Positions 1-64,000 of a stretch of DNA of 64,000 nt are shown here, piece by piece. Below the pieces are notes generated by a model that did not search any database, was not told the DNA's origin, and saw only the letters and a program-made list of their open reading frames with translations. The number at the start of each line of letters is the position of its first letter. Within the stretch, counting starts at the first letter, position 1. Source of the stretch: Nitrosopumilus sp. (GTDB lineage Archaea > Thermoproteota > Nitrososphaeria > Nitrososphaerales > Nitrosopumilaceae); assembly GCA_965218785.1 (NCBI GenBank), contig OZ244650.1, positions 928,001 through 992,000 on the forward strand. Direction: 5' to 3'. The position numbers and the translations under genes are program-made.

Positions 1-1
1 T

Positions 2-3000
2 ACTGCTGTAGACCCCGGCACATCCCCGCCAGTCATCGTGTCTGCCGTGGCCAATGATGCGACCATGATCGTACTTGCCGCATCCGAACCCCCTGAAGGA
101 ACCGCATCTGTTCAATACGCCGTTACGGCGGATACACCGCCCACTGTTGTCATATCCTCAACTACTGCCTTTGATGAGACCGCCACAAACACCGGCACCC
201 TATCCTACACTGCTGAATTTACAGAGCCCGTGACAGGCTTTGATGTGTCAGACATCCGCGTAACTGGAACGGCATCAGGCGGCTCTCCTATGGCATCAAA
301 CTTTGATGGGACCAGTGATAGATACACCTTTGAGGTGAAAACCACTTCTGATGGAACAGTCCTGCTATCAATTCCCGCAGGTGCGGCAGCAGATGCGGCA
401 AACAACGGCAACAGGGCATCCGGCATATACGTCATTACAGTCGATACTGCCATTCCCGAAATTAACTCAATAGTTCTCACCGATTCTAGTACGGTCGTAC
501 TTGTCGCATCAGAACCCCTCGTAGATGTTCCTGATACCGGCACCTTCCAAGTCTCCGACAACACAGTATTTGGCACCTCACTCTCTGATAGAATCATAAC
601 ACTCACAGTCAATATGCCCATCAAAGCAACCGGGGTCATTAAAGTCACCTACACCGGCTCGAATTTTGCCGATTCTGCGGGAAACCCGCTTGCCGACTTT
701 ACTGACATGTCCGTGATAAACAGCATATCTCAAGTACGGATTGTCCATGCCGCCCTGGATGAAAACAGCGGAATACTTGAGATACGGTTTAGCGGCACCA
801 TCCAGTCTGATGAAGTATCCCCTGAAAAAATCCACATCATAGATTCTGATTCTGCTGCAAACAGCGTAACGCTCTCTGATGGCGAACTTGTCGGAGTGGA
901 TGGGACCGTGGTAACATTCAGACTTGATGAACAGAACAGACAAAACGTAATTCTGTTTGATGTGCCGACCCTTAGTTTTGACTCTGTCGCAATGTCCTTT
1001 ACAGACGGAAAAGAATTCCCCCAGTCCACAGACACATTCAGGGCGGTTCCAGTCACGAGTCTTCCGCTTGAACCATTCCAGTCAGCAGATGACACCATAT
1101 ACAGCATTCCCGGAGTGGAGATAGGCAATAACGGCACAAAAATGTTTATTCTGGAATTAATAGGTTCCGTCTACTTTGTGGAATACGATCTTGCCACTCC
1201 GTTTGATATTTCAACTGCCAGCCGCGTACAATCCGTGTACCTGGGATCCGGTACGGATCTTCATATTTCTCCGAATGGTACAAAATTATTTTTCGCAAAG
1301 GCTACTGACCCAATAACGACATATACGCTTTCCACGCCCTTTAATATTTCCACTGCGACACTATCTGATTCCGCCCAATTTCTATCAGACAATAAATATG
1401 TGAGTGGAATTGACATGACACCAGACGGCACAATGTTGTTCATATATGACGATTTTGCTGATTTAGTATACCAGTACGATCTTGTCACCCCCTTTGATGT
1501 CAGCACGGCCGAAAGTAATGGCACGTTTCTGGTACCTGGAGATTTTACTACACCCATCACTGCCCTGTCAGTATCTGATGACGGCGGACACCTGTTCTTA
1601 CTAGATGTTACACAGGGCATGACCCGATATGCCCTTGCCACGCCATTTGATGTCACTACCGCCCACAGTCCTGAAACAATACTGCCCCCCGTCCGTTTCA
1701 ACTATGGAATTGCGTTATACGATGATGACACAAAGATGATCCTCACATCAGATACGGATCGCAGCATACACCAGTTTGCGCTGTCAGTATACGACCTTGA
1801 GACAACACATGCCGTCATGGACATACCTGTTATCACATCTGTCTTTGCAGCCCCCGGCATCTACGGCATTGGGGATACTGTTGATATTACGGTGCGATAC
1901 TCTGAGGATGTACGTGTAACTGGAATACCCAAGATGGGAATCAGCATCGGGGATCAAATCATACAGCTTGATTACAGCCCCGCCCCGCCCTCCTCTGATC
2001 TTCTCTTTCAGTATGTTGTACGGGAGGGAGATAATGTCAATCCGCTGGACCATGCCGGAACAGAGTTGATACTCCCGGATGATGGCGCATTCCTCGTCTC
2101 CTTTGAGCATGGCGTGGAAACCTTCAACGCGCTTCCAGAGCCCGGCTCTGCCGCATCCCTTGCAACCTCTAACGTGGTACTTGACGGCGTGAGACCCACA
2201 CCCCACCAGTATCCGGAGATATCAGTTGATACCATAACAGTACAACTGACTGAGCAGATCAGCCTCGCCGGTTCTCCTGCCTTTAACTTTGCCATACGCG
2301 GTCTTGAATCCAATCCAACTGTCAGATCAGTTAGCATGTCTGGTACGAATGCCACGCTGACCCTCTCCGGACCTATCATGTTACACCAGGCCCCTACCCT
2401 CTCATACGTGCCATCAAACGTGGGCTCCATATCTGACCCTGCCGGAAACACCTTACTTGGCTTTACCATGCCGTTGTCGCATCAAGGCTCAGTTGATCTT
2501 GTCTCGTTATTCATGGATGAGGATAACAAATGGATAGAGGCAAAATTTGACAGCATTATAGACGTATCCACCATAGCACCTGCAAACATGCGGATTATTC
2601 CATCAGGCTCGGCGGACATACTGCTTGCTGATGACGCTCTTTTAACCGTGTCTGATTCAGATACGATACGACTACAACTGACAGACGCGCAGATAAACAC
2701 GATAAGACTTGCAACGCGCACCACCCTCCATTTTGACTCTGTTGCGATGCATGATGTGGCAGGCGATCCCTTCCCCACGCCGTTCCACGTGGTATCGCCT
2801 GTGAATGCCGGCTCTGTCGAATTTCCAGCAGTTGGAAACCCGACCGGACTGGCATTCTCCAATGACGGGCGCAAGATATTCCTATCTGATGGCGGCTCAC
2901 ACATCATATCAGAGTATTCGCTGCCCGTCCCCTTTGTCCTGACACAGGCGACGTTTGTGAGCTCACTTGATGTGGACTCTTATGCCGGCGATAACTACCA

Positions 3001-6000
3001 GGTCGTCTTTTCTGATGACGGGCTCAAGATGTTTGTTTCAGCACGCTTTGGCGGCATTGTCGAGCATTCGCTATCCGCACCGTTTACACTATCAACTGCC
3101 ACGTTTGTACGCGAGTCTGCTGGAATCATATCTGATACCACTACGGCCTCTGAAGGACTGACATTCTCCGGTGACGGCAGCAGCATGCTTGTAACAACTG
3201 ACCGTGACGGTATTGTTATGGGCCAGTTTGACCTTCCAGTACAGTTTGATCTGGCCGCATTTAATCGCGGCTTCCTCCTGGATCTGAGTGAGGATATCAC
3301 AAGCCCGGTACAGGTGATAATATCCGATGATGAAAACAGGGTGCTCATTTTGGACTCTAGTAATGACACAGTTCACACATACAACAACCAGAGGCCCGAC
3401 ATACCATTTGATATACAGAATCTGATTCATGCCGGAACTGCCACGCTGGAGGGGACGGATATAGATCCCAGGACAATGACGTTCTCCGGTGACGGTCTTG
3501 ATCTGTTTGTAGGGGATGTCTTCGGCGATGGGAAGGTAAGGCAGTACTCCCTTGCCACATTCGAATTATACGTGGATCCCGTGTGTGCAGGAGACCAGAC
3601 AGTCGTTGGCGGTGTATGTGTAGACCCCGTATGCGTCGGTGACCAGGTCCTGACCGGCGGTGTATGTGTAGAGCCCACATGCATCGGTGACCAGGTCTTG
3701 ACTGGCGGCATGTGCGTGGAACCAACATGTATCGGTAATCAAGTTTTAACTGGCGGCATGTGCGTGGACCCGACATGTTCTGCATCATCCATCCTGGCTG
3801 CCGGCATCTGCCGGGATGAAGTCGATGACTATCTGCGTCTGGCATCATTTGATCCGAATTCGGGAACATTCTCCCTCACCTTTGAAATTGTCATCGATAA
3901 TGACACCATTGATCCTGCAAAATTCCAGATCCGAGAATATGATACTGTCTCGGGGGTGACCCTCTCCGCTGCCGAGCTTGTCACATCTGTTGATTCCAGA
4001 GAGCTGATCTTTACGCTGACTGATACAAACAGGCAGACCGTATCGGGGTATCTCAGACCGACTGTATTCCTTGAAACATCTGCAGTAACTGATGCCAATG
4101 GAAATACATTTCCGACATCCAGTGACATTAGCAACGCGGTGGAGCTAAAGATACTCTCACTTGATACCATACTTGGCGAACTGCCGGTGTTTGGGGACAT
4201 TGAGTTCTCCTTTGATGGAAATACTTTGTACATCGTTGAGAGATACAACACGATAGAGACGAGAGAGATGAGAGACCAGCTGTCCCAGTTCTCGCTGGAC
4301 GCACCGTTTGATGTTGAAGATCCGACTGAGATGGGAACCACCTCGCTTGAGGCCCAGAACAGATTTCTGCGCGATATAGAGCTATCCAATGACGGAACAA
4401 GCATGTTCATACTAGATGATGAGAACGGCATATACGAGTATTCACTGTCTACACCCTTTGACACGTCCTCGCCGACCCATGTGAGGACGTTTGCAGCAGG
4501 TGCCAGTTTACAGACTCCGCGCGGAATGGATTTTTCTGCTGACGGCATGGATTTGTTTGTAATTGAGGCCAGATCAGACATTGTAACGCATTACTCGTTG
4601 ACTGCCCCCTTTGACATACGGTCACCAACCGAGGTCAGCAATTACTCCATAGCAGACAGGGAGAGTAAACCGCTAGATGTAGAGATCTCCGAGGATGGAC
4701 GAGAGATGTTTGTGCTGGGATCACAGGCCAACAGCGTAATCCAGTATGGCATGTCCGCCCCCCTTGATCTTAGCACTGTCACATATAGGCATTCTTTAAC
4801 TCCACACCCCTTTGACGTACTGTCCCGCGGAATAGAGTTCTCCCCTTCCGGTGACAGAATGTACTATCTGGGAGACGCACTTAACAATCTGCACCAGTAC
4901 TCCCTCAACACGTTTGATATTGGAGTTTGCGAGGGATCCCAGACAATCGTTGACGGGATATGCATGGATCCCACGTGTACCGGAGACCAGACCATTGCAG
5001 GCGGCATGTGCGTGGACCCCGTGTGTGCCGGAAACCAGATGGTCCTTGACGGGGTATGCATGGATCCGACATGTATCGGGGATCAGATGACCATCGGCGG
5101 CATGTGCGTGGACCCCGTGTGCATCGGGGATCAGAGCGTCGTTGAAGGGATGTGCATGGATCCCGTGTGCCCTGCAAACGAACACGGGATTGGAGGAGTA
5201 TGTATCAGCATTGAGATCGTTTTGGATTCTGTGACCCTGAACTATTCCACGGGGAGGATGTTTATGATATTTAGCGATATAATCGATCATGCCAGCATCA
5301 CCCCTGCAAAAATCCACATTATGGGTACGGGCGGCGATTCTGAGGATATCGCACTCTCTGCAGCAGAGCTAGTCGTCTCCTCTGACTCGTCCGTGGTAAT
5401 ATTTGATCTCTCGGATCAAAACCGGCAAAAGGTCGCGTCATTTGTGAATCCCGCCGTCCACTTTGATATACACTCGCTCTCGAGTCTGGACCGTAAAATG
5501 TTCCCCGTCGCATTTGAGCTGTCTGAGCTGTCCCTTGCAGACTCTGTTGATATTGATGATCCTGACGATCCTGACCGGTCTGCGTTAACTCTGGGGGATG
5601 CGACATTCTCTAATGACGGCAGTACCATGTTTGTAACGCAGACAGATGATTACAAGATATACCAGTATGCGCTCTCCGTACCATTTGATGTTGGCACCTC
5701 CATGCTTGTATCATCCTTTGTATTTTCAAACAGTTTGACACCAGAAGCAGTGGACTTTGATGATGACGGTACAACGATGTTTGTGCTGCAGACAGATTCT
5801 GGCACGGCGACTGCAGGCGTATACCCGTACACCCTGTCTACCCCGTTTGACATATCTACAATAGAATCCCCCCTCGTAAACCCGAGCGGATTCTCAGTAT
5901 CTGACCAAAGCAGCTCTGCCACGGGCCTGGCGTTTTCAGGTAACGGAACTGGCATGTTTGTAGTGGGGACCGGTGATGGAAAAATATACTGGTACTCGTT

Positions 6001-9000
6001 GACTGCACCCTTTGACATATCCACACCGATGTTTGCAGGCAGTTCCGCTGCACCCTTTGATGGCGGTGTCGATATCACGGGCCTGGAATTCTCTGATGAT
6101 GGAAATACAGTGTTTGTAGCAGACTCTGATAATGACGAGATAGACCTGTATGCCCTGACTGCACCCTTTGACATATCCGCACCGGTGTACCTGCGTTCCC
6201 TGGGCATCTCAGAGGATGACACCCCGGCAGACGTTTATTTTTCCACGGATGCCAGCGCCCTGTTTGTAACAGGCTCCCAAACTGACAGGGTATACCGGTA
6301 TGATCTGAGTGTTTCATATGACGTGCCTGGCTGCGGAGAGGATAGTTCATGTACTGGTTCATCCCTTGATATCCTCTCTGCAGTATGGCGGGATCCCGAC
6401 GAGTCTGATACTGTCTTATCAGACGGCGATGAGCTGAGCATCACGTTTAACCAGGTTACTGACATGGCGGGATCTCAGGTGCTCTCAAAGTCAGTCCTTG
6501 ATGCAATCTTTGAGTTTGGGGGGACGCTTGGGGCAGATTACACCGGCGTGTGGTCTGATGCCAGAACGCTTGTAATTACCGTAATTGACTCGACTGGCGG
6601 TGATGCGGCGGTGGGTGATACCATCTCGCCGTTTAGGGGGACGGCATTCATATACAGCCTTGATACTGCGGGCGGAACCGCATTTTTCCGTCCTGCCGAA
6701 GTTGCAACAAACTCCACGGGGCACATCTTTGTTGCAGACTTGAACAACGTCCAGATATTTGATCCGGATGGAACGTATGCCGGAGCACTTGACACCGCGG
6801 GCGGAACCGCATTTTCACGTCTTGCCGGCATTGCAACAAACTCCACGGGGCACATCTTTGTAGCTGATGACGGACTCAACCTGGTCCGGATATTTGATCC
6901 CGATGGAACGTATGCGGGAGCCCTTGACACCGCGGGCGGTCAGACGTTCAGGGTGCCTGCAGCCGTTGCAGTGGGACCCGATGACAGGATCTACGTCAGC
7001 GATACTGACGCTAGCAACGTAGACAAGCGAGACCGGCGCAACGTCCAGATATTTGATCCGGACGGAACGTATGCCGGAAGACTTGCCACCACTGTCAGCA
7101 CAGAATTTGACACACCCCTGTCTGTTGCAACAAACTCCACGGGGTACGTCTTTGTGGCAGACAGTGGCAATGATGATATCCGCATATTCCATCCGGACGG
7201 GAGAAACATTGCCAATATAGACGCAACCGGCCAGAGCGGCTCCTCAAGTCCTATTGCAGTCGCCACAAACTCCACGGGGCACATCTTTGTATCATTTGCA
7301 AACGTTGGTGCTGCTGCTGACAGCATCGAGATATACACGGGCTCTGGCGTGTACATCGAGGATCTGCCCCTGAGAAACGTGGATTTTGGACGGGCGTCGG
7401 GGATTGCAGTGAACCCCGATGATCGGCTGATCATCGTTGATTCCCAAAACAACGAGGTGTATGTCTTTGGCCATCAGATAATATACTCTGATACGGGACT
7501 GCAGCAGTTCGCCTCTGACGCAGATACCTCCGGCAACTTTGGAATACTTCGCCCGACTGTATCTGTAACATCCGATGTACTCCCGGGTGCTACTACCGCA
7601 CTTGACACGGTAGGATTCACCGTGGTATTCAGCGAGGAGGTTACCGGATTTGATGCGTTAGATATAGCAGTAACTGGTATGGCGCAGGCCGCAGTCGTTC
7701 CATCAAGCTTTGATGGTGCTGCCAACCCGACATTCACCTTTGACGTGCTGGCAACTGCTGACGGGGAGATGACAGTCTCTGTTCTGCCGCTTGCTGCAAG
7801 TGCGACTAGCTCCGGCAATGCCAACCTTGCATCAAACGATTATACCATAACCGTAAACACGTCTGACCCAACTGTAACCATATCCTCCTCTACCCGGGAC
7901 GGCTCTGTTATACCATCAAACCTTGTCTCCTACAGGGTCACCTTCAGCGAGGAGGTCACCGGATTTGATGCCGAAAACGTTGCAATAACCGGAGGCGCGC
8001 AGGCAAAAGTTGTATTATCAAGCTTTGATGGTACTGCCAACCCGGTATTCACCTTTGATGTACTGGTGTCTGCTGATGGGGTGATGACTCTGTCAATACC
8101 TGCAAATGTTGCAACTGCCGCTGCCACAGGTCGCACCAATGTCGCATCAGCCGAGTACACCGTAACAATAATCACGTCAAACCCGACTGTGACGGTATCC
8201 TCAGTCGTTGACAGCGGGGCTAGTACCAACCTGCGCCAAATACTGTACACTGTGACATTCAGCGAGGAGGTCGCCGGATTTACAGCATCAGACGTTGTAG
8301 TAACCGGTTCGGCAGGAGCCACAGTTGACGGGTCAAGCTTTTTTGATGCGCTCAACCCCGTATTCACCTTTAACGTACTGGCAACTGCAAGCGGACAGGT
8401 AACAGTGTCGATTCCGTCTGGCGCTGTAAATGCAGCAGTCTCCGGCAATGCCAACACCGCGTCAGCTGAGCATTCCATAACAGTCGACCTGACAAACCCG
8501 ACTGTGACGGTATCCTCAGTCGTTGATAACGGGGCAAGTACCAACCTGCGCCAAATACCGTACACCGTGAGATTCAACGAGGCAGTTACCGGATTTGCAG
8601 CATCAGATGTGGCAATAACTGGCACGGCGCAGGCAGTCGTTAACGAGTCAAGCTTTGATGGTACTGCCAACCCGTCATTCACCTTTGATGTGACGGTATC
8701 TTCAGACGGGCAACTAACAGTATCCATACCTGAAGGCGCTGCAAACGAATCCGACTCTGGCAATCCCAACATTGCGTCAGCCGAGCATACGATAACTGTG
8801 GATACGTCCGGCCCGACTGCAACGGTATCCTCAGTCGTTGACAGCGGGGCAAGTACCAACCTGCGCCAAATACCCTATACTGTGATCTTTGGCGAGGCAG
8901 TTACCGGATTTGAAGCATCTGATGTCACGGTAACTGGAACTGCAACTGAAACCGGCGGCTTCATTGTGTCGCACTTTACATCTGTTGGCGGCTCCGTGTA

Positions 9001-12000
9001 TACATTTGATGTTGAAATTATCAGTAATGGAACTGTATCAGTATCCGTTGCTGGGAATGAGGTGGTAAACCTGGCAGGCAACGGCAATACTCACTCTAAC
9101 ACGCACACAGTTACAGTTGACACGGTACCAGTCAAGATACTCTCTGCAGTATGGATGGATCCCGACGACCTTGACTTTGTCTTGTCTGACGGTGATGAAC
9201 TTAGCATCACCTTTGATCATGTTACTGACATGGCAGGACTTTCGGTGCTGACAAAGCACGAGATAAATTCCATCTTTGAGTTTGGGGGGACGCTTGGAGC
9301 CAACTATACCGGTGTGTGGTCTGATGATGCCAGAACGCTTGTAATTACCGTAATTGACTCGACTGGCGCTGATGCTGAGATCGGCGATACTGTCTCGCCG
9401 TTTAGGGGAACCACCTACATACGCAGCCTTGATACCACGGGCGGAACAGCATTTTCGCTGCCTGCCGGAGTTGCAACAAACTCCACCGGATACTCCTTTG
9501 TTGTAGATTTTACCAACCGCAACGTCCAGATATTTGATCCCGATGGAACGTATGCCGGACTCCTTTACACCGCAGGCACAGGCGAAGTTCCACGTCTTGC
9601 CGGCATTGCAACAAACTCCACGGGGCACATCTTTGTAGCTGATGACGGACTCAACCTGGTCCGGATATTTGATCCCGATGGAACGTATGCGGGAGCAGTC
9701 CTTGACACCGCGGGCGGTCAGACGTTCAGGGAGCCTGCAGCCGTTGCAGTAGGACCTGATGACAGGATCTACGTCAGCGATACTGACGCTAACAACGTAG
9801 ACAAGCGAGACCGGCGCAACGTCCAGATATTCCATCCGGATGGAACGTATGCCGGAAGACTTGCCACCACCGTCGTCACCGAATTTGATGATCCCGTATC
9901 CGTTGCAACAAACTCCACGGGATTCGTCTTTGTGGCAGACGCCGGCAATGATAACATCAGGATATTTCATCCGGACGGAGGGGTAAACATTGCCAGTATA
10001 GACACGACAGGCCCGAATGCCTCTTCTAGTCTGAGGGCGGTCCTCACAAACTCCACGGGGCACATCTTTGCGGCATACAGCGGCGGCGGCGGCGACAATG
10101 CTGATATCATCCAGATATACACGGGTTCCGGCGCATACATCGGGGATCTGCCTTCCGGGGATGTGGGCTTTGGAAACGTGCTGGGGCTTGCAGCGACTGG
10201 TAATGACCAGTTGATCATATCTGATGCCCAAGCTGATGCCGTGTATGTCTTTGGCCATCAGGTGCTGTACTCTGATACTGGATTACGGCAGTTTGCGTCT
10301 GCCACAGATACCTCCGGCAACTTTGGAACGCAGCCAGTCGTGACTGGCATATCTGCAACGGATGGCATCTACACCACGGGCCAGGTCATTGCAATTACCA
10401 TGATATTTAGCGAATCAGTAACCGTATCTGATAAACCGCAGTTATTCCTGGAGACTGGTGACACTGATGCAACAGCAGTCTATGACTCCGACTCGTCGTC
10501 TGGAACCAAACTGGTATTCCAGTATACGGTTGCAGCAGGGGATAATTCCGCTGATCTCAACTATGTCGATGCAGACCCATTTACACTAAACGGCGGAAGC
10601 ATCATTGCCAATGATCGAGGCAGGCCTGCAAGTCTGCAACTTCCTGCAACCACTCTGGATGACTCACTTGCCGGCAGCTCTGATGTAGTGGTGGACACTA
10701 TGGCACCTGCCGTCAAGTCTGCTGCAACCACCGGTCCGACCACGATTGTAGTTGTGGCAGACGAACCCCTTGAAGGAACTACGACTGCCGGTCACTTTGG
10801 CGTTTCTGCCAACACCGTATCTGAGGCACCTGTGATATCTGGCCGCAGTATAATTATAACTGTGGATGATGCAATAGTGCCCGGAACCCCACTCACTGTG
10901 ACGTACATGGGTGGCGGCATAACTGATGTCGCAGGAAACGCACTTGGAACATTTACATCCCAGTCCGTGACAAACATCGTGGGGACCACAGCCCATACCA
11001 TATCCCAGATAGGCTCTGTCGAACTTCAAGGTAACAGTTACCGGCACAACCTGACACATCTCACCGGCAGCTATTACGTCTCCTCACATACTGCAGTCAC
11101 GCCTAATGACGATTCGTCCCTCTGGAATTATGACACGGTCCTCAGACTGTACAGTATTACTGATGGGGATATCTCACTGATTGGAAGTACGACAATCCAG
11201 GTCAACACCCAGGATAAAACCACGCAGATTCACGAATTTAACACTGAACCTAGTTCCACTGCCGTTATACGCGTAGATGATGACACCATCATAGTTTCAT
11301 ATGTGGATGGTGATTCGGCAAGCAAGATTGCAACGTATAACGTTGATACCGGTTCTGCTGCTACTACTACCACTAGCCCCTTTACCGTTCATAACACCAT
11401 CAACCTTCGATCAGGCACTGATGGCGGGCAGACACACAACCACTCTATGCTAGCACTTGATGCAAACAGGATGGTAGTTGCGTATTCGTATCCGGACAGC
11501 TCTCCTGCCGGCTATATGCAGGTTATCACTGTTAATCCCAGCAAGAACCTGATTGGCGGCCCCCTTGAAACAGTTACGCCCGATAATGGACAGTACATCT
11601 CCATGGCAAAACTCAATGATAACACGGTGGTAGTTACGTACCGGGGTGAATCTGAGATGGGATTCATCCGGACGTTTGATATTTCAAACAGCAGTGCCAT
11701 TACTGCCGGAACCGACTATCCGATCGAGGATGCAAGAACGGCGTACTACTCCCTTGTCCGGGTCGATGATGATACAGTGGCAGTAGCATACTCTGTGATT
11801 GGTGATGACACACCCACGCCTGACAGGCACGGACGGATCAAGGTCTTTGATGTTGATGCCTCAAACGTTGACATTCCCGGAGTGGGCGGTCCGACATATT
11901 ATAACGCCGCAGCAGATGCGGCATTTGAAGAGCAGGTGCATCTCAACTCGCTTGCACTGCTGGATTCTGACACGCTGGCCATTGCATACCGGGGGGCATC

Positions 12001-15000
12001 AGGTGACGGCTTTGTCCGGCTGTATGGTATAGATCACATGACAGGCAGTCTGACTATTACCGGCGAGCCGTTTGAGCATGACCAGGCAGACGGCGCATTC
12101 AACTCGCTTGTCAGAGTCGATGAGAACACACTGGCCCTGGTGTACGGCGGGGATCTTCCATCCGTTATACAGGATTCCACTGCAACTTCCAGCAGAATCA
12201 AGACGCTCTCCGTCGTGCTCCAGGATACGGTTCCGCCAACCATTGAATCCGCTGTAACCACCGATGCTAATACGATCGTACTAACTGCATCAGAACCGCT
12301 TGCAGGAACTGCCGATGCGACAGACTTTGAAGTATCTGGCAGTAATGCCATTGCTGGCAATCCCGTGATATCTGGCAGCAGCATAACGCTGAGAGTCGGT
12401 ACTGCAATAGTGCCCGGCGCCGCATTCACCGTGGAATACTCTGGCACTCCCATAACTGATGCTGCAGGAAACATACTTGTGACGTTTGACCCCATGTCCG
12501 TGACAAACAACGTGGGGGCAGCAATTCATACCATATCCCAGACACGCCCTGTCGACCTTCCAAATAACGGGTACCGCCACAACCTGATACATCTTGCCGG
12601 CAACTATTACGTCTCATCACACACTGTAACCACGCATGATGTCGATGTATCTGTGGATTTTAATGCCATCACCACCCTCAGACTATACAGTATTACTAGT
12701 GAGAATATCAGACTGATTGGCAGTGAGATTGTACGAATCAACAACCAGCCTGTAAACACGCCGATTCATGAATTTGATACCCATCCGACTTCTACTGCCA
12801 TTACCCGAGTGGATGATGACACCATTGCAATTTCATATGTGGGTGCCACCCGGACTAGTAACGTTCGAACATATGATGTTGATACCGGTTCTGACAGCAG
12901 CAGCCCCTTTACTCATTCTAGCCTGGTCTCCTTTCTCTCAGATGATGATGGCAGTCAAACACATAACCACTCCCTGATAACACTTGATGCAAACAGGCTG
13001 GTACTTGCGTATTCGTATCCGGACAGTTCACCTGCCGGCTATATCCGGATTATTACAGTTGATCCTGACAGCGGCGTTCTGCGTGCGCAGCCTAGTACGA
13101 CAATTACCGCAGATCAGGGACAGTACCCATCTTTGGTAAGGCTCGATGATGACACGGTGGTACTTGCGTACCGGGGCGTATCTGAAAAGGGGTTCATCCA
13201 GACATTTGATGTTTCAGCCGACAGTGACATTACTGCCGGAACCGCCCTTGAGCACGAGCCTGCAAGAACTGCGTACAACTCGCTTATCCGGGTCGATGAT
13301 GATACGGTGGCAGTAGCATACTCTACTATTGGTGATGCCGCATCCACATCTGACGGGCAGGGTATTATCAAGGTCTTTGATGTCGACGCTATGGGTGTCG
13401 TTACTGCAGAGGGCGATCGTACGCTGTATTATGGTGCCGCAGCAGATGCGGCATTTGAAGAACAGGTGCATCTCAACTCGCTGGTCCTGCTGGATTCTGA
13501 TACAATGGCAATTACGTATAGGGGAGCAGACGGCGACGGCTTTATCCGGCTGTATGGTATAGATCACCTGACTGGCAGTCTGACTACTGATGGCGGGCCG
13601 TTTGAGCATGACCCGGCATACGGCGCATTCAACTCGCTTGTCAGAGTCGATGATCAGACGCTGGCCATGGTGTACGGCGGGGATATGCCGGGCGCCATAC
13701 TGGATTCAACTGCAACCCCCAACAGAATCAAGACGATTGCCGCTACTGCTCCGGATACAACACCGCCAGTCATCATTACCGCAACTGACACACCTGCCAT
13801 ATCTGATGGATCAGACATCCAGACCCTGGGTGCCATCACCGCATCTGACTCTCCGGTACTAACTGACACCGCATCACTGAACATCCCCATTACCGCAACT
13901 GACACACCTGCCATATCTGATGAATCAGATATCCAGATCATGGGTGCCATCACAGTATCTGACTCTCCGGTACTATCTGACACCGCATCACTGAACATCT
14001 CCATTACCGCAACTGATGCACCTGCCATATCTGATGAATCAGACATCCAGACCCTGGGTGCTCTTATCGAATCCGACACTCCGGTCATAACCGATTCAGC
14101 ATCACTGAACATCCCCATTACCGCAACTGATGCACCTGCCATATCTGACGAACCGGACATTTCTGACATCAATGCGCCAACTGTAGTCGGCGTATCTGCA
14201 ACATCTAATTCATACAAAGAAGATGATGAAATTGAAATCATAGTAACGTTTGACCAGTCAGTAACGGTATCTGGTGGCACCCTGCAACTGTTACTGGATA
14301 TTGGCACCACTGATAACGTGGCAGTCTATACCTCCGGCTCGCCTGGAGACGAACTGACATTCACATATACCGTTGCTGCAACACACAACACTGATGCTCT
14401 CAACTATGTCGGTACGGACTCGCTATCTATAACTGGTGGTGGAACCGTTACTGCCACCACTGCTGGCGATGCTACTGCATATCTGAGACTTCCTGCCACC
14501 ACTGATGATGCATCACTTGGCGGCTCTGATGTAATAGTGGATACTGTGGCACCCACTGTAACCATAGTTAACGATCAAACCGCTGCTGATGGTGATGCTT
14601 CCACCACCCGCACCCTTACCTACACTGCCACCTTCAGTGAGCCCGTGGAAGACTTTGATGCCATAACTGATATCACAGTATCTGGAGCTGCAACTGCAGC
14701 TGATGCTGCACCTGCCGGATCCGATGACACGTACACCTTTACTGTAACTGCCCCAGCCGATGGTACAGTCGTTGTATCAATTCCTGTAGGTGCGGCATCA
14801 GATATGGCACGCAACGGCAACGTGGCATCAGCCCCATACACTGTCACATTGGATATCGCCGTACCGATTGCCGTTTTTGTTAATTCGCTTGGCAGTTCCA
14901 GTTCGGGCACAGACAACGGCCAGTTTGACACTCCATACGGAGTCGCAGTAAACTCTGCGCAGATATCAGTCGTGGAATTTGGCAATTCAAGGGTGCAGAC

Positions 15001-18000
15001 ATTTGATCTGGACGGCAATTATGTCAGCAAGTTTGGCAGTCCGGGCTCGGGCAACAACCAGTTCCAGTCCCCCCGGGGAATTGCGACAACCTCCATGCAC
15101 ATACTGGTTTCAGACACCCTCAACAACAGGGTGCAGGTATTTGATCTGGACGGCAGCTATCTCAGTCAGTTTGGCAGTCAAGGCACAGCCAACGGCCAGT
15201 TTAACCAACCCGGGGGAATTACCGCAAACTCCACGCACATACTGGTTACAGATTCCATTAATGCCCGAATACAGGTATTTGATCTGGATGGTGATTATCT
15301 CAACCGGTTTGGAGATATCGGCTCAGACAACGGTCTGCTTAACTTCCCCTCGGGAATCACAACAAACTCCACGCACATACTGGTTGCAGATACCCAGAAC
15401 CACAGGATACAGGTATTTGATCTGGACGGCAATTATGTCAGCAAGTTTGGCAGTCTCGGCTCAGATCCCGGTCAGTTTAGCGGTGTTCGAGGAATCACAA
15501 CAACTCCCACGCACATACTGGTTGCAGACACCTTCAACGACAGGATACATGTATTTGATCTGGACGGCAATTATCACAGCAAGTTTGGCCGTCTCGGCTC
15601 AGGTGACGGCCAGTTTGACAAACCACGAGGAATCACAACAAACTCCACGCACATACTGGTTGCAGACAGCAAGAACCACAGGATACAGATATTTGATCTT
15701 ACACCCACCGTGGTCATATCTTCTGTCACCCCTGATGGTGGCACGCACCGCACTGACACGGTATCCTATACTGCCACCTTCAGTGAGGCCGTGATGGACT
15801 TTACCATGGAAGATATCGCCGTATCTGGAACAGCAACATTCAGAGACACACCTGATGAAATATCAAACTTTGTAGAAACCGTTTCTGGCACCACATACAC
15901 CTTTGATGTGGCAACTACCGTTGGTGGTACAGTTACCGTATCAATCCCCCAACGTGTGGTAAGTGACACCGCAGGCAACGCAAACCAGCCATCCACTGCA
16001 TATGCCGTTACAGTAACCACATCTGAGAGCATTGTTACATCTGACTCTCCGGTCATAACTGACACCGCATCACTGAACATCTCCATTACCGCAACTGACA
16101 CACCTGCCATATCTGATGAATCAGACATCCAGACCATGGGTGCTCTTATCGAATCCGACTCTCCGGTCATAACTGACACCGCATCACTGAACATCTCCAT
16201 TACCGCAACTGACACCCCTGCCATATCTGATGGATCAGATATCCAGACCGTGGATGCCATCACAGTATCTGACTCTCCGGTCATAACTGACACCGCATCA
16301 CTGAACATCTCCATTACCGCAACTGATGCACCTGCCATATCTGATGAATCAGACATCCAGACCATGGGCACCCTTGTCCAATCCGACACTCCGGTCATAA
16401 CCGACTCTGCATCACTGAACATCTCCATTACCGCAACTGATGCACCTGCCATATCTGATGAATCAGACATCCAGACCATGGGCACCCTTGTCCAATCCGA
16501 CACTCCGGTCATAACCGACTCTGCATCACTGAACATCTCCATTACCGCAACTGATGCACCTGCCATATCTGACGAACCGGACATTTCTGACATCAATGCG
16601 CCAACCATAGTCGGCGTATCTGCAACATCTGATTCATACATGGAAGGTGAGACAATTGAGATCAGAGTAGCGTTTGACCAGTCAGTAACGGTATCTGTCG
16701 GTAGTACCCTGCAACTGTTACTGGATATTGGCACTACTAATACCGTGGCAGTCTATACCTCCGGCTCGCCTGGAGACGAACTGACATTCACATATACCGT
16801 TGCTGCAACACACAACACTGATGCTCTCAACTATGTCGGTACGGACTCGCTATCTATATCTGATGGAACCGTTACTGCCACTGCTGGCGATGCTACTGCA
16901 TATCTGAGACTTCCTGCCACCACTGATGCTGCATCACTTGGCGGCTCTGATGTAATAGTGGATACTGTGGCACCCACCGTGGTCATATCTGCTGCCACCG
17001 CTAATGGCGGTACCCACAGCACTAACACCGTATCATATACTGCCACCTTTACCGAGGATATGACAGGCTTTGATGTGGGAGACATCACCGTATCTGGAAC
17101 GGCATCAGGCGGTTCACCTACAGCATCAAATCTTGCAGGAAGCGGTGCCTCCTACACCTTTGAGGTGGCAACCACCGGTGATGGCACTGTCCTAGTAACC
17201 ATTCCTGCTGATGCGGCAACGGATGCGGCAGGCAACGGCAACATCGCATCTGCCACATACACCGTTACAGTCGATACCAGAACACCAACACCTGAACCCG
17301 CACCAGCACCTAGAAGGTCTGGCGGTGGCGGTGGCGGTGGCGGTGGCGGTGGCGGTGGCGGTGGCGGCGGTGGCGATAGCAGCGGCGGTAGAGGCTCACC
17401 CTACGACCTATCCTTTAGCTTTACATCCGACGGAGCAAACGCATTGACAGGTTCATCAAAAATAACAATCAAACCTGACGCACTACTTACAGTAACACCA
17501 CAGATAACGCCCTTTGATGCACGCCAGAACATCCTAAAGATGGAGATAATCATCTCGGATCATACGACACCGCAACAACCGGATGCCTTGATACAATACA
17601 TGTTAATTTCAAACATTCTCACACATGATGAATGCACAGGCAAGGAATATGCGTCAGACCGTCTTTATGTCTGTGATGCTTCCTCCATCATATCTGAGAC
17701 ACAGTTATCCTACACTGAATCCGGTGATCAAAACACAAAGCGTTTTGATAGTATGGTGATACCCTTTGAAGAAGAATTCTCAGGCAGTCTCACCATGTTC
17801 TTACAGGACAACCGTGGAATATCCCTCTCTTCACACGGTGACAAGACATATGGCATTGTTGTAACATCAGGTGATGATGATAAACCAAAGCCTGCAGAGA
17901 AAATGGATCCAGAACCAGTACCAACTGATCCAGAACCAGTACCAACTGATCCAGAACCCGTATCCAAGGATCCAGAACCTCCAACTGATCCAAAACCCGT

Positions 18001-18187
18001 ACCAATGAATCCAAAACCCGTACCAATGAATCCAGAACAACCAATGAATCCAAAACCCGTACCAATGAATCCAGAACAACCAATGAATCCAGAACCAATA
18101 CCCGACGATGGCATACTTGAACTGTTCATCAGATGGATTCAATCATCATTTGCAATCCCAATATCCTGGATCCAGAACAATCAATGA
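2..18187 (+). CDS. Giant modular cell-surface/adhesin-like protein 1 (5'-truncated by window edge, >6060 aa): Ig-like and SwmB-like domains, multiple beta-propellers incl. NHL, Cys-rich repeats, SDSP repeats, shared C-terminal cassette
   Basis: The frame of ORF 38..18187 is open back to position 2 (TAVDPGTSPPVIV), so the true start is upstream of the window. It has recurrent TFSExVTGFxxSDIxVxG..DAAGNxN Ig-like motifs, NHL-like PxGIATNSTHILVADxxNxRIQxFD repeats and a very acidic, S/T-rich composition. Confidence 0.9.
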   Translation, partial: TAVDPGTSPPVIVSAVANDATMIVLAASEPPEGTASVQYAVTADTPPTVVISSTTAFDETATNTGTLSYTAEFTEPVTGFDVSDIRVTGTASGGSPMASNFDGTSDRYTFEVKTTSDGTVLLSIPAGAAADAANNGNRASGIYVITVDTAIPEINSIVLTDSSTVVLVASEPLVDVPDTGTFQVSDNTVFGTSLSDRIITLTVNMPIKATGVIKVTYTGSNFADSAGNPLADFTDMSVINSISQVRIVHAALDENSGILEIRFSGTIQSDEVSPEKIHIIDSDSAANSVTLSDGELVGVDGTVVTFRLDEQNRQNVILFDVPTLSFDSVAMSFTDGKEFPQSTDTFRAVPVTSLPLEPFQSADDTIYSIPGVEIGNNGTKMFILELIGSVYFVEYDLATPFDISTASRVQSVYLGSGTDLHISPNGTKLFFAKATDPITTYTLSTPFNISTATLSDSAQFLSDNKYVSGIDMTPDGTMLFIYDDFADLVYQYDLVTPFDVSTAESNGTFLVPGDFTTPITALSVSDDGGHLFLLDVTQGMTRYALATPFDVTTAHSPETILPPVRFNYGIALYDDDTKMILTSDTDRSIHQFALSVYDLETTHAVMDIPVITSVFAAPGIYGIGDTVDITVRYSEDVRVTGIPKMGISIGDQIIQLDYSPAPPSSDLLFQYVVREGDNVNPLDHAGTELILPDDGAFLVSFEHGVETFNALPEPGSAASLATSNVVLDGVRPTPHQYPEISVDTITVQLTEQISLAGSPAFNFAIRGLESNPTVRSVSMSGTNATLTLSGPIMLHQAPTLSYVPSNVGSISDPAGNTLLGFTMPLSHQGSVDLVSLFMDEDNKWIEAKFDSIIDVSTIAPANMRIIPSGSADILLADDALLTVSDSDTIRLQLTDAQINTIRLATRTTLHFDSVAMHDVAGDPFPTPFHVVSPVNAGSVEFPAVGNPTGLAFSNDGRKIFLSDGGSHIISEYSLPVPFVLTQATFVSSLDVDSYAGDNYQVVFSDDGLKMFVSARFGGIVEHSLSAPFTLSTATFVRESAGIISDTTTASEGLTFSGDGSSMLVTTDRDGIVMGQFDLPVQFDLAAFNRGFLLDLSEDITSPVQVIISDDENRVLILDSSNDTVHTYNNQRPDIPFDIQNLIHAGTATLEGTDIDPRTMTFSGDGLDLFVGDVFGDGKVRQYSLATFELYVDPVCAGDQTVVGGVCVDPVCVGDQVLTGGVCVEPTCIGDQVLTGGMCVEPTCIGNQVLTGGMCVDPTCSASSILAAGICRDEVDDYLRLASFDPNSGTFSLTFEIVIDNDTIDPAKFQIREYDTVSGVTLSAAELVTSVDSRELIFTLTDTNRQTVSGYLRPTVFLETSAVTDANGNTFPTSSDISNAVELKILSLDTILGELPVFGDIEFSFDGNTLYIVERYNTIETREMRDQLSQFSLDAPFDVEDPTEMGTTSLEAQNRFLRDIELSNDGTSMFILDDENGIYEYSLSTPFDTSSPTHVRTFAAGASLQTPRGMDFSADGMDLFVIEARSDIVTHYSLTAPFDIRSPTEVSNYSIADRESKPLDVEISEDGREMFVLGSQANSVIQYGMSAPLDLSTVTYRHSLTPHPFDVLSRGIEFSPSGDRMYYLGDALNNLHQYSLNTFDIGVCEGSQTIVDGICMDPTCTGDQTIAGGMCVDPVCAGNQMVLDGVCMDPTCIGDQMTIGGMCVDPVCIGDQSVVEGMCMDPVCPANEHGIGGVCISIEIVLDSVTLNYSTGRMFMIFSDIIDHASITPAKIHIMGTGGDSEDIALSAAELVVSSDSSVVIFDLSDQNRQKVASFVNPAVHFDIHSLSSLDRKMFPVAFELSELSLADSVDIDDPDDPDRSALTLGDATFSNDGSTMFVTQTDDYKIYQYALSVPFDVGTSMLVSSFVFSNSLTPEAVDFDDDGTTMFVLQTDSGTATAGVYPYTLSTPFDISTIESPLVNPSGFSVSDQSSSATGLAFSGNGTGMFVVGTGDGKIYWYSLTAPFDISTPMFAGSSAAPFDGGVDITGLEFSDDGNTVFVADSDNDEIDLYALTAPFDISAPVYLRSLGISEDDTPADVYFSTDASALFVTGSQTDRVYRYDLSVSYDVPGCGEDSSCTGSSLDILSAVWRDPDESDTVLSDGDELSITFNQVTDMAGSQVLSKSVLDAIFEFGGTLGADYTGVWSDARTLVITVIDSTGGDAAVGDTISPFRGTAFIYSLDTAGGTAFFRPAEVATNSTGHIFVADLNNVQIFDPDGTYAGALDTAGGTAFSRLAGIATNSTGHIFVADDGLNLVRIFDPDGTYAGALDTAGGQTFRVPAAVAVGPDDRIYVSDTDASNVDKRDRRNVQIFDPDGTYAGRLATTVSTEFDTPLSVATNSTGYVFVADSGNDDIRIFHPDGRNIANIDATGQSGSSSPIAVATNSTGHIFVSFANVGAAADSIEIYTGSGVYIEDLPLRNVDFGRASGIAVNPDDRLIIVDSQNNEVYVFGHQIIYSDTGLQQFASDADTSGNFGILRPTVSVTSDVLPGATTALDTVGFTVVFSEEVTGFDALDIAVTGMAQAAVVPSSFDGAANPTFTFDVLATADGEMTVSVLPLAASATSSGNANLASNDYTITVNTSDPTVTISSSTRDGSVIPSNLVSYRVTFSEEVTGFDAENVAITGGAQAKVVLSSFDGTANPVFTFDVLVSADGVMTLSIPANVATAAATGRTNVASAEYTVTIITSNPTVTVSSVVDSGASTNLRQILYTVTFSEEVAGFTASDVVVTGSAGATVDGSSFFDALNPVFTFNVLATASGQVTVSIPSGAVNAAVSGNANTASAEHSITVDLTNPTVTVSSVVDNGASTNLRQIPYTVRFNEAVTGFAASDVAITGTAQAVVNESSFDGTANPSFTFDVTVSSDGQLTVSIPEGAANESDSGNPNIASAEHTITVDTSGPTATVSSVVDSGASTNLRQIPYTVIFGEAVTGFEASDVTVTGTATETGGFIVSHFTSVGGSVYTFDVEIISNGTVSVSVAGNEVVNLAGNGNTHSNTHTVTVDTVPVKILSAVWMDPDDLDFVLSDGDELSITFDHVTDMAGLSVLTKHEINSIFEFGGTLGANYTGVWSDDARTLVITVIDSTGADAEIGDTVSPFRGTTYIRSLDTTGGTAFSLPAGVATNSTGYSFVVDFTNRNVQIFDPDGTYAGLLYTAGTGEVPRLAGIATNSTGHIFVADDGLNLVRIFDPDGTYAGAVLDTAGGQTFREPAAVAVGPDDRIYVSDTDANNVDKRDRRNVQIFHPDGTYAGRLATTVVTEFDDPVSVATNSTGFVFVADAGNDNIRIFHPDGGVNIASIDTTGPNASSSLRAVLTNSTGHIFAAYSGGGGDNADIIQIYTGSGAYIGDLPSGDVGFGNVLGLAATGNDQLIISDAQADAVYVFGHQVLYSDTGLRQFASATDTSGNFGTQPVVTGISATDGIYTTGQVIAITMIFSESVTVSDKPQLFLETGDTDATAVYDSDSSSGTKLVFQYTVAAGDNSADLNYVDADPFTLNGGSIIANDRGRPASLQLPATTLDDSLAGSSDVVVDTMAPAVKSAATTGPTTIVVVADEPLEGTTTAGHFGVSANTVSEAPVISGRSIIITVDDAIVPGTPLTVTYMGGGITDVAGNALGTFTSQSVTNIVGTTAHTISQIGSVELQGNSYRHNLTHLTGSYYVSSHTAVTPNDDSSLWNYDTVLRLYSITDGDISLIGSTTIQVNTQDKTTQIHEFNTEPSSTAVIRVDDDTIIVSYVDGDSASKIATYNVDTGSAATTTTSPFTVHNTINLRSGTDGGQTHNHSMLALDANRMVVAYSYPDSSPAGYMQVITVNPSKNLIGGPLETVTPDNGQYISMAKLNDNTVVVTYRGESEMGFIRTFDISNSSAITAGTDYPIEDARTAYYSLVRVDDDTVAVAYSVIGDDTPTPDRHGRIKVFDVDASNVDIPGVGGPTYYNAAADAAFEEQVHLNSLALLDSDTLAIAYRGASGDGFVRLYGIDHMTGSLTITGEPFEHDQADGAFNSLVRVDENTLALVYGGDLPSVIQDSTATSSRIKTLSVVLQDTVPPTIESAVTTDANTIVLTASEPLAGTADATDFEVSGSNAIAGNPVISGSSITLRVGTAIVPGAAFTVEYSGTPITDAAGNILVTFDPMSVTNNVGAAIHTISQTRPVDLPNNGYRHNLIHLAGNYYVSSHTVTTHDVDVSVDFNAITTLRLYSITSENIRLIGSEIVRINNQPVNTPIHEFDTHPTSTAITRVDDDTIAISYVGATRTSNVRTYDVDTGSDSSSPFTHSSLVSFLSDDDGSQTHNHSLITLDANRLVLAYSYPDSSPAGYIRIITVDPDSGVLRAQPSTTITADQGQYPSLVRLDDDTVVLAYRGVSEKGFIQTFDVSADSDITAGTALEHEPARTAYNSLIRVDDDTVAVAYSTIGDAASTSDGQGIIKVFDVDAMGVVTAEGDRTLYYGAAADAAFEEQVHLNSLVLLDSDTMAITYRGADGDGFIRLYGIDHLTGSLTTDGGPFEHDPAYGAFNSLVRVDDQTLAMVYGGDMPGAILDSTATPNRIKTIAATAPDTTPPVIITATDTPAISDGSDIQTLGAITASDSPVLTDTASLNIPITATDTPAISDESDIQIMGAITVSDSPVLSDTASLNISITATDAPAISDESDIQTLGALIESDTPVITDSASLNIPITATDAPAISDEPDISDINAPTVVGVSATSNSYKEDDEIEIIVTFDQSVTVSGGTLQLLLDIGTTDNVAVYTSGSPGDELTFTYTVAATHNTDALNYVGTDSLSITGGGTVTATTAGDATAYLRLPATTDDASLGGSDVIVDTVAPTVTIVNDQTAADGDASTTRTLTYTATFSEPVEDFDAITDITVSGAATAADAAPAGSDDTYTFTVTAPADGTVVVSIPVGAASDMARNGNVASAPYTVTLDIAVPIAVFVNSLGSSSSGTDNGQFDTPYGVAVNSAQISVVEFGNSRVQTFDLDGNYVSKFGSPGSGNNQFQSPRGIATTSMHILVSDTLNNRVQVFDLDGSYLSQFGSQGTANGQFNQPGGITANSTHILVTDSINARIQVFDLDGDYLNRFGDIGSDNGLLNFPSGITTNSTHILVADTQNHRIQVFDLDGNYVSKFGSLGSDPGQFSGVRGITTTPTHILVADTFNDRIHVFDLDGNYHSKFGRLGSGDGQFDKPRGITTNSTHILVADSKNHRIQIFDLTPTVVISSVTPDGGTHRTDTVSYTATFSEAVMDFTMEDIAVSGTATFRDTPDEISNFVETVSGTTYTFDVATTVGGTVTVSIPQRVVSDTAGNANQPSTAYAVTVTTSESIVTSDSPVITDTASLNISITATDTPAISDESDIQTMGALIESDSPVITDTASLNISITATDTPAISDGSDIQTVDAITVSDSPVITDTASLNISITATDAPAISDESDIQTMGTLVQSDTPVITDSASLNISITATDAPAISDESDIQTMGTLVQSDTPVITDSASLNISITATDAPAISDEPDISDINAPTIVGVSATSDSYMEGETIEIRVAFDQSVTVSVGSTLQLLLDIGTTNTVAVYTSGSPGDELTFTYTVAATHNTDALNYVGTDSLSISDGTVTATAGDATAYLRLPATTDAASLGGSDVIVDTVAPTVVISAATANGGTHSTNTVSYTATFTEDMTGFDVGDITVSGTASGGSPTASNLAGSGASYTFEVATTGDGTVLVTIPADAATDAAGNGNIASATYTVTVDTRTPTPEPAPAPRRSGGGGGGGGGGGGGGGGGGDSSGGRGSPYDLSFSFTSDGANALTGSSKITIKPDALLTVTPQITPFDARQNILKMEIIISDHTTPQQPDALIQYMLISNILTHDECTGKEYASDRLYVCDASSIISETQLSYTESGDQNTKRFDSMVIPFEEEFSGSLTMFLQDNRGISLSSHGDKTYGIVVTSGDDDKPKPAEKMDPEPVPTDPEPVPTDPEPVSKDPEPPTDPKPVPMNPKPVPMNPEQPMNPKPVPMNPEQPMNPEPIPDDGILELFIRWIQSSFAIPISWIQNNQ
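3572..3811 (+). repeat. Five in-frame 48-bp Cys-rich repeats (VDPxCxGDQxxxGGxC)
   Basis: Read directly in DNA and translation. Confidence 0.9.
4916..5203 (+). repeat. Six in-frame 48-bp Cys-rich repeats (xDPxCxGDQxxxxGxC)
   Basis: Read directly; same unit as 3572..3811. Confidence 0.9.
13771..14170 (+). repeat. SDSP/TDTP acidic repeats, block 1 of giant protein 1 (114-bp, 38-aa higher-order unit)
   Basis: ITATDTPAISDESDIQTxGA + xxSDSPVxTDTASLNIx alternation. Confidence 0.85.
14900..15700 (+). repeat. Six NHL repeats (one 6-bladed beta-propeller) in giant protein 1
   Basis: Six F..PxGIxxNSTHILVxD..N.R.QxFDLDG units with ~138-bp period. Confidence 0.85.
16030..16590 (+). repeat. SDSP/TDTP acidic repeats, block 2 of giant protein 1
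   Basis: Near-identical 114-bp units; same unit as 13771..14170. Confidence 0.85.
17321..17374 (+). repeat. (GGCGGT)n poly-glycine linker (18 Gly)
   Basis: Seven perfect GGCGGT hexamers plus GGCGGCGGTGGC. Confidence 0.9.
17903..18102 (+). repeat. Pro/Glu-rich linker repeats (18-21 bp; DPEPVPT / MNPKPVP / MNPEQP)
   Basis: Read directly; equivalents near 36505-36655 and 55845-56015. Confidence 0.85.
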
Positions 18188-18538
18188 ACCTCGAACCAAA
18201 ACTCATGATGGCATATTTGAACAGATCATCAGATGATTCCCATAATCATTTGGATAAACACGTGTATCTTTTGCAGGAAGATGACGACTATATGATGCAG
18301 GACAATCTTATTTTGACGGATCATTGGGAACCCGCTATGTTTATCCTTTTGTTTTTTATTTTTAGGAATAATTTCAGTGTCTTGTCTGCAATTTACGGTA
18401 ATGTCTGCAACAAAACCTTGATCTTTCTTAACTAGTGTTGAACTGTTACCTTGATGTTTGTTTTGATTTGATTTATGGGCTTCTGGAAATCACCACATAT
18501 CATCATATCATATCTTGTTCTACTGACTTTGTCATCTG

Positions 18539-19285
18539 ATGAAGAACTATGATTTTACCGTACTTGGAGTCCTGGATGTTTTTGACTCGAGACATGCAGA
18601 CCTGTCTGGCATTTCGTCACCGCCTCTGTCTGTCTCAAAGACAGTACAGGCAGCACATGTCAAAATAGATGAAAAAGGTACCGAGCCAATAGTTCTACAT
18701 TACATTGCGTACATGACCCCTCTTTACCGGACACCCACCGTGCCATTAACTGTGGATCATCCGTTCATCTTCATAATCCAGCACGAGAAAAGCGGCGCAA
18801 TACTGTTCATGGGGAGGCTTTCAAACCCCGCCGCAGGCGCATTATGGGGCCTCCCAATAGACGGGTCTGAAAACAACCCCCCGGAATTTGAGACAAACCG
18901 CAGCCCCATCCGTCTTCCTGCAAACGGTGCCACATCATTTACAGAAACGGCATCAGACGCGGACGGTGATGATATTATATTTGACATAGACCGTGGTTCG
19001 CTGTCTCCTAATTACAATGGTGTCCTGGACACCGTTCCCATACTGTTGCCTTGTAATGTCATACAGATAACAGACCACGACAACGGCACTGCGACCATAT
19101 CCATCGACTTTTCGAACGTCATCGCCCCGCTCTATCATGAATATCCACAGTATTACCGATTCTGGCTCACCGCATCAGATGGAACAGACACAACACGTCA
19201 GGTGTACGCGGTGGTTGTGTGTCCGGATACCAAATATCCAGATCACAGTGAAAATATAATTGGAATACAATGTACGTATGATTAA
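18539..19285 (+). CDS. Serpin C-terminal half fused to an Ig/cadherin-like domain (N-terminally truncated; possibly a pseudogene)
   Basis: Serpin motifs LGVLDVF..ADLSGIS, VSKTVQAAHVKIDEKGTE and VDHPFIFIIQHEKSGAILFMGRLSNP, then NNPPEF..ASDADGDDIIF..DHDNGTATI..LTASDG. An in-frame stop at 18524 precludes a longer N-terminus. Confidence 0.75.
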   Translation: MKNYDFTVLGVLDVFDSRHADLSGISSPPLSVSKTVQAAHVKIDEKGTEPIVLHYIAYMTPLYRTPTVPLTVDHPFIFIIQHEKSGAILFMGRLSNPAAGALWGLPIDGSENNPPEFETNRSPIRLPANGATSFTETASDADGDDIIFDIDRGSLSPNYNGVLDTVPILLPCNVIQITDHDNGTATISIDFSNVIAPLYHEYPQYYRFWLTASDGTDTTRQVYAVVVCPDTKYPDHSENIIGIQCTYD

Positions 19286-19825
19286 AGGCGTAACTGAGGT
19301 CAAGTTCTGGAATCCGGCATTTTTCCGTCATTCTTTTTTTCATATATCTGTGATCGGTGCAGTCAAATAATCTGTTACAGTGCTTTGGATTCTAGGAGGA
19401 TTGCGCTTCGTACAATAGAGTGTTTTGTATTCTCCGTTCCAAGATGACAAAGTACAATATGGAAGATAATAATGCAACCTAACATCTTTTTTTATTTTAG
19501 ATTATTTTTTGGTTTTTGTGGTGCTATCATAATTGCAGCTGCTTTAATTTTTCTTAGTTATGAAATTTATCAGGATGGGTTTTTCTTGGATTAAACACGT
19601 TTGATATTTCAGAGAATTATATTACTTTTATCTTGTATTGTTTGTGTTTAATTCTGATTTGTTGATTTTGATTTTGTATAAAATGTATAAAAAAAGACAA
19701 TCCCCTAGGAATTACAATGTATTGAAATCCAAACTAATAAAATAAATTAACAATAAAAACTGCATCCTCTGAAAAAGTGTGATGTTCTGATCTACTTGAC
19801 ATGTTTGGAGAACCCCTCCGACTTG

Positions 19826-20450
19826 AAGATGGAGATAACCATCTTGGATTCTGCAACACTGCCACAACAGTATACCTTGGCTGTTTTGTAAGAATATGGT
19901 GAGATGATCTAATAATTCTTCTTCAAAAAGCATCACTATACTATCAAAACGCTTTGTGTTTTGATCACCGGATTCAATGTGGGATAACCGTGTCTCAGAT
20001 ATGATAAAGGAAGCATCACAGACATAAAGACGGTCTGACGCATATTCATTGCCGATCCATTCGTCATGTGTGAGAATGTTTAAAATTAACATGTATTGTA
20101 TTGAGGAATATCCCTCTCTTCATACAGTGATAAGACATGATACTGTTGTAACATCATGAGATGACAAATCCAAGTCTGTAGAAGATATGACTCCTGAACC
20201 ATTCCAATCGATCCTGAACCGGTTCCAATGAATCCTGAACTAACTACGATAAATATTGGACTAACTACGATAAATATTGGACTATCTACGATGAATGTTG
20301 GACTAACTACGATAAATATTGGACTAACTACGATAAATATTGGACTAACTACGATAAATATTGAACCGGTTCTAATGAATCCTGAATACACAGGTGATTA
20401 TAATACCTTTGAGAAGATCATGACTGGCTCCAGTCATTGTTTGGAATCCC
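19826..20450 (+). pseudogene. Decayed copy of the giant-protein C-terminal cassette, with an internal inversion at 19880..20101
   Basis: 19826-19879 matches 17537-17590 forward, 19880-20101 matches 17591-17812 in reverse complement, and 20102 onward matches 17813 onward forward, with stops and indels downstream. Confidence 0.85.
20239..20364 (+). repeat. Six tandem 21-bp repeats (ACTAACTACGATAAATATTGG)
   Basis: Four exact and two variant copies, at the position of the 21-bp Pro/Glu linker repeats of the relic. Confidence 0.9.
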
Positions 20451-21058
20451 TTGGCAAATCCTATTTGAGTCATTTCTTATTGGTGTTTTGTATCTGATAA
20501 GAACTAACTATATGAAGAAAAACGAGATTCAGATGGTACTGAGATTGTCCCATCTGGAAAAAAGATAGTTTCCAAGAAAAAAACAAACAAAATCATTAGA
20601 GCAAAAAAGACGAAATCTATGACCCATGGGAATCAACCTGCACAATGAATTCCTCAGGTAGATACATTGGATAATGAGTTTGTACCTATTTGACTCAACT
20701 CTGAAGACCATAACATAATGGAAGTTTTTCCGATCATAATCCCAAATATCTGATCGCTATCAACTCATAAATTCCTGATTCATCTCGTCTAAGATCAATT
20801 ACTTATAAACAGAACATCCATTATTTATAAACAGTTGTATATTGTATGGCAATGTTGTCAGATCCGGCAGATCGCATATGCATTCGATCATCTTGATAAT
20901 GCAATTATTTATTATAAAACCATGAATGAGAATTCCAAGCAGTAACACACTGTATTATTTCCTTTCAATCAAATGTACAAATGATAAATTACTCTAGGTT
21001 TGCCGATTGAATCAAATTCCAGACAGAAGACACTAGACAGAAGATTCAAGATTCTTTC

Positions 21059-21154
21059 CATCCACAACATCATCCACAACATCATCCACAACATCATCCA
21101 CAACATCATCCACAACATCATCCACAACATCATCCACAACATCATCCACAACAT
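21059..21154. repeat. Eight perfect tandem 12-bp repeats (CATCCACAACAT), intergenic VNTR
   Basis: Counted directly; one degenerate copy near 21383-21400. Confidence 0.95.
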
Positions 21155-22076
21155 GGGAAATCTGTTTGTCTCAGAAAGAATGGTGGATGAAAATCCGGCA
21201 TCCGTTGATATTTTATTATTAAAAATTGCAAGTCCCGTGTGATGTAGATCGAACACGAAAAAGAACAGATTATAAATTATATGAATTGATATTGATATCG
21301 CACAAAGACAAATTAAAACGGTGAGTCACATGTGTTTGGATATAAATTACAATGAGTCGTTCTACTTACAAACTAATTATTCCATCATCCTCAACATCAT
21401 CACCATAAATATTCATGACTTCAAATGTTTGATGATTTGTTTGAATTATTTTTTTAGATTCGCATAATATTTTGTCAGATCCGGCATGGATGACAGTTCA
21501 CTGCCAATCAAGCAGAAAAAAGAATCTAAAATTAATCTGTTCAATCAAAACATATCCAATGCGCCACGAGTTAATCAATCTGATAGAGTTTACAATTATC
21601 AAAATGATCAAGAATTGTATTCTCATAGAAAAACTTGATTGAATTATAATTCCAAACACTCTAGAAGATATTTGAAATTAAAAATCACATGAAATCATTA
21701 GAATATAGAATCATGTGTCAATTTGTGTGTCTGTGTATCATATTGCAATCTATTACAATTTGATGATTGGATGGGTGAGGAATGCGAGAATTGTAAAGAG
21801 ATGCTTTGTTGTTAGACCTGTTGAAAATTATTTTTAGAAATATCTTGTCCGACCTCATTAGATCCGGACTATCCAAAATATTTGATTCGTGCCTATCTTC
21901 TTTTCTATCAAACCACAATATAGATAAACTCAAAATGAATTCATCATTTGTAACATGTATACTTACAGATACGTTAAATCAGCTGATGTTGTATGGAATG
22001 TAGAAAATAAAAGGAGGTGAAGGTTAAAGAATGAATTGTAACCATATCATGCATATTTTGTTCTTTATCTGATACT

Positions 22077-25000
22077 TTGAGGTTTACATTCACTGCAATT
22101 TATCTGGCAGTAATTCTCATATCTGTCGGACTGCCGGTATCGTCCGATGCACATGCCCAGACGACCTATGACATATCCAATGGGGAGTCAGTTGCCCTTC
22201 CAAATACCGGCTACAAGAACAGCCTGATACATCTTACTGGCAACTATTACGTCTCCTCCCACACTGTCGGAATTTCTAGTGGAGGGAACCTAAATTATGA
22301 TTACGAACTCAGACTGTACCGCATAATTGACGATGACATCACCATGATTCACAGCCGTGCTTTGTCATCATTCGGTCAGGCAACTCCGGGTGTCTCTCAA
22401 AATTTTCATCCGCTCTCCATCTCCCTTACGCGCATAGATGATGATACAGTTGCAGTCGCACTTCCATCCGGTGGATTCACTGATGACGATGGTATTAGAA
22501 CCGGTGCCGGATCATATATTGTCACAGTTGATATAGATACCACTGCCGAAAATCCCCAAATATCGATGGTTAACAAATTTGTTAATTATGGAATGGCCCC
22601 CAGCTACACACTTAATCCGTCCCTGGTAGCACTTGACGAGAATAGACTGGTACTGGCACACTCACATCCGCACAATTCCCCCTCTGGTTCTCTGAATGTT
22701 TTCAGAATTGATTCGGGTACAGGTGACCTGGCTAGAGACGGCCCTGTTACTCCGTTTGATCCTCCACAACAGGGACGATACTCTTCGATGATAAAACTCG
22801 ATGATGACACCGTGGTAGTTGCATACAGGAGTAGTGGTGCCGATGGAGTCATAAGAACATTTGACATTGGAGAAGGTGCCGACTCCCCGGTTACACAGAA
22901 TGCCGAACTAAGACACGAGTCTGGCAGGATATCATTTAACTCACTTGTCCGCGTGGATGCCGATACTGTGGCCCTTGCATACTCTGAGATTGGTGATAGT
23001 AACAGGGCAGATGACGGGTCGGGGCATCTCAAACTGTTTGATATTTCAGCAACAGACGGCAGCATCAAGCAAAGGGGCAGTACCCTGACATACTATGATG
23101 GGGCAGCACCCGCACCCCTGGATCCCGACATACACCACAACTCGCTTGTACTCTTTGATGCTGACACCCTGGCCCTCGCATACAGGGGGGAGTCAGGTTA
23201 CGGCTTTATTCGGACGTACGACATAACTGCAACGGACCTGATATCAAATGGCGAACCATTTGAGCATGACCAGGCAAATGGCGCCTTTAACGCGCTTCTC
23301 AAAGTAGACGATGACACACTAGCACTCGTGTACAGCGAGGATTATCCTGCCAGCATAGTCGGCAGCACATCCACTGCCAACACAATAAAAATACTTGATG
23401 TCGTAAATCCCAATGCCGGCAGACCTGCCGTAACCATATCTGCTGACACCCCCAATGGCAGCACGTACGGCACTAGTACCATATCCTACACTGCCACCTT
23501 TACAGAGATCGTAACCGGCTTTACCATGGATAATATCGTCATATCCGGAACCGCATCCGTAGGATCGCCCCCCGTATCAAACTTTGCAGTATCCGACGCA
23601 TCATACACCTTTGATGTGCTGACCACTTCGGATGGTACCCTCACAGTATTCATTCCCGAAGGTGTTGCAACAGATAATACCAACAACACAAACACGGCAT
23701 CCAATGAATATACCGTTACAGTGGCAGATACAATACCCGGTGTGAGCAGAGTATCTGCAACAGGCGACAGTACATATGACACAGGTGACGTCATTTCAAT
23801 TATCGTAACATTTGACGAGTTAGTAAGAGTAACAGGAAACCCTCAGTTATTACTGGATATTGGCACTAATGGCGCAACTGCAGTTTATTCCTCCGGTTCG
23901 CCTGGAACTTACATGACGTTCCTGTATACCGTCCTTGCAGGGGATAACTCCGCTGATCTAAATTATGTCAATGTAAATTCGCTGTCATTAAGCGGCGGAA
24001 CCATCAGATCCGCTGATGATGGCGCGACTGCCAATCTGAGGCTTCCTGCAACCACTCTTGATAACTCCCTTGGGGGCTCTGATGTAATAGTCGATACCAT
24101 ACCTGCCGTAGTCATAACTAGTAGCGATATAGATAATGGAGGTACCACACACTTCAACACCATATCCTATGTTGTCACTTTTACAGAGACTGTTACAGGC
24201 TTTAATAATGCATCTGATATCACACTATCAGGTAATGCGACTGCGACAGTATCTGACCCTGATGGAACCGGGGGCACTTACACCTTTGATGTGACTGCCA
24301 CCGATGACGGCACTGTCATTGTATCAATTCCTGCAGGTAAGGCAATTGATACGGCAGGCAACGGCAATGACGCCTCAAACACGCACACAGTTACAGTTGA
24401 CACCCAGTCCCTTGAGATACTCTCCGCTGTATGGCGGGATCCCGACGAGTCTGATACTTTCTTGTCAGACGGCGACGAGCTGATTATCACGTTTAACCGT
24501 AATACTGACATGGCGGGATCTAAGACGTTATCCAGATCCGAACTTGATGCAGTCTTTGTGTTTGGTGGATCACTTGGGACAGATTACACCGGTGTATGGT
24601 TTGATGCCAGAACGCTTGTAATTACTGTAATTGACTCGACAGGAGGTGATGCTGTGATAGGTGATACCGTCTCGGCATTTAGGGGAACCACATACATACG
24701 CAGTCTTGATACCACGGGCGGAGCAGCATTCTCTAATCCTAACAGTGTTGGTACAAACTCCACGGGACACGTCTTTGTTGGAGATACTTTCATCCCTCTC
24801 CCTACTGAAGATGATGACATCAACAGCCGCGTCCAGATATTCCATCCCGACGGAAGTTATGCCGGCGTCCCTAACACCACGGGCGGAGCAGCATTTTCCC
24901 GTCCTGAAGGCATTGCAACAAACTCCACGGGGTACACCTTTATCGCAGACAACGGATCCAACCTGGTCCAGATATTTGATCCAAGCGGGGTGTATGCCGG

Positions 25001-28000
25001 GGTGCTTGACATCGCGGACGGTCTGATGTTCCGGGAGCCTGCCGGCGTTGCAATAGGTAAGGATGACATGATCTACGTCAGCGATGTTGAGCAAAGCACG
25101 CGAAATATCGATGACCGGCGCATCGTCCAGATATTTGATCAGGATGGGACGTATGCGGGAGTGCTTACCACCACTGTTACCACCGAATTTGATGTTCCTA
25201 TATCTGTTGCAACAAACTCCTTGGGGCACGTCTTTGTGGCAGACCGTGGCAATGACAACATACGCATATTTGATTCAAAGGGGGAGGTAAACACCTCCAA
25301 TATAGATACCACCGGTCCGACCGGACTCTCGACCCTGCGTGCCGTTGCAACAAACTCCACGGATCACCTCTTTGTGGTGTATAACAACAACAACAACAAC
25401 GGTGTTGATACAGTCCAGATATACACTGCCTCCGGCGTGTACGAGGGGGATCTGTCCTTGGGGGACGATGTGAGTCTTGGAACCATATCGGGGATTGCAG
25501 TGGGCTCTGATGATAAGATAATCATCTCTGAGCGCTCAAACAGCGACGTGCACATCTTTGGTCACCAGGTGCTGTACTCTGATGCGGGATTGCGGCAGTT
25601 TGAATCTGAGGCTAACACCTCCGGGAACTTTGGAACGCTTAGTACGGCAGTATCCATATCATCTGATGTGGATAATGGCGCCACCATCGCAGTTACCCCT
25701 GTAAGATTCAATGTGGAATTTAGTGATCCCGTGACGGGCTTTGATGTATCTGATATTTTACTATCTGGTACGGCAGATGCGACTGTTACTGTGTTGTCTG
25801 GAAGCGGCACCACGTACATCTTTGATGTGGTTACCAGCACTGACGGTACGGTCATAGTGTCAATTCCTGCTGGTGCCGCATTGGATGCGGCAAACAGCGG
25901 CAACGCGGCATCTAATGCATACATCTTTACCGTGATGGATATCGTGCCGGTTGTAACCGGCGTATCGGCTAAAGACGGTGTATCGGCTAAAGACGGTGTA
26001 TATAACGTAGGTGATACCATTGATATTACTATTATATTTAACGTGCCAGTAACTGTTACTGGCTTCCCGCAGTTATTCCTGGATACTGGCACTAATGACG
26101 CGGCTGCAGCCTATTCCCACGGTTCGCCTGGAACTGACATGATATTCCGGTATACCGTCCTTGCAGGGGATAACTCTGCTGATCTAAATTATGTCAATGT
26201 ACGTTCGCTGTCATTAAACGGCGGAACCATACTTGCTGAAGATGGTGGCGCGGCTGCCAGTCTGGCACTTCCTGAAACCACTCTTGATAACTCCCTTGGA
26301 GGCTCTGATGTGATGCTGATTACACCCCCAACTGTCGTCATAACTGCTAGTACCACTGATGGCGGTACACAAGACATCAACACGATATCATATACTGCTA
26401 CATTCAACGAGGAAGTGACAGGTTTTGATATGTCAGATATAACGATATCGGGATCCGCATCAGGAGGTTCCCCCGTCATATCAAACCTTGCAGGAACGGG
26501 TAATGTATACACCTTTGAGGTGGCAGTTACCTCTGATGGTACAGTCACAGTATTCATCCCACAATCCGTGGCAATAGATGCGGCAGGCAATCAAAACAGG
26601 GCATCCAACGAACATACCATTACCGTGGATACGCTACCCTCCGTAGTCATAACTACTACTGCTGCATCTGATGGCGGCGTCACAACATCCAACACGATAT
26701 CATATGTTGCCACTTTCAGCGAGGTCGTGATAGGCTTTGATATGTCAGATATAACGATATCGGAATCCGCATCAGGGGACCCACTAGTGGCATCAAACTT
26801 TGCAGAAATCATCCCCGGTGTCTCATATACCTTTGAGGTGTCAACTGATTTGGATGGTACAGTCACAGTATTCATCCCACAATCCGTGGCAATAGATGCG
26901 GCAGGCAACCAAAATACGGAATCAGACAGATACACAGTTACAGTGGATGCCACCGCACCGAGTGTGACTGGAGTATCTGCAACTGGTGGTTTCTACAACG
27001 AAGGTGACGTCATTTCAATTACCGTAACATTTGACGAGTCAGTAAGAGTAACAGAAAACCCGCAGTTATTACTGGACATTGGCATTAATGGCGCAACTGC
27101 AGCCTATTCCCCAGGTTTGCCTGGAACTGACATGACATTCCTGTATACCGTCCTTGCAGGAGATAACTCCGCTGATCTAAATTATGTCGATGTACATTCG
27201 CTGTCATTAAACGGCGGAACCATCACATCCGCTGATGGCACGACTGCCAGTCTGGCACTTCCTGCAACCACTCTTGATGACTCTCTTGGAGGCTCTGATG
27301 TAATAGTGGATAGTATCGCGCCAACTATAGCCATAACTGCCAATACCATTAATGGCGGTACACAAAACATCCGCACTATATCATATACTGCTACATTCAA
27401 CGAGGTCGTGACAGGTTTTGAGATGACAGATATGGAGATATCCGGAACTGCATCCGGAGGCTCACCCGTCATATCAAACTTTGTAAAAACGGATAATGTA
27501 TACACCTTTGAGGTGGCAGTTACCTCTGATGGTACAGTCACAGTATCCCTTCCAGAAAATATGGTAGCAGATACGGCAGACAACAGCAACACTGGATCCA
27601 ACGAATATACCGTCACAGTGGCAGATACTCCATCAAGTGTGACCGAGGTATCTGTAAAAGGAGATGGTCCCTACAGAGAAGGTGACGTCGTTTCAATTAC
27701 CGTAACATTTGACGAGTCAGTAACAGTAACAGGATTCCCGCAGTTATTACTGGACATTGGCATTAATGGCGCAATTGCAGTTTATTCCCACGGTTCGCCT
27801 GGAACTGACATGATATTCCGGTATACCGTCCTTGCAGGGGATAACTCCGATGATCTCAACTATGCCGATGCAAATTCACTGTCATTAAGCGGCGGAACCA
27901 TACTTGCTGAAGATGATGACGCGGCTTCCCGTCTGAGGCTTCCTGCAACCACTCTTGATAACTCCCTTGGGGGTTCTGATGTAATAGTCGATACCATACC

Positions 28001-31000
28001 TGCCGTAGTCATAACTAGTAGCGATATAGACGATGGAGGTACCACAAACTCCAACACCATATCCTACGTTGTCACTTTTACAGAGACTGTTACAGACTTT
28101 GATGAGGCATCTGATATCACACTATTAGGTGATGCGACTGCGACAGTATCTGTCCCTGATGGAACCGGGGACACTTACACCTTTGATGTGACTGCCACCG
28201 ATGACGGCACTGTCCTTGTATCAATTCCTGCAGGTAAGGCAACTGATACGGCAGGCAACGGCAACACGGCATCCGACGTATATGCCGTTACAGTCGATGC
28301 GGACGTACCTGTTGCAACTTTTATCGGTTCGATTGGCAGTTCCGGTCCAGGCAACAACCAGTTTAACATTCCAAGAGGAGTTGCAATAACTGCCACAAAC
28401 ATACTGGTTACAGAAGCCGGCAACTCCAGGGTACAGATATTTGATCTGAATGGTAACTATCTCAGCGAGTTTGGCAGTGGCGGTGACCGTGATGGTGATT
28501 TTAGACTTACAAACGGAATTACAACGACCTCCCAGCATATACTTGTGACAGACTCCTTTAACCATCGCATACAGAGATTTGACTTTGACGGTCAGTTTGT
28601 TGATTCGATTGGCAGCTCCGGTTCAGGCAACAACCAGTTTGACTTTCCAGCTGGAATCACGACAAACTCGACGCACATCCTGGTTGCAGATCGCGAGAAC
28701 CACAGGATCCAGGTAATTGATTTTGATCGCCTGTTTGTAGGCACGATTGGCAGTTCCGGCACAGATCCGGGCCGGTTTGCAAATCCCAATGGAATTACAA
28801 CAAACTCGACGCATATACTGGTTACAGAAGCCGGCAACAACAGGGTACAGATATTTGATCTGAAGGGTAATTACGTCCATACGTTTGGCAGTCCCGGCAC
28901 AGGTCCGGGCCAGTTTTCAAATCCCGATGGAATTGCCACGACTTCCACGTACATCCTGGTTGCAGACAGCGACAACCACAGGATACAGGTATTTGATCTG
29001 GATGGCAACTTTGTCCGTACGTTTGGCAGTTTCGGCTCAGGTCCGGGCCAGTTTAACTTTCCACAAGGAATCGCAACAAACTCGACGCACATCCTGGTTG
29101 CAGACAGCAACAACCACATGATACAGGTATTTGATCTTTCACCAACCGTAACCATATCTGCTAGTACCCCTAATGGCGGCATACACGATGCTCCAACTGT
29201 ATCTTATACTGCAACATTCAGCGAGAATGTAACAGGCTTTGAGATATCTGATATAACGGTATCAGGATCCGCATCCCGGGGATCACCAGTCGTATCCAAC
29301 TTTGCAGGAAGCGGTGACACGTACACCTTTGATGTGGCAACTAATCCTGTCGGTACTGTCACAGTATCAATCCTTGCAAGTGTGGCCACAGATGCCCTGG
29401 GGAGCCCAAACAGGGCATCAGACGCATATACAGTTACAACGATTCCGCTGCCAGTTGGAATCTTCGTCGACGAATATGGCAGTTTCGACAACGATGATGA
29501 CGGGTTTAGATCCCCCTTTGGAATCACGACAAACTCGACGCACATCCTGGTTGCAGACAGAGACAACAACAGGATACAGATACTTGATCTGAGTGGTAAT
29601 TTTCTCAACACTATTGGTAGTGGCGGCTCAAACCCTGGCGATTTTGATTTCCCGCAAGGAATTGCAGTAACCTCCACGAACATACTGGTTGCAGACAGCG
29701 ACCGCCACAGGATACAGATATTTGATCTGGACGGCAACCATGTCGGCCGGTTTGGCAGTTCCGGCACAGACGACGGCGAATTTACTTTGCCCATAGGAAT
29801 CACAACAACTCCGACAACCATACTGGTTACAGACAGCTCCAGCAGGATACAGATATTTGATCCGGAGGGTAACTATCTCAGCAAGTTTGGCAGTGTCGGC
29901 ACTGACTTTAACAAACTTTTCAGTCCCAGCGGAATTGCAGCAAACTCCACACACATACTGGTTGCAGACAGAGGCAACAACAGAATACAGATATTTGATC
30001 CGGCAGGTAATTTTGTCAGCACGATTGGCGGTCTGGGGAGTGACTTCGGCGAGTTTGACCGTCCCGAAGGAATAGATATAAATGATAACTTCATATTTGT
30101 TGCAGACAGTAACAACAATAGGATACAGGTATTTGACACTGATGGCAATTTTGTATATCAATTTACCAGTTCCAGTTCATCTTCTGGCATGGGTGATGGT
30201 GAGTTTAATCGCCCCTCTGGAGTTACGACAAACTCTACACATATGATAGTTGCAGACACCGGCAACCACAGGATACAGGTATTTGATCTCTTTCCCCTCG
30301 TAACGCTATCTGCCAATGTTATCAACGGCGGCATTATACCCTCTGCTACCATATCTTATACTGCCACCTTCAGCGAGGACGTGACAGGCTTTGATATATC
30401 TGATATAATGGTATCAGGATCCGCATCCCTGGGATCACCGGCCGTATCCAACTTTGCAGGAATCGGCAATACATACACCTTTGATGTGGTATCTGATTCG
30501 GATGGCACTATTAGAGTATTAATCCCCGCAGGTGCTGCAACAGATGCGACAGGTAGTAACAGTCAGACATCTGTTCCATACACGGTTACCGTGGTTTTAC
30601 CCTCCATAATCATAACTGCCCCCACCGATGATGGCAACACGCAAAAATCCGACAGTATATCCTACACTGTAACTTTTGCTCTGCCCGTGACAGGCTTTGA
30701 GGCATCAGAAATCCTGGTATCTGGAACAGCGTCTGGGGGCTCGCCTGTCGTATCCAACTTTGCAGGATCCGGTAACACGTACACCTTTGATGTGGTGACT
30801 ACAGGCGATGGCACAGTCACAGTATCAATCTCCGCTGGTGTTGCAATGGATGCTGCAGGCAATCTAACCATGGCATCCAATGAATACACCGTTATAGTGG
30901 ATACTGCCATACCAATTGGAGTTTTTGTCCAAACGATTGGCGAGTTTAGATCCCCCGCAGGAATCGCCACAACCCCCACGCACATACTGGTTGCAGACAT

Positions 31001-34000
31001 CATCTACGAAAGGATTCAGGTATATGATCTGAACGGCAAATTTGCCTACGAGTTAGGCAACGGCAATCTTAAATTACCACACGGAATCACGACAAACTCC
31101 ACGCACATACTGGTTGCAGACTCTGGCAACCACAGAGTACATGTATTTGATCTGAACGGCAATTATCGCAGCCAGTTTGGAAGTTCCGGTTCAGGTGACG
31201 GCCAATTTGTTATTCCACAAGGAATCACAACAACCTCCACGCACATACTGGTTGCAGACAGCAGCAACCACAGGATACAGATATTTGATCTGGATGGCAA
31301 CTACGTCAGTAAGTTTGGCGAATTCGGCTCAGTCGGCGGCAATTTTAATTTTCCCCAGGGAATCACAACAAACTCCACGCACATACTGGTTACAGATCGC
31401 GAAAACCACAGGGTACAGGTATTTGATCTGGGTGGCAACTACGTCAGCGAGTTTGGCAGTTTAGGCTTGGATCTGGGTCAGTTTAACCGTCCAGATGGAA
31501 TTACAATCAACAAGGGATACATACTGGTTGCAGACAATAATAACAACAGGATACAGGCATTTGACACTGATGGTGGTTTTCTCAGCACACTTGTCCTCTC
31601 TGATCCGGAGATCGGCGCGTTTAACAGTCCTAGTGGAATCACGACAAACTCCACGCACATACTGGTTGCTGATGCTGGAAACCTCAGGGTACAGACATTT
31701 GATCTTTTACCATACGTAGAACTGTCTGCCAATACCCCCCACGGCGGCACACAAAATATTAAAACCGTATCATATGTGGTGACATTCGACGAACCCGTGA
31801 CAGACTTTGAGATATCAGACATACTGGTATATGGAACGGCATCAGGGGGCGCACCTACAGCATCAAACTTTGCAGGAACCGGTACCACATACACCTTTGA
31901 TGTTGTGACCATCTTGGATGGAACAGTCATAGTATCAATTCCAGAGTCCGCGGTGATGGATACAGCTGGTAATGTCAATGCAGCATCTGACACATACGAC
32001 GTTACAGTCAGATCTAACACGGCATCCTTTGATTCTGCCGGAACCACATCTGCTACCACAGTAGCAGTCCGCACGTCTGAAGAACTCTTTGGAGTGGCGG
32101 ATTTTTTAAACTTTGAGATATCTGGCAACACGGTATCTGCTGCGATAATATCTGACCGTACCATAGCACTTACCGTGGATACGGAGATAACATCTGAGGA
32201 TATGCTTACCGTATCCTATAAGGGCGACAACATACTAAACAGTCTGGATAACATCCTTGTACAATTTGAGGATAAACCCGTGACAAACAACGTGCCAGTT
32301 ATTCCAGAAACCTCTTTGCCCCTTTCAGATAACTACCTAAGACACACCATGACGCATGTAGGCGGACAATATTACGTGTCAGGACATAATAGCTTGCGAT
32401 ACGTTGATGACAGCCTAGAATATGATTATCATATGAATCTGTACCGCATAACTATTGATGGAATCCAACTAGAGGACACCGTCCAGCTGGAAATGGATCC
32501 GATAATAGTAAACCCCCCTGAACTGTCGGATACCAACCCGCCATTTCCAGTCTCTTTTGCACCAATAGATGAAGATACGTTTGTAGCTGTGTATGGACAT
32601 AATCAAGCATTAAACGTGTTGACATACGACATAATGTTGGTTACAGGCACCACTGATGATGCGGAGCTTGTTCCTTCGATTTCCAAGGTGAGCCTGGATA
32701 CCGATGTGACCCCGTTTGATCCATCTCTTGTAAAATTCGATGATGACACGCTGGTACTTGCATATGCCGGCAGTGCAGGAGACGGGTATATCACGGCCAT
32801 GTCTGTCTCGCAAACGGCCATAGAATTTGTAGGCTCGCCCCTGGAACATGATCCAGATCAGGGACGGTACAACTCGCTTGTAAAGCTGAATGATGATACC
32901 GTGGTTCTGGCATATATGGGACAAAATGCCGACGGCCACATCAAGACATTTGATATTGGGACAGACAATACGATAATTCAGACGGATTCCCTTGAGCATA
33001 ATGAAACCGGAGACGTATCGTACAACTCGCTTGTAAAGGCAGATGATGATACCGTGGTTCTGGCATATACAGATTACAGTACTAACAGCGGACATTTAGT
33101 TGAATTTGACATAGATGACGACGGTATAATCACATCACCACGTGCCCCCCTGACGTATGTTGCCGTGGATAATACCGCACATGTCCCAGAGCGCCAGCAC
33201 TTTAACTCTCTTGTATTGGTGGATGATGGCACCCTGGCCCTGGCATACAGGGGTGCAGATGGCGACGGTTTTCTCCAGATATTTGATATGAGCAGTACTG
33301 GTCTGACTGCAAGGAATATTCTTGAGCATGACACAAGTTATGGTGCCTATAATGCCATGGTCAAAGTCAACCGTTCCACACTGGCACTTGTATACGGGGA
33401 AGCCCAGCGTGCAGTTGACGATCAGAGTCAGGTATCAAGTGCGATCAAGACACTCCAGGTTTCTGCAATTACAAATCTCCGCATCGAAATATCTGACTCT
33501 CCGACAATAACTGATGCCGCATCACTGCAACTGCACATTACCACCGCTGACACACTCACCATATCTGATGCCGTAACTGGCATGGGCAGTGTCGAAACAT
33601 CCGACTCTCCGACAATAACTGATGCCGCATCACTGCAACTGCACATTACCATCTCTGACACACCTGCCATATCCGATACCGTAACTGGCATGGGCAGCGT
33701 CGAAACATCCGACTCTCCGACAATAACTGATGCCGCATCACTGCAACTGCACATTACCATCTCTGACACACCTGCCATATCCGATACCGTAACTGGCATG
33801 GGCAGTACTGACACATCCGACTCTCCCGCAATAACTGATGCCGCATCACTGCAACTGCACATTACCATCTCTGACACACTCACCATATCTGATACCGTAA
33901 CTGGCATGGGCAGTACTGACACATCTGACTCTCCCGCAATAACTGATACCGTATCACTGCAACTGCACATTACCACCGCTGACACACTCACCATATCCGA

Positions 34001-36818
34001 TACCGTAACTGGCATGGGCAGTACTGACACATCTGACTCTCCCGTATTGGCCGATTCCGCATTACTGGAGATATCTGTCGCACTCTCTGACACACTCACC
34101 ATATCCGATACCGTAACTGGCATGGGCAGCGTCGAAACATCCGACTCCCCCGCAATAACTGATACCGTATCACTGCAACTGCACATTACCACCGCTGACA
34201 CACTCACCATATCCGATACCGTAACTGGCATGGGCAGTACTGACACATCTGACTCTCCCGTATTGGCCGATTCCGCATTACTGGAGATATCTGTCGCACT
34301 CTCTGACACACTCACCATATCCGATACCGTAACTGGCATGGGCAGCGTCGAAACATCCGACTCCCCCGCAATAACTGATACCGCATCACTGCAACTGCAC
34401 ATTACCACCGCTGACACACTCACCATATCCGATACCGTAACTGGCATGGGCAGTACTGACACATCTGACTCTCCCGTATTGGCCGATTCCGCATTACTGG
34501 AGATATCTGTCGCACTCTCTGACACACCTGCCATATCCGATACCGTAACTGGCATGGGCAGCGTCGAAACATCCGACTCCCCCGCAATAACTGATACCGT
34601 ATCACTGCAACTGCACATTACCACCGCTGACACACTCACCATATCCGATACCGTAACTGGCATGGGCAGTACTGACACATCTGACTCTCCCGTATTGGCC
34701 GATTCCGCATTACTGGAGATATCTGTCGCACTCTCTGACACACCTGCCATATCCGATACCGTAACTGGCATGGGCAGCGTCGAAACATCCGACTCCCCCG
34801 CAATAACTGATACCGTATCACTGCAACTGCACATTACCGCCGCTGACACACCTGCTATATCAGATGAATCAGACATGCAGACCATGGGTGCCATCAGCGG
34901 ATCTGACTCTCCGACAATAACTGATATCGTATCACTGCAACTGCACATTACCGCCGCTGACACACCTGCCATATCCGATACCGTAACTGGCATGGGCAGC
35001 GTCGAAACATCCGACTCTCCGACAATAACTGATACCGCATCACTGCAACTGCACATTACCGCCGCTGACACACTCGCCATATCCGATACCGTAACTGGCA
35101 TGGGCAGTACTGACACATCTGACTCTCCCGTATTGGCCGATTCCGCATTACTGGAGATATCTGTCGCACTCTCTGACACACCTGCCATATCCGATACCGT
35201 AACTGGCATGGGCAGTACTGACACATCTGACTCCCCCGCAATAACTGATACCGCATCACTGCAACTGCACATTACCGCCGCTGACACACTCACCATATCC
35301 GATACCGTAACTGGCATGGGCAGTACTGACACATCTGACTCTCCCGTATTGGCCGATTCCGCATTACTGGAGATATCTGTCGCACTCTCTGACACACCTG
35401 CCATATCTGATACCGTAACTGGCATGGGCAGCGTCGAAACATCCGACTCTCCGACAATAACTGATGCCGCATCATTGAAATTCCTCATCACATCCACTGA
35501 CACACCTGCCATCTCGGATGAATCAGACATGCAGATCATGGGTGCCATCAGTGGATCTGACTCCCCCGCAATAACTGATGCCGCATCACTGAAACTATCC
35601 GTCGCACTCTCTGATTCCCCTGTAATATCAGATGTGGTAAGCGGTATGGGAACCATTACTGAATCAGATTCCCCCGCAATAACTGATGCCGCATCACTGA
35701 AACTATCCGTCGCACTCTCTGATTCCCCTGTAATATCAGATGTGGTAAGCGGTATGGGAACCATTACTGAATCAGACTCCCCCGCAATAACGGACTCTGT
35801 ATCACTATTATCTACATCCCCCTCTCCGGATACAAATCCTCCACCTGTACCTCCGGTTACACCAACGACACCTGTTACTGTCCCATCCACTGAAACCGGT
35901 GGCGGTGACCGCGGCGGCGGTGGCGGCGGCGGTGGTGGCGGCAATGTCGGCGGCACCCGTGCCGGTATCGGCAATCCTGGAGGTCATGGAGGAGGAGGCC
36001 TGCGCTATGACGTGTCCTATAACTTTACATCCAACAACGTAAACGTACTGACTGATTTATCACAGATAAGAATAGAACCAAATACGCTCCTTACAATAAC
36101 GCCACATGTGCTGCCACTTGATGCACGTCAGAAGATCTTGCAGATGGAGGTAATCGTCACGGATAATTCAACACTGCAATATTCTGACGCCGTGATACAA
36201 TACACGTCACTTTCAAATGTTCTCACACATGACAAATGCAGTGGCAATGAACACAAGTCAAACCGTCTTTATGTCTGTGATACCTCTTCACTTGTATCTG
36301 AGACGCAGACATCGTACTCTGAATCCCGCACGCAGATCTCAAAGCAATTAAAAAGTATGATGATACACTTTGAAGAAGAATTTTCAGGCAGTCTCAGCAT
36401 ATTCCTGCATGATACCCGTGGAACGCTACTCTCTTCGCACAATAACACCACATATGATATTATTGTAGAATCGTCTGGGCCTAAACTAGAGTCTGTATCC
36501 TGGATGGATCCCGAACCGATCCCAGTTGATCCTGAACCTGTGGATGTGATTTACATGGATCCTGTTCTAGTCTCAATGGATCCTGAACCGATCCCGATGG
36601 ATCCTGAACCGATCCCGATGGATCCTGAACCGATCCCGATGGATCCTGAACCAACAGATGACCGTAACATCTTTGAAAAGTTCCTAGGATTATTACTATC
36701 GCTGTTTGGACTCTCAGATCTAGACCGAGTTTGGAATCAAATAATGATCACATCGAATTATTTGCAGATACAGTACAATTCCGGCATGACTGCGTTTGGG
36801 ATCTCCCATGTGCCCTGA
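22077..36818 (+). CDS. Giant modular cell-surface/adhesin-like protein 2 (4913 aa): signal peptide, beta-propellers, Ig-like domains, three further 6-bladed NHL propellers, long SDSP stalk, shared C-terminal cassette
   Basis: TTG start then Sec-type signal MRFTFTAIYLAVILISVGLPVSSDAHA/Q; modules homologous to giant protein 1 at DNA level. Confidence 0.9.
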   Translation: MRFTFTAIYLAVILISVGLPVSSDAHAQTTYDISNGESVALPNTGYKNSLIHLTGNYYVSSHTVGISSGGNLNYDYELRLYRIIDDDITMIHSRALSSFGQATPGVSQNFHPLSISLTRIDDDTVAVALPSGGFTDDDGIRTGAGSYIVTVDIDTTAENPQISMVNKFVNYGMAPSYTLNPSLVALDENRLVLAHSHPHNSPSGSLNVFRIDSGTGDLARDGPVTPFDPPQQGRYSSMIKLDDDTVVVAYRSSGADGVIRTFDIGEGADSPVTQNAELRHESGRISFNSLVRVDADTVALAYSEIGDSNRADDGSGHLKLFDISATDGSIKQRGSTLTYYDGAAPAPLDPDIHHNSLVLFDADTLALAYRGESGYGFIRTYDITATDLISNGEPFEHDQANGAFNALLKVDDDTLALVYSEDYPASIVGSTSTANTIKILDVVNPNAGRPAVTISADTPNGSTYGTSTISYTATFTEIVTGFTMDNIVISGTASVGSPPVSNFAVSDASYTFDVLTTSDGTLTVFIPEGVATDNTNNTNTASNEYTVTVADTIPGVSRVSATGDSTYDTGDVISIIVTFDELVRVTGNPQLLLDIGTNGATAVYSSGSPGTYMTFLYTVLAGDNSADLNYVNVNSLSLSGGTIRSADDGATANLRLPATTLDNSLGGSDVIVDTIPAVVITSSDIDNGGTTHFNTISYVVTFTETVTGFNNASDITLSGNATATVSDPDGTGGTYTFDVTATDDGTVIVSIPAGKAIDTAGNGNDASNTHTVTVDTQSLEILSAVWRDPDESDTFLSDGDELIITFNRNTDMAGSKTLSRSELDAVFVFGGSLGTDYTGVWFDARTLVITVIDSTGGDAVIGDTVSAFRGTTYIRSLDTTGGAAFSNPNSVGTNSTGHVFVGDTFIPLPTEDDDINSRVQIFHPDGSYAGVPNTTGGAAFSRPEGIATNSTGYTFIADNGSNLVQIFDPSGVYAGVLDIADGLMFREPAGVAIGKDDMIYVSDVEQSTRNIDDRRIVQIFDQDGTYAGVLTTTVTTEFDVPISVATNSLGHVFVADRGNDNIRIFDSKGEVNTSNIDTTGPTGLSTLRAVATNSTDHLFVVYNNNNNNGVDTVQIYTASGVYEGDLSLGDDVSLGTISGIAVGSDDKIIISERSNSDVHIFGHQVLYSDAGLRQFESEANTSGNFGTLSTAVSISSDVDNGATIAVTPVRFNVEFSDPVTGFDVSDILLSGTADATVTVLSGSGTTYIFDVVTSTDGTVIVSIPAGAALDAANSGNAASNAYIFTVMDIVPVVTGVSAKDGVSAKDGVYNVGDTIDITIIFNVPVTVTGFPQLFLDTGTNDAAAAYSHGSPGTDMIFRYTVLAGDNSADLNYVNVRSLSLNGGTILAEDGGAAASLALPETTLDNSLGGSDVMLITPPTVVITASTTDGGTQDINTISYTATFNEEVTGFDMSDITISGSASGGSPVISNLAGTGNVYTFEVAVTSDGTVTVFIPQSVAIDAAGNQNRASNEHTITVDTLPSVVITTTAASDGGVTTSNTISYVATFSEVVIGFDMSDITISESASGDPLVASNFAEIIPGVSYTFEVSTDLDGTVTVFIPQSVAIDAAGNQNTESDRYTVTVDATAPSVTGVSATGGFYNEGDVISITVTFDESVRVTENPQLLLDIGINGATAAYSPGLPGTDMTFLYTVLAGDNSADLNYVDVHSLSLNGGTITSADGTTASLALPATTLDDSLGGSDVIVDSIAPTIAITANTINGGTQNIRTISYTATFNEVVTGFEMTDMEISGTASGGSPVISNFVKTDNVYTFEVAVTSDGTVTVSLPENMVADTADNSNTGSNEYTVTVADTPSSVTEVSVKGDGPYREGDVVSITVTFDESVTVTGFPQLLLDIGINGAIAVYSHGSPGTDMIFRYTVLAGDNSDDLNYADANSLSLSGGTILAEDDDAASRLRLPATTLDNSLGGSDVIVDTIPAVVITSSDIDDGGTTNSNTISYVVTFTETVTDFDEASDITLLGDATATVSVPDGTGDTYTFDVTATDDGTVLVSIPAGKATDTAGNGNTASDVYAVTVDADVPVATFIGSIGSSGPGNNQFNIPRGVAITATNILVTEAGNSRVQIFDLNGNYLSEFGSGGDRDGDFRLTNGITTTSQHILVTDSFNHRIQRFDFDGQFVDSIGSSGSGNNQFDFPAGITTNSTHILVADRENHRIQVIDFDRLFVGTIGSSGTDPGRFANPNGITTNSTHILVTEAGNNRVQIFDLKGNYVHTFGSPGTGPGQFSNPDGIATTSTYILVADSDNHRIQVFDLDGNFVRTFGSFGSGPGQFNFPQGIATNSTHILVADSNNHMIQVFDLSPTVTISASTPNGGIHDAPTVSYTATFSENVTGFEISDITVSGSASRGSPVVSNFAGSGDTYTFDVATNPVGTVTVSILASVATDALGSPNRASDAYTVTTIPLPVGIFVDEYGSFDNDDDGFRSPFGITTNSTHILVADRDNNRIQILDLSGNFLNTIGSGGSNPGDFDFPQGIAVTSTNILVADSDRHRIQIFDLDGNHVGRFGSSGTDDGEFTLPIGITTTPTTILVTDSSSRIQIFDPEGNYLSKFGSVGTDFNKLFSPSGIAANSTHILVADRGNNRIQIFDPAGNFVSTIGGLGSDFGEFDRPEGIDINDNFIFVADSNNNRIQVFDTDGNFVYQFTSSSSSSGMGDGEFNRPSGVTTNSTHMIVADTGNHRIQVFDLFPLVTLSANVINGGIIPSATISYTATFSEDVTGFDISDIMVSGSASLGSPAVSNFAGIGNTYTFDVVSDSDGTIRVLIPAGAATDATGSNSQTSVPYTVTVVLPSIIITAPTDDGNTQKSDSISYTVTFALPVTGFEASEILVSGTASGGSPVVSNFAGSGNTYTFDVVTTGDGTVTVSISAGVAMDAAGNLTMASNEYTVIVDTAIPIGVFVQTIGEFRSPAGIATTPTHILVADIIYERIQVYDLNGKFAYELGNGNLKLPHGITTNSTHILVADSGNHRVHVFDLNGNYRSQFGSSGSGDGQFVIPQGITTTSTHILVADSSNHRIQIFDLDGNYVSKFGEFGSVGGNFNFPQGITTNSTHILVTDRENHRVQVFDLGGNYVSEFGSLGLDLGQFNRPDGITINKGYILVADNNNNRIQAFDTDGGFLSTLVLSDPEIGAFNSPSGITTNSTHILVADAGNLRVQTFDLLPYVELSANTPHGGTQNIKTVSYVVTFDEPVTDFEISDILVYGTASGGAPTASNFAGTGTTYTFDVVTILDGTVIVSIPESAVMDTAGNVNAASDTYDVTVRSNTASFDSAGTTSATTVAVRTSEELFGVADFLNFEISGNTVSAAIISDRTIALTVDTEITSEDMLTVSYKGDNILNSLDNILVQFEDKPVTNNVPVIPETSLPLSDNYLRHTMTHVGGQYYVSGHNSLRYVDDSLEYDYHMNLYRITIDGIQLEDTVQLEMDPIIVNPPELSDTNPPFPVSFAPIDEDTFVAVYGHNQALNVLTYDIMLVTGTTDDAELVPSISKVSLDTDVTPFDPSLVKFDDDTLVLAYAGSAGDGYITAMSVSQTAIEFVGSPLEHDPDQGRYNSLVKLNDDTVVLAYMGQNADGHIKTFDIGTDNTIIQTDSLEHNETGDVSYNSLVKADDDTVVLAYTDYSTNSGHLVEFDIDDDGIITSPRAPLTYVAVDNTAHVPERQHFNSLVLVDDGTLALAYRGADGDGFLQIFDMSSTGLTARNILEHDTSYGAYNAMVKVNRSTLALVYGEAQRAVDDQSQVSSAIKTLQVSAITNLRIEISDSPTITDAASLQLHITTADTLTISDAVTGMGSVETSDSPTITDAASLQLHITISDTPAISDTVTGMGSVETSDSPTITDAASLQLHITISDTPAISDTVTGMGSTDTSDSPAITDAASLQLHITISDTLTISDTVTGMGSTDTSDSPAITDTVSLQLHITTADTLTISDTVTGMGSTDTSDSPVLADSALLEISVALSDTLTISDTVTGMGSVETSDSPAITDTVSLQLHITTADTLTISDTVTGMGSTDTSDSPVLADSALLEISVALSDTLTISDTVTGMGSVETSDSPAITDTASLQLHITTADTLTISDTVTGMGSTDTSDSPVLADSALLEISVALSDTPAISDTVTGMGSVETSDSPAITDTVSLQLHITTADTLTISDTVTGMGSTDTSDSPVLADSALLEISVALSDTPAISDTVTGMGSVETSDSPAITDTVSLQLHITAADTPAISDESDMQTMGAISGSDSPTITDIVSLQLHITAADTPAISDTVTGMGSVETSDSPTITDTASLQLHITAADTLAISDTVTGMGSTDTSDSPVLADSALLEISVALSDTPAISDTVTGMGSTDTSDSPAITDTASLQLHITAADTLTISDTVTGMGSTDTSDSPVLADSALLEISVALSDTPAISDTVTGMGSVETSDSPTITDAASLKFLITSTDTPAISDESDMQIMGAISGSDSPAITDAASLKLSVALSDSPVISDVVSGMGTITESDSPAITDAASLKLSVALSDSPVISDVVSGMGTITESDSPAITDSVSLLSTSPSPDTNPPPVPPVTPTTPVTVPSTETGGGDRGGGGGGGGGGNVGGTRAGIGNPGGHGGGGLRYDVSYNFTSNNVNVLTDLSQIRIEPNTLLTITPHVLPLDARQKILQMEVIVTDNSTLQYSDAVIQYTSLSNVLTHDKCSGNEHKSNRLYVCDTSSLVSETQTSYSESRTQISKQLKSMMIHFEEEFSGSLSIFLHDTRGTLLSSHNNTTYDIIVESSGPKLESVSWMDPEPIPVDPEPVDVIYMDPVLVSMDPEPIPMDPEPIPMDPEPIPMDPEPTDDRNIFEKFLGLLLSLFGLSDLDRVWNQIMITSNYLQIQYNSGMTAFGISHVP
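33486..35810 (+). repeat. About 43 in-frame 54-bp (18-aa) SDSP/SDTP repeats with 108- and 216-bp higher-order periodicity
   Basis: Units such as ITTADTLTISDTVTGMGS / TDTSDSPVLADSALLEIS; identical antisense ORFs 216 bp apart (34420, 34636). Confidence 0.9.
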
Positions 36819-37090
36819 AGAATGATGACATTCTGAATCTGCATGCAATCAAAAACAGGACAGATGACATCTTCTGTCATAAACGAATGTTCACACCATC
36901 TTGATCTGGAAAAAATACGCCGTATGCTCAATCAGTAGAATCTTTAGTAGATAACAGCAATTTGATAATGTAATTTTCTGTCTGTTATCTCTAAGGATTC
37001 TCCCGGATTGTGATCTATAAAGATTGTGGACGAATGGATCTTTGATGCCAGATAACGGTCATTTGTTGGGATGCATATCCTTGATTACGC

Positions 37091-38764
37091 CTAAAGATCC
37101 GGGCTGGTGACTGCGCCTTTTGCAGCAGAACCTACCAATGTGGCATACTTTGCAAGGGCCCCTGATGTGTAGTTGGGCTTGGGCCGGCTCCACTGCTCCC
37201 TTCTACCTTTCATCTCCTCTTCTGATATGTGAAGATCAATCGTGTTGGTTTCAGTATCTATTGTTATCTCGTCATCGTCTTTTACTAGTGCAATCGGACC
37301 GCCCACATATGCCTCTGGCGCGACATGACCCACCATAAATCCGCGAGTTCCGCCAGAAAATCTCCCATCTGTGACCATGGCCACTTTTTTACCAAGACCC
37401 TGTCCGACTAGTGCTGCAGTTGTGGCCAGCATCTCCCTCATTCCCGGTCCCCCCTTTGGTCCCTCATATCTGATTACCATTACGTGGCCCTCGTCAATCC
37501 CGCCTTTTGATACTGCATCAAATGCGAACTCTTCCCTGTCAAACACCTTGGCCCTTCCGGTAAACTTTGTCATTTCCATCCCTGCCGTCTTTATCACGGC
37601 CCCCTCTGGTGCCAAACTGCCCTTGAGAATCACCGCGGTTCCAACCGCATGTATGGGATTTTCAGTTGATCTTACGATGTTTTGCTCCCCTTTTGGAATG
37701 TTTATTGAAACAAGATTTTCCTTGATTGTTTTTCCAGTTACGGTAATACAGTCCCCATTTAACAGTCCCTTGTCTAATAATTTTTTTAACACGAGTGGTA
37801 TCCCGCCAATCTTGTCAAGCGAGTTCATTACATAATTTCCGCCAGGTTTCATGTCTGCCAGATGCGGCGTCTTTTTCCTTATTCTTTCAAAATCATCATA
37901 ACTCAAGCTAATGTCCACCTCGTTTGCCAGAGCAAGCAAATGCAGTATTCCGTTCGTCGAGCCTCCAACGGAGTTCAACATTATTATGGCATTCTCAAAG
38001 GCTTCAAACGATAAAATCTCCTTGGGTCTTATGTTGCTCTCCAGTAACTTTGCACATGCCACCCCCGTATCATAAACCGTTTTGTCCCTTCTGCTGTCCT
38101 CAGCAGGCGGACTGGCACTACCTGGCAGTGCCAAACCGATCGCCTCGGAGATGGATGCCATGGTGTTTGCAGTAAACATGCCCCCGCAGGATCCCGCATT
38201 CGGGCACGCCGTATCCTCTATATTTTTTAATCCCTCAAGTGATAGTTTGCCCGCATCATATGCGCCAACTGCCTCGTACACGTCCACTACTGTTAATTCC
38301 CGGCCATCAAGAATTCCCGGCATGATGGTCCCGCCATAAACGAACACAGACGGAATGTTCAGTCTTGCCATGGCCATCATCGTTCCAGGCAGACTCTTGT
38401 CACAACCTGCGATTCCCACCAAGGCATCATACTGGTGGGCTCGTACCATTAGTTCGATTGAATCGGCAATCACCTCGCGGGAAACCAGCGATGACTTCAT
38501 TCCTTCGTGACCCATTGCAATCCCGTCACTTACTGCAATCGTTGAAAATTCCCTCGGCGTTGCACCTGCATCTGAGACCCCCTCCTTAGCTTTTAGGGCC
38601 AGTCTTGGAAGATGGATGTTACATGGCGTTGCTTCATTTCCGGTATGACAGACACCTATGAACTGTTTTGATAAATCATCGTCGCCGAGTCCCATGGCCT
38701 TGTACATCGCCCTTTGTGGCGCCCTTGATGTCCCCTCTACAACGTTTCTGCTGGAAATTTCCAT
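37091..38764 (-). CDS. ilvD: Dihydroxy-acid dehydratase
   Basis: [49 protein letters not shown] and TDGRFSGG motifs. Confidence 0.97.
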
Positions 38765-38804
38765 AATATGATTCTGCGTTTACTATGATTTAGACCTGTT
38801 GGTA

Positions 38805-39407
38805 TTACCGTTTTATCAGTATCTGGTTTTCTAGTTCCGACAAGTACGCATCTATCTCTTCGGGCGTCTCTGCACCGTATAAGATCAGGATTCTGTCGTC
38901 TTCCATAACCTCATAATCCCTGATGTCTGAAACAGGCTCCCTGTTAATGAAGAATCTCAGCACGTTCTCATCCTGCGTACAGTAGGATCTTCCATCAGTA
39001 AACACGTAACACTGATCATCAAGACCTATCTTTATCGACTCGAATAGATATCCTAACTTGACTCCCGTGGCATGTTTGTGGACTGTCGTGCCGTCTCTTC
39101 CCTCAAAATGAATCCAGGGCGTCTTTATCTGATAAGCCTCGTTTGAAAAGTCAAACTGGTCCCCAAAAATCCTTACTAGTAATGCCGCATGATCATGTGC
39201 GCTGCCACGCGGTCCTACGTTCTCTGGCCCTCCGGCTTCTGCCCCCGGTTCCATGGTTACAAACAGGTATACAGAATATCCGACAATAACTCCTATTACT
39301 GCAAAGACACCCACTGCAATCAGTGTCTGCTTTCTCTTTGCCGCTGAATGTTTTGTAGCATAATTTTCACGTTTTTCTTCACGTTCCCTTCTTTCTTTTC
39401 GTCCCAT
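38805..39407 (-). CDS. Conserved thaumarchaeal membrane-anchored protein of unknown function
   Basis: 200 aa: basic N-terminus, one TM helix, then a His-rich extracellular domain (HDHA, WIHFE, VHKHA) and a Cys pair. Confidence 0.8.
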   Translation of the reverse strand: MGRKERREREEKRENYATKHSAAKRKQTLIAVGVFAVIGVIVGYSVYLFVTMEPGAEAGGPENVGPRGSAHDHAALLVRIFGDQFDFSNEAYQIKTPWIHFEGRDGTTVHKHATGVKLGYLFESIKIGLDDQCYVFTDGRSYCTQDENVLRFFINREPVSDIRDYEVMEDDRILILYGAETPEEIDAYLSELENQILIKR

Positions 39408-39870
39408 GAGATGAATTGATTCTAAAATTTACCCTAATTAACCATTCGATAAATGCGGTCTTTTCAGTGTGTGTGTCTTGAGTATGTACATCTGGAACTG
39501 CTTGGGCTGTCTATTTCCGGCATATTTTGCCACCTGGAATCATCTCCTTTTTCTGAGGAATTTGAGGCATGCTGGAATGATTAATCCGGAAAACAACTGG
39601 TTTTTTATGCGCTGGATGTTTTCAGGATCGAGTTATTTGGTGCTGATTCTGGTTTGTGGATTAACTCTAGTCTTTTTTGAGGTAGATCTGCTTTACAAGT
39701 GGTGTTTTATCCATTTTATTCAAAAAATGTATGCGTGTGATACCTCATTTAGTTGAGAATTTACCAAATTACCATTTGCAAATTCACATCTAAAACTGGT
39801 TTATTATCCCGGCATTCTCCATTCGAACATGTCATTGTAATTTTGTGCCTAAAACCATGAGGTATTGCCA

Positions 39871-39922
39871 TATAACGAATTTGTTATATAACAAATTTGT
39901 TATATAACAAAAGTGTTATACA
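39871..39922. promoter_or_regulatory. Tandem palindromic operator-like array (TTTGTTATATAACAAA)x2 plus flanking half sites
   Basis: Perfect 16-bp palindromes at 39880-39895 and 39896-39911, directly upstream of ATG 39929. Confidence 0.6.
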
Positions 39923-39928
39923 AATTAG

Positions 39929-40072
39929 ATGGATATGATAGTCGGAGATGTTGTAACTGGAGATAATCTTTTTGGCAGGAAGATTTCTTACGAATTTGAA
40001 GGCAGCCAACGTAAGGCCGTATTGAATATGCTGGATCTTTTTACACGTCAAAAAACCCTGCCTCTTGTATAA
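39929..40072 (+). pseudogene. 47-codon remnant resembling the N-terminus of an archaeal ATPase (STAND/AAA-type)
   Basis: MDMIVGDVVTGDNLFGRK resembles the G..V.G..F.GR motif that precedes Walker A in that family; no Walker A follows. Confidence 0.4.
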
Positions 40073-40164
40073 CTTGAAAATATCTTCTTGTCTATCCATA
40101 AAGAGGGCAAAGATACGTCTCCCCACGATAAAAACAATAAATAAAATCACGAGATAGTATCCTT

Positions 40165-40572
40165 ATGGGATGTCTTTTTTGTGATATTTTGGATGGTAAC
40201 AGGGACGGACATTTCCTATACCGCGATGACGCCCACGTCGCCTTTTTAGACAAATATCCTATTGATAATGGCCACAGCCTGGTAATTCCCAGAAAACACC
40301 ATGAAAAAATAACCGATATGAGTCCTGCAGACGTCGGGGATCTTTTCACGATTATTCCAAAAATTGCAGCGGCGGTTCTAACTGCGACGGGGGCAGACGC
40401 ATTCAGTATCGGTCAGAACAACGGACGCGCCGCCAAGCAGATTATCCCACATGTTCATGTCCACATCATTCCAAGATATGCCAGCAAGGGCACGGTGTGG
40501 ACAAAACGCCGGATCCCAGATGATGCGGAACTTGCAGGGCTTGCCGCAAAAATTAGCAGTCTTCTTACCTAG
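40165..40572 (+). CDS. HIT family (histidine triad) nucleotide hydrolase
   Basis: N-terminal CLFC, GHSLVIPRKH and HVHVHIIPR histidine triad. Confidence 0.95.
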   Translation: MGCLFCDILDGNRDGHFLYRDDAHVAFLDKYPIDNGHSLVIPRKHHEKITDMSPADVGDLFTIIPKIAAAVLTATGADAFSIGQNNGRAAKQIIPHVHVHIIPRYASKGTVWTKRRIPDDAELAGLAAKISSLLT

Positions 40573-41851
40573 TATGATCCGGATTATATCTTAAAATCGC
40601 ACCCACCTTTCCAAGACTTGCAAGCTGCTGCCCGTGCTCTGCATTTCCTGAAACCACCTCCAGCTGCGAACCAGTCTTGGCCGCAAGTATTTCAAGATAA
40701 TCCACAATGTCCTGCTCGTTTGCCTCCATCTCCATTGCGTTGCACTCGGGGCACGGCTTTGTCGTATACTCTGTTTTTTTTGGAATTACCTGCGGTCTCT
40801 CTACAATTTCCTCCTCTGTGTGCTTGCATCTCCTGCACTTTCCCTCGACCCTGTGCAGATTCGTGTTATCTGTAATGATCAGCGTTTTAACAACATTGTT
40901 TTTTAGATACTCGATAATCTCCTGCAGTCCGTAGGCACCTTTCCCTGAATGTGTGCTTATCTCCCTGATTAAATCCTCAACAAGTTTTGTCTCCTCCACC
41001 ATTCTAAAACTTGACAGGATGTCGGCGGATTTGCGGAATGCCTCCCTGATTCCATCCCCCCCCGAGTATGATGCGTCAATCGTGTTTATTATCATGTTTT
41101 GTAACCTGTATTCCAGATAATTTCCATTTATGAAATCCTCTTTTGTAGGTCCCGGCCCCGAGATTACCAGCCCCTTTATCTGATAAATGTCTATGAAATA
41201 TTCCCTTGTTGTTTCTGCAACACGGTTGTAATAGTATGTCAGCTCCATCTCCCTGAGTTTTTGAAATCTTTTTGCAGACTGTCCGCCCTGCCTGTGCTTT
41301 CCTGCCACTCCCGAACCAGTCTGGGTTAACACCTCGATCTTGTCCCCGTGTAACAGCCCCCAACCGGCATCCTTTGCATCAATTGCCAGAAATCCAATCA
41401 GGTTGTCGTCTTTTAGCATGTCCTTTAGAATGTCGACATGAAAATGATCGTCGCATCTGTACAGGTACTGGTTCAGGTCCTTTGGAGGATCAATCTCCCA
41501 GACCCTCACCTCCTCCTTGCCTAGCGGGCCTCCCCCCTCCGGTGGCAGCGCACCGCAAAACATCACCAGTCCCTTCTCCGGGGTTTTCTTGTACAGTTTT
41601 AGCCTCTGAATCACCTTTCCCAGCGAATCAACCACGTGCGTCCTGGTAAGATCCGACTTTATGTTGTCTGCAGTCCCCTGCTCCTGCTGCAGCGAGTTGA
41701 TAATCTCGTGGAGCTGCTTGCCCTTTGGAATGTATACCGTAATCAGCTCAGTCCCCCTTCCTGATTTTTGGGCCAGCTCTTCTAGGGTTTTTCTAATCTT
41801 GTAGACCTTGACTGAATCCTGCTTTTCAACATCTAATTTCTTTTTCTTCAT
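40565..41851 (-). CDS. prf1: Peptide chain release factor aRF1
   Basis: NIKS, YRCD and GKHRQGGQSAKRF motifs; C-terminal Zn-ribbon insert; GAILRY. Confidence 0.97.
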   Translation of the reverse strand: MKKKKLDVEKQDSVKVYKIRKTLEELAQKSGRGTELITVYIPKGKQLHEIINSLQQEQGTADNIKSDLTRTHVVDSLGKVIQRLKLYKKTPEKGLVMFCGALPPEGGGPLGKEEVRVWEIDPPKDLNQYLYRCDDHFHVDILKDMLKDDNLIGFLAIDAKDAGWGLLHGDKIEVLTQTGSGVAGKHRQGGQSAKRFQKLREMELTYYYNRVAETTREYFIDIYQIKGLVISGPGPTKEDFINGNYLEYRLQNMIINTIDASYSGGDGIREAFRKSADILSSFRMVEETKLVEDLIREISTHSGKGAYGLQEIIEYLKNNVVKTLIITDNTNLHRVEGKCRRCKHTEEEIVERPQVIPKKTEYTTKPCPECNAMEMEANEQDIVDYLEILAAKTGSQLEVVSGNAEHGQQLASLGKVGAILRYNPDHTR

Positions 41852-41907
41852 CTGTATCTCCTTTAATCATACGAATATTAATTTTAATTGATTTGGCTGT
41901 TTTATAA

Positions 41908-42549
41908 TCACAACTCGTCAAATGCTTTTAGAAACGCCTCCAGCGGCTGGTTTCCCCTGATTGGGATGATTTTTTGATCATTGAAGACCAAAAACGACGG
42001 GGTGGCATCTATTCCTATCTCCCGCCCGAACTCGTAGAGTGCCTCCACCCTTTCCTGATGTCTTTGCTCGTCCAGACACGCATTAAACTCCGTCAGATTC
42101 AAACCCACATCCGATGCAAACCCGTCAAGCGAGTCCCTTGTTATCCATCCAGTCCTTTCACCACCCCAGTTTCTGTAGATTTCATCGTGATACTGCCAGT
42201 ATCTTCCCTGATCATCTGCACAGTAGGAGGCCTCTGCTGCCAATCTAGAGTCCGGACCGTTTAATGGAAAATCCTTGAAGATGAGTCTTACCTTTCCCGT
42301 ACTGATATGGTCCTGATAAATTACATCCAGCGTGCTTTGATGAAATCTGTAGCAATACGTGCATTGGTAATCACCCCACTCCAAAATCGTAATCTGTGCA
42401 TCTGCATCCCCCAATATCGGGGATCCACCATCAATTAATTTGGAGACGACCAACGGATTTGAATCGTCTTCTGCAAGATAGACTGCCAAAAATATTCCTG
42501 TTATGACCCCTACTGCTACGGGTATGAAAAGCAGGTAGGATTTCATCAT
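41908..42549 (-). CDS. DsbA-family thioredoxin-fold disulfide oxidoreductase, membrane anchored
   Basis: N-terminal TM helix, EWGDYQCTYC active site, KDFPL and cis-Pro GIDATPSF; start placed at MMKSY (ORF track extends to 42588). Confidence 0.9.
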   Translation of the reverse strand: MMKSYLLFIPVAVGVITGIFLAVYLAEDDSNPLVVSKLIDGGSPILGDADAQITILEWGDYQCTYCYRFHQSTLDVIYQDHISTGKVRLIFKDFPLNGPDSRLAAEASYCADDQGRYWQYHDEIYRNWGGERTGWITRDSLDGFASDVGLNLTEFNACLDEQRHQERVEALYEFGREIGIDATPSFLVFNDQKIIPIRGNQPLEAFLKAFDEL

Positions 42550-42979
42550 GGATATGCCATCTGTTACAAGTATTAAATCTAGTAACACCCGTTCAGACTT
42601 TGGTTTTTAGAAATCTCCCCTCTTGTGGTTCTCTTGCAATGCTGTCGTTAATCATGATTTCGTGGTGTTTTACCACTTGTTTGCCCCATATGGTTTTTCC
42701 ATATTTTTGAATTGAAACACGTCTGTCTGAGCACAGTTCACTGATTGCTTTGTGTTTTTTTAGATGGATCCGTTTGAATTATTACTCTGCATGATCCCAT
42801 GGATCAATTATAGATCTGCTAATCATGCGGGATCGGACATATTTCTTATCACCTGATCTCCCACAGAACCGCCCATTTTAGTAATATTTTATGAAAAAAA
42901 TATCTCAAAAAGACAGGTATGTGGATCCTGCCCCTCGATCAGGTGTTTTCCTTATAAATTCTGCACGACAACCAAGAGC

Positions 42980-42987
42980 TTAAATAT
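42980..42987 (+). promoter_or_regulatory. TATA box of cbtBA
   Basis: TTAAATAT ending about 21 nt before ATG 43009, as expected for a leaderless archaeal transcript. Confidence 0.5.
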
Positions 42988-43008
42988 ATTCAGATGGTGC
43001 TAACTTTC

Positions 43009-43224
43009 ATGGCTGAATCAAGACAACTTTGCGTGTCTGGGAATACTGTCTCTAAAATGGCACTGTTGGCACTGGCGGCAGTCTTTGCAGTGGGACTGTT
43101 TGTTGTGGCATTTGAGCAGGGAGCCATCCTGAGCCTGGTTTATGGGGAGCAGGCATTCGTTGATCTAACCCTCCACGAGCTGACACATGATATGCGACAC
43201 GCTGCCGGATTTCCATGTCACTAG
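43009..43224 (+). CDS. cbtB: Putative cobalt transporter subunit CbtB
   Basis: One TM helix and C-terminal HELTHDMRHAAGFPCH signature; precedes CbtA; start chosen by TATA spacing (alternative 42994). Confidence 0.9.
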   Translation: MAESRQLCVSGNTVSKMALLALAAVFAVGLFVVAFEQGAILSLVYGEQAFVDLTLHELTHDMRHAAGFPCH

Positions 43225-43236
43225 GGGGTACATCCC

Positions 43237-43971
43237 ATGATTAAAACATCTTATTTTATCATAATCGTTCTTGCATCTGGCGCATCTGCCGGTCTTATTC
43301 ACGGTACAGTCAACTTTGCAATCGTAGAGCCCTACCTTGATCAAGCCATCGGAATTGAAAATCAGGGTCTTTTTGAATCCGGTCAGCAAGAAGACACCCC
43401 GGAATTCCAGGTGGAGTATGAGGGATACAGGGCATGGCAGAAGAGCGGACAGATTCTTGCCGGAGTCATACTTGGAACATCAATTGGCGCGCTGTTTGGC
43501 ATAGTCTACGCGTTATCTAGAAACTCACTGCCCGGAAACAATGATATTCAAAAAGCGGTGCTCCTGGCTGGAATCATGTGGTTTACCATATACCTGGTTC
43601 CGTTTTTAAAGTACCCTGCAAATCCCCCCGGTGTGGGTGATGCCGATACCGTTGCGCTGCGGGCAGTACTGTATCTGGCTTTTATTGCAATCTCCGGATT
43701 TGGCGCAGTGGGTTTTTACAAACTATCTACAAAACTTCAAGCTGGTAAAAGACCTGCCGCGTTAATCGGGTATGGCGTTTTTATCACTGCTGCCTTTTTT
43801 GCAATGCCTGACAACCCCGATGAAACCGGCATCCCGATGGATTTCATAAATGAATTTAGAATCATGTCTGTTCTGGGTGTCACATCCTTTTGGGTTTCAG
43901 TAGGTGTGATTCTAGGATATTTCTGGAAGCGTTTTATCTCTTATACGGAGGCCACCAGGTCTTACAACTAA
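43237..43971 (+). CDS. cbtA: Putative cobalt transporter subunit CbtA
   Basis: Multi-TM protein with EPYLDQAIGIE and PFLKYPANPPGVG motifs, downstream of cbtB. Confidence 0.9.
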   Translation: MIKTSYFIIIVLASGASAGLIHGTVNFAIVEPYLDQAIGIENQGLFESGQQEDTPEFQVEYEGYRAWQKSGQILAGVILGTSIGALFGIVYALSRNSLPGNNDIQKAVLLAGIMWFTIYLVPFLKYPANPPGVGDADTVALRAVLYLAFIAISGFGAVGFYKLSTKLQAGKRPAALIGYGVFITAAFFAMPDNPDETGIPMDFINEFRIMSVLGVTSFWVSVGVILGYFWKRFISYTEATRSYN

Positions 43972-44007
43972 ATTCTTAGTCTCTAGAATGAGAATAAAAA
44001 CACCTCG

Positions 44008-44015
44008 TTTAAATA
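44008..44015 (+). promoter_or_regulatory. TATA box of the wHTH regulator pair
   Basis: TTTAAATA ending 22 nt before ATG 44038. Confidence 0.55.
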
Positions 44016-44037
44016 TCCAAGGACATCTGATAACTAC

Positions 44038-44370
44038 ATGTCAAGACGGTTGACCCTGCCACAGCTAAAAAAGTATGATATAACTCAAAAGGTAATAGAG
44101 GCACTTGCCGATTCTGAATCGCGTGCAATCTTGTTTTCAATTATTAAAAAAGGAAATACTGCTGCAGAATTATCTGACAGGCTCAAAATCCCGCTCAGTT
44201 CAGTGTATAAAAAACTGACAGATCTTGAGGAACTTACTCTAATTGAAGTTGAAAAATGGATGCTCTCTGACAAGGGTCGAAAATTCAAGATTTATCGAAG
44301 CAGAATCAGCAAGGCAGATATCTCCATAAGAAAACCTGATCCCGTCCTTACGTTGGTTCCAATCCGGTGA
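44038..44370 (+). CDS. ArsR/TrmB-like winged HTH transcriptional regulator
   Basis: TAAELSDRLKIPLSSVYKKLTDLEELTLI HTH and GRKFKIYRS wing. Confidence 0.9.
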   Translation: MSRRLTLPQLKKYDITQKVIEALADSESRAILFSIIKKGNTAAELSDRLKIPLSSVYKKLTDLEELTLIEVEKWMLSDKGRKFKIYRSRISKADISIRKPDPVLTLVPIR

Positions 44371-44374
44371 TCTC

Positions 44375-44725
44375 ATGTCAAAACACAACATTATCCAGTT
44401 ATCGGAATTTGATATTACTCAAAAGATTATAGAATCACTAAGTAACATCTGCACGCGGACCGTGCTATTTTCTGTAAAACACGAATCAAAGGATGCCACC
44501 ATGATTGCCGACGAGCTAAAGATCTCACTATCTACTGTCTACAAGACGTTATCCACACTGGAGGATCTTGCACTAGTCGAGGTAAGCAGGTATGTCATTT
44601 CATCTGAAGGCAAGAAGATCAAGCGGTACCGAAGCAGGATTGGCAAGGTCGAGATTACCCTGGAGAATCCGGAACCCAGTCTGAATCTGTATCCAAACAC
44701 GGCAAACCCCAAATCAAGTTTGTAA
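44375..44725 (+). CDS. ArsR/TrmB-like winged HTH transcriptional regulator (paralog of the upstream gene)
   Basis: DATMIADELKISLSTVYKTLSTLEDLALV HTH and GKKIKRYRSRI wing; shares DITQKxIExL with its neighbour. Confidence 0.9.
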   Translation: MSKHNIIQLSEFDITQKIIESLSNICTRTVLFSVKHESKDATMIADELKISLSTVYKTLSTLEDLALVEVSRYVISSEGKKIKRYRSRIGKVEITLENPEPSLNLYPNTANPKSSL

Positions 44726-44849
44726 TTTTTTTTTGCATCTTTTGTGTTTGTCCCAGACAAGAATGGATGCTATCAGAACGCCGATCACAAAAGCATGAAA
44801 AAAGACCGACAGAATGCAGCAGGTTCCAGAGATTAAATCAACTAGTCAC

Positions 44850-45200
44850 GCGCACATTTTATTTCAAATATATTTTTCAGATGGTTAATGGTACAGATAT
44901 CATATCGTGTACACCTCGTACTGTGTTGTTCATCTAACTGATCCAGATAGTTGGCGTGGATGTGCATCACGCATGTTGGATGTCTGATGCGGTGGCAGCA
45001 CGCAGCCGTTTGTATTGTTTGTCAAACATGCCATGTCGAGTTATTTTCCACAATCTTTAGTTATTTTTGCACCCGTATGCAATTCTCTGATAAACTCTCC
45101 GGCGTCATTTCTTGCGTTCTTCTGGATGGGCATAGAAATATTCACTGTCTGCAATCTCTCCTCTGAGAGTGGCGGTGAGTCGTCCTGTTTTGCATGACAT
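44850..45200 (-). pseudogene. Probable decayed type II toxin-antitoxin pair (RelE/ParE-like toxin remnant)
   Basis: TTG 45053 opens MWKITRHGMFDKQYKRLR, a RelE-like N-terminus stopping at 44967. A broken small ORF from ATG 45200 precedes it, with TTTAAAAA about 30 nt upstream. Confidence 0.35.
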
Positions 45201-45637
45201 GTGTTCCTATACAAACTACTTTTTTTTAAATTAATATTATAAAATCACACTTTTGATGCCAGTTTCTGCGCGTTTTATTCGGTCTTTTGTGTTGTCAGGA
45301 TCAGGAGGAGACCTCCTGGTAATTGAATCGATTTTATCAAACCACGCACGTTTCTTTACAACGAGATCCGAGAGTAGGAATAACAGTACAATTCATGCCA
45401 ACATGCAAAAAATTATCAAAAAAACCAAAATCTTTTTTCTCCTTTACCGGAGTTACGGCGTAATAATTTGATGTCATTTTACGATCTCAAAAAACAGTAT
45501 CCCCGGACTGAGAATGCAGACTGGCAAAAAAAGGCTCAGAAATACCGGTGCGGGTAGGTGGTATTATTTGTAATTACACACGAGTCTCTAATACTCATTA
45601 TACCATCTTGGAATGAGAGTCTAGAATGAAAACCCTG

Positions 45638-45645
45638 TTTAAATA
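45638..45645 (+). promoter_or_regulatory. TATA box of the phnDCE-like operon
   Basis: TTTAAATA ending 25 nt before ATG 45671. Confidence 0.55.
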
Positions 45646-45670
45646 ACTTAGCTAGTCCTAAGATACTGTA

Positions 45671-46765
45671 ATGAGATTAAAAACGACTTTTGGACTGATT
45701 GCCCTTGTTCTTGCCGTATCTGGTGTGGCAGTGGCCATACCGTTGACTCTGAATGCTCAGGCCGAAACCCTGATTCCCAAATGGATCAAGACAAACGCGG
45801 AATTGTGGGCAGACGGCACGATAAATGATGATACTTTTCTTGCCGGCATTACATACCTGATTGAGAATGACATCATCAATGTTTCATCCGAATCCCCAAG
45901 TGCTGACATACAAGATATCACGATCGGATTCATCCCAGTTGAAAAGGCAGACGAGCTGACTCCAAAAGCCAAGGCACTGGAGGAATTTCTTGAAAACGAG
46001 ATGGGCATCGATGTAAACGTGGTGGTCCCGACAAACTATGAGACGATAATCGAGGGAATGAGATTCGGCCACATCGATGCCGCATTTATGGATACCGGTC
46101 CTGCATGGATTACCCATCAGAGAACCGGTGCACAGGCAGTACTGGCCGAGCTTGTGGCAGGAAAGATCAACTACCAGGCAACAGTCTGGGCACTGGCTGA
46201 GAATGACTCGCTTCAATCAATTGAGGATACTGTAGGAAAACGGGTCGCCTTTACCAGCATTACCGGCTCGTCTGGCTTTGTTCGGCCCATGGGAACGCTG
46301 GTAACTGACGGGCACGTAGTAATTCAGGGTGATGACATAGTGGCACTGGAACATGCCCTGGCAAACAGCTTTGAGAGTTACACCTTTGCAGGCAGTTACA
46401 AGGCCGCCCTTGAACTTCTCTTAAACGGCAATGTCGATGCGGCGTTTGGTTCTGATATTGCACCGCAAAAATATCTTGAATTAGAAGACCAGGCAAAACT
46501 GCGCGCAGTTGCAACCATCGGACCGGTACCATCCCACGTATTTATGGTAAGCTCCGATATGTCCCAGTCCACCAAGGACGCACTCGTTGACTCGCTCATC
46601 AAACTAAACTATGATGATTACAACCACATCCTCACAGACCTGTACGGCGCAGAGGCGCTGGTTCCAACCACCACCACCATGCATATCGGTGAGTTTGGGG
46701 ATTTTATTGACGTGCTGACCGGCCTTGATCAGCTGATTCTTGAGAAATACGACAAGGGCAAATAA
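45671..46765 (+). CDS. phnD: Phosphate/phosphite/phosphonate ABC transporter substrate-binding protein
   Basis: Signal peptide, thaumarchaeal IPxWIKxNAxxWADG module, then PTNYETIIEGMRFGHIDAAF, AFTSITGSSGF and GPVP motifs; first gene of the operon. Confidence 0.88.
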   Translation: MRLKTTFGLIALVLAVSGVAVAIPLTLNAQAETLIPKWIKTNAELWADGTINDDTFLAGITYLIENDIINVSSESPSADIQDITIGFIPVEKADELTPKAKALEEFLENEMGIDVNVVVPTNYETIIEGMRFGHIDAAFMDTGPAWITHQRTGAQAVLAELVAGKINYQATVWALAENDSLQSIEDTVGKRVAFTSITGSSGFVRPMGTLVTDGHVVIQGDDIVALEHALANSFESYTFAGSYKAALELLLNGNVDAAFGSDIAPQKYLELEDQAKLRAVATIGPVPSHVFMVSSDMSQSTKDALVDSLIKLNYDDYNHILTDLYGAEALVPTTTTMHIGEFGDFIDVLTGLDQLILEKYDKGK

Positions 46766-46778
46766 AAGACTGACCTTA

Positions 46779-47594
46779 ATGACGCAGAAAACCCCCCTCC
46801 CCTTGATCTCTACAAAAAAGATCATCCAGATGAGCGATGTCTGGACGTCATACGATTCTAAAAATTTTGCATTGGAGGGAGTCAACATATCCATAGACCG
46901 TGGAACCAACTATGCGATAGTCGGGCAGTCCGGTTCTGGAAAATCCACCCTGCTCAAACTGATGAACGCAATGATGATACCCAGCAGGGGAACCATAAAA
47001 ATTGATTATGTCACCCCAAACATCCGTGATAAGCGCTTTAAAACCATGATGCACACAATCGGTTACATTCCCCAGAGCCTCGGTCTGGTAAAAAACGTCA
47101 CGGTCCTAGAAAACACGCTTCTTGGCGCGCTGCCGCGACTCGGCAGGGTGCAGTCCATGCTCAAGCGGTTTCCCGAACACGAGATTCTGGAGGCCAAAAG
47201 AATCCTGGGACTAGTCGGACTGGCAGGCAAGGAGGACAGAAAGGCCTACATGCTCAGCGGCGGTGAGAAAAGAAGGGTCGCCATTGCAAGGGCGCTGATG
47301 CAAAAGCCGACAATACTGCTAGCTGATGAAATAGTTTCCGAACTGGACCATCTCACCGCACATGAGATCATGAATCTGATTGCAGATGCACAAAAAAGAA
47401 TGAATCTTACTGCCATCATGGTTCATCACGACATGCGGCTGGCACTGGAATACGCAAACCGCGTTGCCGTCATCAAGGACGGGCAGAAAATCCTGGAGAT
47501 CGGAGTTGAGGGTGACAAGATAGTTGATTTTCAGACAGGCAAGATGAGCACGGAGGAGATCATGGAGATGTATGCTGATGAACCCAAAAAATAA
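46779..47594 (+). CDS. phnC: Phosphonate-type ABC transporter ATP-binding protein
   Basis: Walker A GQSGSGKST, signature LSGGEKRRVAIARAL, Walker B ILLADE; ATG 46779 preferred over overlapping TTG 46740. Confidence 0.88.
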   Translation: MTQKTPLPLISTKKIIQMSDVWTSYDSKNFALEGVNISIDRGTNYAIVGQSGSGKSTLLKLMNAMMIPSRGTIKIDYVTPNIRDKRFKTMMHTIGYIPQSLGLVKNVTVLENTLLGALPRLGRVQSMLKRFPEHEILEAKRILGLVGLAGKEDRKAYMLSGGEKRRVAIARALMQKPTILLADEIVSELDHLTAHEIMNLIADAQKRMNLTAIMVHHDMRLALEYANRVAVIKDGQKILEIGVEGDKIVDFQTGKMSTEEIMEMYADEPKK

Positions 47595-48363
47595 CATCCT
47601 GGTGGGTGTCATCGTTGCTGTCGTGGTGGCGGCATCCTACAACATCGGTGCCGATCCCGTGGAATTCATCCAGGGAATACCGAATCTTACAGTTGTTGCC
47701 CAGGAGATGCTTCTAGTCGAACCCAAATACATTCCGACTGCACTCTGGGCAATGTTTGAAACGATACAGATGGCCTTTGTTGGAACCATGGTCGGCGTAG
47801 TCATTGCACTGCCACTGAGTCTTCTTGCCGCGCGAAACCTTAACAGCAAATATGTTTATGCGCCCATCCGGGCGTTGTTAGCTGCCATCCGCACATTCCC
47901 GTCTATTTTGTGGGCGATACTGTTTGTAATCATGGTCGGGCTTGGCCCCTTTGCCGGCGTACTGGCAATCATCATGTATACGATCGGGTTTGTTGCAAAG
48001 TTACAGTACGAGGCAATTGAAACAATCGATGCTGATCCCATGGATGCAGTGTGCTCCATCGGGGTCTCAAAATGGCAGCTGATTCGCTATGTTGTTATTC
48101 CGGAATCGGCCTCGCACCTGCTTGGCCAGATGCTTTACATGTTTGATTACAACATCCGCCAGACCAGCATCCTGGGACTGGTTGGTGCCGGCGGAATCGG
48201 CTTTTACATTATCAACTATATCAAGTTCTTTGAATACGGAAAGGCCGCAGTATTCATGCTGGTGGTGCTAGTTACCGTCCTGGTAATAGACTGGGCAAGC
48301 GTGAGGATCAGGGACAACTATATCATAAAATCCCAGCACGGTGTGGACGTATCTGCAAAATAG
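47572..48363 (+). CDS. phnE: Phosphonate-type ABC transporter permease
   Basis: ETIQMAFVGT, RTFPSILWA, GLGPFAG, EAIE and NIRQTSILGLVGAGGIG motifs. Confidence 0.92.
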   Translation: MLMNPKNNILVGVIVAVVVAASYNIGADPVEFIQGIPNLTVVAQEMLLVEPKYIPTALWAMFETIQMAFVGTMVGVVIALPLSLLAARNLNSKYVYAPIRALLAAIRTFPSILWAILFVIMVGLGPFAGVLAIIMYTIGFVAKLQYEAIETIDADPMDAVCSIGVSKWQLIRYVVIPESASHLLGQMLYMFDYNIRQTSILGLVGAGGIGFYIINYIKFFEYGKAAVFMLVVLVTVLVIDWASVRIRDNYIIKSQHGVDVSAK

Positions 48364-49389
48364 TCACGTTGTGATCTTTTTTATCTCACCGGATTCTGCG
48401 GCAGTCTTTATCTCCCTTGCTATTCTTCTGCCCATGCTCATGGGCTCATCAAACAACAGTGAATAGTACGGCGAGCCGTCCATGTAGATGTTGGTTCCTG
48501 CGACGATTCTTGCTGAAAATTCAAATGATGTAAACTCTGCATTCTCGTCATAGACGCCCTCGATACAAAACGGCCCGTTCATGCCGGGCTTGACGAGTCT
48601 CTTTGCCGCCTCTACAAAGTCTTCTCCCATGCTGTATGCCTTGTCTAGGAGCGACTCCCTTAGGATTAGCGGACTGTTTCCAATTACGTTAAAGGATGGA
48701 ACCTTACTGCTATTGATTTGCTGCTCTGCTGGAATTCTGGCCAGCCCTTCAATGTCTGACTCGTGTCTTTGATCAGCTCCAAAGAACTCCAGCTCTTCTT
48801 TTAACGGCGAATAAAAAAACTGCAGATACGCAAGTACCCCTGCGGCATACTCTTGAATGTATAATGTTTCATCCTTTGAGATGACCCCGTCTGAAATTAA
48901 CTGGCTTCTTTTTGTGTTGTAATCATCCCGGCTTGCCGCCAAAAAATACCCCTTTCCACCTGCCGCACCCTGCCTCTTTACGATTACCAGCCTGTCTATC
49001 TCTGCGGGATCTGACACCGGTGTCGGGACGGGAAGATTCGCCTCCCTCATCAGTTTCTCCTTCATCTCCCTGTCAGACTCCCATCTTAGAATCCACTTGT
49101 TTCCAAAGACCGGTGTTTTGATTGACTCGATCTCCTCGGAGCTCATCTGTGCAATCAGCGTTCCATGCGGAATTAACACCGCGTCGCTTTGCTCTAGCGC
49201 GTTCTGACACCTTTGATCCAGGATCTCCGCGAACGAATCCACCATGATGAATTCATCGATAAAGGGAAACCTCCGATACAGCTTTTCGCGTCTTTTTTCA
49301 CAGACTAGCACCGTCTTTAGGCCCTCGTCCTTTGCGCCCTTGAGAACCTGGAGTGCGCAGTGCGAACCAAGCGTGGCAACTGCAGTCAT
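48364..49389 (-). CDS. purP: PurP-family formate--phosphoribosylaminoimidazolecarboxamide ligase (ATP-grasp)
   Basis: ATLGSHCALQVLKGAKDEG, GAAGGKGYF, GPFCIE, EFSARIVAGTN and MSMGRRIAREI motifs. Confidence 0.9.
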   Translation of the reverse strand: MTAVATLGSHCALQVLKGAKDEGLKTVLVCEKRREKLYRRFPFIDEFIMVDSFAEILDQRCQNALEQSDAVLIPHGTLIAQMSSEEIESIKTPVFGNKWILRWESDREMKEKLMREANLPVPTPVSDPAEIDRLVIVKRQGAAGGKGYFLAASRDDYNTKRSQLISDGVISKDETLYIQEYAAGVLAYLQFFYSPLKEELEFFGADQRHESDIEGLARIPAEQQINSSKVPSFNVIGNSPLILRESLLDKAYSMGEDFVEAAKRLVKPGMNGPFCIEGVYDENAEFTSFEFSARIVAGTNIYMDGSPYYSLLFDEPMSMGRRIAREIKTAAESGEIKKITT

Positions 49390-49411
49390 GCGTCTGCTGT
49401 GATATCGTACT

Positions 49412-49627
49412 TTATGAACTATGTGAGGCAGTTACGTATTCAAATACCTCGTCAATTATCTCCGCGCTTAATTTTGGTCTTATCTTGTCGGGGACTGCCT
49501 TTAGCACGAAATCATACATCGTCGTATTTTCAGGAAGGCTGCCCCTCTCCTGCAGCATGGAAAAAACCGCAATTCCGTTTGAGATGAGTGCCACTGCCTT
49601 TTCCTTCTCCGTTAGGGTCATGCCCAC
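49412..49627 (-). CDS. Small conserved hypothetical protein
   Basis: 71-aa ORF filling the purP-aspS gap with globular-like composition (start may be 49621). Confidence 0.7.
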   Translation of the reverse strand: MGMTLTEKEKAVALISNGIAVFSMLQERGSLPENTTMYDFVLKAVPDKIRPKLSAEIIDEVFEYVTASHSS

Positions 49628-49700
49628 CTGGGAAACTGCAGTAATTTAATCCAAATCCCGATAATGAAAAATTAATTACACCGCCAAATACGGTAATAGC

Positions 49701-51011
49701 ATGATAGGGACGGAACTAGGAGACCTGCGCAGATCGCATTATTCTGACGGGATAGACGCCTCGATGGACGGGGCCACCGTTGTAGTCATGGGCTGGATTC
49801 TGACGGTAAGGGGGCATGGCAACATCAGTTTTGCCACGCTCCGTGACAAGAACGGCGATATCTCCATAGTGGCAAAAAAGGGGGACTGTCCGGATGAGGT
49901 GCGTGAAAAGATCTCCTCGCTAAAGGCGCACTCCTCTGTTGCCATTACCGGAACGGTGAAATCATCTGAAAAGGCGCCCGACGGATTTGAGATAATTCCA
50001 TCAGAGCTGAGGGTGTTCTCAAACGTTGAAAAAATCCCGCCTTTTGAACCGACTGCCAAAACCGTCAAAAACATCGACACAAGACTGGAGGTAAGACCCA
50101 TTGATCTTAGACGCAAACCTCTGCAGCACATCTTTAATGCACGAAGCCTGGTTTTAAAATCAATCCGGGATTATTTTCACGAAGAAAAGTTCACCGAGAT
50201 CAACACGCCGAAAATGATTGCGACTGCCACCGAGGGCGGCGCCGCGCTGTTTGCGATATTTTACTACAACAAGGAGGCGTTTTTGGCGCAGAGCCCGCAG
50301 CTGTACAAGGAACAGCTGACGATGAGTTTTGAAAAGGTCTTTGAGATAGCGCCAATCTTCAGGGCCGAGCCCTCACGAACCAACAGACACCTGGCAGAGG
50401 CGATATCCATTGATTTGGAGGAGGCCTTTGTTGATTATAATGATGTGATGGATAGAATCGAGGAGCTCATCCGGATTTCAGTTGAGACAGTCGGTAGGTA
50501 TGTTGCTGAGAACCCAGATGCAGGATTTGCAGTTCCCGCAGCTGTCAAAACAATTCCGAGGTATTCCTATGATCATCTCATTGATAAAATGCAAAAGGCC
50601 GGGGCAAAGACTGAATGGGGCGATGATCTGTATCCGTCCAATCTTAAAAAAATCGGACTGGAGGGTTTTTACTTTATCACAGACTGGCCTCTGGGTCCCA
50701 AGCCGTTTTATGTAAAGGGCGGCAGATCAAATCCGAAAATCTCAGAGTCGTTTGACCTGATGTTTGGGGATCTGGAACTCTCATCAGGCAGTACCAGAAT
50801 TGAAAAACGGGACGAACTGACTACGAGGATGAACAACAAGGGAATGAAGACAGACACGTTTGAGTACCATCTTGGGGCATTTGATTACGGCGTTCCACCG
50901 CATGCCGGATGCGGCATCGGACTTGAGAGGCTGATTATGGCGCTGACTGGCACTGAAAACATCCGCGATGTGACGTTTTATCCAAGGGATGCTGACAGGC
51001 TGACCCCGTAG
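49701..51011 (+). CDS. aspS: Aspartate--tRNA(Asp/Asn) ligase, archaeal type
   Basis: OB-fold N-terminus, ATEGGAALF, LAQSPQLYK, FRAEPS..RHL and YGVPPHAGCGIGLER class IIb motifs. Confidence 0.97.
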   Translation: MIGTELGDLRRSHYSDGIDASMDGATVVVMGWILTVRGHGNISFATLRDKNGDISIVAKKGDCPDEVREKISSLKAHSSVAITGTVKSSEKAPDGFEIIPSELRVFSNVEKIPPFEPTAKTVKNIDTRLEVRPIDLRRKPLQHIFNARSLVLKSIRDYFHEEKFTEINTPKMIATATEGGAALFAIFYYNKEAFLAQSPQLYKEQLTMSFEKVFEIAPIFRAEPSRTNRHLAEAISIDLEEAFVDYNDVMDRIEELIRISVETVGRYVAENPDAGFAVPAAVKTIPRYSYDHLIDKMQKAGAKTEWGDDLYPSNLKKIGLEGFYFITDWPLGPKPFYVKGGRSNPKISESFDLMFGDLELSSGSTRIEKRDELTTRMNNKGMKTDTFEYHLGAFDYGVPPHAGCGIGLERLIMALTGTENIRDVTFYPRDADRLTP

Positions 51012-51195
51012 GGGTTCTTATTTAGTGCGTGGGTGGGATCTAGTCTGAAAATATGATCAGAGCAGTCTGTTATGACATACTTGATTCCTGCAGATGTTGT
51101 CTGCTTTTTTTGCTGTTGTAAGCGTTGAATCTGCAACGTCCGGATGTGGGTGCCTCTGCCTATCCCGGATTAGAGGCCGGTTTTCAGATTATGAT

Positions 51196-51254
51196 TACTG
51201 CCTAGGTGTATTACTATGTAATATATTCAATGTGTTAAATAAAAACATGAACTG
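51196..51254 (+). promoter_or_regulatory. Upstream region of giant protein 3, duplicated before giant protein 4
   Basis: ACTGCCT..GGTGTATTA..TATGTAATATATTCAA..TTAAATAA shared with 56941-57003. Confidence 0.6.
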
Positions 51255-54200
51255 ATGATCCTGACTGATAAAAAACAATTCTCAGAGATGTGCAGCGCGT
51301 ATTATGACACATCAAAGATAATAATCATTATGGGGGTTTTCTCTGCTGTACTGCTTGGGCTGGGAGGCATCGAATCGTCTTATTCTCAGACTGCGGAGGA
51401 GGATGTCACTGCGCCCGTTTTGCTGCATGTACGGACAACATCTGACACTACCATCCTGCTTACTTTTTCTCTACATCACAGTCAAATACATAATACTATG
51501 CCTGATGCGGGTTTTCAAGTCTCCGGTGTTACTGCCGGAAACACCATATCTAATGTAAGGGTGTTAGGCCCTTGGATTACTGTGACGCTTGAGAATCCGA
51601 TAATACCTGGGGATATTGTCCGCATATCTTATCTTGGCAACTCTATTGTGAATGGAAGAGATGACAAACTTGAACACTTTGAGGATGTTCTGGTTATAAA
51701 TCGCGTTCATGTCAGTTTTGGAGGTCTAAGTCATCTGGAAGGCCATTTAAATAGACCAGCCGGTATAGCAGTCACATCCACAAACATCTTTGTAGCAGAT
51801 TTTGGAAACAATCGAATACAGATATTTGATTTGGATGGCGGTTTTGTCAAAGCATTTGGTGAATCAGGTTCTGGGGACGGCAGTTTCGATTCCCCATCTG
51901 GCATAGCAGTCACCTCCACACACATCTATGTAACAGATACCGGAAATGACCGAATACAGATATTTGATTTGGATGGCGGTTTTGTCAAAGCATTTGGTGA
52001 ATCAGGTCCTGAGGACGGCAGTTTCGATTCCCCATCTGGCATAGCAGTCACCTCCACACACATCTTTGTAACAGATACCAAAAATGACAGAATACAGATA
52101 TTTGATTTGGAGGGCGGTTTTGTCAAAGCATTTGGTGAATCAGATTCCGGGGACGGCGGTTTCAGCTTTCCACAAGGCATAGCAGTCACCCCCACAAACA
52201 TCTATGTGGCAGATACCAAAAATGACAGAATACAGGTACATGATTTGAACGGCAATGTTGTTAATAAGTTTGGTCGCAGTTCTGATCTAAGTAATTTCGT
52301 TGCTCCACATGGCATAGCAGTCACCTCCACAAACATCTTTGTAACAGTTATCTCTGATTTAATATACAAATTTGATTTGGATGGTAATTTTATTAACACG
52401 TTCAGTAATTCCGGTCTCTCTGTAGGTCGCTTAATTGACCCACAAGGCATAGCAGTCACCCCCACAAACATCTATGTATCCGATACCGGAAATGACAGAA
52501 TACAGATATTTGATTTGGAAGGTAATTTTGTTAGCAAGTTCGGCGATTCCAATTTTAAGGAAGGTGCTTTCTTTGGTGCGAGAGGCATAGCAGTCACCCC
52601 CACAAACATCTATGTGGCAGATGGAGGAAATGACAGAATACAGATATTTGATTTGGAGGGCAATTTTGTCAAAGCATTTGGTGAATCAGGTTCCGAGGAC
52701 GGCAATTTCGATTCCCCACACGGCATAGCAGTCACCTCCACAAACATCTATGTAGCAGATGCCGACAATGGCAGACTGCAGATATTTGATTTGAACAATA
52801 ATTTTGTCAACAAACTCAGCGAATTTAGTTTCGATGACGAGTTTTTTCACATTATATACGACGTAGCAGTCACCTCCACAAACATCTATGTAGCAGTTGG
52901 TGTCAATGACAGAATACAGATATTTGATTTGGAGGGCAATTTAGTTAGCAAGTTCGGCAGATTTGGTTTTGATGACGGCGATTTCTTTGACCCATTCGGC
53001 GTAGCAGTCACCTCCACAAACATCTATGTGGTAGATATAGGAAATCACAGAATACAGATATTTGATTTGGACGGCAGTTTTGTCAAAGCATTTGGTGAAT
53101 CAGGTTCTGGGGACGGCAGTTTCAACTCTCCACAAGGCATAGCAGTCACCCCCACAAACATCTTTGTAATAGATACCGGAAATGACAGAATACAGATATT
53201 TGATTTGGAGGGTAATTTTGTTAGCAAATTCGGTGAATTTGTTACTCCGCCATTTCGATACCCGGTTGGAATAACTGTAAACTATGATAACGTCTTTGTT
53301 ACAGCTGGTAGGTATAATCCGATACGCATGTTTGACATGTCCGCCATACTGCCAATCCCTGTCGTGTTTTCTGTCTCTGCCCCCGACGGGGAATATGGTT
53401 GGGGGGATACCATTCCAATTACTGTCACTTTTAGCAGACCTGTTACTGTAACGGGAATGCCGGAGCTTGCATTGAATGCCGGTAATACTGCCATCTTCGA
53501 GCAAGTGTTACCTGAAGGCAAGATGGTGTTCAGATATACTCTGGCTCGTACAGATTTTGCCGAGAATCTCAACTATGTTGATGAAGGCTCGCTCACACTA
53601 AAAGGCGGCACAATACTTTCATCTTATGATGATACTCCTGCTGACACAACACTTCCTGATCTGACCGCGTTTAATTCACTAGGTCGCACCTCGTCTGTAC
53701 TAGTCGACGGCGATGCTTTGTTTCCACGTGATATTCTGGACGTGTCTGATTCTGCATCATCTGCCAGCACGTTTGGCATATCTGATGCGCCGATCATCTC
53801 TGATTCTGCATCATCTGCCAGCACGTTTGGCATATCTGATGCGCCGATCATCCCTGAAATAACAGACAGTGCAACACTGGCAGTAAGATTTGCGATATCT
53901 GACTCTGTAGATTTTACGGATACAGTAACTGGCATGGGCGCCGTCGCAGAATCCGACTCTCCTGTAATCGCAGATTCCACATCAGTTCGACTCTCCGTCG
54001 CATTATCTGACTCCCCCGTCCTATCTGATACAGTAACTGGCATGGGCGCCGTCGCAGAATCCGATTCACCGGTACTGACTGACTCTGCATCTCTGAAATT
54101 CTACATCATATCTTTTGATACACCTGCCGTATCTGATCAACACGGCATTCAAATCATGAATAAGAACACAGAAGAAGACTCTCCTGCAATCACCGACTCT

Positions 54201-56114
54201 GCATCAGTTCGACTCTCCGTCGCATTATCTGACTCCCCCGTCCTATCTGATACAGTAACTGGCATGGGCGCCGTCGCAGAATCCGACTCTCCTGTAATCG
54301 CAGATTCCACATCCGTTAAACTCTCCGTCGCATTATCTGACTCCCCCGCCCTATCTGATACAGTAACTGGCATGGGCGCCGTCGCAGAATCCGACTCTCC
54401 TGCAATCACTGACTCTGCATCCTTGAAATTCTTCATTGCATCTTTTGATACACCTGCCGTATCTGATCAACACGACATTCAAATCATGAATAACATCACA
54501 CAGGAAGACTCTCCCGTACTAGCTGACTCTTTCCTCCTTAAACGATCCCTTAACCCCACTGACTCCCCAGTCCTATCTGATGCGGTAGCTGGTATGGGTA
54601 CACTAAATGAATCCGACTCTCCCGTAATCGTCAATTCTGTATCATCTCAACTCTCCATTGCCCTCTCCGACTCACCCGTCATATCTGATACAGTAACTGG
54701 CATGGGCGCCGTCGCAGAATCCGACTCTCCCGTACTAGATGACTCTGCATCCCTGAAATTCTCAGTTGCCCTCTCCGACTCCCCTGTTCTATCGGATACC
54801 GTAACTGGCATGGGCGCCGTCGCAGAATCCGACTCTCCGACAGTCACTGACTCTGCCCTCCTTGAACTCTCCATTGCCCTCTCCGACTCTCCTGCAATGT
54901 CTGATACCGTAACTGGCATGGGCGCCGTCGCAGAATCCGACTCTCCTGCAATCACCGACTCTGCATCCGTTGAACTCTCCCTCAATCCCACAGACTCCCC
55001 CGTACTATCTGATGCTGTAACTGGCATGGGCACCCTTGCAGAATCCGACTTTCCGGTTCTATCTGATTCTGCAATAGTTCAAAAGACCCTCAATCCCACT
55101 GACTCCCCCGTCCTATCTGATACGGTAACTGGCATGGGCACCATCAGCGTATCGGACTCTCCGGTTCTATCTGATTCCGCATCATTAGTCTTGCCAGTAC
55201 CTCCAGATACCACTCCCCCAGAACCTCCATCTACACCGAGAACCACTGATCCGTCAGAGCGCAGATCCGGTGGCGGCGGTGGCGGCGGTGGCGGTGGTGG
55301 CAGCGGCAGCGGCAGCGGCAGCAGAGGAGGCGGTGGTCTAAACTATGACGTATCCTTTAACTTTACATCAAACAATGTAGACGTACTGACAGACCTCTCA
55401 CAGGTAAGAATAGAACCAGACACGCTCCTTACAATAACGCCGCATGTACTGCCAGTTAATGCACGCCAGAACATCCTAAAGATGGAGGTAATCCTCACAG
55501 ATAATGCAACACCGCAACATCAGGACGCCTTGATACAATATGAATTATTTTCAAACACTCTTACACGTGATGACTGCAGTGGCAATGAATATGAATCAGA
55601 CCGTCTTTACATCTGTAATGCATCCTCGCTCATATCTGAGAGGCAGACATCGTACTCTGAATCCCGCGTACAAATCTCAAAGCATTTTGAGAGTCTGATG
55701 ATATTCTTTGAAGAAGAGTTCTCAGGCAGCCTTAGCATATTATTACATGACACCCGTGGAACACTGCTCTCTTCACACAATTACACTTCATATGACATTA
55801 TCGTAGAACCAGTAGGCGGCAAACCAGAGCCTGCATCCGAGGTGGATCCCGAACCACAGCCCATACCCGTGGATCCCGAACCGGAACCCAAAGTCATACC
55901 AATGAATCCCGAACCAGAACCCAAAGTCATACCAATGAATCCCGAACCGGAACCAGAACCAGAAGTCATACTCATGAATCCAGAACCCAAACCCGTCCCA
56001 ACAGATCCGGAACCAGCAGATGACCGCAACATCTTTGAGATGTTTGCAGACTGGTTCCAGTCACTGTTTGGACTCTTGGAATCCCAGTACAAACTGATTC
56101 AAAACATACTGTGA
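51255..56114 (+). CDS. Large modular cell-surface protein 3 (1619 aa): signal peptide, SwmB-like domain, 12 NHL repeats, Ig-like domain, SDSP stalk, shared C-terminal cassette
   Basis: Hydrophobic N-terminal segment ending SSYS/Q; 12 counted NHL blades at ~138-bp period; C-terminus homologous to proteins 1 and 2. Confidence 0.9.
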   Translation: MILTDKKQFSEMCSAYYDTSKIIIIMGVFSAVLLGLGGIESSYSQTAEEDVTAPVLLHVRTTSDTTILLTFSLHHSQIHNTMPDAGFQVSGVTAGNTISNVRVLGPWITVTLENPIIPGDIVRISYLGNSIVNGRDDKLEHFEDVLVINRVHVSFGGLSHLEGHLNRPAGIAVTSTNIFVADFGNNRIQIFDLDGGFVKAFGESGSGDGSFDSPSGIAVTSTHIYVTDTGNDRIQIFDLDGGFVKAFGESGPEDGSFDSPSGIAVTSTHIFVTDTKNDRIQIFDLEGGFVKAFGESDSGDGGFSFPQGIAVTPTNIYVADTKNDRIQVHDLNGNVVNKFGRSSDLSNFVAPHGIAVTSTNIFVTVISDLIYKFDLDGNFINTFSNSGLSVGRLIDPQGIAVTPTNIYVSDTGNDRIQIFDLEGNFVSKFGDSNFKEGAFFGARGIAVTPTNIYVADGGNDRIQIFDLEGNFVKAFGESGSEDGNFDSPHGIAVTSTNIYVADADNGRLQIFDLNNNFVNKLSEFSFDDEFFHIIYDVAVTSTNIYVAVGVNDRIQIFDLEGNLVSKFGRFGFDDGDFFDPFGVAVTSTNIYVVDIGNHRIQIFDLDGSFVKAFGESGSGDGSFNSPQGIAVTPTNIFVIDTGNDRIQIFDLEGNFVSKFGEFVTPPFRYPVGITVNYDNVFVTAGRYNPIRMFDMSAILPIPVVFSVSAPDGEYGWGDTIPITVTFSRPVTVTGMPELALNAGNTAIFEQVLPEGKMVFRYTLARTDFAENLNYVDEGSLTLKGGTILSSYDDTPADTTLPDLTAFNSLGRTSSVLVDGDALFPRDILDVSDSASSASTFGISDAPIISDSASSASTFGISDAPIIPEITDSATLAVRFAISDSVDFTDTVTGMGAVAESDSPVIADSTSVRLSVALSDSPVLSDTVTGMGAVAESDSPVLTDSASLKFYIISFDTPAVSDQHGIQIMNKNTEEDSPAITDSASVRLSVALSDSPVLSDTVTGMGAVAESDSPVIADSTSVKLSVALSDSPALSDTVTGMGAVAESDSPAITDSASLKFFIASFDTPAVSDQHDIQIMNNITQEDSPVLADSFLLKRSLNPTDSPVLSDAVAGMGTLNESDSPVIVNSVSSQLSIALSDSPVISDTVTGMGAVAESDSPVLDDSASLKFSVALSDSPVLSDTVTGMGAVAESDSPTVTDSALLELSIALSDSPAMSDTVTGMGAVAESDSPAITDSASVELSLNPTDSPVLSDAVTGMGTLAESDFPVLSDSAIVQKTLNPTDSPVLSDTVTGMGTISVSDSPVLSDSASLVLPVPPDTTPPEPPSTPRTTDPSERRSGGGGGGGGGGGSGSGSGSRGGGGLNYDVSFNFTSNNVDVLTDLSQVRIEPDTLLTITPHVLPVNARQNILKMEVILTDNATPQHQDALIQYELFSNTLTRDDCSGNEYESDRLYICNASSLISERQTSYSESRVQISKHFESLMIFFEEEFSGSLSILLHDTRGTLLSSHNYTSYDIIVEPVGGKPEPASEVDPEPQPIPVDPEPEPKVIPMNPEPEPKVIPMNPEPEPEPEVILMNPEPKPVPTDPEPADDRNIFEMFADWFQSLFGLLESQYKLIQNIL
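51750..53340 (+). repeat. Twelve NHL repeats (two 6-bladed propellers)
   Basis: GGCATAGCAGTCACC..CACAAACATC..ATACAGATATTTGATTTGGA framework repeated. Confidence 0.9.
53725..55190 (+). repeat. 18-aa SDSP stalk repeats of protein 3
   Basis: VALSDSPVLSDTVTGMGA / VAESDSPVIADSTSVRLS alternation. Confidence 0.88.
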
Positions 56115-56479
56115 TCCCACGGCGAGCTGCCGCAAGCAAACCTGCATTCCCGGGCATTTTATCAGTGGGATGAGAGTTCATCACAGGAGGAAATCTTAGT
56201 TAAGGCACTCAAGGTCCGGATACATATTCAAAAATAGATCAAAACCCCCAAGATACGGGTGTGCAAACCAGTCATAGACGCTTTTAAAAAAACGTTGGAG
56301 GAGAAGAAAGATGACTCACCAGTCCTCATGCAGAACATGCGCATGAAAAAGATCTCTCATACAGGCATTCTGGTAACACATGGCATCACAAACCAGAACC
56401 GTGGGACATCCGGATGAACCAGACAATAAAGATCACAGAAAAGATTGGTTTGAAGATGCCAACAACGGCATCAGACGAT

Positions 56480-56830
56480 CTCTATAACGCAGATGTCTTT
56501 ACCAGAAACGGATATGTTGTTCCTTGATGTAAGGGCAGACAAATACTGCAGTTGACTATCAATGCTGTTGCCATCAGGATCTGACTGCTCCAATCTGGGA
56601 ATACGTACAGACAACGGCGGCCAGTTGTCAGCAGAACACTCAGATCAACACATCTTTTGGTATAAACAGAGTTCATAAGATACCACACTCTGGAGCAAAC
56701 AGACATCGAATCACTCCACAAGACGCTCAAAAAAGAGTATTTGTGGACGCAGTTTGCAGGATATGGAATGCAGTCATTGCAGATGCATACAGGATACAAC
56801 CACCTAGGATTCATTTGGCACTGGAATGAC
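56480..56830 (+). mobile_element. Frameshifted IS3/IS481-type DDE transposase (integrase core) remnant
   Basis: IRTDNGGQ at 56601; then, in another frame from 56669, EFIRYHTLEQTDIESLHKTLKKEYLW and a broken YNH.RIH.AL. These match the DNG / PxxNGxxESFxxxLKxE / YNxxRxHxxL motifs. Confidence 0.7.
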
Positions 56831-56940
56831 TCGGGGAATTATCACATGAGGATGAGACATAAGCGAGGGATCTGTAAAAACAGGCAAAAGGCGTTCATTG
56901 AGGGATTCATCCAAGAGGATGATTTTCAGACGATGGACAA

Positions 56941-57003
56941 ACTGCCTGAGGTGTATTAGTGTATGTAATATATTCAACATATTAAATAATAAACTGAGCA
57001 AGT
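56941..57003 (+). promoter_or_regulatory. Upstream region of giant protein 4 (paralogous to 51196..51254)
   Basis: Direct alignment by eye with the region before 51255. Confidence 0.6.
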
Positions 57004-60000
57004 ATGATCCTGACGTATAAAAGACAATTCTCAGAGATATACAACACCAATTCTGGCACATCAAGGCTAATCATAATTATGGGGATTCTCTCTACTGTAC
57101 TGTTTGGGCTGGGAGGCATCGAATCATCCTATTCTCAGACTGTGGGGGATAACACCGCACCTGGCATACTGCATGCAGAGACAACATCTGCCAGTACCAT
57201 CCTGCTTACCTTCTCTGAAGAAATTACTGATGTATCTGATGCGGATTTTGAGGTCTCAGGTGTTACTGCCGGAAACGACATATCTGGTGTGACGCTGTCT
57301 GGTGATAGTATTCAAGTGACACTTGTGAACTCGATAGCATTGGAGGATATCATCAGCATATCCTATCTTGGCAACTCTGTTGTGGATCTTGCAGGTAACA
57401 GTCTTGGATCCTTTGAGGGGATTAGGGTTGTAAACGGCATCCACGTTGTTTTTGGAAATCCGGCTCACACTGGAAACAGTTTAAACGAACCATCCAGCAT
57501 AGCTGTCACCTCCACAAACATTATTGTAGTAGATTCTAGAAATGACAGAGTACATGTGTTTGAACTGAATCCAGATCCGAATTTGAAACCTACTTTTCGC
57601 AAAACATTCGGTGGATCCGGTTCCGGGGACGGCGCCTTCTTAGCTCCACGGGACATAGCAGCCACTGCCGCAAACATCTATGTTGCAGATACCGGAAATG
57701 ACAGAGTACAGGTATTTAATCTGGAAGGTACTCTTCTCAACAAGTTCGGTCAATCCGGTTTCGCAAACGGCAATTTCAATTCCCCATCCAGTATAGCTGT
57801 CACCTCCACAAACATCTTTGTAGTAGATTCTGGAAATGACAGAGTACAGGTATTTGATCTGCAGGGTAATTTTGCCCGCACATTCGGCGAATCAGGTATC
57901 GGGGATGGCCATTTCAATTCCCCATCCGGCATAACAATTGACTCTACACGCATACTTGTAGCAGATTCTGGAAATGACAGAGTACAGATATTTGATCTGG
58001 ACGGTACTTTTCTCAGCAAGTTCGGCGGATTTGGTTCCGGGATGGGAGTTTACTCATATCCACAAAGCATAGCTGTCACCTCCACACAGATCCTTGTAAC
58101 TGATATTGAAAATCACAGAATAAACACATTTAATCTGGATGGGAGTGATTCCAACGCATTTGGTGGATTAGGTTCTGAGGGCGGCGCCTTCTCATCTCCA
58201 CGAGACATTGTAGCCACCTCCACAAACTTCTATGTAGCAGATACCGGAAATGACAGAATACAGATATTTAATTTGTCAAGAAATTTTGTCAATGAGTTTG
58301 GTGAATCAAGTTCTGCAGACGGCACTCTCTCATTTCCATATGGCATAACAGTCAATTCTACACGCATCCTTGTAGCAGATGCCGGAAATGACAGAATACA
58401 GACATTTGATTTGAACGGTACTTTTCTCAGCAAGTTCGGTGGATCAGGTGATGAGGAGGGCACTTTCTCAGATCCACAAGGCATAACAGTCAATTCTACA
58501 AACATCATTGTAGTAGATAGCAGGAATCACAGAGTACAGATATTTGATCTAGACGGTACTTTTCTAGATGAGTTTGGTGAATTTGGTACCGGGGAAGATG
58601 ATATCGAGGAAGATGATTTATTCTTCCCACTAGGCATAGCAGTCAACTCCACAAACATCATTGTAGCCGATCTTGGAAATCGCAGAATAAAGGTACATGA
58701 TCTGGACGGTACTTTTGTCAGTGAGTTTGGTAGCAAGGGTTCTGGAAACGGTCAATTCTTATCTCCGCGAGACATAGCAGTCAACTCTACACACATCCTT
58801 GTAGCAGATTCCCGTAATAGCAGAATACAGGTATTTGATCTGGACGGTACTTTTGTCAGCACATTCTCTGGATTAAACGATGAAGGCAACTCTCTCTTAA
58901 TTCCATCCGGTATCGCAGTCACCTCCACACACATCCTTGTAGTAGATTCTGTAAATGGCAATATACAGATATTTGATTTGAATGGAAATCTTCTCAACGA
59001 GTTTGGTGAATTTATTACTCCGCCATTTGAATCCCCGGTTGGAATAACTGTAAACAGTGATAACGTCTTTGTTACAGATGGCATTGATAACACGGTGCGC
59101 ATATTTGATTTATCCACAATACTGCCAGCCCCTGCAGTGCTTTCTGTCTCTGCACCCGTCGGGGAGTATGGTTGGGGGGATACTGTTCCAATCACCATGG
59201 TCTTTAACCTGCCTGTTGTGGTAACAGGAGTGCCGGAACTCGAATTGAATAACAGTAAGGTTGCCGTCTTTGACCAGGTATTGCCTGGAGGCAAGATGAT
59301 ATTCAAATATACCGTGGCTCGTGCAGATTTTACCGAGAATCTCAACTATGTTGATAAAGACTCACTCATACTACAAGGCGGTACAATAGTTTCATCTTAT
59401 GATGAGACTCCTGCTAACAAAGCACTTCCGGCGCTTAGTACACTAGACACGGATGTACTGACCAACGGCAGTACTTTTTTTCTACGTGATATTCTGACTG
59501 TCTCTGACTCTGCATTATCTGCCAGCACATTTGACATAGCTGATGCGCCGGTTCTCTCTGATTCTGCATCATCTATCCGTATCCTTGACATATCTGATGC
59601 TCCGGTTCTCTCTGATTCTGCATCATCTGCCAATATCTTTGACATAGCTGATGCGCCGGTCCTCTCTGATTCTGCATCATCTGCCAATATCCTTGACATA
59701 TCTGATGCGCCGATCCTCTCTGATTCTGCATCATCTGCCAATATCCTTGACATATCTGATGCTCCGGTCCTCTCGGAGATGACAAAAATTGACGCGCGGC
59801 CAGAATTCGTATCTGCCATCGTTTCGGATCCTGAAACCATTAGAATTACAATATCCGAACCAGTTCGGGGGAATCCATTACCGGAAGAATTTACCGTATT
59901 TGATAATATAGTCTCTAATACAGTCATTAGTACAGTCACTAAGGTTGTTTTATCTGGGAATATCATAACACTTACGGTGGATACTCCAATTGCCTCAGGC

Positions 60001-63000
60001 GACCCCGTCACCGTCTCATATCCCGTCAATTCGATCACCGATTCGATCACCGATGTGACAGGTAACGTACTTCGGTTTACCAACGCCGTAGCAAACGACG
60101 CCGTGACAATAACGGCTGTATGGAATGATCCGGACAATGCAGATGAAGTGCTCTCCGTAGGCGATACGCTTACCATAACGGTTTCAGAAGATACGGACAG
60201 GCCCGGCGGAACAGGAATTCAGGACAAACTCCTGATTGATGCAGTCTTTACCTTTGAGAATCCGATCGGTGCAGACTATACTGGAATATGGGTTGATGTC
60301 CGGACATTTGTAATTACCATAACTAATGCCACAGATGCTACGGCTATAGTCGGCGAAGACGTCTCACCGTTTACTGGAATAAGGTTTCTTAGAGATCTAG
60401 GTACTACGGATGATGTATCGTTTCTGAGGCCGCAGGGAGTGGCTGCAAACTCTACAGGCTTTATCTATGTTGCAGATACAGGGAACGACATCGTCCGGAT
60501 ATTTGATCCTTCAGGTCAGTATGTCGGCAATCTGGCTCCAGGTCCAGATGGGTTTGATAATCCACGGGGATTGGCGACAAACTCTACTGATTTTATCTTT
60601 GTTATAGATGGCTCTCCTGGCAGTAACGTCCAGATATTTGACCCTTCAGGCCAGCATGTTGGAAACTTGGAAAACCCAAACGCTCAAGACGGCGGCAGGC
60701 CATTTAGTAATCCTGGGGATGTAGAAGTCAGTCCTGATGGTTTTATCTTTGTTACGGATTCTAGTAGTGGTTCAGTACAAAAGTTTGATCCGTCTGGCAA
60801 CTTTATTAAAGCATTGAGTCTGCCGAGTGACCCTGGTTTTAATTTTCCACGAGGCATTGCAGTCAACTCTACGGGGGCAATCTATGTCTCCGGAATTGAA
60901 ATTAATGGACCAACTCGTAATAATGTAGTTCGGATATTTGACTCTGATGGGATACATCATGGGGATCTTGTTTTTAGGGGTAGTGAACGATTTGGAGCGC
61001 TGAATGGAATAGCAGTAAACTCTACTGATTCTATTTTTGTTTCAGATAGAGAAGTCATCAGGGTATTTGGTCCAGATGGGGTATATTCCGAACTATTTAG
61101 TCCTCTGGGAGGCGTCCTGCTTCAACGTCCTGCACACCTTTCAATATTTGGCGATGATCAATTTGTAATTGCAGATACAGATGAGCACCTGGTGCAGATA
61201 TACGGACGCACCATTATACGGGATGATGAAAGAACTCGAGTACTATTTAGCGTATCCGTTAAAACCAGCGGAGACTTTGGCATAGAACCGCCAAAGTTTA
61301 ACGAAATAAACTCCCCTGAAATAACAGACAGTGCAACACTGGCAGTAAGATTTGCGGTATCTGACTCTGTAGATTTTACTGATACTGTAACTGGTATGGG
61401 CAGCGTTGCAGATTCTGATTCTCCTGTAATCGCAGATTCCGTATCCGTTCGACTCTCAGTTGCCATCTCTGACTCTCCAGTCCTAACTGATGCTGTAACT
61501 GGCATGGGCGCCGTCGCAGAATCCGACACTCTGACAATCACTGATTCCGCATCAGTTAAACTCTCAGTTGCCATCTCTGACTCTCCAGTCCTAACTGATA
61601 CCGTAACTGGCATGGGCACCGTCGCAGAATCCGACTCTCCGGTAATCACTGATTCCGCATCCCTGAAATTCTCCCTCAATCCATCTGACTCCCCCGTCCT
61701 GATTGATACCGTAACTGGCATGGGCACCGTCGCAGAATCCGACTCTCCGGCAATCGCTGATTCCGTATCCATGAAATTCTATATTACATCTTTTGATACA
61801 CCTGCCGTATCTGATCAACACGACATTCAAATCATGAATAACAACGCACAAGAAGACTCTCCGGCAATCGCAGATTCCGCATCAGTTAAACTCTCCATTG
61901 GCCTCTCTGACTCTCCCGTCCTGGCCGATACCGTAACTGGCATGGGCACCGTCGCAGAATCCGACTCTCCTGTAATGGCCGATTCCGTATCAGTTCAGAT
62001 CTCAGTTGCCATCTCTGACTCCCCCGTCCTGGCCGATACCGTAACTGGCATGGGCACCGTCGCAGAATCCGACTCTCCTGTAATCACTGATTCCGCATCC
62101 CTGAAATTCTTCCTCAATCCATCTGACTCCCCCGCCCTGGCCGATACCGTAACTGGCATGGGCACCGTCGGAGAATCCGATTCTCCAGTAATCACTGATT
62201 CCGCACTCTTTGAATTCTCACTTGTGTTATCTGACTCCCCCACCCTGGCAGATACCGTAACTGGCATGGGCACCGTCGCAGAATCCGACTCTCCAGTAAT
62301 CACTGATTCCGCATCAGTCAAACTCTCCATTGGTGTCTCTGACTCCCCCGTCCTGGCTGATACCGTAACTGGCATGGGCACCGTCGCAGAATCCGACTCT
62401 CCTGTAATCACTGATTCCGCATCCCTGAAATTCTTTATTACATCTTTTGATGCACCTGCCGTATCTGATCAACACGACATTCATATCACTAATGTCGTCA
62501 CACACGAAGACTCTCCGGCACTATCTGACTTTGTCTTCCTTAAGCGATCCCTTAATCCTACCGACTCCCCCGTCCTATCTGATGGGGTATCTGGCATGGG
62601 CACACTCAGTGAATCCGACACTCCTGCAATCACCGATTCTGTATCTGCTCAACTCTCCATTGGTGTTTCTGACTCTCCAGTCCTGACTGATACCGTAACT
62701 GGCATGGGCACCGTCGCAGAATCTGACTCTCCGGCACTATCTGACTCTGCCGTTCTTCAACACTCCATTGGTCTCTCTGACTCCCCCGTCCTATCTGATA
62801 CCGTAACTGGCATGGGCGCCGTCGGCGAATCCGACTCGCCGGCAATCACCGATTCCGCACTCTTTGAACTCTCCATTGCCTTCTCTGACTCTCCAGCATT
62901 ATCTGATACCGTATCTGGCATGGGAGTCGTCGGCGAATCCGACTCGCCGGCAATCACCGATTCTGTATCCGCTCAACTCTCCATTGCCCTCTCCGACTCC

Positions 63001-64000
63001 CCCGTCCTGACTGATACCGTATCTGGCATGGGCGCCGTCGGCGAATCCGACTCGCCGGCAATCACCGATTCTGTATCCGCTCAACTCTCCATTGGTGTTT
63101 CTGACTCCCCCGTCCTGACTGATACCGTATCTGGCATGGGCGCCGTCGGCGAATCCGACACTCTGGCAATCACCGATTCCGCACTCTTTGAACTCTCCAT
63201 TGCCCTCTCCGACTCCCCAGTCCTATCTGATACCGTATCTGGCATGGGCGCCGTCGCAGAATCCGACACTCCTGCAATCACCGATTCTGTATCCGCTCAA
63301 CTCTCCATTGCCCTCTCCGACTCTCCGGTCCTATCTGATGCGGTGTCTGGCGTGGGCACTCTAGGCGAATCTGATTCCCCAATAATCACCGATTCTGTAT
63401 CCGCTCAACTCTCCATTGCCCTCTCCGACTCCCCAGTCCTATCTGATACCGTATCTGGCATGGGCGCCGTCGCAGAATCCGACTCGCCGGCAATCACCGA
63501 TTCCGCACTCCTTGAATTCTCCCTCAACCCCACTGACTCCCCCACACTATCTGATACCGTAACTGGCATGGGCGCCGTCGCAGAATCCGACTCGCCGGCA
63601 ATCACCGATTCCGCATCCGTTCAACTCTCCCTCAACCCCACTGACTCCCCAGTCCTATCTGATTCAGTAACTGGCGTGGGCACTCTTGGCGAATCCGACA
63701 CTCCAACAATCGCCGATTCCGCATTCCTGAAATTCTCACTTACCCTCTCTGACTCCCCAGTCCTGACTGATACCGTAACTGGCATGGGCGCCGTCGCAGA
63801 ATCCGACTCTCCTGCAATCGCCGATTCCGCATCCGTTCAACTCTTCCTTGCCACATCTGACTCCCCCGTCCTGGCTGATACCGTAACTGGCATGGGCACC
63901 ATTGCAGGATCCGACACTCCTGCAATCACAGATTCCGCACTCCTTGAATTCTCCCTCGACCACACTGACTCTCCCGTCCTATCTGATACGGTAACTGGCA
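57004..64000 (+). CDS. Giant modular cell-surface protein 4 (3'-truncated by window edge, >2330 aa), paralog of protein 3; absent from the ORF track
   Basis: ATG 57004 gives MILTYKRQFSEIYNTNSGTSRLIIIMGILSTVLFGLGGIESSYSQ, homologous to protein 3. The frame was open wherever I translated it, up to the edge. Contains 12 NHL blades, an Ig-like domain, an extra SwmB-like + DPD/NHL module and SDSP repeats. Confidence 0.9.
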   Translation, partial: MILTYKRQFSEIYNTNSGTSRLIIIMGILSTVLFGLGGIESSYSQTVGDNTAPGILHAETTSASTILLTFSEEITDVSDADFEVSGVTAGNDISGVTLSGDSIQVTLVNSIALEDIISISYLGNSVVDLAGNSLGSFEGIRVVNGIHVVFGNPAHTGNSLNEPSSIAVTSTNIIVVDSRNDRVHVFELNPDPNLKPTFRKTFGGSGSGDGAFLAPRDIAATAANIYVADTGNDRVQVFNLEGTLLNKFGQSGFANGNFNSPSSIAVTSTNIFVVDSGNDRVQVFDLQGNFARTFGESGIGDGHFNSPSGITIDSTRILVADSGNDRVQIFDLDGTFLSKFGGFGSGMGVYSYPQSIAVTSTQILVTDIENHRINTFNLDGSDSNAFGGLGSEGGAFSSPRDIVATSTNFYVADTGNDRIQIFNLSRNFVNEFGESSSADGTLSFPYGITVNSTRILVADAGNDRIQTFDLNGTFLSKFGGSGDEEGTFSDPQGITVNSTNIIVVDSRNHRVQIFDLDGTFLDEFGEFGTGEDDIEEDDLFFPLGIAVNSTNIIVADLGNRRIKVHDLDGTFVSEFGSKGSGNGQFLSPRDIAVNSTHILVADSRNSRIQVFDLDGTFVSTFSGLNDEGNSLLIPSGIAVTSTHILVVDSVNGNIQIFDLNGNLLNEFGEFITPPFESPVGITVNSDNVFVTDGIDNTVRIFDLSTILPAPAVLSVSAPVGEYGWGDTVPITMVFNLPVVVTGVPELELNNSKVAVFDQVLPGGKMIFKYTVARADFTENLNYVDKDSLILQGGTIVSSYDETPANKALPALSTLDTDVLTNGSTFFLRDILTVSDSALSASTFDIADAPVLSDSASSIRILDISDAPVLSDSASSANIFDIADAPVLSDSASSANILDISDAPILSDSASSANILDISDAPVLSEMTKIDARPEFVSAIVSDPETIRITISEPVRGNPLPEEFTVFDNIVSNTVISTVTKVVLSGNIITLTVDTPIASGDPVTVSYPVNSITDSITDVTGNVLRFTNAVANDAVTITAVWNDPDNADEVLSVGDTLTITVSEDTDRPGGTGIQDKLLIDAVFTFENPIGADYTGIWVDVRTFVITITNATDATAIVGEDVSPFTGIRFLRDLGTTDDVSFLRPQGVAANSTGFIYVADTGNDIVRIFDPSGQYVGNLAPGPDGFDNPRGLATNSTDFIFVIDGSPGSNVQIFDPSGQHVGNLENPNAQDGGRPFSNPGDVEVSPDGFIFVTDSSSGSVQKFDPSGNFIKALSLPSDPGFNFPRGIAVNSTGAIYVSGIEINGPTRNNVVRIFDSDGIHHGDLVFRGSERFGALNGIAVNSTDSIFVSDREVIRVFGPDGVYSELFSPLGGVLLQRPAHLSIFGDDQFVIADTDEHLVQIYGRTIIRDDERTRVLFSVSVKTSGDFGIEPPKFNEINSPEITDSATLAVRFAVSDSVDFTDTVTGMGSVADSDSPVIADSVSVRLSVAISDSPVLTDAVTGMGAVAESDTLTITDSASVKLSVAISDSPVLTDTVTGMGTVAESDSPVITDSASLKFSLNPSDSPVLIDTVTGMGTVAESDSPAIADSVSMKFYITSFDTPAVSDQHDIQIMNNNAQEDSPAIADSASVKLSIGLSDSPVLADTVTGMGTVAESDSPVMADSVSVQISVAISDSPVLADTVTGMGTVAESDSPVITDSASLKFFLNPSDSPALADTVTGMGTVGESDSPVITDSALFEFSLVLSDSPTLADTVTGMGTVAESDSPVITDSASVKLSIGVSDSPVLADTVTGMGTVAESDSPVITDSASLKFFITSFDAPAVSDQHDIHITNVVTHEDSPALSDFVFLKRSLNPTDSPVLSDGVSGMGTLSESDTPAITDSVSAQLSIGVSDSPVLTDTVTGMGTVAESDSPALSDSAVLQHSIGLSDSPVLSDTVTGMGAVGESDSPAITDSALFELSIAFSDSPALSDTVSGMGVVGESDSPAITDSVSAQLSIALSDSPVLTDTVSGMGAVGESDSPAITDSVSAQLSIGVSDSPVLTDTVSGMGAVGESDTLAITDSALFELSIALSDSPVLSDTVSGMGAVAESDTPAITDSVSAQLSIALSDSPVLSDAVSGVGTLGESDSPIITDSVSAQLSIALSDSPVLSDTVSGMGAVAESDSPAITDSALLEFSLNPTDSPTLSDTVTGMGAVAESDSPAITDSASVQLSLNPTDSPVLSDSVTGVGTLGESDTPTIADSAFLKFSLTLSDSPVLTDTVTGMGAVAESDSPAIADSASVQLFLATSDSPVLADTVTGMGTIAGSDTPAITDSALLEFSLDHTDSPVLSDTVTG
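61315..64000 (+). repeat. At least ~49 18-aa SDSP stalk repeats of protein 4, running off the window
   Basis: GATACCGTAACTGGCATGGGC.CCGTCGCAGAATCCGACTC recurring every ~108 bp. Confidence 0.9.

What the first reader, a model, noticed from the sequence alone, without database searches (positions are those of the whole stretch)
2..64000. Family of four giant mix-and-match surface proteins: a candidate recombination-diversified adhesin system in a thaumarchaeon
Seen: four same-strand genes (2-18187, 22077-36818, 51255-56114, 57004->64000) built from one module kit in different numbers and orders, with long near-identical DNA shared within and between genes. Examples: 6360-7540 ~ 9130-10330 ~ 24390-25630; 10700-12200 ~ 12240-13740; 13930-14550 ~ 16330-16980; 23760-24400 ~ 27670-28280. 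The common layout is variable propeller/Ig array, SDSP stalk, then a constant C-terminal cassette. Known: giant beta-propeller/Ig proteins occur in Cenarchaeum symbiosum and related thaumarchaea, with unresolved function. Inference: a variable-head, constant-base surface display repertoire remodelled by ectopic recombination, plausibly for host or phage interaction.
Basis: partly seen in the sequence, partly recalled or inferred. Interest (0 to 1): 0.8.

Follow-up and report, generated by a model that had tools for sequence, protein, structure and literature searches.

The report
Mosaic giant surface proteins, marine archaeon
An ammonia-oxidising archaeon carries a family of enormous, acidic, modular cell-surface proteins whose building blocks have been duplicated, swapped and overwritten by recombination; this is a familiar way for surface proteins to evolve, seen here with an undescribed tail-end module.

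Summary
The four same-strand giant genes exist at the stated coordinates. They are built from about a dozen shared module types. "Near-identical DNA" is overstated. The named repeat pairs are 73-84% identical. Only short tracts reach 91-98%: the Ig2 copies in A and the stalk of B.

The recombination idea holds on an evolutionary timescale:
- Adjacent Ig2 and Ig1 modules give conflicting trees (AU p=3.5e-35 and 0.023).
- PHI tests are significant in 3 of 6 module sets.
- A closely related Nitrosopumilaceae genome holds orthologues whose synonymous divergence jumps from about 0.01-0.03 to 0.37 within one gene.
- 2 of 3 orthologue pairs differ in module content.

The "constant" C-terminal cassette is conserved but is itself exchanged between genes. 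It has no Pfam, NCBIfam or PDB sequence relative. It occurs in only 17 cluster representatives out of 1.84 billion proteins.

Surface display and adhesion are inferred, not shown. I found no evidence for a programmed variation system. Verdict: a real new variant of a known kind, namely recombining giant surface proteins. Moderate interest.

The parts
2..18187 (+). Gene A (5'-truncated by the window edge; >=6061 aa, pI 4.05). Module order: Ig1-SWM-[X1-PropA(-Cys)]x4-X2-PropB-Ig1x5-X2-PropB-Ig2-SWM-PropC-SWM-PropC-stalk x4-Ig2-Ig1-NHL-Ig1-stalk x5-Ig2-Ig1-cassette.
22077..36818 (+). Gene B (4913 aa, TTG start, hydrophobic signal-like N-terminus). Module order: PropC-Ig1-Ig2-Ig1-X2-PropB-Ig1-Ig2-Ig1-Ig1-Ig2-Ig1-Ig2-Ig1-NHL-Ig1-NHL-Ig1-Ig1-NHL-Ig1-SWM-PropC-stalk x22-cassette.
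51255..56114 (+). Gene C (1619 aa). Module order: signal-like N-terminus-SWM-about 12 NHL blades-Ig2-stalk x15-cassette.
57004..64000 (+). Gene D (3'-truncated by the window edge; 2332 aa seen). Module order: signal-like N-terminus-SWM-NHL x2-Ig2-54-nt repeats-SWM-X2-PropB-stalk x25+. Its orthologue L001 is 2674 aa and ends in the cassette.
33492..35816 (+). Stalk of B. 36-aa (108-nt) Ser/Asp/Thr/Pro-rich repeats arranged as a 216-nt super-repeat, 9.2 copies, 89% matches. 300-nt tracts are 96-98% identical to each other.
13769..14152 (+). First short stalk array of A (114-nt period, 3.4 copies, 88% matches).
16040..16576 (+). Second short stalk array of A (114-nt period, 4.8 copies, 91% matches). 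The orthologue L003 has an extra PropC-SWM block inserted at this place.
53742..55205 (+). Stalk of C (108-nt period, 11.4 copies, 69% matches).
61312..63990 (+). Stalk of D (108-nt period, 24.2+ copies, 77% matches; it runs off the window).
17320..18187 (+). C-terminal cassette of A: Gly run, about 157-aa all-beta domain (17396-17866), acidic Pro/Glu repeat linker, and a terminal amphipathic motif.
35892..36818 (+). C-terminal cassette of B (domain at 36000-36470). The tail runs on for about 35 aa past the conserved end motif.
55260..56114 (+). C-terminal cassette of C (domain at 55338-55808).
19865..20101 (-). Decayed cassette fragment: 79 aa matching residues 5864-5942 of A's C-terminal domain at 75% identity, in inverted orientation.
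   Evidence: (P0010)
20105..20386 (+). Degenerate Pro/Glu-linker-like repeat (21-nt period) that abuts the inverted fragment. Together they imply an inversion junction near 20103.
6368..7552 (+). X2-PropB block, copy 1 in A. The other copies are at 9134-10330 (A), 24414-25630 (B) and 60103-61310 (D).
10709..13744 (+). Tandem SWM-PropC x2 in A (74.7% identical). PropC also occurs at 22173-23402 and 32301-33461 in B. PropC models as a beta-propeller (pLDDT 87, pTM 0.89).
14177..14854 (+). Ig2-Ig1 dimer u1 of A. The other dimers are A 16601-17275 and B 23736-24401, 25947-26630, 26958-27623 and 27633-28298. The Ig2 halves group by gene; the Ig1 halves group across genes.
740..6175 (+). Four X1-PropA units of A. 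Two are followed by Cys-rich 16-aa repeats (3572-3778 and 4919-5260). The copies are only 26-36% identical in protein and have no relative in B, C or D.

Best explanation
The window holds four paralogues of a family of giant (172 to >634 kDa), very acidic (pI about 4.05), Sec-exported, modular envelope proteins. The host is a Nitrosopumilaceae archaeon.

Each protein has four regions:
- A distal array of beta-propellers (TRIM-like NHL, the NHL-like PropB, and the family-less PropC and PropA) and Ig-like modules.
- A stalk of 36-aa Ser/Asp/Thr/Pro repeats.
- A Gly-run hinge.
- A conserved C-terminal cassette: a 157-aa beta-sandwich with two invariant Cys, an acidic Pro/Glu linker, and a terminal amphipathic '..WF.SLFG' motif.

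I infer that the cassette holds the protein at the cell envelope and that the heads bind ligands.

Shown: the family evolves by duplication of multi-module blocks, by insertion and deletion with breakpoints in the repeat arrays, by repeat-array homogenisation, and by gene conversion or replacement between paralogues. This happens both within a gene and between distant loci. The result is mosaic genes that differ even between very close relatives.

Inferred: surface location, anchoring by the cassette, a ligand-binding or adhesive role, and selection by host, phage or grazer for variability. The process looks like ordinary homologous recombination acting on repeats, not a dedicated switching machine.
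For: Family and modules:
- Module map of all four genes.
- NHL scores: E=2.9e-107, 7.1e-47 and 2.7e-75 for B, C and D. Big_12 scores 77 bits in B. NHL versus TRIM71 in the PDB gives E=3e-70.
- PropC models as a beta-propeller (pLDDT 87).
- The cassette domain models as an all-beta sandwich (pLDDT 80.5).
- Hydrophobic N-termini in B, C and D. pI is 4.05-4.09.

Cassette:
- 17 of 1.84e9 cluster representatives match. In the full-length matches the domain always lies about 90-250 aa from the C-terminus, in proteins of up to 5278 aa. The end motif is conserved in most of them.

Recombination inside the window:
- PHI gives p=0.001 (Ig2+Ig1 dimers) and p=0.01 (NHL).
- The Ig2 tree groups copies by gene (100/100 support), whereas the adjacent Ig1 tree groups them across genes (96/96 support). 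Each half rejects the other half's clade (AU 3.5e-35 and 0.023).
- Tracts of 93-95% identity sit inside blocks of 75-85% identity.
- An inverted cassette relic lies at 19865-20386.

Comparison with the related genome (6 loci):
- A versus L003: 96.5% over 5178 nt. D versus L001: 91.7% over 7149 nt. B versus L002: 78.2% over 9848 nt.
- A versus L003: pS=0.030 over 8.9-13.8 kb, but 0.369 over 16.9-18.2 kb.
- 2 of 3 orthologue pairs differ in modules. L003 has an extra PropC-SWM inside the stalk, and the B orthologue has a different head.
- Within that genome, a 300-nt tract is 100% identical within L003 and 98% identical to L004, which lies about 600 kb away.
- In the cassette tree, L003 pairs with L004 and L005 with L006, rather than A with L003.
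- PHI on the 9 cassettes gives p=0.002.
Against: - No expression, localisation or binding data exist. 'Adhesin' rests on domain types alone.
- No housekeeping gene is shared between the window and the six loci. The genome-wide divergence baseline is therefore only inferred from the lowest-pS stretches.
- 3 of 6 PHI sets are not significant at 0.05 (p=0.052, 0.069, 0.27).
- X2 and PropB trees are not incongruent (AU p=0.48 and 0.32). Two of the Ig2 clade tests did not reject (p=0.24).
- The PHI signal in the dimers could come from duplications with different boundaries rather than from conversion.
- pN/pS never significantly exceeds 1. The highest values are 1.58 (Fisher p=0.36) and 1.12 (p=0.66).
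- pS inside stalks may be inflated by repeat mis-register.
- The cassette fold search gave only weak, generic beta-sandwich matches (TM<=0.44), so the anchoring role is unsupported by homology.
- Only one related genome could be compared.
Confidence: 0.65

Rival explanations
1. This is a programmed, high-frequency variation system, like antigenic variation. Expressed genes would be continually rewritten from donor cassettes, so that single populations display many head combinations.
For: - Conversion tracts of 98-100% identity link genes about 600 kb apart in the related genome.
- A promoterless, decayed cassette fragment lies between A and B.
- The genes sit at different chromosomal places in two close relatives.
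Against: - Within the window the best paralogous tracts are 91-98% identical, and module-level dS is 0.05-0.6. That indicates old events, not continual rewriting.
- There is no array of silent cassettes, only one relic.
- None of the 15 non-giant ORFs scanned encodes a recombinase, reverse transcriptase or invertase. No transposase appears among the 16 flanking ORFs of the related loci.
- D and its orthologue have the same architecture.
Confidence: 0.12
2. These are static old paralogues. The modules duplicated long ago and have diverged independently since. Patchy identity would reflect uneven purifying selection rather than recombination.
For: - Most module pairs are only 42-84% identical.
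- The Ig1x5 array shows no PHI signal (p=0.27).
- X2 and PropB trees are compatible.
Against: - Synonymous divergence itself jumps 12-fold within one orthologous gene (0.030 to 0.369).
- Adjacent halves of the same dimers have strongly conflicting trees.
- A's two Ig2 copies are closer to each other (91-95%) than either is to its orthologue (82-88%).
- Orthologues differ by whole modules.
Confidence: 0.08
3. This is an assembly artefact. Repeats caused chimeric joins, so the mosaics and the clustering of four giant genes within 64 kb are not real.
For: - The A-, B- and D-like genes lie at about 313 kb, 228 kb and 1209 kb in the related chromosome, not together.
- The 14-kb housekeeping block of the window is next to none of them.
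- B's stalk holds 96-98% identical repeats that could collapse in assembly.
Against: - Module order within A (8.9-16.2 kb), B (25.8-36.8 kb) and D (all 7.1 kb) is collinear with an independent assembly.
- All four ORFs are uninterrupted over up to 18 kb.
- The inter-gene repeats are only 67-85% identical, which is too diverged to confuse modern assemblers.
- No reads were available to test the joins.
Confidence: 0.06
4. The proteins are real and on the surface, but they are not adhesins. They would be a structural or physiological coat, for example an acidic cation-concentrating or protective layer like thaumarchaeal S-layer proteins, or carriers of enzymatic propellers.
For: - pI of about 4.05 lies within the 3.4-4.9 range reported for thaumarchaeal S-layer proteins, which are proposed to concentrate ammonium (PMC6790972, passages read).
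- PropC's best fold matches include a polysaccharide lyase and sialidases (TM 0.47-0.62).
Against: - Protein C has no sequence match to any S-layer entry in the PDB copy (27 matches listed, none an S-layer protein; most are NHL propellers).
- Rapid turnover of heads and pN/pS of 0.35-1.6 fit interaction surfaces better than a lattice.
- No catalytic family was detected.
Confidence: 0.15

Closest known systems
Giant1-5 extracellular proteins of Apilactobacillus kunkeei (PMC12863079; abstract and outline read)
   Same: Both are clusters of consecutive genes for 3,000-8,000-aa surface proteins in a host-associated microbe. Both have elongated modular structures with a binding head. Both diversify among close strains mostly by short intragenic recombination and by exchange between paralogues.
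   Different: That system is bacterial, with beta-solenoid heads at the N-terminus and Gram-positive surface attachment. This one is archaeal, with propeller and Ig heads, a 36-aa-repeat stalk and an unrelated C-terminal cassette. Its genes are scattered in the relative's chromosome.
[quoted passage not shown]
   Same: An archaeal precedent: cell-surface glycoprotein genes vary between co-existing lineages through homologous recombination, interpreted there as reducing virus infection.
   Different: There, whole genes and gene sets differ within one island, and mobile elements take part. Here, modules within giant genes are reshuffled, and no mobile-element genes were seen.
Expanded 'S-layer-like' and eukaryotic-like surface proteins of sponge-associated Thaumarchaeota (PMC6790972, passages; PMC7848895, passages)
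   Same: Same phylum. Those papers report acidic putative surface proteins suggested to act in adhesion or recognition, and NHL and Ig domains in both sponge-associated and free-living members. Serpins are typical of sponge symbionts, and a serpin fragment lies in this window.
   Different: In the passages read, those papers count domains. They do not describe this architecture, the C-terminal cassette or recombination among the genes. Supplementary Table S11 of PMC7848895 was not seen.
Serine-rich-repeat and Ser-Asp-repeat stalk adhesins of Gram-positive bacteria (PMC6973325, search listing and abstract start only; Sdr proteins recalled)
   Same: A low-complexity Ser-rich repeat stalk projects a binding region away from the anchored end, and the repeat number is variable.
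   Different: The unit here is a 36-aa complex repeat, not a dipeptide or short SRR. There is no LPXTG or aSec context. Glycosylation was not tested.
SwmB-type giant proteins of marine Synechococcus (SWM_repeat PF13753 and TIGR02059; their role in swimming motility is recalled, not checked)
   Same: The SWM module matches these models: 31.5 bits in D, above the 27-bit cut-off.
   Different: C scores below the cut-off (24.3 bits; TIGR02059 gives 22.8 bits against a 40.1-bit cut-off). The rest of the architecture is unrelated.
TRIM-NHL beta-propellers (TRIM71, TRIM2/3, Brat)
   Same: The 6-bladed NHL propellers of C match TRIM71 at E=3.1e-70.
   Different: Those are intracellular RNA-binding eukaryotic domains. 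Here the propellers are extracellular modules arranged in tandem arrays.

Membership tests
NHL-repeat beta-propeller (Pfam PF01436) | Repeated about 28-aa NHL motif scoring above the Pfam gathering cut-off (20 bits) | tested here: met
   B scores 346 bits, C 156 bits and D 245 bits. A's PropB segment scores 81 bits. PDB TRIM71 NHL matches at E=3e-70.
Big_12 bacterial Ig-like domain (PF19078) | Score above the 27-bit gathering cut-off | tested here: met
   B as a whole scores 77.3 bits over 5 stretches. A single Ig1 copy from A scores only 21.8 bits, below the cut-off.
SWM_repeat (PF13753) / swm_rep_I (TIGR02059) | Score above the curated cut-off (27 bits / 40.1 bits) | tested here: inconclusive
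   D scores 31.5 bits (met) and C 24.3 bits (not met). TIGR02059 gives 22.8 bits against a 40.1-bit cut-off. One copy matches Big_5 at 25.9 bits against a 23.6-bit cut-off.
Archaeosortase/exosortase-type C-terminal sorting signals (PGF-CTERM, PEF-CTERM and similar; that NCBIfam holds these models is recalled) | Short signature motif, then a transmembrane helix and a basic cluster at the extreme C-terminus, recognised by NCBIfam models | tested here: not met
   NCBIfam scans of the last 265-279 aa of A, B and C gave no sorting-signal family. The only hit was a below-cut-off TonB-like match to the Pro/Glu linker. The tails end in an amphipathic motif with no long hydrophobic helix (read by eye).
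Thaumarchaeal S-layer protein | Sequence homology to the lattice-forming S-layer protein | tested here: inconclusive
   Protein C gave 27 PDB matches and none is an S-layer protein. Only protein C was searched, and I did not verify that the PDB copy holds a thaumarchaeal S-layer entry.
Silent-cassette antigenic variation systems (pilE/pilS, vlsE and similar; features recalled) | One expression site plus an array of promoterless donor cassettes | tested here: not met
   tblastn of all four proteins against the four intergenic regions next to the giant genes found only one decayed cassette fragment.
Silent-cassette antigenic variation systems (pilE/pilS, vlsE and similar; features recalled) | Structural variants within one clonal population | not testable with these tools
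Diversity-generating retroelement targets | A nearby reverse transcriptase and a template/variable repeat pair | tested here: not met
   None of the 15 non-giant ORFs scanned has a reverse-transcriptase domain. A TR/VR pair with adenine-specific differences was not specifically looked for.
RTX / type-1-secreted giant adhesins (LapA, SiiE, MpIBP type; features recalled) | RTX nonapeptide repeats and a C-terminal T1SS signal | tested here: not met
   No RTX (HemolysinCabind) family appears among the Pfam matches of B, C and D at E<=0.01, nor in the 13 segments tested from A and B. A was not scanned in full. The proteins instead have N-terminal signal-like peptides.

The most novel reading that the evidence does not exclude
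The C-terminal cassette (Gly hinge, Cys-pair beta-sandwich, acidic Pro/Glu linker, terminal '..WF.SLFG' amphipathic helix) would be an undescribed envelope-anchoring device, specific to Nitrosopumilaceae. It would double as a portable homology block. Because every family member ends in it and is preceded by the same stalk repeats, recombination can move whole heads between loci and between strains. That would give animal-associated ammonia-oxidising archaea a surface-variation repertoire analogous to antigenic variation, the first in this phylum.
Probability: 0.2. Interest if true: 0.75.

Novelty: new variant of a known kind. Interest (0 to 1): 0.55.

Why it matters
Ammonia-oxidising archaea are key nitrifiers and long-standing partners of sponges and other animals. 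How they attach to or are recognised by hosts, phages and grazers is essentially unknown.

This locus gives concrete candidates: a small, lineage-restricted family with several family-less domains (PropC, PropA, X1, X2, Ig2 and the cassette). It also gives direct sequence evidence that the exposed parts turn over by recombination between very close relatives.

The conserved cassette and its end motif are a testable handle on how thaumarchaea tether large proteins to an envelope that lacks known sortase-type signals.

The general principle, giant surface proteins evolving by intragenic recombination, is already well known in bacteria and haloarchaea. That limits the surprise.

Tried and rejected
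I defined seeds by coordinates instead.
- The iterated HMMs cross-contaminated: PropB, NHL and PropA models also hit each other and the stalk. I resolved this by taking the best-scoring non-overlapping hit with at least 60% model coverage. As a result some NHL blade arrays in C and D are only partly tiled, and D's PropB was first labelled NHL.
- The search for homologous proteins with the cassette found nothing (proteins of 465-2000 aa, 2702-8598 aa). With PropC it found 10 unnamed fragments.
- The first locus search failed because the alignment was too diverse. It was repeated with four closer sequences.
- Protein Atlas gave only unnamed clusters for the cassette (best 0.92, recognition 1894) and for PropC (0.96, recognition 1450, Lactonase on 11% of members). 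I treat these as uninformative.
- The PDB fold search of the cassette domain gave only generic beta-sandwich matches (pilin BcpA, cohesins, Ig V domains; TM 0.25-0.44).
- No tRNA and no Rfam family were found in the window.
- Positive selection: pN/pS>1 in D's SWM+X2 and PropB is not significant.
- Tracing a donor for A's 3' end failed. The best matches anywhere are 73-85% identical, so the direction of replacement is unresolved.
- PMC1643844 (recalled as the C. symbiosum genome paper) is not held.
Full report
**1. What is in the window**

One search lists four very long ORFs on the + strand:
- A: 2..18187, open at the 5' edge, 6061 aa.
- B: 22077..36818, 4913 aa.
- C: 51255..56114, 1619 aa.
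- D: 57004..>63999, open at the 3' edge, 2332 aa.

Between B and C lies an ordinary housekeeping block. It holds dihydroxy-acid dehydratase, a HIT protein, aRF1, a DsbA-like thioredoxin, CbtB/CbtA, two small wHTH proteins, a phosphonate-type ABC transporter, a PurP-type protein (DUF1246/DUF1297) and AspRS.

G+C is 0.47-0.53 in A and B. It drops to 0.33-0.40 in the 3.9-kb spacer between them.

The organism is a thaumarchaeon. Stretches of A and D are 95-100% identical to a chromosome titled 'MAG: Nitrosopumilus sp.' (Nitrosopumilaceae).

**2. The repeats**

Self-blastn gives 326 off-diagonal HSPs at E<=1e-20. A shuffled window gives none.

In 300-nt windows, the highest within-window identities are:
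- 96-98% inside B's stalk.
- 91-95% between the two Ig2 copies of A.
- 95% for one tract of the two PropB copies of A.
- 93% for one Ig tract in B.

**3. Modules**

I seeded HMMs by coordinates from A and iterated them on the four proteins. This tiles all four with one kit. The architectures are given under 'parts'.

Recognised families:
- NHL propellers, which match TRIM71 at E=3e-70.
- Big_12-like Ig1.
- SWM/Big_5-like Ig.

Six modules had no Pfam or NCBIfam match above a curated cut-off: X1, PropA, Ig2, X2, PropC and the C-terminal domain. Sub-threshold exceptions: Ig2 gave a weak DUF11-repeat match (16 bits, cut-off 24). PropC scored 25.2 bits against the 25-bit cut-off of Lipoprotein_21, with no stretch passing on its own.

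PropC models confidently as a beta-propeller (pLDDT 87, pTM 0.89). Its structural neighbours are only generic propellers; the best is a 7-bladed lyase at TM 0.62.

The proteins are very acidic (pI 4.05-4.09) and 20-24% Ser+Thr. B, C and D begin with hydrophobic signal-like segments (read by eye).

**4. Stalk and cassette**

The stalk has a 108-nt (36-aa) period:
- B: 216-nt super-repeat, 9.2 copies, 89% matches.
- C: 11.4 copies.
- D: 24.2+ copies.
- A: 114-nt period, in two short arrays.

A, B and C end in the same cassette: a Gly run, a 157-aa domain, Pro/Glu repeats and a short tail. Protein identity of the domain is 57-76% among the three.

The domain models as an all-beta sandwich (pLDDT 80.5) with two invariant Cys. 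Its PDB neighbours are only weak and generic, and a sequence profile finds nothing in the PDB.

An exhaustive HMMER search of 1.84 billion cluster representatives found 17 matches at E<=1e-3. One is the window's own relic ORF. In the full-length matches (711-5278 aa) the domain lies about 90-250 aa from the C-terminus. Most of them end in the same amphipathic '..WF.SLFG'-like motif after an acidic Pro-rich linker. In several related loci the linker+motif unit is itself tandemly repeated.

**5. Tests for recombination inside the window**

- Module-pair dS ranges from 0.05 (A's two Ig2) to above 1, with dN/dS of 0.22-1.3.
- PHI permutation tests: Ig2+Ig1 dimers p=0.001, NHL p=0.01, X2+PropB p=0.052, PropC p=0.069, Ig1x5 p=0.27. 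On the 9 cassettes of both genomes, p=0.002. That makes 3 of 6 sets significant at 0.01.
- Trees of the six Ig2-Ig1 dimers conflict. The Ig2 halves group by gene (100/100 support). The Ig1 halves form two cross-gene types (96/96 support).
- The Ig2 data reject the Ig1 clade (AU p=3.5e-35), and the Ig1 data reject the Ig2 clade (p=0.023).
- Two further tests on the Ig2 data did not reject (p=0.24).
- X2 versus PropB shows no conflict (p=0.48 and 0.32).
- Between A and B lies a relic. An inverted 79-aa piece of the cassette domain, 75% identical to A's, abuts a forward linker-like repeat. This implies an inversion junction near 20103.

**6. Comparison with a related genome**

The cassette alignment retrieved six loci, all from one 2.36-Mb chromosome.

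| Window gene | Locus | Identity | Length |
|---|---|---|---|
| D | L001 | 91.7% | 7149 nt |
| A | L003 | 96.5% | 5178 nt |
| A (next part) | L003 | 92.0% | 2349 nt |
| B | L002 (+L005) | 78.2% | 9848 nt |

C has no orthologue among the six loci (best 68-86% in 300-nt windows).

Module maps:
- D and L001 are identical in order.
- L003 carries an extra PropC-SWM block inside the second stalk array.
- The B orthologue shares the C-terminal two-thirds but has a different head: PropC-SWM-Ig1-PropC-SWM-SWM instead of PropC-Ig1-Ig2-Ig1-X2-PropB.
- So 2 of 3 pairs differ.

Sliding synonymous divergence:
- A versus L003: pS is 0.00-0.03 in most windows over 8.9-13 kb, and 0.030 overall for 8.9-13.8 kb.
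- It shows bumps of 0.11-0.23.
- It then runs at 0.33-0.40 over the last Ig1, the cassette and the tail (0.369 overall), with few alignment gaps.
- B versus L002 averages pS 0.267 and pN 0.177.
- D's head has pS 0.055. Its SWM-X2-PropB insert has pN/pS of 1.1-1.6, which is not significant.

In A, each Ig2 is closer to A's other Ig2 (91-95%) than to the orthologue (82-88%). In the other genome, a 300-nt tract is 100% identical within L003 and 98% identical to L004, about 600 kb away.

The cassette tree pairs L003 with L004 and L005 with L006. A stands alone within that clade.

The genes sit at about 210, 228, 313, 467, 910 and 1209 kb in that chromosome, among housekeeping genes. No transposase appears in the 16 flanking ORFs scanned. 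The window's housekeeping block adjoins none of them.

**7. Interpretation**

The data fit a paralogous family of envelope proteins. It evolves by block duplication, repeat-array expansion and homogenisation, indels with breakpoints in the stalk repeats, and gene conversion or replacement among paralogues, the 'constant' cassette included.

Four points remain inferred: surface location, anchoring by the cassette, adhesion, and the selective agent.

The main caveat is that no housekeeping gene is shared with the fetched loci. The genome-wide divergence baseline therefore rests on the lowest-pS stretches. Only one relative was available. The closed collections and the switched-off cluster look-up left wider sampling unchecked.

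**8. Literature**

- Passages of PMC7848895 list NHL, Ig and other eukaryotic-like domains, and serpins, in sponge-associated Thaumarchaeota.
- Passages of PMC6790972 describe expanded acidic S-layer-like proteins that may act in adhesion.
- Abstracts of PMC12863079 and PMC4535781 document recombination-driven diversification of giant or cell-wall surface proteins, in a bee symbiont and in a haloarchaeon.
- Searches turned up no paper describing this cassette or recombination among thaumarchaeal giant genes. That is not proof of absence. The C. symbiosum genome paper was not held, and supplements were not read.

**9. Verdict**

The recombination reading is supported as an evolutionary process but not as a programmed system. 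It is a new variant of a known kind. Interest 0.55.

Noticed in passing
window 18539-19285 (+): A 248-aa ORF whose first 97 residues match only the C-terminal end of the serpin family (profile positions 283-370 of 370, E=2.9e-20). An acidic, cadherin-like-looking part follows. It is probably a truncated or fused serpin remnant. Serpins are reported as typical of sponge-associated thaumarchaea (PMC7848895, passages).
   Followed up: partly
window 45320-45557; L005 13514-13759 (opposite strand): A noncoding stretch of about 240 nt is 84-86% identical between the two genomes but sits in different contexts. In the window it lies upstream of the phosphonate-binding protein gene. In the relative it lies just upstream of the B orthologue. 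It has no Rfam match, even at E<=1.
   Followed up: partly
window 18069-18252 and ORF 18133-18435: The last roughly 100 nt of gene A (linker end plus tail motif) are repeated once, 82% identical, running across and past the stop codon. Several related loci (L002, L003, L004, L006) carry two or three in-frame linker+tail units. The tail may therefore expand and contract by tandem duplication.
   Followed up: partly
window 20969-21256: A short tandem repeat in the low-G+C spacer reads as (WMML)n or (HNII)n in opposite-strand ORFs. It has no Pfam family and is probably non-coding simple sequence.
   Followed up: no
window 36600-36818 (end of gene B): B's reading frame continues for about 35 aa past the conserved end motif at which the other family members stop. 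This suggests a lost stop codon or a variant tail.
   Followed up: no
L002 12280-20490 (+): In the related genome a third giant gene (>2737 aa, PropC-SWM-rich) directly follows the B orthologue. In the window, B is followed by ilvD. The gene content at this locus therefore differs between close relatives.
   Followed up: partly
window 3572-3778 and 4919-5260: Cys-rich 16-aa repeats (26 Cys in A against 0-3 in B, C and D) give weak matches to the teneurin EGF model (21 bits, far below the 65-bit cut-off) and to a zinc-finger model. They occur only between the PropA units of A.
   Followed up: no
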